From Candidatus Electrothrix yaqonensis (lineage in GTDB: Bacteria; Desulfobacterota; Desulfobulbia; Desulfobulbales; Desulfobulbaceae), in assembly GCA_047651235.1 (NCBI GenBank), contig CP178758.1, positions 1,200,001-1,232,000 of the forward strand: 32,000 nucleotides of DNA, in the 5' to 3' direction. Position numbers and translations under genes: made by a program. The notes under the pieces are model-generated. The model was not told the DNA's origin. It ran no database searches and saw only the letters and a list, made by a program, of their open reading frames with translations. Of this stretch, positions 1 through 32,000 are shown piece by piece (positions within the stretch are counted from its first letter, which is position 1; each line of letters begins with the position of its first letter).

Positions 1-1347
1 GATGACCTGAGCTGCGACCAGCCGCTGGCTGTCCGAATCGATCACCAGAACCTTTTTTGCTGAAACAGGCACCTGCAGTTGTTTTTTCAGCTTTTTGCCG
101 AACAGGCCCAGCCGGGTGGAAAGCTGATCTGCAGTAATGCCCTGCAGACCGCTTTCTTCGAGAAAAAGCAGCATCTTCTCTGTGATGCTGCCTGCCCCCT
201 CCCCTGCTTTGTAAACGGCAAAAACTTCATGATTGCGCTGCCGGTCCAGCTCCACCGTCCGTTTCCGTTTCGGCGGCGCATTATTGAGGATGACCCCGCC
301 GCCCAAGGTGCTGATGGGCGAATAACTGCGGAGGACAAAACGGTCTCCCGGCCAGACCGCCACCGGTTCCTGCAGGACGAGCTGAATGTCCGCATCCTGG
401 CCCGGCTCAACAATATCTTCCTCCATCAGCACTGCCCGCGCAAGGATCTCTCTGGTGCCCACATGCAGACGGACTTGGGTCCGGTTCTTCAGCTTCTTCG
501 GATTCCCGGCCAGATAATGGAGATCAGCGTCCAGCAGGGTTGAGGGCTGCATAGTACCGGACGTGGCGGCCAGATCACCCCGCTGAATATCTTCTTTTTC
601 AATGCCCTGCAGGTTGATGGCCGTGCGATGCCCGGCCTCGACAACTTCCTGTTCCTTGCCGTGCACCTGAATGCCCCGGATCTTGGCGGTCAGGCCGCCG
701 GGATAGAACATCAGGTCATCGCCCACAGAAATCCGCCCGGACAGGGAAGAACCGGTGATCACTGTGCCGAAGCCCTTCATGGAAAACACCCGGTCCACAG
801 CCAGCCGGAACGGACCAAACTCCTCCTGAAAGTTGATCTTCCGCACCTTCTCATCCAGCACCTTTTTAACGTCCTCAATCCCTTCGCCCGTGGTGGAAGA
901 AACAGCCAGGATCGGGGCCTCTTCCAGAAAACTGTCTACAAAAAAATCCGTGACTTCTTCCTCTACCATCTCCAGCCACTCTTCCTCGACCATATCCTTC
1001 TTGGTCAGGATGATCAGACCGTCTTTGACCCCGAGCAGACGGCAGATGTCGAAATGCTCCCTGGTCTGCGGCATGATGCCCTCATCAGCAGCGATGATAA
1101 AGGCCACCATGTCCATGCCTGCTGCTCCGGCCACCATATTGCGGACAAACTTCTCATGACCGGGTACGTCCACGATGCCCAGACGATGGCCGCAGGCAAG
1201 GTCGATGTAGGCAAAGCCCAGCTCAATGGTGATGCCCCGTTTCTTTTCTTCCTGCAGCCGGTCGGTTTCAATGCCGGTCAGGGCCCGGATCAGGCTGGTT
1301 TTACCGTGGTCAACATGACCGGCAGTGCCAAGGATTATTTCACGCAT
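1..1347 (-). CDS. selB: Selenocysteine-specific translation elongation factor SelB (first 449 codons; 3' end runs off the left window edge)
   Basis: It is absent from the ORF track because it is open at the edge. Reverse-strand translation from the ATG at 1345-1347 reads [50 protein letters not shown]...DVPGHEKF...ILTKKD. The GTPase boxes G1 (GHVDHGKT), G3 (DVPGHE) and G4 (TKKD) are in the SelB arrangement. The frame stays open to position 1. The + strand ORFs 79..543 and 628..1383 are antisense shadows. Confidence 0.9.
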
Positions 1348-1365
1348 GAATCTTGCTGCTTATTT

Positions 1366-1692
1366 TCACTGATTGGGTTGTGAACGGTTCCGGTTGGCCA
1401 GATATTCAATCACCGTTTCTTTCTCCTGCTGATTCAGGAAATTCATTTTGGTGGAATACCGCATCATTTTTTCTACAGTCTGCGTCCATTCCGCATGATC
1501 TTTATCCGCCGCATACACCCTGTCAATTCCGTGACAGGAAGAGCATTTCTGTTCGACCAGATTTTTTTCCGCAGCTCCGTCTTCCTTGGTAATTTCCTCA
1601 GCCGTTCCGGCGGACAAAGGTGCTGCCAGCAGCACGGACACAAACAGTACGGCAGCGAAAACATACCCTGAAAAAATTCTCCAGCTCTTCAT
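1366..1692 (-). CDS. Small secreted mono-haem c-type cytochrome, a stand-alone copy of the C-terminal module of the two upstream paralogs
   Basis: N-terminal signal-peptide-like segment (MKSWRIFSGYVFAAVLFVSVLLAAPLSAG) followed by a CSSCH haem-c motif. The pattern KCSSCHGIDRVY...EWTQTVEKMMRY...FLNQQEKETVIEYL recurs in ORFs 1706..2608 and 2739..3644. An AGGA sits 11 nt upstream of the ATG. The gene ends 18 nt before the selB start. Confidence 0.75.
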   Translation of the reverse strand: MKSWRIFSGYVFAAVLFVSVLLAAPLSAGTAEEITKEDGAAEKNLVEQKCSSCHGIDRVYAADKDHAEWTQTVEKMMRYSTKMNFLNQQEKETVIEYLANRNRSQPNQ

Positions 1693-1705
1693 AACAACAC
1701 CATCC

Positions 1706-2608
1706 TTACTTATTGCTTTCAGCCTGTATACGGTTCCGGGTGACCAGATATTCGACCACAGCCTTTTTTTCCTTCTGATTCAGAAAATTTACCTTGTCAG
1801 CATAACCGATCATCTTCTCCACGGTCTGCACCCATTCCGAACGGCTTTTATTTGCCGCGTAAATTCTCTCAACCTCATGACAGGAAGGAGAACATTTCTG
1901 CTCAACCAGCAGTTTACCGACCGTTTTTTTAATGCGTTGCGCTACAGAATCCAACTTTTCCCGCCGTTTCTGCTGGGTGATAAGATAATGAATAATCTGT
2001 CTGACCTCATCGTCGAGAATATGCGGAGTATCAATAAATGCCATGCGGTTGACCGTGTCCGTCCAGCCCTGCTCCGATTTGAAGGCTTTGAACACCCGTT
2101 CCAGGGTATGACATTTGACGCATTTTACCGTCACCAGCTGCTGGCCGAGAGCTGCCGACATGGATGTTTCCTGCGGAAAAAGGAAAACATGATGCATATC
2201 AGCATGCTGCATAAAATAATAACCGCCGGTTATAGCGTTGAGGACAAACAGAGCAAGAAACACGGTCAGACCGAGTCCCTGCAATCGGGTTCCCGTCCGT
2301 TTAAAACGCCGGGTAATCAGTATCTTGATAGCAAACAGGGGAATAATCAAGATGCCCAGAGCAATATGCAGGATACTTCTGGGTGAAAATTCTTCCTGAT
2401 AATTTCCGGCCTTGAACAGCATAACCATCAGGATGACACAAAAAAGGCCAAGGAAAATATAGCCTGTAATCCTGTGTGTTCTGACCAGCCACTGATCGGC
2501 AGCCCTTTTCTTGCCGGGCTTGCCCCGTAATTCCAGCATCAGCAGCATTGCCCAGGCCCCGGTCAGCGTGATGATCAGTCCGGCAAGGGAGGTTAGAAAC
2601 GGATTCAT
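1706..2608 (-). CDS. Membrane-anchored di-haem c-type cytochrome, paralog B (4 predicted TM helices + two cytochrome c modules; the second module has an atypical CSPSCH motif)
   Basis: The N-terminal ~140 aa contain four hydrophobic helices. Then come VKCVKCHTLERVF...WTDTVNRM (CxxCH) and KCSPSCHEVERIY...EWVQTVEKM. By eye the protein is very similar to ORF 2739..3644 along its whole length. Confidence 0.8.
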   Translation of the reverse strand: MNPFLTSLAGLIITLTGAWAMLLMLELRGKPGKKRAADQWLVRTHRITGYIFLGLFCVILMVMLFKAGNYQEEFSPRSILHIALGILIIPLFAIKILITRRFKRTGTRLQGLGLTVFLALFVLNAITGGYYFMQHADMHHVFLFPQETSMSAALGQQLVTVKCVKCHTLERVFKAFKSEQGWTDTVNRMAFIDTPHILDDEVRQIIHYLITQQKRREKLDSVAQRIKKTVGKLLVEQKCSPSCHEVERIYAANKSRSEWVQTVEKMIGYADKVNFLNQKEKKAVVEYLVTRNRIQAESNK

Positions 2609-2738
2609 GGTAATTTTCTTTAAGATGTTTGCTCACAACGCAGTTTGCTTACAACCCAATATGCTGCGGAAAATCAGACATCAGAGCAGAGCGCTCCAGT
2701 TTCCCTCCTTTCATTGAAACCCTTTCTTTTGTTTTCAG

Positions 2739-3644
2739 TCACCTCAATAGCTTTTCAGATTGTGACCGATTGCGATTGCTCAGATATTCAATCACAGCCT
2801 TTTTTTCCTTCTGATTCAGCATGGGAAGCTGGTCAGCATAACCGATCATCTTCTCCACAGTCTGCACCCATTCCAAACGTTCTTTATTTGCTGTATAAAT
2901 TCTATCGACCTCGTGACAGGAAGAGCATTTCTGCTCAATCAGCAGTTTACCGACCGGTTTTTCGTTTTCTTGCGCTACGGACGCCAACTTTTTCCGCCGT
3001 TTTTGCTGGGTGATAAGATAATGAATGATCTGCTTGGTGTCAAAGTCACGGATATTCGGCGCATCAATAAGCGCCATGCGGTTGACCGTGTCTGTCCACC
3101 CCTGTTCCGATTTAAAGGTTTTGAACACCCGTTCCAGGGTATGGCATTTGGCGCATTTTTCAGTCACCAGCTGCTGGCCGAGATCCGCATCCAACATATC
3201 AGTATCTTTTGCGGAAAGGGAAACATAGCGCATATCAGAATGATGCAGAAAATAATAGCCCCCGGTTATGCTGTTGAGGACAAACAGAGCAAGAAACACG
3301 GCCAGGCCGAGTCCCGGTACCTGGGTACCCAGCCGTTTGAAGCGCCGGATAATCAGGAGCTTGATGGCAAGCAGGGGGATAATCAAAACACCCAGAGCAA
3401 TATGCAGAATGGTTCTGGGTGAAAATTCTTCCTGGTAATGTGCGGCCTTGGACAACATAACCACTATGATTGCACAAAAAAAGGCAATAAAAATATAGCC
3501 TGTAATTTTATGCGCTCTGATCAGTCGCTGATTGGCCTTGCTCTCCTTTCTGGGATTGCCCCGCAGTTCCAGCATCAGCAGCATGGCCCAGGCCCCGGTC
3601 AGCGTGACGATCAGTCCGGCAATGGAGGTTATTAAGGGGTTCAT
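2739..3644 (-). CDS. Membrane-anchored di-haem c-type cytochrome, paralog A (4 TM + two CxxCH modules)
   Basis: Same architecture as 1706..2608: four TM helices, then EKCAKCHTLERVF...WTDTVNRM and KCSSCHEVDRIY...EWVQTVEKM. The C..CH...R..(8-12)..W..TV.(R/K)M....L...E....(I/V).YL pattern recalls, from memory, the haem-binding domain of quinohaemoprotein amine dehydrogenase alpha subunit. Confidence 0.8.
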   Translation of the reverse strand: MNPLITSIAGLIVTLTGAWAMLLMLELRGNPRKESKANQRLIRAHKITGYIFIAFFCAIIVVMLSKAAHYQEEFSPRTILHIALGVLIIPLLAIKLLIIRRFKRLGTQVPGLGLAVFLALFVLNSITGGYYFLHHSDMRYVSLSAKDTDMLDADLGQQLVTEKCAKCHTLERVFKTFKSEQGWTDTVNRMALIDAPNIRDFDTKQIIHYLITQQKRRKKLASVAQENEKPVGKLLIEQKCSSCHEVDRIYTANKERLEWVQTVEKMIGYADQLPMLNQKEKKAVIEYLSNRNRSQSEKLLR

Positions 3645-3678
3645 GACAATTTCTTTTGTGTTTTCTGCCTGCCAGTTC

Positions 3679-3945
3679 TCAGGTCACCGGTAACAGGATT
3701 TCAAACTCCAGAATAAACTTCATGTTATCCAGATACTTGAGCAGGAAGGTGTTTCTCGGTGCAGAATTGCCGGTCAGAATTTTTTCCACCGTCAGGGTGT
3801 TGGGGAGCCTGCCCGGCGAGATAATCTCCAGGCGGTCACGGAAGATGTACACGGCTGTCCGGCGGTTGGCAATGGAGTAATCCCGGTGACAGACCGCATT
3901 GAAAACAGCCTCTCTGATGACGCTGTCCGGGACAGCAGGACGTTT
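3679..3945 (-). pseudogene. Remnant of an ATP-dependent DNA-helicase-like / HATPase_c_4 'putative transcriptional regulator' gene (C-terminal fragment only)
   Basis: The segment VPDSVIREAVFNAVCHRDYSIANRRTAVYIFRDRLEIISPGRLPNTLTVEKILTGNSAPRNTFLLKYL matches the conserved core of that family (REA..NA..HRDY ... DR.EI.SPG.L ... RN). There is no N-terminal AlbA_2/ATPase part. The upstream part of ORF 3679..4119 overlaps the MBL gene, and the C-terminus diverges before the usual G.GI motif. Confidence 0.45.
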
Positions 3946-4042
3946 CTCCCGCCGGAGGCCGGAAAATCTTGCAGAGCAAGGGCAGAAAAGTCCGGATTTC
4001 CTCTTTGGATCTGCCCTTGCTTCTCTATCGCCCGGCAGTAAT

Positions 4043-4669
4043 TCAAAAATACGGATTGCTCTCTGCCTCCGTTGCAATGGTTGACTTAGGGCCGCCGTAT
4101 CCGTGACCGGGCCAGACAACTGTTTCCGGCGGCAGGGTCAGCAGCCGCTCCTGAATAGACCGGATAAGCTCCGGCATGGAGCCGCCGGGAAAATCCGTGC
4201 GCCCTACCCCGCCGACAAACAGGGTATCGCCGGTAAAACAGTCAGGGGCATTGTAGAGACATATTCCGCCGGGAGTATGACCGGGTGTATGAATGACGGT
4301 CAGCTTTTCTTCCCCGACGAAAATATCTTCCCCGTGTTCAACCTGGATATCGGCCGGAGGAGACTCCCGGAGACCGAGCATGGAAAAATAACTCCGTGCA
4401 TCAGCAGTACTGAAGAACTCGGCATCGGCCCGATGCATGATGATCTGCGCGCCGGTGGCCTTCTGAATCGGACCGTTGCCGCAGACATGATCAGGATGGC
4501 CGTGCGTATTGATAATATAGACCAGCTCAAGTTTATCCTGCCTGCAGGCGGCAAGAATTCTGTCTTCATCTCCTCCGGGATCAATCACTGCTGCTTTACC
4601 TGTCTGTTCACAGGAAACAATGTAGCAGCAGACACTCATCGTACCGACGGTCAGTTGCTGTATTCTCAT
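4043..4669 (-). CDS. MBL-fold metallo-hydrolase (glyoxalase II / hydroxyacylglutathione hydrolase-like)
   Basis: INTHGHPDH (HxHxDH) plus downstream HTPGHTPG and D..F.GG.GR motifs. The track ORF starts at a TTG (4684). The ATG at 4669 (MRIQQLTVG...) is the more typical family N-terminus. Confidence 0.85.
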   Translation of the reverse strand: MRIQQLTVGTMSVCCYIVSCEQTGKAAVIDPGGDEDRILAACRQDKLELVYIINTHGHPDHVCGNGPIQKATGAQIIMHRADAEFFSTADARSYFSMLGLRESPPADIQVEHGEDIFVGEEKLTVIHTPGHTPGGICLYNAPDCFTGDTLFVGGVGRTDFPGGSMPELIRSIQERLLTLPPETVVWPGHGYGGPKSTIATEAESNPYF

Positions 4670-4706
4670 ATTCTCTGCTGACAATGGATTATTTTTTCAG
4701 GTCAAC

Positions 4707-4756
4707 CGGGCTGCAGGAGAACTGCAGATATTACTGAAAATGCAGCCCGTTTTTTT
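4707..4756 (+). terminator. Terminator-like hairpin + T7 tract, oriented on the + strand, with no + strand gene upstream
   Basis: CGGGCTGCA (4707-4715) pairs with TGCAGCCCG (4741-4749). The loop contains an inner CTGCAG-ttctc-CTGCAG-type hairpin. TTTTTTT follows at 4750-4756. It lies between the mrp stop and the MBL start. Confidence 0.35.
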
Positions 4757-4842
4757 GTATTTCGGATAACTTGCAGAACGGAAAACGCATTACTCATTAC
4801 TGGACTGAGCTCTTCTGCTGATCTTCTGCTCAGTATGTTGCC

Positions 4843-5823
4843 TCAGCAGTTACATTTCTCTGGCTGACAGCTGGTGGTGCAGCCACAGTCACAGCTTCCC
4901 GGACCGGCATTCTCCGGGCTCACTGTCTTCAGACTGGCGGCACCCTTTGCTGGCAGACGCCGTTCCACTGCTTCCACCACAGCGGCAAAGGCTTTGACTG
5001 CCGGGCTGTCCTCATCTGAAGAAAGATAGGGTTTGCCGCTGTCGCCGCCGACTACCACACGCGGATCCATAGGTACCTTGCCGAGAAACGGCAGATCAAA
5101 ATCACGGGCCATCTTTTCCCCGCCGCCGGAGCTGAAAATATCCACGGTCTGCTCACAATGGGGGCAGATAAAGCCGGACATATTCTCCACCACGCCGACA
5201 ACAGGCATTTCTACAGTTTTACAGAAGTTGATGGACTTGCGCACATCAGCCAAGGCCACAGCCTGAGGAGTGGTCACCACCACAGCCTGCACATTGGGGA
5301 TGGTCTGGGCCACGGAGAGCGGTTCATCCCCGGTCCCCGGAGGGGCATCCACAACAAGATAATCCAGCTCCCCCCAGTCCATGTCAGCGACAAACTGGCG
5401 TACGGCCTGGATCTTCAGGGGACCGCGCCAGATAATGGCCTCGTCCCGGTCCTGCATCATATATTCCAGGGAAACTACCTTCACATTATCCTTGTACAGC
5501 AGCGGCGGCACCAGGCCGTTTTCACTCTGGGTCGGCTGCAGTGATTCGGCCAAGTCCAGCATCCGACAGATATCCGGCCCGTGCAGGTCAACATCCATCA
5601 GCCCGACCTTATACCCCCTGGCAGCCAGTCCCAGAGCAAGATTCACAGCAACGGTAGACTTCCCGACCCCTCCTTTACCGCTCATGACCAGGATTTTCTG
5701 TTTAATTTTACCAAGTGATCTGGTGATGGCGATATCCTGCTGGGCAAGATGCGCTTCAGCCGAACGGGCTGACTGACAGCCGCCGGACTGCGTCTCAGTG
5801 TCACAGGAACTGCATGAACTCAT
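4843..5823 (-). CDS. Mrp/NBP35 (ApbC-type) Fe-S cluster carrier ATPase with Cys-rich N- and C-terminal tails
   Basis: Deviant Walker A SGKGGVGKST, the CPHC motif (GFICPHCEQ) and the DAPPGTGDE motif. N-terminus MSSCSSCDTETQSGGC and C-terminus CDCGCTTSCQPEKCNC. GGAGGA lies 4 nt upstream of the ATG. Confidence 0.9.
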   Translation of the reverse strand: MSSCSSCDTETQSGGCQSARSAEAHLAQQDIAITRSLGKIKQKILVMSGKGGVGKSTVAVNLALGLAARGYKVGLMDVDLHGPDICRMLDLAESLQPTQSENGLVPPLLYKDNVKVVSLEYMMQDRDEAIIWRGPLKIQAVRQFVADMDWGELDYLVVDAPPGTGDEPLSVAQTIPNVQAVVVTTPQAVALADVRKSINFCKTVEMPVVGVVENMSGFICPHCEQTVDIFSSGGGEKMARDFDLPFLGKVPMDPRVVVGGDSGKPYLSSDEDSPAVKAFAAVVEAVERRLPAKGAASLKTVSPENAGPGSCDCGCTTSCQPEKCNC

Positions 5824-6392
5824 GATATCCTCCGTTTATTTGATAAAAATGCACATCCTGTCCAAGCATTCCCTCTGAAAGGCAGGATGCTAAAAATATA
5901 AATTTTCAAGAAGCATTTATCCGACCCGGCTCTGCTGTTTTCTAAGATGTATAACAGGGCATTCTACCTCCGCCCTCCTGAAAAGCAATAAAAAATCCGC
6001 TCACCGGGCAGCCCCGGCTGCAGAAACTCAGTAATTTGCGGTCAGGATCAAGACGGTCTGTGCGCCAATTTACAGCTTGTCGGGAAAACAGCATAGTGCT
6101 CAGTCATAGCTAAATTTTAGGATTGCTATCTCCAAATAAGATACGAATATTAAACGAGTGCGACATGTTCAACCCTAAACTTTAGGCTTTACAAAGCAAT
6201 AGGAAGTGCGTCAGCATTTCCGCTGGATTGCTCCGGGTGAGTTTATGTGGAATGATAGGGAGCCGGACTATAAAAGTCAGGTTGACCAAGGAATAGTGAA
6301 CGGCAGATACTGCAGTCACGCAGGCGGCATGGAAATGGAAACTATCGCCGCAACAATCTCGGATTCCGCAGAGTAAAGCAAGGAGGCAGGCA

Positions 6393-6418
6393 GGTTCCCG
6401 AACTTCAGTTTGGGAACC
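6393..6418 (-). terminator. Possible stem-loop downstream of the small membrane-protein gene (no U-tract)
   Basis: GGTTCCCGAAC / GTTTGGGAACC form an 11-bp stem with one mismatch and a 4-nt loop, about 20 nt after the stop at 6437. No T-run follows on the minus strand, so its function is uncertain. Confidence 0.3.
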
Positions 6419-6436
6419 CGAAAGATGATACCGCTG

Positions 6437-6805
6437 CTACCCACCAACTCCGAAGTTTCGCAGCGCAGTCCGAAAGGCGTTGGCCGGGCTGAACAGGGCA
6501 TCACCGACAATGATTGCGTAACCGAACCAATGGAAAAAAGTCGGCGGCTTATCGAGGGTGAAGAACATATAGGTGAGCAGCGCTGTAGAGGCAACCACCG
6601 CAATGACCGAAAAGGTGGTATCAAGCAGAAACGACACCAGCCCGATATCCCCTGATTTCACGAACTCGATAAACAATACCCCCACGGCCACACCGATAAA
6701 CGTATAGCCCAACGGACCTTCCAAAGAAATGTTGAGCCGATGGATCACCAGCAGATAGATGATGGGGGTGAAGATCCAGGGCAACCTTCCCAATTTTTTT
6801 AGCAT
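6437..6805 (-). CDS. Small integral membrane protein, unknown function (about 4 TM helices)
   Basis: Hydrophobic-helix pattern (WIFTPIIYLLVI, YTFIGVAVGVLFIEF, LVSFLLDTTFSVIAVVASTALLTYMFF, FFHWFGYAIIVGDALF). The ATG at 6805 is preceded by GGAGAG at 5 nt. The track start at 6838 is a TTG without an SD. No family recognised. Confidence 0.55.
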   Translation of the reverse strand: MLKKLGRLPWIFTPIIYLLVIHRLNISLEGPLGYTFIGVAVGVLFIEFVKSGDIGLVSFLLDTTFSVIAVVASTALLTYMFFTLDKPPTFFHWFGYAIIVGDALFSPANAFRTALRNFGVGG

Positions 6806-6944
6806 GGAACTCTCCGATTGTTCGGTTAATGTTTGCAAGGCTGATCAGCAGCGGTCCGTAACAGACAAAGTGTAATGCATCTGCAATATCGTGTAAACAG
6901 GTTTGGCCGTTAAAATCAAACCTGGCTGCCCCGGAAATCAGCAC

Positions 6945-6976
6945 AGAAAGAAAAAGGCGGACCAGAGAAGTCCGCC
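6945..6976 (-). terminator. Rho-independent terminator of the hdr operon
   Basis: On the minus strand GGCGGAC-uucucug-GUCCGCC (7-bp GC stem, 7-nt loop) is followed by UUUUUCUUU. It sits about 37 nt after the hdrB stop. Confidence 0.65.
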
Positions 6977-7012
6977 TGAATTGGATGGAGATAAAGCAGG
7001 TGCGCAGCTCCC

Positions 7013-7897
7013 TCAAAAATGCCGCAGGATGCTGTCCCGGGGAGTTTTGGAAATGGTGGCGACCCTGTGGCCGTCAAAGCCCATGCAGAGGGCTAGGAGC
7101 TGGTTGTAGTCAAAAACCGGGATGTTGTAGATCTCCTCGCCAGCCTGTTTATTCAGCTTCACCTGGATACTGTCCATATATATCAGGCAGGTGATGCAGG
7201 AAACCACGATGAACTCCGCCTTGGTTTCGTTGATGATCGCATCCAGCTTGGCCTTGGTGAAGGCGTCCGCCTCGGCCGGGGAGGTCTTGGAAAATCCGCC
7301 GGCACCGCCGCAGCATCCATACTCCAGGCTGTAGGCGTCCACGGTCGCGCCCAGGGCCTCGGTGAGGCGGCGCAGGGCCACCGGCCTGCGGGGGGATTCC
7401 TCAAAACCGACCACCTCGCTGGGGAACAGGGTGTGACAGGGATACTGGACTATCCCGTGCATCCCGGTCAGCTTCTTCTTAACCTTTGCAGCGATTTTTT
7501 CCGGTCCGACCTCATTGTAGAGGATATCGGTGACATGGCGGACTTTTGTGGTGCAGTTCACCTGCCGACCGGTAGGTTCAAGCAGCTCGTTTACCTTGGC
7601 CCGTAATTCCTTATCCTCATGCAGATGCTCCAGGCCCATGTGCAGCGAGCTGTAGCAGGAACCGCACTGCACCATGATGTCATGCCCCATCTCCTCAGCC
7701 AAAGACAAATTCCAGCCGCTGGTCGCAAACTGGGATTCCTTATCCGTAGCCGGGAAGGCACCAAAGGCCGGACAGCAGACATAGCCGGACGGATCTGACA
7801 GGTTGACGCCCAGAGCGGGCATGGTATGTCGGATCGCGCTTTCCGCGTCCGGCCGGATGGCCGGCATATTACAGCCCGGGAAAAAACATAAATCCAT
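7013..7897 (-). CDS. hdrB: Heterodisulfide reductase subunit B-like (two CCG domains)
   Basis: FFPGCN..., VCCPAFG, QCGSCYSS, YPCHTLFPS, YGCCGGAGGF and VVSCITC are the duplicated CCG-domain cysteine pattern of HdrB. The start ATG overlaps the hdrC stop (TAATG), suggesting translational coupling. Confidence 0.9.
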   Translation of the reverse strand: MDLCFFPGCNMPAIRPDAESAIRHTMPALGVNLSDPSGYVCCPAFGAFPATDKESQFATSGWNLSLAEEMGHDIMVQCGSCYSSLHMGLEHLHEDKELRAKVNELLEPTGRQVNCTTKVRHVTDILYNEVGPEKIAAKVKKKLTGMHGIVQYPCHTLFPSEVVGFEESPRRPVALRRLTEALGATVDAYSLEYGCCGGAGGFSKTSPAEADAFTKAKLDAIINETKAEFIVVSCITCLIYMDSIQVKLNKQAGEEIYNIPVFDYNQLLALCMGFDGHRVATISKTPRDSILRHF

Positions 7898-8412
7898 TAC
7901 TCATCCCCTCCCATAAACATATAGTCGTTCTCGCTGATCACCGGCGTTTTCATGAGCATCTCCCGGAACTTTTTCAGCAGCTCCGGCTGCTTGGTGATGG
8001 TCGGCAGCTCATGCAGACCGAGGGCTTCCCGTACCTCGACATTCACGCCCACCGGCTGGGAATAACCGCGCCGGTAGATATCTACCACAGCAGTGGGGAT
8101 ATAGGTAGGATCATTGGCTGAGTGCCATTTGCGGATGGCCAGGATCAGTTCAAAGGGTTTGACATCCATCGGGCACATCTCCTCGCACCGCGTGCAGGAG
8201 GTGCAGGACCAAGGCGTCGGGTCGTTGAGCAGCTCCTCCTCCAAGCCCAAGATGACCATCCGGGCCAGATTCCTCACCAGCAGGGGCGGATTGCCGTGCG
8301 ATGCCGGACAGCCGGTGATGCAGGTTCCGCAGTTGAAACAATGGTGGAGGTTTTCATTGGGGTATATCTCCTGCCATAAATCCTTTTTGGCAGCACTGAA
8401 ATCTATTTCCAC
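7897..8412 (-). CDS. hdrC: Heterodisulfide reductase subunit C-like (2x[4Fe-4S] ferredoxin domain)
   Basis: CFNCGTCITGCP and CTSCTRCEEMCP motifs. The track start (8448) is a TTG that overlaps hdrA. The GTG at 8412 is preceded by GGAG at 8 nt and lies after the hdrA stop, so it is preferred. Confidence 0.9.
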   Translation of the reverse strand: MEIDFSAAKKDLWQEIYPNENLHHCFNCGTCITGCPASHGNPPLLVRNLARMVILGLEEELLNDPTPWSCTSCTRCEEMCPMDVKPFELILAIRKWHSANDPTYIPTAVVDIYRRGYSQPVGVNVEVREALGLHELPTITKQPELLKKFREMLMKTPVISENDYMFMGGDE

Positions 8413-8426
8413 AACAGATTCTCCTT

Positions 8427-11400
8427 TTAGGCGGTTGTCGGTGTGCAATAATCCATGAGCTGCGCATCGATCATGGCCAGCATCTGTTTATCGTTCCAGC
8501 CCCGTACTTCCGCTGCGCTGTTCCGGCAGGTTGCGGCGCACATACCGCAGGCCTGGCAGGCCGCAGCATCCACGACAATGCGGTTATTCTCGGCATCAAA
8601 GGAACGGGCGCCGTAGGGACAGGCCTCGATACATCGTTTACAGCGCACGCACAGGGCATCATGAACAGTGGAGACCTCGCGGGCCAGGGGGATTTCCCGG
8701 CCGGACAGAAAGACCGAAGCCTTCTGGACTGCCGCTTCCGCCTGCATCACGGCCTCGCGCAGAGTCATGGGCGCATTGGCCACACCTACAGCATAACAGC
8801 CTGATTTATGGAATTCCACCGGTCGCCATTTTGGGTCAGCCTCGGCAAAAAAACCGTCCTGGTTCAGGGAAACCCCGAAAATATCCGCCAGCTCCTGATT
8901 CCCTGAATCCGCCTGAATACCGGTGGCCAGAACCAGCAAGTTTGCCGCAACCTCCAGCTCCGCATCCAGGATCGGATCCCTGAACATGACTGTGGGTTTG
9001 CCGAGCCGCACCTCCACCCTGGGTTTGTTTTCCGGGCTGTAGCTGACAAAGATCACCCCTTTACGCCGGGCCTCGGTGTAGTAGCGTTCATAGGGGCCAT
9101 AGCTCATCATATCCCGGTACAGGATAAACACCCTGACTTCCGGTTTCTTTTCCTTGATCAGCAGGGCATTCTGCAGGGCGCCCATGCAGCAGACCCGACT
9201 GCAATATTCCCGCGCCTCCTTTTCTCTGGAATCCACGCACTGAATCATAACGACCTCTTTCATCCTGCTGAAGTCGATTTCGTCAGCCCGGAGCGCCTTG
9301 CCGAATTCCGTATGGGTCATAATCCTATCCGAGTCCGCATAACTGTACGCTGTGGTCGGACTATTCTGATTGCCGGTGGCCAGAATGGTCGCGCCATGTT
9401 CAATGGAGAGAATCAGGCCGGAATCATGCTCTCTGATCTGGGTACTGTACTGCCCAGCCTGACCGCCGGAGCTGAGGATCTCGCTGTGCAGATGCACGGT
9501 GATCCGGCCGGTGTCGGCAACCCTGCGGGAGAGATCTTCAGCAATGGCCATAGGTTTGAGTCCGTCCAAGGTGGCGCTGACCTGATTGCCTGCATAACCG
9601 CCCAGTTGTTCAGTTCGTTCCACCAGATGGACCGCTGCGCCGCGTTCCGCCAGAGACAGGGCCGTGTACATGCCGACAATGCCGCCGCCCACCACCAACG
9701 CAGTCTGTTGGGGCGGAAGGATGTCGAACTGCAGGGCCGGGGTGAAACGCAGTCGGTCGATATGAGCGCGGGTTTCCCGGATCAGACGGGCAGTGAAATT
9801 CTCACCGCTGTCCTTTCCGCCCAGGGCCGCGCTGATGTCAAAGACCTTGACCAGGGAGGGATGGAAACCGGCCTGTTCAGCAATCTTCTGCAATTTATTC
9901 TGGTACAAGAACGGCTTGGCCGCGCCGATCAGCAGGCGGTTGCCTCCCGCCCGGCTGACAAGCTCGGTAAACCCGGCCAGCCCGTCGTCGCCGTAGATGG
10001 TCTCCAGGATATGCACCCTGGCCACGCTGCGCAGGGATTCCAACTCCTTGGTCAGCAGCTCAGCATCAAGCTTATCACCTTCTTTATCATTAAAGCCTTT
10101 GCAGAAGATTACTTCCAGCCGGGCCGCTTTTGTGTCCGCATCGGCATCTTCCTTCTGCTCCGCTTCCTGCTCCTCGTTCACCGTGGTGACATCCAGAGCG
10201 GCCAGGGCCTTGGCCGTCTCACCGGCTGCCGCAATGCCGCTGCTCACTGCCTCGCTGATATCGGTCAGGCCCATAAAGGAGCCGCAGATAAACACCCCGG
10301 GTTTACTGAGCCGCACCTTGCTGAGTTCGTCCGTGGGCAGGAGCCGCTGCTCGTTGACCTCCAGATTCAGCATTTCCGCAAAGCGCTGCTGTTCGGCAAA
10401 GGGGGCCTGGCCGGTGGAGAGCACGGTCAGGTCAAAGACCTCCACCTTGAACTCGTTGCTGTCCGGATCAAAATAGCGGATCTGCAGGCTGCCGTCCGGA
10501 TCAGCATAGACCTGCTGCACCCGGCAGCGGATCAGACGCACGCCTTTGTCCACCGCCTTTTCAAAATAGCGGAAATGATCCTTACCAAAGGTCCGCATGT
10601 CCATATAGAAAATGGTGGTCTCGGTGTCCGGACCGCCTTTTTCTTTGGCCAGCACAGCCTCTTTCAGGGCGAACATGCAGCAGATGGATGAGCAGTAATC
10701 CCGGCCCAGCCGCCGGTTGCGGGATCCCATGCACTGAATCCAGGCGATCCGTTTAGCCGGTTTGCCGTCCGAGGGCCGATGAATCACTCCGTCATAGGTG
10801 CCGGAGCGGCTGAGCAGGCGCTCAAAGGCCAGGGCCGTAACCACATCCGGGGACACGGCATAGGACTGCGCATCTTCAACCGTGGTGTCCCAGAGCTTCG
10901 CCCCTGCAGCCAGAATAATCGCGTTCACCTGCCGGGTCTCGATTTCCTCCTGCTGCTCGAAATCAATGGCCCCGTTGGGGCAGACCTCCAGGCAAGGCTG
11001 TTCGGTGCAGCCGCTGCAGGCATCCCGATCCACCCGAAGCATATTGGGCAGGTTATGGGGCACCATCTGATACACGGCCTTGCGCTTGGTCAGCTCATGG
11101 TTGAAGCCGTCCTCCACCTCCATCGGGCAGACCTTGATGCATTCGCCCATGCCGTTGCATTTGGCCGGATCAATATAGGCCGGTTTTCTGCGCAGATCCA
11201 CGCTGAACTTGCCCAGATCGCCGCTCACCGCTGTGACCTCGGTAAAGGGCAGGATCTCGATATTGTCGTGGTACAGGCTTTTGCGCATGCAGAACTGGGA
11301 GGCATACTCCCGCCCGACAATGGGCAGCATCCTGCAGATACCGCAATGATCCGTGGGAAACTGATGATCCAGCTTGGCCAGAATGCCGCCAATATGCGGG

Positions 11401-11516
11401 GAGGCATCCGCTATCAGAACCTTGTAGCCGGTTTCGGCCAGTTCCAGGGCCGCCTTGATGCCGGAAATCCCGGCACCGACCACCAGCACCCGGCCGATCT
11501 CTTTTTTTTCCGTCAT
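8427..11516 (-). CDS. hdrA: Large HdrA-like flavoprotein with two FAD/NAD(P)-binding HdrA modules and a C-terminal 2x[4Fe-4S] domain (1029 aa)
   Basis: Two dinucleotide-binding folds (VLVVGAGISGIKAALELAETGYKV and ALVVGGGIVGMYTALSLAERGAAV). HdrA Cys motifs are present: FPTDHCGICRMLP, and twice ...Q/IQC.GSR...YCS.(I/V)CCM.ALK. Ferredoxin-type motifs are CNGMGECIKVCP and CVRCKRCIEACP...CQACGMCAATC. AGGAG lies upstream of the ATG. Confidence 0.9.
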   Translation of the reverse strand: MTEKKEIGRVLVVGAGISGIKAALELAETGYKVLIADASPHIGGILAKLDHQFPTDHCGICRMLPIVGREYASQFCMRKSLYHDNIEILPFTEVTAVSGDLGKFSVDLRRKPAYIDPAKCNGMGECIKVCPMEVEDGFNHELTKRKAVYQMVPHNLPNMLRVDRDACSGCTEQPCLEVCPNGAIDFEQQEEIETRQVNAIILAAGAKLWDTTVEDAQSYAVSPDVVTALAFERLLSRSGTYDGVIHRPSDGKPAKRIAWIQCMGSRNRRLGRDYCSSICCMFALKEAVLAKEKGGPDTETTIFYMDMRTFGKDHFRYFEKAVDKGVRLIRCRVQQVYADPDGSLQIRYFDPDSNEFKVEVFDLTVLSTGQAPFAEQQRFAEMLNLEVNEQRLLPTDELSKVRLSKPGVFICGSFMGLTDISEAVSSGIAAAGETAKALAALDVTTVNEEQEAEQKEDADADTKAARLEVIFCKGFNDKEGDKLDAELLTKELESLRSVARVHILETIYGDDGLAGFTELVSRAGGNRLLIGAAKPFLYQNKLQKIAEQAGFHPSLVKVFDISAALGGKDSGENFTARLIRETRAHIDRLRFTPALQFDILPPQQTALVVGGGIVGMYTALSLAERGAAVHLVERTEQLGGYAGNQVSATLDGLKPMAIAEDLSRRVADTGRITVHLHSEILSSGGQAGQYSTQIREHDSGLILSIEHGATILATGNQNSPTTAYSYADSDRIMTHTEFGKALRADEIDFSRMKEVVMIQCVDSREKEAREYCSRVCCMGALQNALLIKEKKPEVRVFILYRDMMSYGPYERYYTEARRKGVIFVSYSPENKPRVEVRLGKPTVMFRDPILDAELEVAANLLVLATGIQADSGNQELADIFGVSLNQDGFFAEADPKWRPVEFHKSGCYAVGVANAPMTLREAVMQAEAAVQKASVFLSGREIPLAREVSTVHDALCVRCKRCIEACPYGARSFDAENNRIVVDAAACQACGMCAATCRNSAAEVRGWNDKQMLAMIDAQLMDYCTPTTA

Positions 11517-11526
11517 GACTGATCTC

Positions 11527-12657
11527 CTATTTTGCCTGGCCGGTTACTTCCATCAGCTCATCATGATGAAAAACCGTCAGGGGCTGCGGTTCATCCAGGG
11601 ATCTGCCCGCCTCATATTCGAAACGCTCCTGTGAAACCTTGGCTGCCGCCTTGAAGGCCAGGGTAAGGTTGACGTCATTGGGACAGGCGCTGGTGCACTG
11701 GCCGCAGCCCACGCAGAAATTGCCGATATGGGTCATCCGGGTAAGGTGATAGAAAACCGTGTCTGTGGGCATTTTCAGGCTGCCCTTCTGCTGGGCCCAG
11801 CCGAGGAACTGTTCGCCGTCGTGGCGGAAGGTATCGGTAACAAACACGCATTCCTTGCAGTAACAGACCGGACAGGCCACCCGGCAGTTATAGCAGTTGA
11901 TGCATTTGGCCATATTTTCTTCCAGGGCCTGGAAGCTGTTGATTTTTTCCCGGTACTCGTTCAATTTATTGGTAAAGGCCTCCTGTCGGGCGGCAACTAG
12001 GCTTTTCAGCGCATCTTCCCGTTTCCAGGAACCGCTGCTGCCGGAGATCCCGCTGTCGGCAAGGGCCTGCTTGCCCTTTTCGCTGACCGCTTCAATGCCG
12101 AAGGTGCCCTCCCCTGCCCCGATAACGCAGACATGCATGTCCGCATTTGGAGTCACCGGGTGTTCGCAGGTTGCACAGGCTTCAATAATGTCCTGGCCGT
12201 TGGTTTCGGTTGTGCCGGACTGGGCCGCGCGGAGAAAGGATTCCGCTGTCAGGCCCTGTTCCTGCAGGCTGGAGAAATCCTTGTTTTCAAACCTGCCGAA
12301 ACAATCCAGACCGATGAGTAAAGTATCGTCCAAGGTTGCCTGATTGAGTTTGACCAGCTCGATCAGAGCGCGGATTTCGCAGGCGCGCATCACCAGAGCG
12401 ATCTTTTTGCCGGACGGCTTGCCAGTCAGAGAGGAGGCGAGCCGGGCTGAACTCACCGGCACAACCGGAGCAAAGGGATCAACCTGAGCGGTCTGGGCCG
12501 GATCAGTGATCAGGGTCTGCATAACCGAGCCGGAGGGCTGGCGGCAGGACACCAGCACCGCATCAACTGTTTTCTTTTCCAGTAGAGCAGCAAAGAATGT
12601 GCCCAGCTCTTTGTTCAGTTCGTTTGCCGTGTACGAGATTGTAATGAAATTGGACAT
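11527..12657 (-). CDS. FrhB/FdhB-like (coenzyme F420 hydrogenase/dehydrogenase beta-type) Fe-S flavoprotein with a C-terminal 2x[4Fe-4S] domain
   Basis: The N-terminal LGTFFAALLEKKTVDAVLV... and ...MRACEIRALIELVKLN...LLIGLDCFG resemble the FrhB_FdhB N/C domains. CINCYNCRVACPVCYC and CVGCGQCTSACP are cluster motifs. It is tightly packed between mvhD and hdrA and has a GGAGAA SD. Confidence 0.7.
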   Translation of the reverse strand: MSNFITISYTANELNKELGTFFAALLEKKTVDAVLVSCRQPSGSVMQTLITDPAQTAQVDPFAPVVPVSSARLASSLTGKPSGKKIALVMRACEIRALIELVKLNQATLDDTLLIGLDCFGRFENKDFSSLQEQGLTAESFLRAAQSGTTETNGQDIIEACATCEHPVTPNADMHVCVIGAGEGTFGIEAVSEKGKQALADSGISGSSGSWKREDALKSLVAARQEAFTNKLNEYREKINSFQALEENMAKCINCYNCRVACPVCYCKECVFVTDTFRHDGEQFLGWAQQKGSLKMPTDTVFYHLTRMTHIGNFCVGCGQCTSACPNDVNLTLAFKAAAKVSQERFEYEAGRSLDEPQPLTVFHHDELMEVTGQAK

Positions 12658-12674
12658 GGGTATTCTCCGTCGGT

Positions 12675-13100
12675 TCAGGCCGCTTCCTGTTTGTTTTTAA
12701 TCGGACTGGGGCCGAGGACTTTAATTTTTTCCGTCATTTCCTGAGCAACTTTCTGGAGCATGATGCCGTCGCTCGCCGCAATCCAGCGCAGCCAGAAGCG
12801 CTCTTCGCCGATGCCGTACTGCTTGAGAATTTCAGTCAAATGGGCAACCCTGCGTCTGGCCTTGAGATTGCCGTTGAGATAGTGGCAGTCACCGGGCCAG
12901 CAGCCGCCGATCAGCACCCCGTCCGCGCCGTTGAGAAATGCCTTGATCACGTACTTCGGATCCACCATGCCGCTGCACATCACGCGGATGATTTTCAGGT
13001 TCGGCGGATAAGCCAGCCGGGACGTACCGGCCAGGTCGGCTGCGGTAAACGTGCACCAATTGCAGAAAAAGGCGACGATTTGCGGTTCAAACTCACTCAT
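12675..13100 (-). CDS. mvhD: MvhD-like (methyl-viologen-reducing hydrogenase delta subunit family) [2Fe-2S] protein
   Basis: IVAFFCNWCTFTAADLAG...IIRVMCSGMVDP...GADGVLIGGCWPGDCHY is the canonical MvhD/FlpD signature. GGAGGA SD. It is the first gene of the operon. Confidence 0.9.
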   Translation of the reverse strand: MSEFEPQIVAFFCNWCTFTAADLAGTSRLAYPPNLKIIRVMCSGMVDPKYVIKAFLNGADGVLIGGCWPGDCHYLNGNLKARRRVAHLTEILKQYGIGEERFWLRWIAASDGIMLQKVAQEMTEKIKVLGPSPIKNKQEAA

Positions 13101-13217
13101 TGGGGTTCCTCCGGGTTCTCAGGTTTGGGAGTGGTCAAATATTTAAAAAATTCTGCTGAAAAAAATAGTTGTGTTTGCCAATTTTCGACTGACTTCCTAA
13201 CTACGGTTTTTTGGGGC

Positions 13218-14900
13218 TTAATGTTGCCATCGAAACATTTCTCCTGTATTGATACTTTCGCAGTTTGACATGCAATCTCTTAAATAATTCTGCATTAAGG
13301 GTATCGAAGATAACTCGCAAATAGCTGTATTTATAACCCAATAATATTCTTCCTTAGCGGATATTGAGTTGGCAAGATTAGCTATGCTGCATAATGCAGC
13401 CGCTTCTGTTACTGCCGGAAGATTTAATGCATTCTTACGAAATCGTTCATCGCTATATTTTTTATACACCTGAACACATTTAGTTAACTCCCAGCTTATT
13501 TCGATACCTAAAAAAGTTCTAATCGCCAGATTAGCCATACTTATGTCTTTCAATAAAGTTGAATGGCTATTCAACATCGATTCAATTTTACTTTCTGGAC
13601 GACTCTCAGGAAAAATATTAGTATACAACCAGTAAATCATTATCCATACTTCCTGTTTTGATTTTTTTATTTGCGGAAGTATTTTTTCTATCTCAACCAT
13701 CAATCTACTTAAATCAGTTATTGATGACCTCGATTCAGCTTCTTGAAATAATGTTGATAATATTTTGTTTGCATCCTTTTTGGGAAGATTTTCCGTTCTC
13801 CATAACCAATATTTCGAATCAAACTCAATTTCTATTCTTCCCGGAAGGTCATCTCTCCAATCAAATTTTTCTTTTTCTACGGATGGAAGGCTAATAATTA
13901 AATTATTAATCACATGATTAGCAAGATTAAACAGACCAAGATAGGTAAGGTAAGGCTCTCCAGAAAAAGTAAACAGATAGCCCTTAGCTACTAAGTCGTG
14001 ACATCTAAGCTGATGTTGGATTGGACTAAGCTCATGTACAAACTTAGACCTCATTGAGTAGGCATTCTTGATAGCTCTTTTAAGATGACTCTTACGGAGA
14101 TGTAGCTTTGTTTCCTTTTTTTGATTTATAAAAAAAATATCATCAATATTTCTTTCTATAAAGGTAACAAAATTCTGTTGTATCTTTAAATGCCTGTCTT
14201 TAAGTAAAGTCTCTTTGATTCTTTGAGATTGTTCATTATCTATGCTTTGCAATATTTCATCTAATTCTCTACGATTTCTTTCTTCCCAATCCGCCCAAGA
14301 AGGATGGTATCCTTGAAAATCTTTTGCGAGTGATTCAAGACCGTAAATTAAAATTGAATAAGATAAATCTATATTGTATTCAAATGAATCTATAGAATCA
14401 GAAATACTTTTCAGAGCCGAAATAATCTTTTTATATGATGCTCTGTCAAGAGAAATTACTTTATCTATTATCGAAGAAAAATTTTCTGCATTTTCTTTTG
14501 TTAATCTTTTTTCAACTTCAGTAAAAGATGGTATAAATTTTGATATGGGAAAGAAACTGCTTTTTTTATTAAGCACAGGCTTGCACACACGTACTACCTG
14601 CTCTCTAAATTCTGAAAAATAACTTTGCAGCCCAAAAGTACACAGCAATTTAAATTGTTCTAATATCTCCGCGTCACCTGCTCTGACTAGGTGAAATGGT
14701 GAACTTGTATCTTTTTCAATCTGATTTTTATAACTAAAGACATAAGTTCCGATATCTCCATGATAATCTACAGGCTCTATACTTCCTATTGATGTTTCTA
14801 TAGGAGCTACCCATATAGCATTAGAAAATAAAACACCTTTTCCATTATGAATGTACCTGTCTTTGCTCGTGAAAAATTTTCCAGATATAATTTGCAGCAT
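13218..14900 (-). CDS. AT-rich 560-aa orphan protein with a HEPN-like Rx4H motif (candidate abortive-infection/defence RNase)
   Basis: A single uninterrupted 1683-nt ORF in a stretch with very low GC (one 60-nt line at 13621 counts 18 G+C; a hdrA line at 9601 counts 38). ATG start with GGTGA upstream. The central segment reads ...SILIYGLESLAKD...(~90 aa)...IKNAYSMRSKFVHELSP, with R284-x4-H289 encoded at 14034..14051. There are no TM helices or other familiar catalytic motifs. It lies immediately downstream of an R-M pair. Confidence 0.75.
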   Translation of the reverse strand: MLQIISGKFFTSKDRYIHNGKGVLFSNAIWVAPIETSIGSIEPVDYHGDIGTYVFSYKNQIEKDTSSPFHLVRAGDAEILEQFKLLCTFGLQSYFSEFREQVVRVCKPVLNKKSSFFPISKFIPSFTEVEKRLTKENAENFSSIIDKVISLDRASYKKIISALKSISDSIDSFEYNIDLSYSILIYGLESLAKDFQGYHPSWADWEERNRRELDEILQSIDNEQSQRIKETLLKDRHLKIQQNFVTFIERNIDDIFFINQKKETKLHLRKSHLKRAIKNAYSMRSKFVHELSPIQHQLRCHDLVAKGYLFTFSGEPYLTYLGLFNLANHVINNLIISLPSVEKEKFDWRDDLPGRIEIEFDSKYWLWRTENLPKKDANKILSTLFQEAESRSSITDLSRLMVEIEKILPQIKKSKQEVWIMIYWLYTNIFPESRPESKIESMLNSHSTLLKDISMANLAIRTFLGIEISWELTKCVQVYKKYSDERFRKNALNLPAVTEAAALCSIANLANSISAKEEYYWVINTAICELSSIPLMQNYLRDCMSNCESINTGEMFRWQH

Positions 14901-15031
14901 ACTTGTTAAGTCACCAACTTTACACGGAAATGGTATAAAATCTCATTCATGGATAAAGTGACCTTCCAGAGTGCGCAGAGCTTACGGAATGCGTGGAAGG
15001 TGTTGTTTACTGTTTTTTCATATTCAGCCAG

Positions 15032-16237
15032 TTACTTATTTTTCTCACACCATATTTTATCAATCAATGACCCGGCAATAATACCTGCCAGTTCAACAGG
15101 AACGGCATTACCGATCTGCCGCATACTTTCCGACCAAGAGCCTGTTATCCTGTACTCCTCATGAAAAGTCTGTAGAAGCTTCGCTTCATAGGTTGTGTAA
15201 TACCGTACAGAACCGTCAGCATTCCGCAGCATATTTTCTCCGCCCGGAACACCGTGCCCTCCGGCTTTGATCGTCTTTGAGGGAAAGTCTATAAAACTCC
15301 CGGTATGCCCCGGATAAGCCCGCGCTCCTTTCCGGAGAATATGCTCCGGGTGATAGGCCCCTTCCTCATCCGGGTGAGGAACTGCTTGCAGTGTATCCCG
15401 CACAGTACGCCACGCCTTGCTTGCAGGCGGGAAAAGCTGCGGCTGTTTTTGCAGTCTTTGGATAAAGGCGGCAGTTCGTCCGTCATAACAGGATATATCC
15501 GCCGGATTAATTTCGTGTCGTTCCCAATACTCCTTTGTAATAAACTGCGAACGAATCAATGACTCCAAAGAATGCGTCTGCTCAGGAAATGACCATTCCA
15601 CCTCCAGATCGTTTCTGATACCGACAATGACAACACGTTCTCTTCGTTGCGGAACTCCGTAATCAGCAGCATTGATCAGCCGGAAAAGAACATTATATTT
15701 TATTCCCTTATATCTCTGTGAGGTATGCGCTCTTTCAAGTCTACGGAGATGTTCTTGCCATGCTTCGGATGATCGTATTTCAAGTTCGGGATAGGTAAGT
15801 CGAAGCAATATGTATTCAAAATACGTGGAGAAAGATTTCCTCAAAAGTCCCTTCACGTTTTCAAAGATAAATACGGAAGGCGTGCATTGCGCAATGGCTT
15901 TGCAGGCATAGGGAAACATATCCCTCTGATCGGTATTTCCCCTGTGCTTCCCGCCTATGGAGAAAGGCTGACAGGGAGGACCGCCCGCAACAATATCCAC
16001 ATGTCCATATGCACCAAAATCAAAATCCCGTATATCAGTATGATGGACAATATCCGGCTGAAAATTATGTTTGAGGGTGGCAGCGGCATCTTTATTCAGC
16101 TCAACCAAAGCCTCATGCCTGACGCCCTGTTCAGCAATGCCCAGCGCCAAGCCGCCAGCCCCGGAAAACAACTCAAGGCTCTTAATATTCTTATTCGCTT
16201 CCATATTTCGCCTTGAGTGAAGCCATGAAGTCGGCAA
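15032..16237 (-). CDS. dcm: DNA (cytosine-5)-methyltransferase (type II R-M modification subunit)
   Basis: All the classic m5C MTase motifs are present: I LFSGAGGL, IV GGPPCQPFS, VI FENVKGL, VIII QRRERVVIVG and X GNAVPV. An alternative start is the ATG at 16204 (MEANKNIKSLELFSGAGG). Either start overlaps the 3' end of the upstream restriction gene. Confidence 0.92.
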   Translation of the reverse strand: MPTSWLHSRRNMEANKNIKSLELFSGAGGLALGIAEQGVRHEALVELNKDAAATLKHNFQPDIVHHTDIRDFDFGAYGHVDIVAGGPPCQPFSIGGKHRGNTDQRDMFPYACKAIAQCTPSVFIFENVKGLLRKSFSTYFEYILLRLTYPELEIRSSEAWQEHLRRLERAHTSQRYKGIKYNVLFRLINAADYGVPQRRERVVIVGIRNDLEVEWSFPEQTHSLESLIRSQFITKEYWERHEINPADISCYDGRTAAFIQRLQKQPQLFPPASKAWRTVRDTLQAVPHPDEEGAYHPEHILRKGARAYPGHTGSFIDFPSKTIKAGGHGVPGGENMLRNADGSVRYYTTYEAKLLQTFHEEYRITGSWSESMRQIGNAVPVELAGIIAGSLIDKIWCEKNK

Positions 16238-16841
16238 TGCTTTTCAGCAACAGGTTTCTGTCGCTGTGTTTCCCTCGACATTTTTCCGCCCAAAGCCGAC
16301 CGGGATGACAGACATCCCAGTCGGACATCGCCTGTTCGTATCTTCCCCTGCCGGGATCATGGTTCCCGAATCCGTCAACAAGAGTGTTCCAAAGCGGCTT
16401 GTACTTCCTGATCAATGCAGCTTCAACAGTGCCGATAAGGTCGCTTTCCGCACCTTCAAGGATCATGAATCTGCAACGAAAATCTTCTGGCTCAATACTT
16501 TCAGCAGCCTGAAGACTTCTTCCATGCTCCCGAATCCTGTTATTGAGCTCATAACTTTCCGAGCTGGCAGAACTGCCTGAACGTGCCTGCCGCCATCCTT
16601 TCGGGACCGCCTTGCCGATATAGACCGGCAGAGCATACGATGTTCGATTGATCTCGTGAAAGTCTTTATAGATTCCGGCACGAGCTGTGCAGTATATCGC
16701 ATAAACACCGGTACCCTGAAACCTTTCCGGTACCGGAATGGACAAAACAGGTGTTCCATTGAAAAATCGAATGGTGTCTTTGATTATCTCCTCAACATCC
16801 GGAGAATGAAAAACATGTTTATTGCGATCAAATCGTATCAT
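16191..16841 (-). CDS. Eco29kI-family GIY-YIG type II restriction endonuclease
   Basis: GVYAIYC...PVYIGKAVPKGWRQ (a GIY...YIG-like half-motif), NNRIREHGRS (R..EH), EAALIRKYKPLWNTLVDGFGNHDPGRGR...SDWDVCHPGRLWA. From memory, this block order matches the Eco29kI/Cfr42I family, which cuts CCGCGG. It is paired with and overlaps an m5C MTase, as in Eco29kI. Confidence 0.75.
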   Translation of the reverse strand: MIRFDRNKHVFHSPDVEEIIKDTIRFFNGTPVLSIPVPERFQGTGVYAIYCTARAGIYKDFHEINRTSYALPVYIGKAVPKGWRQARSGSSASSESYELNNRIREHGRSLQAAESIEPEDFRCRFMILEGAESDLIGTVEAALIRKYKPLWNTLVDGFGNHDPGRGRYEQAMSDWDVCHPGRLWAEKCRGKHSDRNLLLKSIADFMASLKAKYGSE

Positions 16842-16858
16842 CTGGTGCTTGAGTCACA

Positions 16859-17356
16859 TCACTTCATCAGCTTCTTCGGCCTGAGAAACACCACCAACTC
16901 CGCAGCCCCTTCAGCAAGATCCCGCCAGCGGCATCCCTTCCTTATGGCAAGCTGAACATAGCCGCAGGTCGGCACATTTTTCACCGCGCTGTTACTGAGC
17001 GCATTGCAGAAATCCGTTACCGCCGGATTATGCCCGATGATCAGCGGCTTGGTTATCGACTCATCAAGTGCCCTGCACCAATCAAAAAGTACCCTGCTGT
17101 CAAAGGTGTAGAGCTGCTCCGCAGTCTGCCACTGAATCTCCGCATTCAAGCACCTGCTGATACGTTCTATGGTTGCCTGCGCCCTGACCGCCGGGCTGCA
17201 GAAGACGTGCTCAAAACAGCACCCGACAGCAGCAATATGCTGCGCCATGAAACGGCAGGTCTTCCTGCCGCGCTTGTTCAGCGGCCTGTCAATATCTGCC
17301 AGCGAGACATCCTTCCAGCTCGACTTGGCATGGCGGATCAGGTGAATCTTTTTCAT
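16859..17356 (-). CDS. Histidine phosphatase superfamily protein (SixA-like phosphohistidine phosphatase)
   Basis: IHLIRHAKSSW (RHA catalytic motif), DIDRPLNKRG, CSPAVRAQAT and LIIGHNP, at a length (165 aa) typical of the SixA branch. Confidence 0.8.
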   Translation of the reverse strand: MKKIHLIRHAKSSWKDVSLADIDRPLNKRGRKTCRFMAQHIAAVGCCFEHVFCSPAVRAQATIERISRCLNAEIQWQTAEQLYTFDSRVLFDWCRALDESITKPLIIGHNPAVTDFCNALSNSAVKNVPTCGYVQLAIRKGCRWRDLAEGAAELVVFLRPKKLMK

Positions 17357-17374
17357 CGGTCCGATACACTCAAG

Positions 17375-18199
17375 TTACCCCTTTGGCCTGATCGCCTCAA
17401 TCGTTGCGGAAACAACATAGTCTTCGATCCCGCTGCCGGGCACCCAGGTTTGGATAAACTCTCTGCTCTCGTCTTTCGGTTGGATTTCTATTGCAGAAAA
17501 CCCTGCCTCTGTAAGCATATGTTGAATATCCGTCATTGATGATGCTCCGGAAATGCAGCCGGTAAGCATTGCCATATCTTTTTTTAGCGTTTCCGGGAGT
17601 TCTGCAGTGGCGACGACATCTGAAACAGCCAAGCGTCCGCCGGGCTTCAGTACTCGGAACATTTCCGTGAAGACTTTTGCTTTTTCAGGAGATAAGTTGA
17701 TCACACAATTGGAGATAATGACATCCACAGTTGCGTCGGCAACCGGCAGGTATTCTATCTCTCCGAGACGAAAACTGACGTTGCTGTACCCTGCACTGTC
17801 GGCATTTTTTCGTGCCCTGGTAACCATCTCCGGTGTCATGTCAACACCGATAACCTGTCCCGATTCCCCGACCTCCTTGGCGGCAAGAAAACAGTCAAAG
17901 CCGCCGCCGCTCCCTAAATCAAGGACGGTTTCACCGGGTTGCAGTGACGCGATAGCCTGAGGATTTCCGCAGCCCAAACCCAAGTTCGCGCCATCCGGGA
18001 CTTCATCAACATCAGTCTTTGAGTAGCCGAGTCCTATCGAGGTGTTCTTTACATCAGGGGCCGATGGTGTGCAGCATGAGGTTGCTGAACACCCGCAACC
18101 TGAAATGCCGGATTCGGCCACCTTGCCGTATTCCTCACGAACGGCATTACGAATATGGTCATGAGCTGATTGTGCCATTTCTATCTCCCGGAGTTTCAT
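17375..18199 (-). CDS. arsM: Arsenite S-adenosylmethionine methyltransferase (ArsM-type class I SAM MTase)
   Basis: The SAM motif VLDLGSGGGFD is present, along with the ArsM cysteines (SGCGCSATSCC, GLGCGNP, SNCVINL, LTGCISGA). The C-terminus ...DYVVSATIEAIRP is typical of the family. An alternative start is the ATG at 18178 (MAQSAHD...) with a GGGAG SD. Confidence 0.85.
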   Translation of the reverse strand: MKLREIEMAQSAHDHIRNAVREEYGKVAESGISGCGCSATSCCTPSAPDVKNTSIGLGYSKTDVDEVPDGANLGLGCGNPQAIASLQPGETVLDLGSGGGFDCFLAAKEVGESGQVIGVDMTPEMVTRARKNADSAGYSNVSFRLGEIEYLPVADATVDVIISNCVINLSPEKAKVFTEMFRVLKPGGRLAVSDVVATAELPETLKKDMAMLTGCISGASSMTDIQHMLTEAGFSAIEIQPKDESREFIQTWVPGSGIEDYVVSATIEAIRPKG

Positions 18200-18255
18200 T
18201 AAAGAAGGCTGACCTCAGATAGAATATTTATACCGAATATCTTCGGCTGCCTTTA

Positions 18256-21200
18256 TCACTGCAGCAGCCCGTCAATCTCGGCAAAAACCTGCCTGTCCGT
18301 GAAATGCTTAACCTTGGCCGCGCCGCTGGGACAATGGCCTGCACAGCTGCCGCAGCCCTTACACACCGCCTCGTTGACCTCGCTGACGCCTTTATAGGCA
18401 TTAAAGGTAATTGCCCCGTAGGCGCAGAGTCCGATACAGGCCTGGCAGCCGATGCAGATGTCCGGGTCAATCCCGGAAACCATCGGCGAGATTTCCACCG
18501 TACCGGAGGAGCTCAAGGCCAGGCATTCCGATGCCGCGCCTTTGGCCTGGGCCACGGTATCCGGGATATCCTTGGGTCCCTGACAGACCCCGGCCAGAAA
18601 AACGCCGCTGGACGGCGTAGACACCGGTTCCATTTTCGGATGCTCCTCCTGGAAAAAACCGCTCGGCCCGGTGCTGATGCCGAAGGTGCGGGCCACGTCC
18701 AGGGCATCCTTGCGCGGCTCGATAGCCATGCAGAGAATCGCCATTTCCACATTAATTTCCACCATTCTGCCGGACAGGGTGTCTTCGGCCCGGACAACCA
18801 GGGTTTTATCTTCCAGCTCGTTGATCTGCCCGGCTTTGCCCCGGATCATGCGTACGCCTTCAGCCTGCACCTTTTGGTAGAACTCCTCATACCCCTTGCC
18901 GAAGCAGCGCATATCAATATAGAAATTATAGACCTGCGTGTCATGGCCGCATTTATCTTTGAGCAGATGGGCAAACTTCAAGGCATACATACAGCAGACC
19001 CGTGAACAGTACTCATGATGATTTATATCCCGGCTGCCGATGCAGTGCAGGATGGCCACGCTTTTCGGAATCTTGGTGAACTCGCCCTGGTCATCCCGGA
19101 TGCGGATTTTACCGGAAGTAGGACCGGTGGCGTTGCTCAGGCGCTCAAACTCAAAGCTGGTGAACACATTGCGGTGTCTGCCATAGCCGTACTGAGACAT
19201 CGGGGTCGGGTCCATCAGGTCAAAGCCGGTAGCCACGACAATGGAGCCGACATCCAGCTCCAGTTTTTCCGGCTGCATATCATGGTCAATGGCCTTGGGC
19301 ATACAGGCATCCACGCACTGATAGCATTCGGAGCAGACAGCGCATTCCAAGCAGCGTCTGACCTCCCGCTGCACCTGCTCCTCTGTGAGGCTGCTGAGGA
19401 TCTCCCGGAAATTGCCATTCCGTTCCTTCAGGGGCAGGCGGGCCGGGCGTTCCCGTTTCATCATTTTTGTGCCGTTCAGCTCAGGTTTGACATACTCCCA
19501 CGTTCTTTCCCGGCCCTCTTCAAGGGATTTGCCGTTCAAGAAGCGATCAATACTCTCAGCTGCCTGTTTGCCGGATTCAATGGCTTCCACCACGGAACGT
19601 GGTCCATACACCGCATCCCCTCCGGCGAAAATCCAGCTTTTCGGGGACTGGAGGGTCAGCGGATCAACATCCAAGCCGCCCCGGTTGGTGACAGCAATAT
19701 TCTGATCATCGGTAAAATCCAGCTCGGCGCTCTGGCCGATGGCCACAATCACGGTGTCCGCGTTCAGAGTAGTCAGCTCGCCTTCATCGTACTGGGGCCG
19801 GAAGGCACCGTCCGCATCAAACACGGCTGTGCAGCGTTTAAACTCTACGCCGGAGCAGATGTTATCTTTGCCGATGAACTGTTTCGGGCCCAGCGAGTTG
19901 ATGATCTCCACCTTTTCCTCCAAGGCTTCTTCGACTTCATAATCCCAGGCAGGCATTTCGTCGCGTTTTTCCAAGCAGATCAGAGTGACGTTTTCAGCGC
20001 CCACCCTTTTGGCGGTCAGGGCCACATCAACAGCCACATTGCCGCCGCCGATCACGATGACCTCTTTGCCCACAGCCATATCTCTACCCAAGGCAACATT
20101 CCGCAGAAAGGCCACGCCCGGCAGGATGCCCTGCATGTCCTCGCCCGGCACACCCAGGGCGCGGCTGCCGTGCAGACCGGTACCGATGAACAGGGCCTTA
20201 TAACCTTCCTTGCGCAGGCCTTCCGTAGTGACGTCTCTGCCGAGGGCGGTGTTTGTTTTGATTTCAACGCCCAGTTTTTCGATCATGCCGATTTCTTTGG
20301 CCAGAATATCCTGCGGCAGGCGGTATTCGGGAATCCCCACGGCCATCATGCCGCCCTTGACCGGCAGTTTTTCAAAGATTGTGACCTGATAGCCTTTCTG
20401 GGCTAGATAATAGGCTGCAGTCAGCCCGGCCGGACCTGAACCGACCACGGCCACTTTTTCCTCCCGCTTCTCGGCAACCTCCGGCAGGTACGGCTCGTCT
20501 GCAGCCAGATCAAGATCAGCAAGGTAGCGGTGCAGATGCTGGATGGCCATAGGCTGATCCGCATCTCCCCGTGTGCAGGCTCCTTCACAGGGATGATGAC
20601 AGACCCGGCCGCAGGTGGCAGGAAAGGGATGCTCCTTTTTAAAGAGCCGCACAGCTTCTTTGTACTTGCCTAACTCCATCAGGGCGATGAACCCCTGAAT
20701 GCTGACATGGGCCGGACAGGTGGCCTTGCACGGGGCAGTCCCTTTTTTGTCAATGATATAGGTAATGGGCACTGCCTGGGGAAACGAACGGTAGATGGCC
20801 TTGCGGTCAGCAATGCCCACATCCCACTCGTTGGGCCGGGTAATGGGACATACCTTGGCGCAGTCGCCGCAGCCGGTGCAGATTCCCTCTTTCACGTATC
20901 TGGGCTTTTTATCCACTTTGACCTTGAAATTGCCGACAAAGCCCTCCACCTCTTCCACTTCCGCATGGGTGATCAGTTCGATATTCGGGTGCTGGCCCAC
21001 GGCAACCATTTTCGGGGTGCCGATACAGGCGGCGCAGTCTAGGGTGGGAAAGGTTTTATCGTACTGGAGCATGTGATTGCCCACAGTGGAGCCCTTTTCT
21101 ACGAGATAAACCTTGTACCCGGCCTTGGCAATATCCAGGGATGCCTGCATTCCAGCAATACCGCCGCCTACCACCAAGGTATTGGTGTTGACGGAGAATT

Positions 21201-21612
21201 TGCTCGGAATGAGCGGACTCTGTCTGGTCACCCTGGTAATACCGGCCCTGACCACGGTTTTAGCTTTTTCCGTGGCCTCATCCTCATCTTCTGTGACCCA
21301 GGAGACATGCTCCCGGACGCAGACCATGTGGAATGCCTTGTAGGGATTCAGCCCGGCCCGCTGACAGGCAGCCCGGAAGGTCTTTTCATGCATTCTCGGC
21401 GAACAGGAGGCAACGACAACGCAGTCAAGATTATGCTCTTTGATGTCTGTTTCCACCAGCTCTTGTCCGGGGTCAGAACACATGAAGAGATAATCACGGC
21501 CCACCACCACGCCGGGCAGGGTCGTTGCATATTCAGCAACTTCTTGAACCCGGACTCTGTAGGCGATATTGATCCCGCAGTGACAAATATAAAATCCTAT
21601 GCGCTTCGACAT
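18256..21612 (-). CDS. hdrL: HdrA-like / GltD(NfnB)-like fusion flavoprotein ('HdrL'-type, 1118 aa)
   Basis: HdrA N-terminal Cys domain (IGFYICHCGINIA...VVASCSPRMH) and FAD fold LVVGGGIAGMQASLDIAKAGYKV. A glutamate-synthase-small-subunit-like segment is inserted (CPAHVSIQGFIALMELGKYKEAVRLFKKEHPFPATCGRVCHHPCEGACTRG, then VAVVGSGPAGLTAAYYLAQKGY and VIVIGGGNVAVDVA). The sequence then returns to HdrA motifs (LHCIGSRD...YCSRVCCMYALK) and ends in a 2x[4Fe-4S] domain (CIGCQACIGLC, CKGCGSCAGHCP). GGAGAA SD. Confidence 0.85.
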   Translation of the reverse strand: MSKRIGFYICHCGINIAYRVRVQEVAEYATTLPGVVVGRDYLFMCSDPGQELVETDIKEHNLDCVVVASCSPRMHEKTFRAACQRAGLNPYKAFHMVCVREHVSWVTEDEDEATEKAKTVVRAGITRVTRQSPLIPSKFSVNTNTLVVGGGIAGMQASLDIAKAGYKVYLVEKGSTVGNHMLQYDKTFPTLDCAACIGTPKMVAVGQHPNIELITHAEVEEVEGFVGNFKVKVDKKPRYVKEGICTGCGDCAKVCPITRPNEWDVGIADRKAIYRSFPQAVPITYIIDKKGTAPCKATCPAHVSIQGFIALMELGKYKEAVRLFKKEHPFPATCGRVCHHPCEGACTRGDADQPMAIQHLHRYLADLDLAADEPYLPEVAEKREEKVAVVGSGPAGLTAAYYLAQKGYQVTIFEKLPVKGGMMAVGIPEYRLPQDILAKEIGMIEKLGVEIKTNTALGRDVTTEGLRKEGYKALFIGTGLHGSRALGVPGEDMQGILPGVAFLRNVALGRDMAVGKEVIVIGGGNVAVDVALTAKRVGAENVTLICLEKRDEMPAWDYEVEEALEEKVEIINSLGPKQFIGKDNICSGVEFKRCTAVFDADGAFRPQYDEGELTTLNADTVIVAIGQSAELDFTDDQNIAVTNRGGLDVDPLTLQSPKSWIFAGGDAVYGPRSVVEAIESGKQAAESIDRFLNGKSLEEGRERTWEYVKPELNGTKMMKRERPARLPLKERNGNFREILSSLTEEQVQREVRRCLECAVCSECYQCVDACMPKAIDHDMQPEKLELDVGSIVVATGFDLMDPTPMSQYGYGRHRNVFTSFEFERLSNATGPTSGKIRIRDDQGEFTKIPKSVAILHCIGSRDINHHEYCSRVCCMYALKFAHLLKDKCGHDTQVYNFYIDMRCFGKGYEEFYQKVQAEGVRMIRGKAGQINELEDKTLVVRAEDTLSGRMVEINVEMAILCMAIEPRKDALDVARTFGISTGPSGFFQEEHPKMEPVSTPSSGVFLAGVCQGPKDIPDTVAQAKGAASECLALSSSGTVEISPMVSGIDPDICIGCQACIGLCAYGAITFNAYKGVSEVNEAVCKGCGSCAGHCPSGAAKVKHFTDRQVFAEIDGLLQ

Positions 21613-21672
21613 ATCAGTTTCTCCTGATCACAGCTCGTTTTTCCGACCGAAATTTCTTTTTAATTTTTCTTT

Positions 21673-23970
21673 TCAATTCTTTTCGTCAGATATCGCCAAG
21701 GACTGCAGGAGCAGCTCCGCGATATCAAGGACAGCGATTTTCTGCTCAAGCCCGCGCTGCCGGACAGCGTCGTTGAGCATTCTGAGGCAATAGGGACAGG
21801 CAACAGCAATAATGTCCGCGCCCGCATCAAGGGCTTCCTGCACCCGCACCGTGCCGAAACTCTCGTCGGACTGCGGCTTGAAGATTCCCCCGCCGCCTCC
21901 GCCGCAGCAGAGGCTCTGCTTCCGGTTATGCCGCATCTCAACTAGGGTGAATCCAGGAATGCTGCCGAGAATCTGACGCGGGGCATCATAGACAGCATTG
22001 TAGCGCCCCAGATAACAGGGGTCATGATAGGTGACGGTCCGGCGCATCTCCTTGACCGGATGAATGGCCCCTTCCTCAATCAGGCGCCAAAGCAGCTCGG
22101 TGTAATGTTCCGCAGGCAGGTTCAGGCCCTCATAATATTGGCTGAATGCGGTCAGGCAGTGCGGCGAGGCGGTCACCAGCTTCCGGACACCCGATTCGGT
22201 GAAGGCTGCTGTATTCTTTTCCGCCAGTTTACTGAAGGAGGCGGTATCTCCGCCCCGATGAGCCGGGTCACCGCAGCAGTTTTCTTTATCGCCCAAGGAG
22301 CCGACAGAGACATTGGCGGCTTTCAGCAACTGCTGCAGGGCCAGACCCGCCTTTCTGTTCCGCTGCTCCGGTGTATCGTCGTATGCGGTGGTGCAGCAGG
22401 TAAAAAGGCAGTATTCGGTTTCCGGGGTGACAGCAGGAAGCGCGGCCTCCCCGGCCCAGGTGGACCGTTTTGCCGGATCGCCCTGCCACGGATTGTTCTG
22501 TTCGTTCAGGCTGCGCAGCGGTGTCTGTAGATAATCGGGCGTCTGACCGGACTGGATATTCCGCTGCCGGACGGCCCTGGTCACATCAATGATCTCAATG
22601 CCCCGTGGACAACTTTCCACACAGGCATTGCAGGTCATGCAGTTCCAGACGTTCCGGTCCACCTCTTCGACAGTGGCCGCATCCGTGGTGATCGCCCGCA
22701 GTATCCGACGCGCGCTGTACGAGGAGACATTATTGACCGGACAGACTGCAGTGCAGGTGCCGCACTGCATACAGGCCATAAAGGTTTCATCAATATCTTT
22801 TTTCAGGGAGTCGGCATTGATCGTAGATTTCTGCGTGGCTTTATCTTTGATTGCAGACAGAAAAAGTGCTAATGGCCTGTAGAGGAGATGCGAAAGTTTC
22901 CCGAACGGAAGCATGATGCAGAGCATGCCGACGCAGACAGCAACATGGAACACATAAATGGTGTATGTGGCAATCGGCCAGCCAGCAAGGCGGAAAAAAT
23001 GAACCATGATTCCGGTGACTGCAATCACAAACAGCAGAATCGGAAAGAACACATCGCTGAAATCCGAGTATCGATGATTCTTTTCCTTCCTGACCTTCCA
23101 CCTGCTATACAATATATTCCCGGAAACAAGCATGAAAACGACAGCAGCATAGTAGCCAAAGATGCGGGTCGGATGCCAGAAAGGATGCACAATATCTGTC
23201 TGGAAAACATTGAGATAACCAATCACAAGGATTTCCATGATGACATAGGCGGAAAAGAGCAAAAGGTGCCGCAGCCATCTTCTGTCAGGCTTGGAATCGC
23301 ATTTGCCCCACCTTTTCTGGGTGAAGTAATTAACAATAAAGACAGGTAGTTGTCGCGCGTGCTGCAGAAGGGAATACTTTTTTCCCTGCATGACGCCTGA
23401 ATACATTCGGAAGCCGTTTGAAAGGAGGAGCAGGGTCAGGGCGGCAATCAGAATCAGGTCGGCGACATGCACCCAATGCGCAGGTGCAAAGGTGTTCAGT
23501 GCCACACGGTCGGTGACAACCTGACCATGCGTGAAGAGAAAAAGGAGAATAACGCTGAACATGACAGCAAGGAATCCGCCTATCTGCCATTTGCTTGATG
23601 CGTAAAATTTTCCGGAAAGACCAGTCCAGTCAAATTGCGTGATCATCCAACGGCGGGCCGCCATCATGGTTTCCGCCGGTTCCGCTCCGCGAGGACACTG
23701 AAGATTGCATTCGCCGCAATAGTAGCACAGCCACGGTTCAGGCGAAGTAAGCAGTTTGTCTTTCAGGCCGAGCTGAATATATCGATATATTTTCCGGGGG
23801 AAAGAATTCGTGCCCTCGGACAGAGGGCAGGATGCGGTGCAGATACCACACTGCATGCACAGTTCCATGTCTCTGGCGCCTAATTCCTCAAGTTCCTTGT
23901 GCAATTCCTGGTCAATACCGTACTGTTTCAAAATTATCTCCTTGCTTGCGTCAAATCCGTTGCCTTTCAA
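21673..23970 (-). CDS. Membrane-bound Fe-S/CCG oxidoreductase: ferredoxin domain + multi-TM (DsrM/NarI-like) domain + HdrD/DsrK-like ferredoxin + CCG domains in one polypeptide
   Basis: CMQCGICTASCP...CYYCGECNLQCPRG, then about 6 hydrophobic helices containing His residues, then CMQCGTCTAVCP...CMTCNACVESCPRG. CCG-type motifs follow (FTCCTTAYD, NCCGDPA, HDPCYLGR, LCCGGGGG, VACPYC). The likely true start is the TTG at 23931, preceded by AAGGAG at 6 nt; the track start at 23970 is also a TTG. Confidence 0.8.
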   Translation of the reverse strand: MKGNGFDASKEIILKQYGIDQELHKELEELGARDMELCMQCGICTASCPLSEGTNSFPRKIYRYIQLGLKDKLLTSPEPWLCYYCGECNLQCPRGAEPAETMMAARRWMITQFDWTGLSGKFYASSKWQIGGFLAVMFSVILLFLFTHGQVVTDRVALNTFAPAHWVHVADLILIAALTLLLLSNGFRMYSGVMQGKKYSLLQHARQLPVFIVNYFTQKRWGKCDSKPDRRWLRHLLLFSAYVIMEILVIGYLNVFQTDIVHPFWHPTRIFGYYAAVVFMLVSGNILYSRWKVRKEKNHRYSDFSDVFFPILLFVIAVTGIMVHFFRLAGWPIATYTIYVFHVAVCVGMLCIMLPFGKLSHLLYRPLALFLSAIKDKATQKSTINADSLKKDIDETFMACMQCGTCTAVCPVNNVSSYSARRILRAITTDAATVEEVDRNVWNCMTCNACVESCPRGIEIIDVTRAVRQRNIQSGQTPDYLQTPLRSLNEQNNPWQGDPAKRSTWAGEAALPAVTPETEYCLFTCCTTAYDDTPEQRNRKAGLALQQLLKAANVSVGSLGDKENCCGDPAHRGGDTASFSKLAEKNTAAFTESGVRKLVTASPHCLTAFSQYYEGLNLPAEHYTELLWRLIEEGAIHPVKEMRRTVTYHDPCYLGRYNAVYDAPRQILGSIPGFTLVEMRHNRKQSLCCGGGGGGIFKPQSDESFGTVRVQEALDAGADIIAVACPYCLRMLNDAVRQRGLEQKIAVLDIAELLLQSLAISDEKN

Positions 23971-24575
23971 TTTTTCGCAGTCTTCCGATATCCTCTGTCT
24001 CCTTGTCTGCCGACCGGAACCGGGCAGAAAACCTGTTCTGATTTTTTCGGCTTGTCGTGGTGGCTCATTGTGGTCTATCGCTTTATTTTATCCTGTGATC
24101 AGGATATCCACACCGTGTTACTATGCAGTATCTGATGAATTGGAGAGAGTTGTCGTATTTGATCGTTTAATCAGTATGATCCAAGATATTTCCGGAGCTG
24201 TGTTCGGACAAGATCAAACTGCAAAACGAAGCCACTATAATCAGGTCGGGACAAAAATGAAACAATTAAAAATAAAAATTTAAGGCGTACGGTTATGGAA
24301 TTACAGCTCAAAAAGACACGGTGTGGTATTTTTCGTTATGTCGGAATTAAAACTGCAATCCTTCCGGCAAAACAAAAAATATGTCAGGAGATGAGACAGA
24401 TCCGTGTTTCCAGTCTGTACATGAGTGCGGAGGTGGACTTACAGATATCTTTCTCAGGGGGAAACACTTTGTATTTTCAGGCCAAAGAGGGCATAATACA
24501 AGTTATACAATATACATATCACTTTGCGTCAGGCAGCCTCCCCCCTGCTGCCGCAGCCCTGGCGAGGAAGACAGG

Positions 24576-24958
24576 ATGAAAAGACAGCTGAGGTATTTTT
24601 TTCTTGGAGTAATATCAGTCGCGGCAACCATCAATCCGGTGTATGCCGACTGGCAAGACGTCGGTACTCCCGGATTTTCTGCCGGTGAGGTTAAATGCCG
24701 GTGAGGTTAAATATACGACCCTTGCCCTGAACAGCAGGTACCCTATGTGGCTTATATGGATACGGCAAACGGGAACAGAATCAGTGTGATGCGTTTTGAC
24801 GGCACCTCCTGGATTCAAGTCGGTGCACATGGTTTCTCTGCCGGAAAGATCCGTGATATCAGCCTTGCCGTAGATAAGAGTCCTTATTTGATGCAGCTCA
24901 TGAGAATAAATCCAGCGTGATGAAGTTTGTCAGGGGAAGTGTCCGCCCCGCAGAGTGA
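24576..24958 (+). pseudogene. Decayed gene for a secreted tandem-repeat protein (signal peptide + repeats of the type GFSAG..(K/R)....LA(L/V)...PY(V/L)...D....N..SVM(K/R)F..(G)..W)
   Basis: ATG at 24576 with a GAGGAAG SD and the signal peptide MKRQLRYFFLGVISVAATINPVYA. The repeat can be followed only by hopping frames: a 16-bp tandem duplication (24681-24712) introduces a TGA, a further indel lies near 24735, and another lies near 24885. Repeat 1 is PYVAYMDTANGNRISVMRFDGTSWIQVGAHGFSAGKIRDISLAVDKSPY. Repeat 2 is ...FDAAHENKSSVMKFVRGS.... Confidence 0.5.
24681..24712 (+). repeat. Perfect 16-bp tandem duplication (gccggtgaggttaaat x2) causing a frameshift
   Basis: Read directly from the sequence: 24681-24696 equals 24697-24712. 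Confidence 0.9.
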
Positions 24959-25269
24959 TGAATCCCCTCCGGATTTATGCTTTATCCGCACAGAGAGCGG
25001 AGTAGTTGTTGTATCCTGTTTTTGCGGCAATATCCGGATCAACCGCCCTGCCCTCCTTCCGTTCTCGGTCTGCGGGTCTACGATACAAAAAAACAGGCGC
25101 TCAACGTTTTCTTCTGTATAGCATTTTCATATTGAGTAAGCATCACAAGCCGCAACGCCGAAAACAGGGTCGGGCCATCTCTGCGTCAATCAGATTCAGC
25201 AACATTATCCGTTATAAAGTTCATTCAAACTGAGGAGCATCACTTCTTCATGACACTCCTCTCCAAAAT

Positions 25270-25461
25270 TTACTCTTTAGTAATACAGTCTGCAGGACAT
25301 GAAGCTATCGACTCCTCAACGCAGTCCTCTTCCGCATTGGCACCTTCATTAACATATGCCTTTCCTTCAGCATTATCAAACGAAAATACTGAGGGGCACA
25401 TTTCAACACAGGTTTCACAGCCAATACATTCTTCCTGATCAAGAACTACTTTTTCTGACAT
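25270..25461 (-). CDS. Small [4Fe-4S]/[3Fe-4S] ferredoxin (63 aa)
   Basis: CIGCETCVEMCP ... CVEESIASCP is the mono-cluster ferredoxin pattern. The ATG at 25461 is preceded by GAGGTG. The track's GTG start at 25470 is part of that SD. Confidence 0.85.
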   Translation of the reverse strand: MSEKVVLDQEECIGCETCVEMCPSVFSFDNAEGKAYVNEGANAEEDCVEESIASCPADCITKE

Positions 25462-25563
25462 AATAATCACCTCTTTTTTTATTATCTACTTACTCTTTCA
25501 GACAGACTTTGCTTCTACTTCTTGTTCCGTTAAGCAGGTGTGCTCTTTTTCTCATCCTCTTCA

Positions 25564-25779
25564 TCATTCATCTGAACAGTCACATGCTAACTGGCTCCCT
25601 GCTGGTAAACAATCGCCTCTCCAGCAGCAATCCACCTGCTCGCAGGCAACATTGTCTGATTGAAAACAGGGGAAATTACCCTCCTCAATCTGGATAGCGT
25701 GGATCAGGTCAATTTTATTCATTTTTCCAGCGTCAATATCCATTTCTGAAGCTTTCTTCTTAACGTCCTTGATGTTCAT
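25564..25779 (-). CDS. SAP/Rho_N-like miniprotein with a Cys-rich C-terminus (71 aa)
   Basis: MNIKDVKKKASEMDIDAGKMNKIDLIHAIQIEEGN resembles the Rho-N/SAP helix-extended-helix motif. It is followed by FPCF....C....CCWRGDC......C.C. AAAGGAG SD. It lies upstream of and co-oriented with the ferredoxin. Confidence 0.6.
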   Translation of the reverse strand: MNIKDVKKKASEMDIDAGKMNKIDLIHAIQIEEGNFPCFQSDNVACEQVDCCWRGDCLPAGSQLACDCSDE

Positions 25780-25809
25780 AATTCACACTCCTTTGTTTTT
25801 GGATTTGTA

Positions 25810-26233
25810 CTATTTTCCTCTTACGGGCCAAAGGTAAAATTCTGACAGCGGTTTATAGCCAACACCGACTGCACCATCTACCATATAGAGTACCCATGCA
25901 TAACTCTTATCATACATGCTTGTGCTTGAAGACCAATAAAACTCCTGAACATCTTTGAATACATGATCAGCTGGCAAAGCCGGGGAATGTTGGCTTAAGT
26001 CTGTCAGGCTCTCCAGTTCAAGAACATTCGGGACTCGCCAATCATTATAGCCATATGCCGTTTCACTGTTCATCGTTGAAATGAAACGAAAAGCAGAATT
26101 CCAATCCATTGTGGTTTTGGCGACATTTGCATTTCGCAACTATATCAAACCGGTATCATTGTCATAGACAGTCTGTTCATTTTCAGTAAAACGATCCCTG
26201 GAAAACTTTAAACCTTTATATGCATCAGAGAAG
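25810..26233 (-). pseudogene. 3' part of an IS-disrupted gene: DUF1566 (Lcl C-terminal-like) domain with an in-frame TAG
   Basis: RDRFTENEQTVYDNDTGLI*LRNANVAKTTMDWNSAFRF...YGYNDWRVPNVLELESL...FYWSSSTS...AWVLYMVDGAVG...WPVRGK follows the DUF1566 pattern. The TAG at 26140-26142 sits where the family has W (TGLxW). The frame is continuous with 27434..27826 once the IS is removed. Confidence 0.75.
26224..26233. repeat. Target-site duplication, left copy (ATCAGAGAAG)
   Basis: An identical 10-mer directly abuts both IS ends (26224-26233 and 27434-27443). Confidence 0.85.
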
Positions 26234-27433
26234 CAGGGCTGTTCAATTCTAGAAAATCCCGGCGTAATCAAACAGACGATTTATATCCATACAGTTCCTG
26301 AAAAGCTCCCGGCTGACATTTTTCACCTTGTTCTTACGAAGAATATTGAGAGCAAAGCTTCTCAGTTTCGCAAATATGTGCGGATTGCAACGAATTCGGG
26401 AGCGGTCTTCGCCCATAGAAACATCCCGAACATAATGATTTCCATTCTCGATCCGCCAATGCCCCAGGATTCCCTGACATATTTCTTCAGCGTCCGAACC
26501 GGCTGTTGAAACATAAAAGGATGTCTCATGAGTGTTTTTCCATTTTTTCTTCTTTGTATCAAACACCTGACGAAATCGATCGATTCTGATGACGGCTTCG
26601 GCCGAACTCCATTTTTTCGCATCCGTAAGCAGCGGGGACAGAAAAACTTCCACTTTGCGACTCTCTATACGGTTTCGTTTTTTTTTCAAAAGGCCCCGTG
26701 AAAACATCATCAGGAACAGACGTATTCGCGATATTTTCACAGTCGTTCAGGAGAGTTTTCTGATTTTTTTTAACCTGAGCAATCACATCGTTTCCCGTTT
26801 CAGCGGCGGCCTGAAGAGTTTTTTTCTGACAATGAAGGGCGTCGAAGGTAAAAATGCGGTCGGATAAACCGAGTTCTTTCATCAGTTTCCGCGCCGCCGG
26901 GATTTCATTGCTTTTCTCCCTGATTTCTTCATGGCCGAGAACGACGGCGCGGTCGCCAGCAAAAGCACTCAATATCTGAAGCTGATTAATATCCTTCATG
27001 TTATCGAAACTTCCCCGGAGAGTTTTGCCGTCGCAATGAATAAATTCTCCGTCCGGTTCCTCTTCCGCGAGAGCTTTGCCGTGCTCCCTGAAAATCCGCT
27101 CAAGTTCCGAACCGGAAGTATTCAGAATGACAGTGCGGATCGTTGTATATGCAGGAGCTTTTTTCCAGTCCAGGCCGAAATATTCATTGAGCCTTTCACG
27201 ATGCGCATCAACGAACAGATGGATTTTGCGATAAGAATCCGAACCGCTCAGGATCGCCATGATCGAAAACAGAAGAATATGCGTAAGCTCATATCGCCGG
27301 CCCTGCCCGCGTCGATGATCTTTGATTGTGTTCAGCAAAAAAACAGCATGCAGAATCCTCGTGTAAAGTTTTTCTGTATCAATTACTGCATACGTCTTGA
27401 AAATACAAGCTCTTATAGAACTGAACAGCCCTG
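26234..27433 (-). mobile_element. ISAs1-family insertion sequence, 1200 bp, with ~18-bp imperfect terminal inverted repeats and a 10-bp TSD
   Basis: The left end CAGGGCTGTTCAATTCTA (26234-26251) and the reverse complement of the right end, CAGGGCTGTTCAGTTCTA (27416-27433), match 17/18. The element is flanked by the direct repeat ATCAGAGAAG. It encodes a DDE transposase of ISAs1 type. Confidence 0.85.
26249..27338 (-). pseudogene. ISAs1-family transposase split into two overlapping frames (259-aa + 163-aa ORFs) by a frameshift at an A9 run
   Basis: The N-terminal ORF (MLNTIKDHRRGQGRRYELTHILLFSIMAILSG...CDGKTLRGS...FDALHCQKKT) and the C-terminal ORF (...GHWRIENGNHYVRDVSMGEDRSRIR...) together give one typical ~365-aa ISAs1 transposase. 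The frames can be joined at the T9/A9 homopolymer at 26678-26686 (...FTGPFEKKK|RNRIESRKVEVF...). Confidence 0.75.
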
Positions 27434-27443
27434 ATCAGAGAAG
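27434..27443. repeat. Target-site duplication, right copy (ATCAGAGAAG)
   Basis: See the left copy at 26224-26233. Confidence 0.85.
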
Positions 27444-27826
27444 CCTTTTTTCATGTGGTCCCATGCATCGGCTGAACTGGTTTTCATGCTGCCGTACCAT
27501 TCAGCAACCTGATTCCGTTGCTTGCGAAGATCTCTGAGGTTTTCACGAGTTTTTTTACGGGCAGCTTTACTCATGGTATCCCAATTTTTATCAACGCTTT
27601 TCTCCAGCGCATTGATACGTTTATCAAGCTTCGTCAGACCCTCTTTTGTTTTTTCAAGTGCCTCCTCTTTTTTATCGGCAGTATATGAACCGATAGTTTT
27701 GAGCAAATCCTGACTTTCCTTCTTCACATCTTCCATTGAAGTGTTGCTGTTTTCCGTTTGTGCAAAGAAAAGTGGAACAGCACCGAGTATGCTGATCAAG
27801 ACTAGCGCACAGGCTGTTGATTTCAT
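27434..27826 (-). pseudogene. 5' part of the IS-disrupted gene: signal peptide + coiled-coil domain
   Basis: MKSTACALVLISILGAVPLFFAQ (signal peptide) is followed by a heptad-rich K/E/L segment ending ...SSADAWDHMKKGFSD. The last six residues of track ORF 27413..27826 (QGCSVL*) are read from the IS inverted repeat. Confidence 0.75.
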
Positions 27827-27873
27827 CTGTAGTCTCCTTTGTTAAGTGTCGGTTGTGGTCAAGTATGATGTGT

Positions 27874-28161
27874 TTACTTCATTTTCGAAGCAGCTGACTT
27901 CACTGCATCAGCGAGAGAGTTCCACGCATCATCAAGACCTGCTTTAAGCTCCTCCCAAGCATCGCTACTTGCGTTCTTAAGTTCGGTAAGTTTATGAGCG
28001 GCAGCTTCTTTCTTAGACTGGAGTACCTCAATGTGTTTTTGATAATCAAGTTGTGCATCGGCTTCTGCACTGTCGGCTTTTGCTTTGAGTTTGTCGATCT
28101 CCGCACTCCACTCGTCTAATTGTGCCTGCAATTTTTGTTCATATGCTTCTTTCATGCTCAT
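27874..28161 (-). CDS. Small coiled-coil protein (95 aa), paralogous in style to the N-terminal part of the disrupted neighbour
   Basis: MSMKEAYEQKLQAQLDEWSAEIDKLKAKADSAEADAQLDYQKHIEVLQSKKEAAAHKLTELKNASSDAWEELKAGLDDAWNSLADAVKSAASKMK. It shares the ...(S/A)S(A/S)DAW(D/E)..K.G..DA(Y/W) ending with ORF 27434..27826. The ATG at 28161 follows GGAGAA. The track start at 28200 is a GTG with no SD. Confidence 0.6.
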   Translation of the reverse strand: MSMKEAYEQKLQAQLDEWSAEIDKLKAKADSAEADAQLDYQKHIEVLQSKKEAAAHKLTELKNASSDAWEELKAGLDDAWNSLADAVKSAASKMK

Positions 28162-28316
28162 AATAGTTTCTCCTTCTGGATAAGATTGATGGTTTCGCAC
28201 TTAACAGGCTTAATTATTATGATAAATTATGCCTTACACCTCCTTTCTTTTATTTCAAAGATGTAGAAAATTTTGCAAAATCAGTCTCCCTTGTACCCGA
28301 CCAAAAACGCTCAGTA

Positions 28317-29180
28317 TTACTCTGTCTTTTCCGCAGCTATTTTTTCTAACGCCTCCTTGTTCAATGTGCGTTGAAACAGGGGGGATTTATCTTTCTGATA
28401 AAGAGGGAAACTTTCCTCAAAAACAGGTTTATTCTTCTGTTCGTAAAAAATGCCGAGCGGGAGCTTATCCTGCTCTATAGCCCGGGAAAATGCAGCGGAT
28501 CGATCAGAGGTGTCATGCTGTTCATCAAGATAATACGTATGCTCCTTAAACCATTTCGCTGTATTCACTTTGTTAAAGGAGACACAGATCTGAAAAACAT
28601 CCACAAGAGCAAATCCTTTATGCTGTACAGCCTTTTTAATGATTTCCTTTGTTTTATCCTGATCTAAAGCATTCACTCGTGCCACAAAAGAGGCATCCAG
28701 AGCGATTGTTGTCGCTATCGGATTAAATGGTTCAAGAAAAACACCATTGACCTGGACCGGGGTCTTCATCCCTTTTGACGTAGTCGGAGAAGCCTGACCT
28801 TTTGTCAGTCCATAAATCATATTATTGTGAACAACAGCCGTGATATCAGGATTCCGGCGTATTGCATGGAGGAAATGATTCCCTCCCTCTCCATACATGT
28901 CACCGTCTCCGCTTTCAACAATGACTGTAAGTTCCGGGTTAGCAGCCTTCATGGCTGTTGCAGGCGGTAATGCCCTGCCATGAAGTCCGTTAAAATAATT
29001 TGCCTGAATATATTGGGGTGATTTGGCTGCCTGACCGATTCCGGAAACCATAACCGTGTTGACCGGATCAAGCTCCAGTTCCTCAAGCATCTCAAGCATA
29101 ATTTTACGGATGGGGAAATTCCCGCACCCTGGGCACCAGGCAATATCCTTCACATGGGGATCAAATATATTCTCGCTCAT
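28317..29180 (-). CDS. 2-oxoacid:ferredoxin oxidoreductase, beta (TPP-binding) subunit
   Basis: WCPGCGNF near the N-terminus, the GDGD...GGNH TPP/Mg motif, and [11 protein letters not shown]. The gene is adjacent to the alpha subunit, 9 nt downstream. Confidence 0.9.
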
Positions 29181-29189
29181 AACTCTCTC

Positions 29190-30500
29190 CTATTGTATGG
29201 ATTGAATCTCGCGTGCTATTTCTTCCTGCGAAAAAGGCAGCCCGGTAAACTTCAGTATATTATGCGCAACAGGGACTCCGGCGTACCCCTTGAGCAGGGT
29301 TGCAAACTGCGCTGAGGCATTATTCTCTACAACTGCAATTCGCTTATACCGGCTCAAAATATCTTCTATGTTTTCCGGAAGCGGCCAAACTTGGGAAAAA
29401 TGCATACCAGCGGGTGGCGATTCAAGGAGTTGAAACGCATGCTTTACCGCATTTCCTGTTGAGCCCCAACTGACCACGAGCAGCTCATTATCTTTATTAC
29501 CGAAACAGTCAGGCTCTATGACTTCTTTACGCACCAAATTGAACTTACGGAAAAATCGTTTTTCCACCATAGCCTTCCTGGTCTCGTTCAGATTTTCTGT
29601 TATCAGGCCTTCTTCATCGTGTTCATCGCTGTCCACCTTTACAAGCCCTTTACCGAATCCCGGTATGCCCCGTGGCGAGACACCGCTTTCCGTAATGGCA
29701 TAACGCTTATAATCTTGTGCGGTTTCGGTAAAATGGTGTTCAGAAACCGTCTTGTCCAAGTCCCAAACAGGTGTATTGCACAATGAATCAACAAAATACT
29801 GGTCCGTCAGGATAAAAACCGGAACCTGAAACCTATCAGCCAGATCAAAAGCCCGGTTGGTCAGATAAAAGGCCTCTTCAACTGTTCCGGGAGCATAAAT
29901 AATTCGGGGAAAATCACCATGCCCGCTGTAGAGAACAAGATGAAGATCACCCTGTTCGGTACGGGTAGGCAGCCCTGTGCTGGGACCGGGTCGCTGCGCT
30001 ACATGGACGACAAAAGGAATTTCCGTGATACCGCTTAAACTGATGCCCTCCGACATAAGGGCCAACCCGCCGCCCGAGGTTGTGACAAAAGCTCGGGCAC
30101 CGGCATACCAAGCACCAAGTGCCATGTTCACGGCCGTAATTTCATCTTCAACCTGTTCGATAATACATTCTGTCTGCTCAGACCAGCCAGCCAGTTTGAC
30201 CAACACCCCGGTTGCAGGCGACATCGGGTACGATGCAACATAACGCACGTTTGCCGCAATTGCGCCCATAGCCACAGCTTCTGTTCCGCTGATCAGCATC
30301 TCATCCTGAACAGATGCATCTTTTTCTATATCGACCTCCAGGTATTCCGCTATCCTGGCAGATTCCTTGATCCCCTCTTTTGCGGCCTGGATATTTTCCT
30401 GGATAATCTTTTCATCTTTTCCCTTAACAGAGGTAGAAAACTCTCGACAGAGACGATCTCCGGATTCGCTTGATTCAACTTTTCGCAGGCAGGGATTCAA
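29190..30500 (-). CDS. 2-oxoacid:ferredoxin oxidoreductase, alpha subunit (the functional start is possibly the ATG at 30299; upstream codons look like the tail of a lost gamma domain)
   Basis: ISGTEAVAMGAIAANVRYVASYPMSPATG..., TTSGGGLALMSEGISLSG and PFVVHVAQRPGPSTGLPT are alpha-subunit (POR_N / transketolase-like) motifs. The track ORF begins at a TTG. The first ATG (residue 68, MLISGTEA, preceded by AGGA) gives the usual ~369-aa alpha subunit. Confidence 0.85.
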   Translation of the reverse strand: MNPCLRKVESSESGDRLCREFSTSVKGKDEKIIQENIQAAKEGIKESARIAEYLEVDIEKDASVQDEMLISGTEAVAMGAIAANVRYVASYPMSPATGVLVKLAGWSEQTECIIEQVEDEITAVNMALGAWYAGARAFVTTSGGGLALMSEGISLSGITEIPFVVHVAQRPGPSTGLPTRTEQGDLHLVLYSGHGDFPRIIYAPGTVEEAFYLTNRAFDLADRFQVPVFILTDQYFVDSLCNTPVWDLDKTVSEHHFTETAQDYKRYAITESGVSPRGIPGFGKGLVKVDSDEHDEEGLITENLNETRKAMVEKRFFRKFNLVRKEVIEPDCFGNKDNELLVVSWGSTGNAVKHAFQLLESPPAGMHFSQVWPLPENIEDILSRYKRIAVVENNASAQFATLLKGYAGVPVAHNILKFTGLPFSQEEIAREIQSIQ

Positions 30501-30823
30501 TATCTTAACTTCACCGTATGATTTGTTTCTGCACAGGCTGACTGCGGTCAGCCGCTGAACGACAGAATCAAAAAAACAAAAAACTTTACTTTTTCTCCTC
30601 TGTTCCGAGTAAAAAATACCCGTCTATCATCTGCATCAGAATCCCTCCTGTTCATTACGGGATGTATTGTCAGGTAGGAATGACAAACATTCTTTGTGAT
30701 CCCCGGATACTGTCCGTAATACACGCTGTTTCTTTGTGCTGCCGTGCCTTTTTTTATTCAGGCATAATATTTGCTTAGTTATACTGTAGCTCAGTTTACC
30801 GCTCTGGAGGAGACCCCCTGTTT

Positions 30824-32000
30824 ATGCAGACCTATCGCACTGAAAAAAGGCTCTTTATCGGAATGTTTGCAGTACTGCTTCTGGTATGGCCCCTGCTGCT
30901 CTCCGTGCTGCTGTTCTGGAACACACAGCACATGAAAAAAACAACAATATCAATGGCTGAAAATAATGCCAGGATGATATGGGAAAAAGATACCCTGTAC
31001 CGCTCCTGGATCGTTTTTCACGGAGGAGTCTATGTCCCGGTTTCCGAACAAAACCCTCCGAACCCTTATCTTTCGATTGAACACCAGGATGTACAGATCG
31101 GAGGACGGGAATATACCCTGGTCAATCCGGCATATATGTTCCGGCAGATGTATGCCCAGAATCCGGAGCATCCGACAATCCGGGGACGCCTGACAAGCCT
31201 TGCGCCGATGCGGCCGGACAACGGGCCGACGGCGTGGGAGGAACAGGCGCTCCGCTCCTTTGAGCACGGTAATGAGGAGTACATAGAAACCGCCGACGTT
31301 AAAGGGAAATACTATCTCCGTTTCATGCGTCCTGTCAGAATGGAAAAGGCATGTCTGCGCTGCCATCAGGAAGAGGGCCGCAGGCTCGGTGAAATCAGAG
31401 GCGGCATAAGCCTCACGATTCCTTTGGAAGACCAGTTTTTCCTGTACAGAAAGAATGTCAGCAAACTCGGACGGGCTTTCTTGGCAATCTGGCTGGCCGG
31501 AACCGCGATTATTTGTGTAACCTACACCATTGTCCGCAGGATGCTCGGCACGCTTGTCCAGAGTGAAAAGCAGAAGACAACCATTCTGGACACACTGGAC
31601 AGGGTGGGAGTCGGATTATATATTGTTGACAGAACATTCCGGATCCGTTACGCCAACAGCACCATGAGCAACTGGTTTCCCTGTGAACCCGGATCAACAT
31701 GCCATGAGTCCGCCCACGGGCAGGAGCATCCCTGTACCTCCTGCTGCCTGGAACAGGTGGTGCAGGGTCATGAAACCATCCGGTATGAACTCAGCTTTCA
31801 GGAGCGGAGCTTTGATGTTGTCGCCACCCCTATTCTCCTGCACGACGGAACACCGGCAAAAATGGAAGTCAGACTGGATGTGACAGACCGAAAAAAGGCT
31901 GAACAGGAGCACCGCAAGGCAATCGAGCTGCAGAAGGCCAAAGAGGTGGCAGAAGCTGCAACCCAAGCAAAATCAATGTTTCTGGCCAATATGAGTCATG
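30824..32000 (+). CDS. Sensor histidine kinase: TM + periplasmic DUF3365-type haem-c (CxxCH) sensor domain + TM + PAS + start of HisKA (3' end beyond the window)
   Basis: It is absent from the ORF track because it is open at the right edge. ATG at 30824, with GGAGGA upstream. Translation reads MQTYRTEKRLFIGMFAVLLLVWPLLLSVLLF (TM1), ...YTLVNPAYMFRQM...GKYYLRFMRPVRMEKACLRCHQEEG..GEIRGGISLTIP (the DUF3365/Tll0287-like pattern with CLRCH), FLAIWLAGTAIICVTYTIV (TM2), a PAS-like segment, a coiled coil, and then SMFLANMSH (H-box). Confidence 0.85.
   Translation, partial: MQTYRTEKRLFIGMFAVLLLVWPLLLSVLLFWNTQHMKKTTISMAENNARMIWEKDTLYRSWIVFHGGVYVPVSEQNPPNPYLSIEHQDVQIGGREYTLVNPAYMFRQMYAQNPEHPTIRGRLTSLAPMRPDNGPTAWEEQALRSFEHGNEEYIETADVKGKYYLRFMRPVRMEKACLRCHQEEGRRLGEIRGGISLTIPLEDQFFLYRKNVSKLGRAFLAIWLAGTAIICVTYTIVRRMLGTLVQSEKQKTTILDTLDRVGVGLYIVDRTFRIRYANSTMSNWFPCEPGSTCHESAHGQEHPCTSCCLEQVVQGHETIRYELSFQERSFDVVATPILLHDGTPAKMEVRLDVTDRKKAEQEHRKAIELQKAKEVAEAATQAKSMFLANMSH

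Follow-up and report, generated by a model that had tools for sequence, protein, structure and literature searches.

Several restriction-modification (R-M) systems are known to act on the palindrome CCGCGG. Eco29kI, MraI and NgoMIII are CCGC/GG enzymes, and Cfr42I, which is 32% identical to Eco29kI, likewise cuts CCGC/GG (PMC2241918). The recognition site of NgoAIII from Neisseria gonorrhoeae is also CCGCGG (PMC6789123), and the second C of the site is the base methylated by M.Eco29kI (PMC3039593). The Eco29kI system is carried by the Escherichia coli plasmid pECO29 as a two-gene operon, in which the endonuclease gene (R) precedes and overlaps the methyltransferase gene (M). Avoidance of restriction sites in genomes with orthodox Type II R-M systems has been described previously (Gelfand and Koonin 1997, as cited in PMC4687349; Rusinov et al. 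2015, PMC4687349), and for long-lived systems of this type it was noted in up to 100% of cases (PMC4687349).

The DNA analysed here (32,000 bp; this whole stretch is called the window below) belongs to a cable bacterium, Candidatus Electrothrix, and contains an R-M pair of the same organisation within an hdr-like operon. The features considered are as follows:

12675..13100, minus strand: FlpD/MvhD gene, downstream anchor of the insertion (PF02662, E 1e-50)
13101..18255, no strand assigned: accessory block between the HdrL-like and FlpD/MvhD genes of the hdr-like operon
13218-14900: AT-rich ORF of 560 aa, a variable extra in the accessory block
15032..16204, minus strand: cognate C5-cytosine DNA methyltransferase, 390 aa (PF00145, TIGR00675; PADLOC MTase_II, E 9e-145)
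16191..16841, minus strand: Eco29kI-family GIY-YIG Type IIP restriction endonuclease, 216 aa, intact (Pfam PF09517, PADLOC and PDB matches)
16859-17356: SixA-like gene, a variable extra in the accessory block
17375-18199: ArsM-like gene, a variable extra in the accessory block
18256..21612, minus strand: HdrL/HdrA2-like flavoprotein gene, upstream anchor of the insertion (Pfam and NCBIfam matches)

The Eco29kI-like endonuclease and methyltransferase

According to the Pfam comparison, the endonuclease matches the RE_Eco29kI profile (PF09517) with an E-value of 8e-68 and 227.8 bits (curated cut-off 30.8), covering positions 1-163 of the 164 in the profile. PADLOC assigned the same protein to REase_II (E 1e-90), and the Eco29kI chains 3MX1 and 3NIC were matched in PDB (E 1e-78 over 203 aa). 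In the alignment, the window endonuclease is 54% identical to Eco29kI from end to end. All six residues listed for the active site of Eco29kI (PMC1952068), namely Y49, Y76, R104, H108, E142 and N154, are kept in the window protein as Y47, Y74, R102, H106, E140 and N152; the catalytic residues are invariant in an alignment of 27 sequences as well as in that with Eco29kI. Besides its own 3.74 Mb contig, the window endonuclease is recorded only on one Logan contig of 1.2 kb.

As for the methyltransferase, motif I (ELFSGAGG) can be read in its sequence, and the protein is 55% identical to M.Eco29kI over the whole length, including the target-recognition region, with a 7-aa insertion in the variable region. 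The gene starts at the ATG at position 16204 and overlaps the end of the endonuclease gene, with its stop codon, by 14 bp, whereas the overlap is 1 bp in the Eco29kI system. Endonuclease and methyltransferase are encoded by two separate intact ORFs with complete domains, which is the organisation of an orthodox Type II system. Unlike pECO29, which is a small mobilisable plasmid, the window pair is chromosomal and lies inside a core hdr-like operon. An E. coli origin of the R-M region was also considered and rejected, as a megablast search against all complete E. coli genomes gave no match.

A chromosomal Eco29kI-like pair, with R followed by M, is likewise present in N. gonorrhoeae, whose CCGCGG system is called NgoAIII in PMC6789123 and NgoMIII in PMC2241918. 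The window endonuclease is 54% identical to its gonococcal counterpart, and the methyltransferase 57% identical, again over the whole length with the target-recognition region. The gonococcal locus used for this comparison (L165, unannotated in that record) is presumably NgoAIII, since it holds an Eco29kI-like pair in the species whose known CCGCGG system is NgoAIII. Cfr42I of Citrobacter freundii, a tetramer, is a GIY-YIG enzyme of the same family with the same CCGC/GG site, so that this specificity persists down to 32% identity (PMC2241918); Eco29kI is much closer to the window protein than Cfr42I is.

Judging from these similarities, CCGC/GG is very probably the cleavage site of the endonuclease, and the C5 methyltransferase very probably guards it by forming C(m5C)GCGG. 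This specificity had been suggested by the sequence-only reading of the window, and it gains support from the assignment of the endonuclease to the Eco29kI family, from the alignment of the methyltransferase through the target-recognition region and from the fact that CCGCGG is the most avoided palindromic hexamer in 79 other species carrying the enzyme. We infer the recognition sequence, the enzymatic activity, the methylation and the action of self-restriction as the selective agent.

Absence of CCGCGG from the window

An exact count on both strands found no CCGCGG in the 32,000 bp of the window. The one-base terminal variants are present in 39 copies, namely CCGCGC (16), CCGCGT (7), CCGCGA (4), GCGCGG (7), ACGCGG (3) and TCGCGG (2). 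The expected number of CCGCGG sites was 8.5, 13.9, 10.4 and 6.9 for Markov models of orders 1, 2, 3 and 4, respectively, and 8.0 (sd 2.8) in 100 dinucleotide-preserving shuffles of the window. In 2000 codon shuffles, which preserved both the protein sequences and the codon usage of each gene, 9.2 sites (sd 2.8) were expected and zero was never reached. In addition, the encoded proteins offer 117 coding opportunities for the site (19 Pro-Arg, 76 xCC-Ala-Gxx and 22 xxC-Arg-Gly), which corresponds to 9.7 expected sites. The Poisson probability of zero sites lies between about 1e-3 and 1e-6, so the absence of CCGCGG from the window is real and beyond chance.

The absence claimed in the sequence-only reading is thereby borne out, and its variant counts, made by eye, were nearly exact (GCGCGG occurs 7 times, not about 6). 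Its description of the DNA as GC-rich was wrong: GC makes up 50.6% of the whole window, with 53-59% for the core genes and a drop to 32-37% in the 13-15 kb region.

Nine palindromic hexamers are wholly absent from the window. CCATGG is represented by 0 copies against 5.7-12.9 expected, and GCCGGC, with 3 copies against 19-30 expected, is depleted more strongly than CCGCGG. Judged from the window alone, CCGCGG comes second or third of the 64 palindromes. The window by itself is therefore insufficient to single out CCGCGG.

Insertion site and age of the R-M pair

Related loci were recovered using orthologues of HdrL. In the outgroup loci (L170, L172, L173, L085 and L086), the HdrL gene is followed by that of FlpD with a spacer of only about 40-300 bp. 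The R-M pair is located between these two genes in at least four Electrothrix lineages, represented by the window, L024 (Ca. E. marina), L082 (with the same endonuclease sequence as one annotated for Ca. E. aestuarii) and L083. In the Ca. E. marina MAG, the endonuclease is broken. The spacer contains R and M only in L082, and SixA, R, M, a toxin-antitoxin pair and the 560-aa ORF in L083. FlpD/MvhD is 91-94% identical in L024, L082 and L083.

Across the four lineages, the endonucleases are 81-89% identical, the methyltransferases 88-92% and the products of the flanking operon genes 79-94%. The pair has thus diverged at approximately the rate of its neighbours, which indicates that it is old in the lineage. 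The long-term selection proposed in the sequence-only reading is in agreement with these data: at least four lineages have the pair in an identical intergenic position, and CCGCGG is depleted in their clade alone.

No target-site duplication was evident at the insertion junctions, whose sequences were read by eye. A scan for promoters and terminators in the region of 12.5-18.4 kb gave matches at chance level and is uninformative on co-transcription. The two genes landed in a spacer of roughly 50 bp; they are co-oriented and tightly packed between genes for subunits in a conserved redox-complex operon, and they have been kept through the diversification of the marine Electrothrix clade. It is conceivable, and rather doubtful, that the pair has been domesticated, being co-transcribed with the core energy-metabolism operon and stabilising it as an addiction module, or acting epigenetically at the few remaining sites; if so, it would represent a mini defence island within an operon and not a conventional mobile R-M system.

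Depletion of CCGCGG in the clade and across the enzyme family

In the sequences of the clade with the R-M pair (147 kb), a single CCGCGG was found against 38-51 expected. When only non-redundant sequence was counted (86 kb), there were no sites against 17-29 expected (P<=3e-8), and the site is also absent from 54 kb of non-overlapping sequence of the clade relatives. The locus of Ca. Electrothrix sp. GW3-4 contributed 18 kb not otherwise covered, in which CCGCGG occurs 0 times; this was the sole close relative recovered with the 2-oxoacid oxidoreductase gene located at 29-30 kb. The sampling of the clade comprised about 180 kb in all, out of a genome of 3.7 Mb; the counts of the site covered the window and about 115 kb of its relatives. 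The observed/expected ratio (O/E) of CCGCGG in the clade is about 0.02-0.05; among the sites with a large expectation, it is the most extreme one (O/E 0.02-0.03). In the outgroups with an empty spacer (92 kb), 15 sites were found against 16-17 expected.

Further palindromes are avoided in the clade, including CTCGAG (0 against 11-30 expected), GCCGGC (17 against 51-114), GGCGCC, GAGCTC, GTCGAC and CACGTG. Since many palindromes are avoided, the coincidence of the depletion with the insertion is not unique evidence.

A comparison across the enzyme family was made with 79 loci (1.0 Mb) of other species that carry an Eco29kI-family gene. These contain 79 CCGCGG sites against 352 expected (O/E 0.22), and the site ranks first in avoidance among the 64 palindromic hexamers; in 78 control loci, its O/E is 0.78 and its rank 19. 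Where at least three sites were expected, zero CCGCGG was recorded in 19 of the 40 enzyme-bearing loci and in none of the 25 controls. The cognate methyltransferase gene is adjacent in 78 of 80 family loci (the above 79 together with L024). Some loci bear the enzyme and yet are not depleted, namely L033 (14 sites against 14-20 expected), L028 (9 against 14) and L056 (4 against 3.6). Across the family, the depletion showed no correlation with identity to the window proteins (Spearman about 0).

Origin of the site avoidance

The absence of CCGCGG probably reflects restriction-site avoidance, the cause being an orthodox Type IIP R-M system that has long resided in the lineage. An Eco29kI-type operon would have entered the short spacer that separates FlpD from the HdrL-like gene, in an ancestor of a marine Candidatus Electrothrix clade, and would have been vertically inherited since then. 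Methylation is never complete and can lapse after replication or repair, or under unbalanced expression, and each chromosomal CCGCGG would then slightly endanger the cell through a double-strand break made by its own enzyme. Mutations that remove sites would be favoured over many generations, within genes mostly as synonymous codon choices, and CCGCGG would eventually be nearly gone from the lineage. Its near-loss would thus be due to selection for site-removing mutations.

Of the other explanations, chance or composition has a negligible probability. The CGCG core is under-represented (55 occurrences in 32 kb), the expectation falls to 6.9 with the highest-order Markov model, and other palindromes are also missing from the window, so that a rare core together with codon usage might seem to suffice for zero sites. 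Nevertheless, even with 6.9 sites expected the probability of zero is about 1e-3, and the codon-shuffle null never gave this result; moreover, the absence is replicated in the 54 kb of non-overlapping clade sequence and is not seen in outgroups of similar composition. The codon shuffles, the replication in the clade and the outgroup counts effectively refute this explanation. It is unlikely, though less remote, that causality was reversed or indirect, that is, that the lineage was already poor in CCGCGG, because isospecific systems had been present before or because many R-M systems had purged palindromes in general, and for this reason was permissive for acquiring and keeping the R-M pair; the resident enzyme would then not be the main cause of the depletion. 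The avoidance of many other palindromic hexamers in the clade is consistent with this scenario, as is a close relative, L174, which has no R-M pair after HdrL and yet contains 0 CCGCGG; published examples of avoidance without a resident system are attributed to systems lost earlier (PMC4687349). On the other hand, the frequency of CCGCGG is normal in outgroups with an HdrL identity of 64-78%, which places the loss on or after the branch of the insertion. Besides, no other large-expectation site in the clade is as extreme as CCGCGG, and unrelated phyla share the association between its avoidance and the enzyme family.

Methylation might also have eroded the sites without any cost of self-cutting. 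It is well established that 5-methylcytosine forms mutational hotspots through deamination, a subject also discussed in PMC6789123. The window enzyme is a C5 methyltransferase, M.Eco29kI modifies the second C, and deamination of m5C to T in C(m5C)GCGG would convert the site into CTGCGG/CCGCAG. In the clade these products are frequent, with 136 copies where 59.5 are expected at Markov order 1. Their over-representation is nevertheless equal in enzyme-free controls (O/E 1.98, against 2.29 in the clade), and across the 79 species with the enzyme it is smaller (1.34). Relative to the transversion variants at the same position (CAGCGG/CCGCTG), the deamination products are less frequent in R-M genomes (ratios of 1.05 and 0.94) than in controls (1.59). 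At conserved Pro-Arg, Thr-Arg-Gly and Pro-Ala-Gly positions of HdrL, the clade uses varied codon pairs and not mainly C-to-T products. The candidate deamination signature was therefore rejected, CTGCGG/CCGCAG not being specifically enriched in R-M genomes. Deamination could contribute to the loss of sites; as the explanation of the avoidance, it is very improbable.

Avoidance driven by the resident R-M system agrees with what was reported for the cohort in PMC4687349, the common traits being a palindromic 6-bp site, separate R and M proteins and an old system widespread in the clade. The O/E in the clade is far under the threshold of 0.78 used by those authors, and here the depletion can be linked to an insertion that is datable and is lacking in the outgroups. 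It is a fresh instance of a well-known phenomenon and leaves the knowledge of R-M biology unchanged. At the same time, a datable insertion, outgroups with an empty site and a target nearly lost in the descendants make up an unusually clean natural experiment. No paper naming both Electrothrix and restriction-modification was found. No genetic system exists for cable bacteria of Candidatus Electrothrix, and an R-M system specific for CCGCGG would, if active, be a concrete barrier to transformation; in the design of vectors, CCGCGG, GCCGGC, CTCGAG and the other purged palindromes would be the sites to remove or pre-methylate.

Composition of the accessory block

The sequence-only reading had remarked that long-term selection sits oddly with the foreign composition of the insert. 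This objection is mostly dissolved, as the strong AT-richness originates from the 560-aa gene; the part that stands is a moderate deviation of the R-M genes, whose GC3 of 0.45-0.48 lies below that of the core genes (0.63-0.74) and above that of the 560-aa ORF (0.25). The product of this ORF gave no match in Pfam, NCBIfam, PADLOC or PDB, by sequence or by profile, and one sub-threshold match only in PHROGs (E 0.08). Its AlphaFold model is confident (pLDDT 88.8), and a Foldseek search with it found no significant match in PDB. Between lineages that show 86-92% identity in the flanking genes, the ORF reaches 97.5%, and the strongly AT-rich part of the block is a separate, recently transferred gene. 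The insertion spot has later gathered further accessory and defence-like genes.

Absence of CCGCGG from the window

According to an exact search, CCGCGG is absent from both strands of the 32,000-bp window, as the sequence-only reading had claimed from a count by eye. Its tallies of the neighbouring words were also essentially correct (CCGCGC 16, CCGCGT 7, CCGCGA 4, GCGCGG 7, ACGCGG 3, TCGCGG 2), although its description of the DNA as GC-rich was not, the GC content being 50.6%. The expected number of sites varies with the null model chosen: Markov models of orders 1 to 4 gave 8.5, 13.9, 10.4 and 6.9, respectively, dinucleotide-preserving shuffles 8.0 ± 2.8, and synonymous-codon shuffles 9.2 ± 2.8. 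The last null is the most demanding, since the protein sequence and the per-gene codon usage are kept within each of 26 genes; none of its 2000 shuffles was free of sites. The Poisson probability of finding no site is about 1e-3 to 1e-6 across the null models.

Codon by codon, the window proteins offer 117 opportunities to spell CCGCGG by synonymous choice (19 Pro-Arg, 76 xCC-Ala-Gxx and 22 xxC-Arg-Gly), from which about 9.7 sites are expected. CCG is the most frequent proline codon (48%) and CGG the most frequent arginine codon (30%) in the window; despite this, CCG-CGG is used at none of the 19 Pro-Arg pairs. CCGCGG is neither the sole nor the strongest missing palindrome here. The window lacks nine palindromic hexamers altogether, CCATGG among them (0 observed vs 5.7-12.9 expected), and GCCGGC occurs 3 times vs 19-30 expected.

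Restriction-modification pair and its predicted specificity

The relevant genes of the window all lie on the minus strand:

12675-13100 (-), FlpD/MvhD gene, one flank of the restriction-modification (R-M) block
13218-14900 (-), AT-rich ORF of 560 aa (GC 32%, GC3 0.25)
15032-16204 (-), C5-cytosine methyltransferase (M)
16191-16841 (-), Eco29kI-family endonuclease (R)
18256-21612 (-), HdrL/HdrA2-like flavoprotein gene, the other flank

Every sequence-level test placed the window system in the Eco29kI family. R is a full-length member (Pfam PF09517, E 8e-68; PADLOC REase_II) that matches the Eco29kI crystal-structure chains 3MX1 and 3NIC across 203 residues (E 1e-78), with 54% identity to Eco29kI in a full-length alignment. 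The Eco29kI active site is formed by six residues, Y49, Y76, R104, H108, E142 and N154 (PMC1952068); all six equivalents are kept in R (Y47, Y74, R102, H106, E140, N152), and they are invariant across a 27-member family alignment. The methyltransferase gene (Pfam PF00145) lies directly downstream. Its true start is the ATG at 16204, ahead of the ELFSGAGG motif, which gives a 14-bp overlap with the stop of R; the same R-then-M order with overlapping genes is found in pECO29. The top matches of M among 72,556 plasmid-collection records were M.Eco29kI (55% identity) and a methyltransferase of Neisseria gonorrhoeae (57%), which itself belongs to an Eco29kI-like pair. The alignment of M spans the variable target-recognition region, where long stretches are identical and a single 7-aa insertion occurs.

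Eco29kI, MraI and NgoMIII cut CCGC/GG, as does Cfr42I, though it is just 32% identical to Eco29kI (PMC2241918). CCGCGG is also the recognition site of NgoAIII of N. gonorrhoeae (PMC6789123), and the second cytosine is the methylation target of M.Eco29kI (PMC3039593). The homology of R and M, together with these published specificities, strongly favours CCGCGG as the predicted target of the window system.

Insertion site and age of the system

The closest named relatives of the window proteins are those of Candidatus Electrothrix species (cable bacteria). The R-M pair lies between the HdrL/HdrA2-like and FlpD/MvhD genes, within a long hdr-like operon and in the orientation of the operon. This placement is common to three further lineages:

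L024, Ca. E. marina MAG, R-M at the same HdrL-FlpD site
L082, 9969-11923, R identical to one annotated in Ca. E. aestuarii, only R and M between HdrL and FlpD
L083, 9431-14793, JGI metagenome contig, R-M at the same HdrL-FlpD site

Identity between the lineages is 81-89% for R and 88-92% for M, inside the range of the flanking operon genes (79-94%), as vertical co-inheritance would give. In more distant relatives (HdrL 64-78% identical), FlpD follows HdrL across a spacer of ~40-300 bp devoid of R-M genes (L170/L171, L172, L173, L085, L086). The insertion shared by the clade and the empty site in the outgroups indicate that the pair was gained in the spacer by an ancestor of the clade and then retained. 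Fixation of an R-M system within a core energy-metabolism operon is unusual.

Depletion in the Electrothrix clade and across the enzyme family

The clade set comprised the window, L024, L082, L083, L084, L146, L174 and an unlinked locus of Ca. Electrothrix sp. GW3-4 (L166). Its 147 kb contain one CCGCGG vs 38 (order 1) to 51 (order 3) expected. After masking of all sequence that could be aligned to an earlier member, so that orthologous DNA counted once, 86 kb remained and held no site vs 17-29 expected (P ≤ 3e-8). The five empty-site outgroup loci (92 kb) contain 15 sites vs 15.5-17 expected. The HdrL alignment offers anecdotal examples: where Pro-Arg, Thr-Arg-Gly and Pro-Ala-Gly are conserved, the outgroup codons read CCGCGG, whereas those of the clade are varied synonymous pairs, one change away from the site.

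The sole site of the clade is at position 16183 of L024. In this MAG, the endonuclease gene (10001-10764) is broken by a 104-bp AT-rich insertion that opens with a TAA stop just ahead of the catalytic Tyr that corresponds to Y74. The methyltransferase of this locus is intact, and the interruption may reflect either true pseudogenization or an error of assembly. The close relative L174 (GCA_976560315.1 contig, 8928-10239; HdrL 89% identical) carries unrelated genes (Endonuclease_1, DAC) after HdrL instead of R-M and FlpD, and has no CCGCGG vs 7-17 expected. The system may have been moved elsewhere by a rearrangement or been lost and left its trace, or the contig may be chimeric.

In addition, the enzyme-family alignment was scanned against one genome per GTDB species, which gave at least 546 relatives, with 80 loci returned; the cognate methyltransferase gene adjoins that of the enzyme in 78 of these. 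The 79 loci other than the Electrothrix one (1.0 Mb; cyanobacteria, Betaproteobacteria, Bacteroidota, Planctomycetota and others) contain 79 CCGCGG vs 352 expected (O/E 0.22, the lowest among the 64 palindromic hexamers); at least 3 sites were expected in 40 of the loci, and 19 of these have none. The control set, 78 enzyme-free loci that surround HdrL homologues (0.92 Mb), gave an O/E of 0.78 (rank 19), and each of its 25 loci with at least 3 expected sites has one or more. Because the two sets differ taxonomically, the ranking within each set is the more reliable guide. A minority of carriers (L033, L028, L040, L038, L056) show little or no depletion, e.g., 14 sites vs 14-20 expected in L033 (Ca. 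Pollutiaquabacter), although their endonuclease appears full-length and a methyltransferase adjoins it. They are candidates for recent acquisitions or inactive enzymes, in agreement with the published finding of avoidance in just about half of orthodox systems and none for recent arrivals (PMC4687349).

Origin of the depletion

The loss of CCGCGG is probably classical restriction-site avoidance under a long-resident orthodox Type IIP system. Occasional under-methylation would expose chromosomal sites to the resident endonuclease, and mutations destroying them would be favoured over long periods; the attribution of avoidance to self-restriction is summarised in PMC4687349. Chance has a negligible probability in view of the codon shuffles, the clade and outgroup counts and the non-redundant 86 kb. 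Neutral erosion, in which C(m5C)GCGG deaminates to CTGCGG/CCGCAG, may contribute but is quite improbable as the explanation: the deamination signature was looked for and not found, these words being equally over-represented in controls (O/E 1.98) and the clade (2.29) and less so in other carriers (1.34), and relative to the same-position transversion variant they are, if anything, rarer in R-M genomes.

It is somewhat less improbable, though still unlikely, that the lineage was already poor in CCGCGG or purges palindromes generally, the R-M system being a consequence and not the cause. Many palindromic hexamers are avoided across the clade loci, unlike in L170, L172, L173, L085 and L086: CTCGAG is absent (11-30 expected), GCCGGC occurs 17 times (51-114 expected), and O/E is 0.2-0.3 for GGCGCC, GAGCTC, GTCGAC, CACGTG and CCCGGG. 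L174 likewise lacks CCGCGG with no R-M pair after HdrL. However, the frequency of CCGCGG is normal in the outgroups, and among sites with large expectations it is the most extreme case in the clade. Such clade-wide avoidance suggests that these genomes carry, or once carried, several additional R-M systems at other loci.

Restriction-site avoidance has been known since the 1990s and was systematically shown to depend on the residence time of the orthodox Type II system in the lineage (PMC4687349). Since a literature search found no paper linking Electrothrix with restriction-modification, the present case adds an exceptionally clear-cut instance to a known phenomenon and is not a new kind. Its scientific interest is modest and lies in the combination of a datable insertion within a core operon with a near-total purge of CCGCGG; practical interest concerns genetic work on cable bacteria.

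Accessory genes and other features of the window

Since the insertion, variable genes have accumulated in the HdrL-FlpD spacer (13101-18255 in the window), making it a hotspot. They include an ArsM-like gene in the window, a SixA-like gene in both the window and L083, and a UPF0175/DUF3368 toxin-antitoxin pair in the L083 block. The window and L083 copies of the 560-aa ORF share 97.5% identity, whereas the flanking genes reach just 86-92%, and the ORF is not present in L082 or L024; this pattern indicates a recent transfer. GC3 of R and M (0.45-0.48 vs 0.63-0.74 in core genes) is only moderately atypical. The tension that the sequence-only reading had seen between long selection and a foreign-looking insert is thus largely removed, the foreign look coming from the separate 560-aa ORF.

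The family of this ORF is widespread and uncharacterised (633 representative clusters), and none of 40 members had Pfam matches. An invariant R-x4-H motif (R284, H289) resembles a HEPN RNase signature; a PDB comparison with the confident AlphaFold model (pLDDT 88.8) gave nothing significant. A homologue with 36% identity adjoins an OLD-family ATPase, a UvrD-type helicase, an MvaI/BcnI-type R-M pair and an integrase, neighbours that suggest a candidate defence gene.

Across its right third, the window resembles a mosaic made up of acquired and mobile DNA:

26559-27338 (-), ORF with a DDE_Tnp_1-associated domain, transposase fragment
29193-30446 (-), 2-oxoacid:acceptor oxidoreductase alpha-subunit homologue

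The former lies in a lower-GC region (42-46%) and adjoins an ORF with an Lcl C-terminal domain. The latter lacks ~147 first residues and is probably a truncated gene; the full orthologue, of 565 aa, in Ca. Electrothrix sp. GW3-4 is 94% identical over the remainder. Its best matches beyond GW3-4 are just 56-58% identical (Planctomycetota, Thermotoga), so the 2-oxoacid oxidoreductase gene pair looks horizontally acquired.
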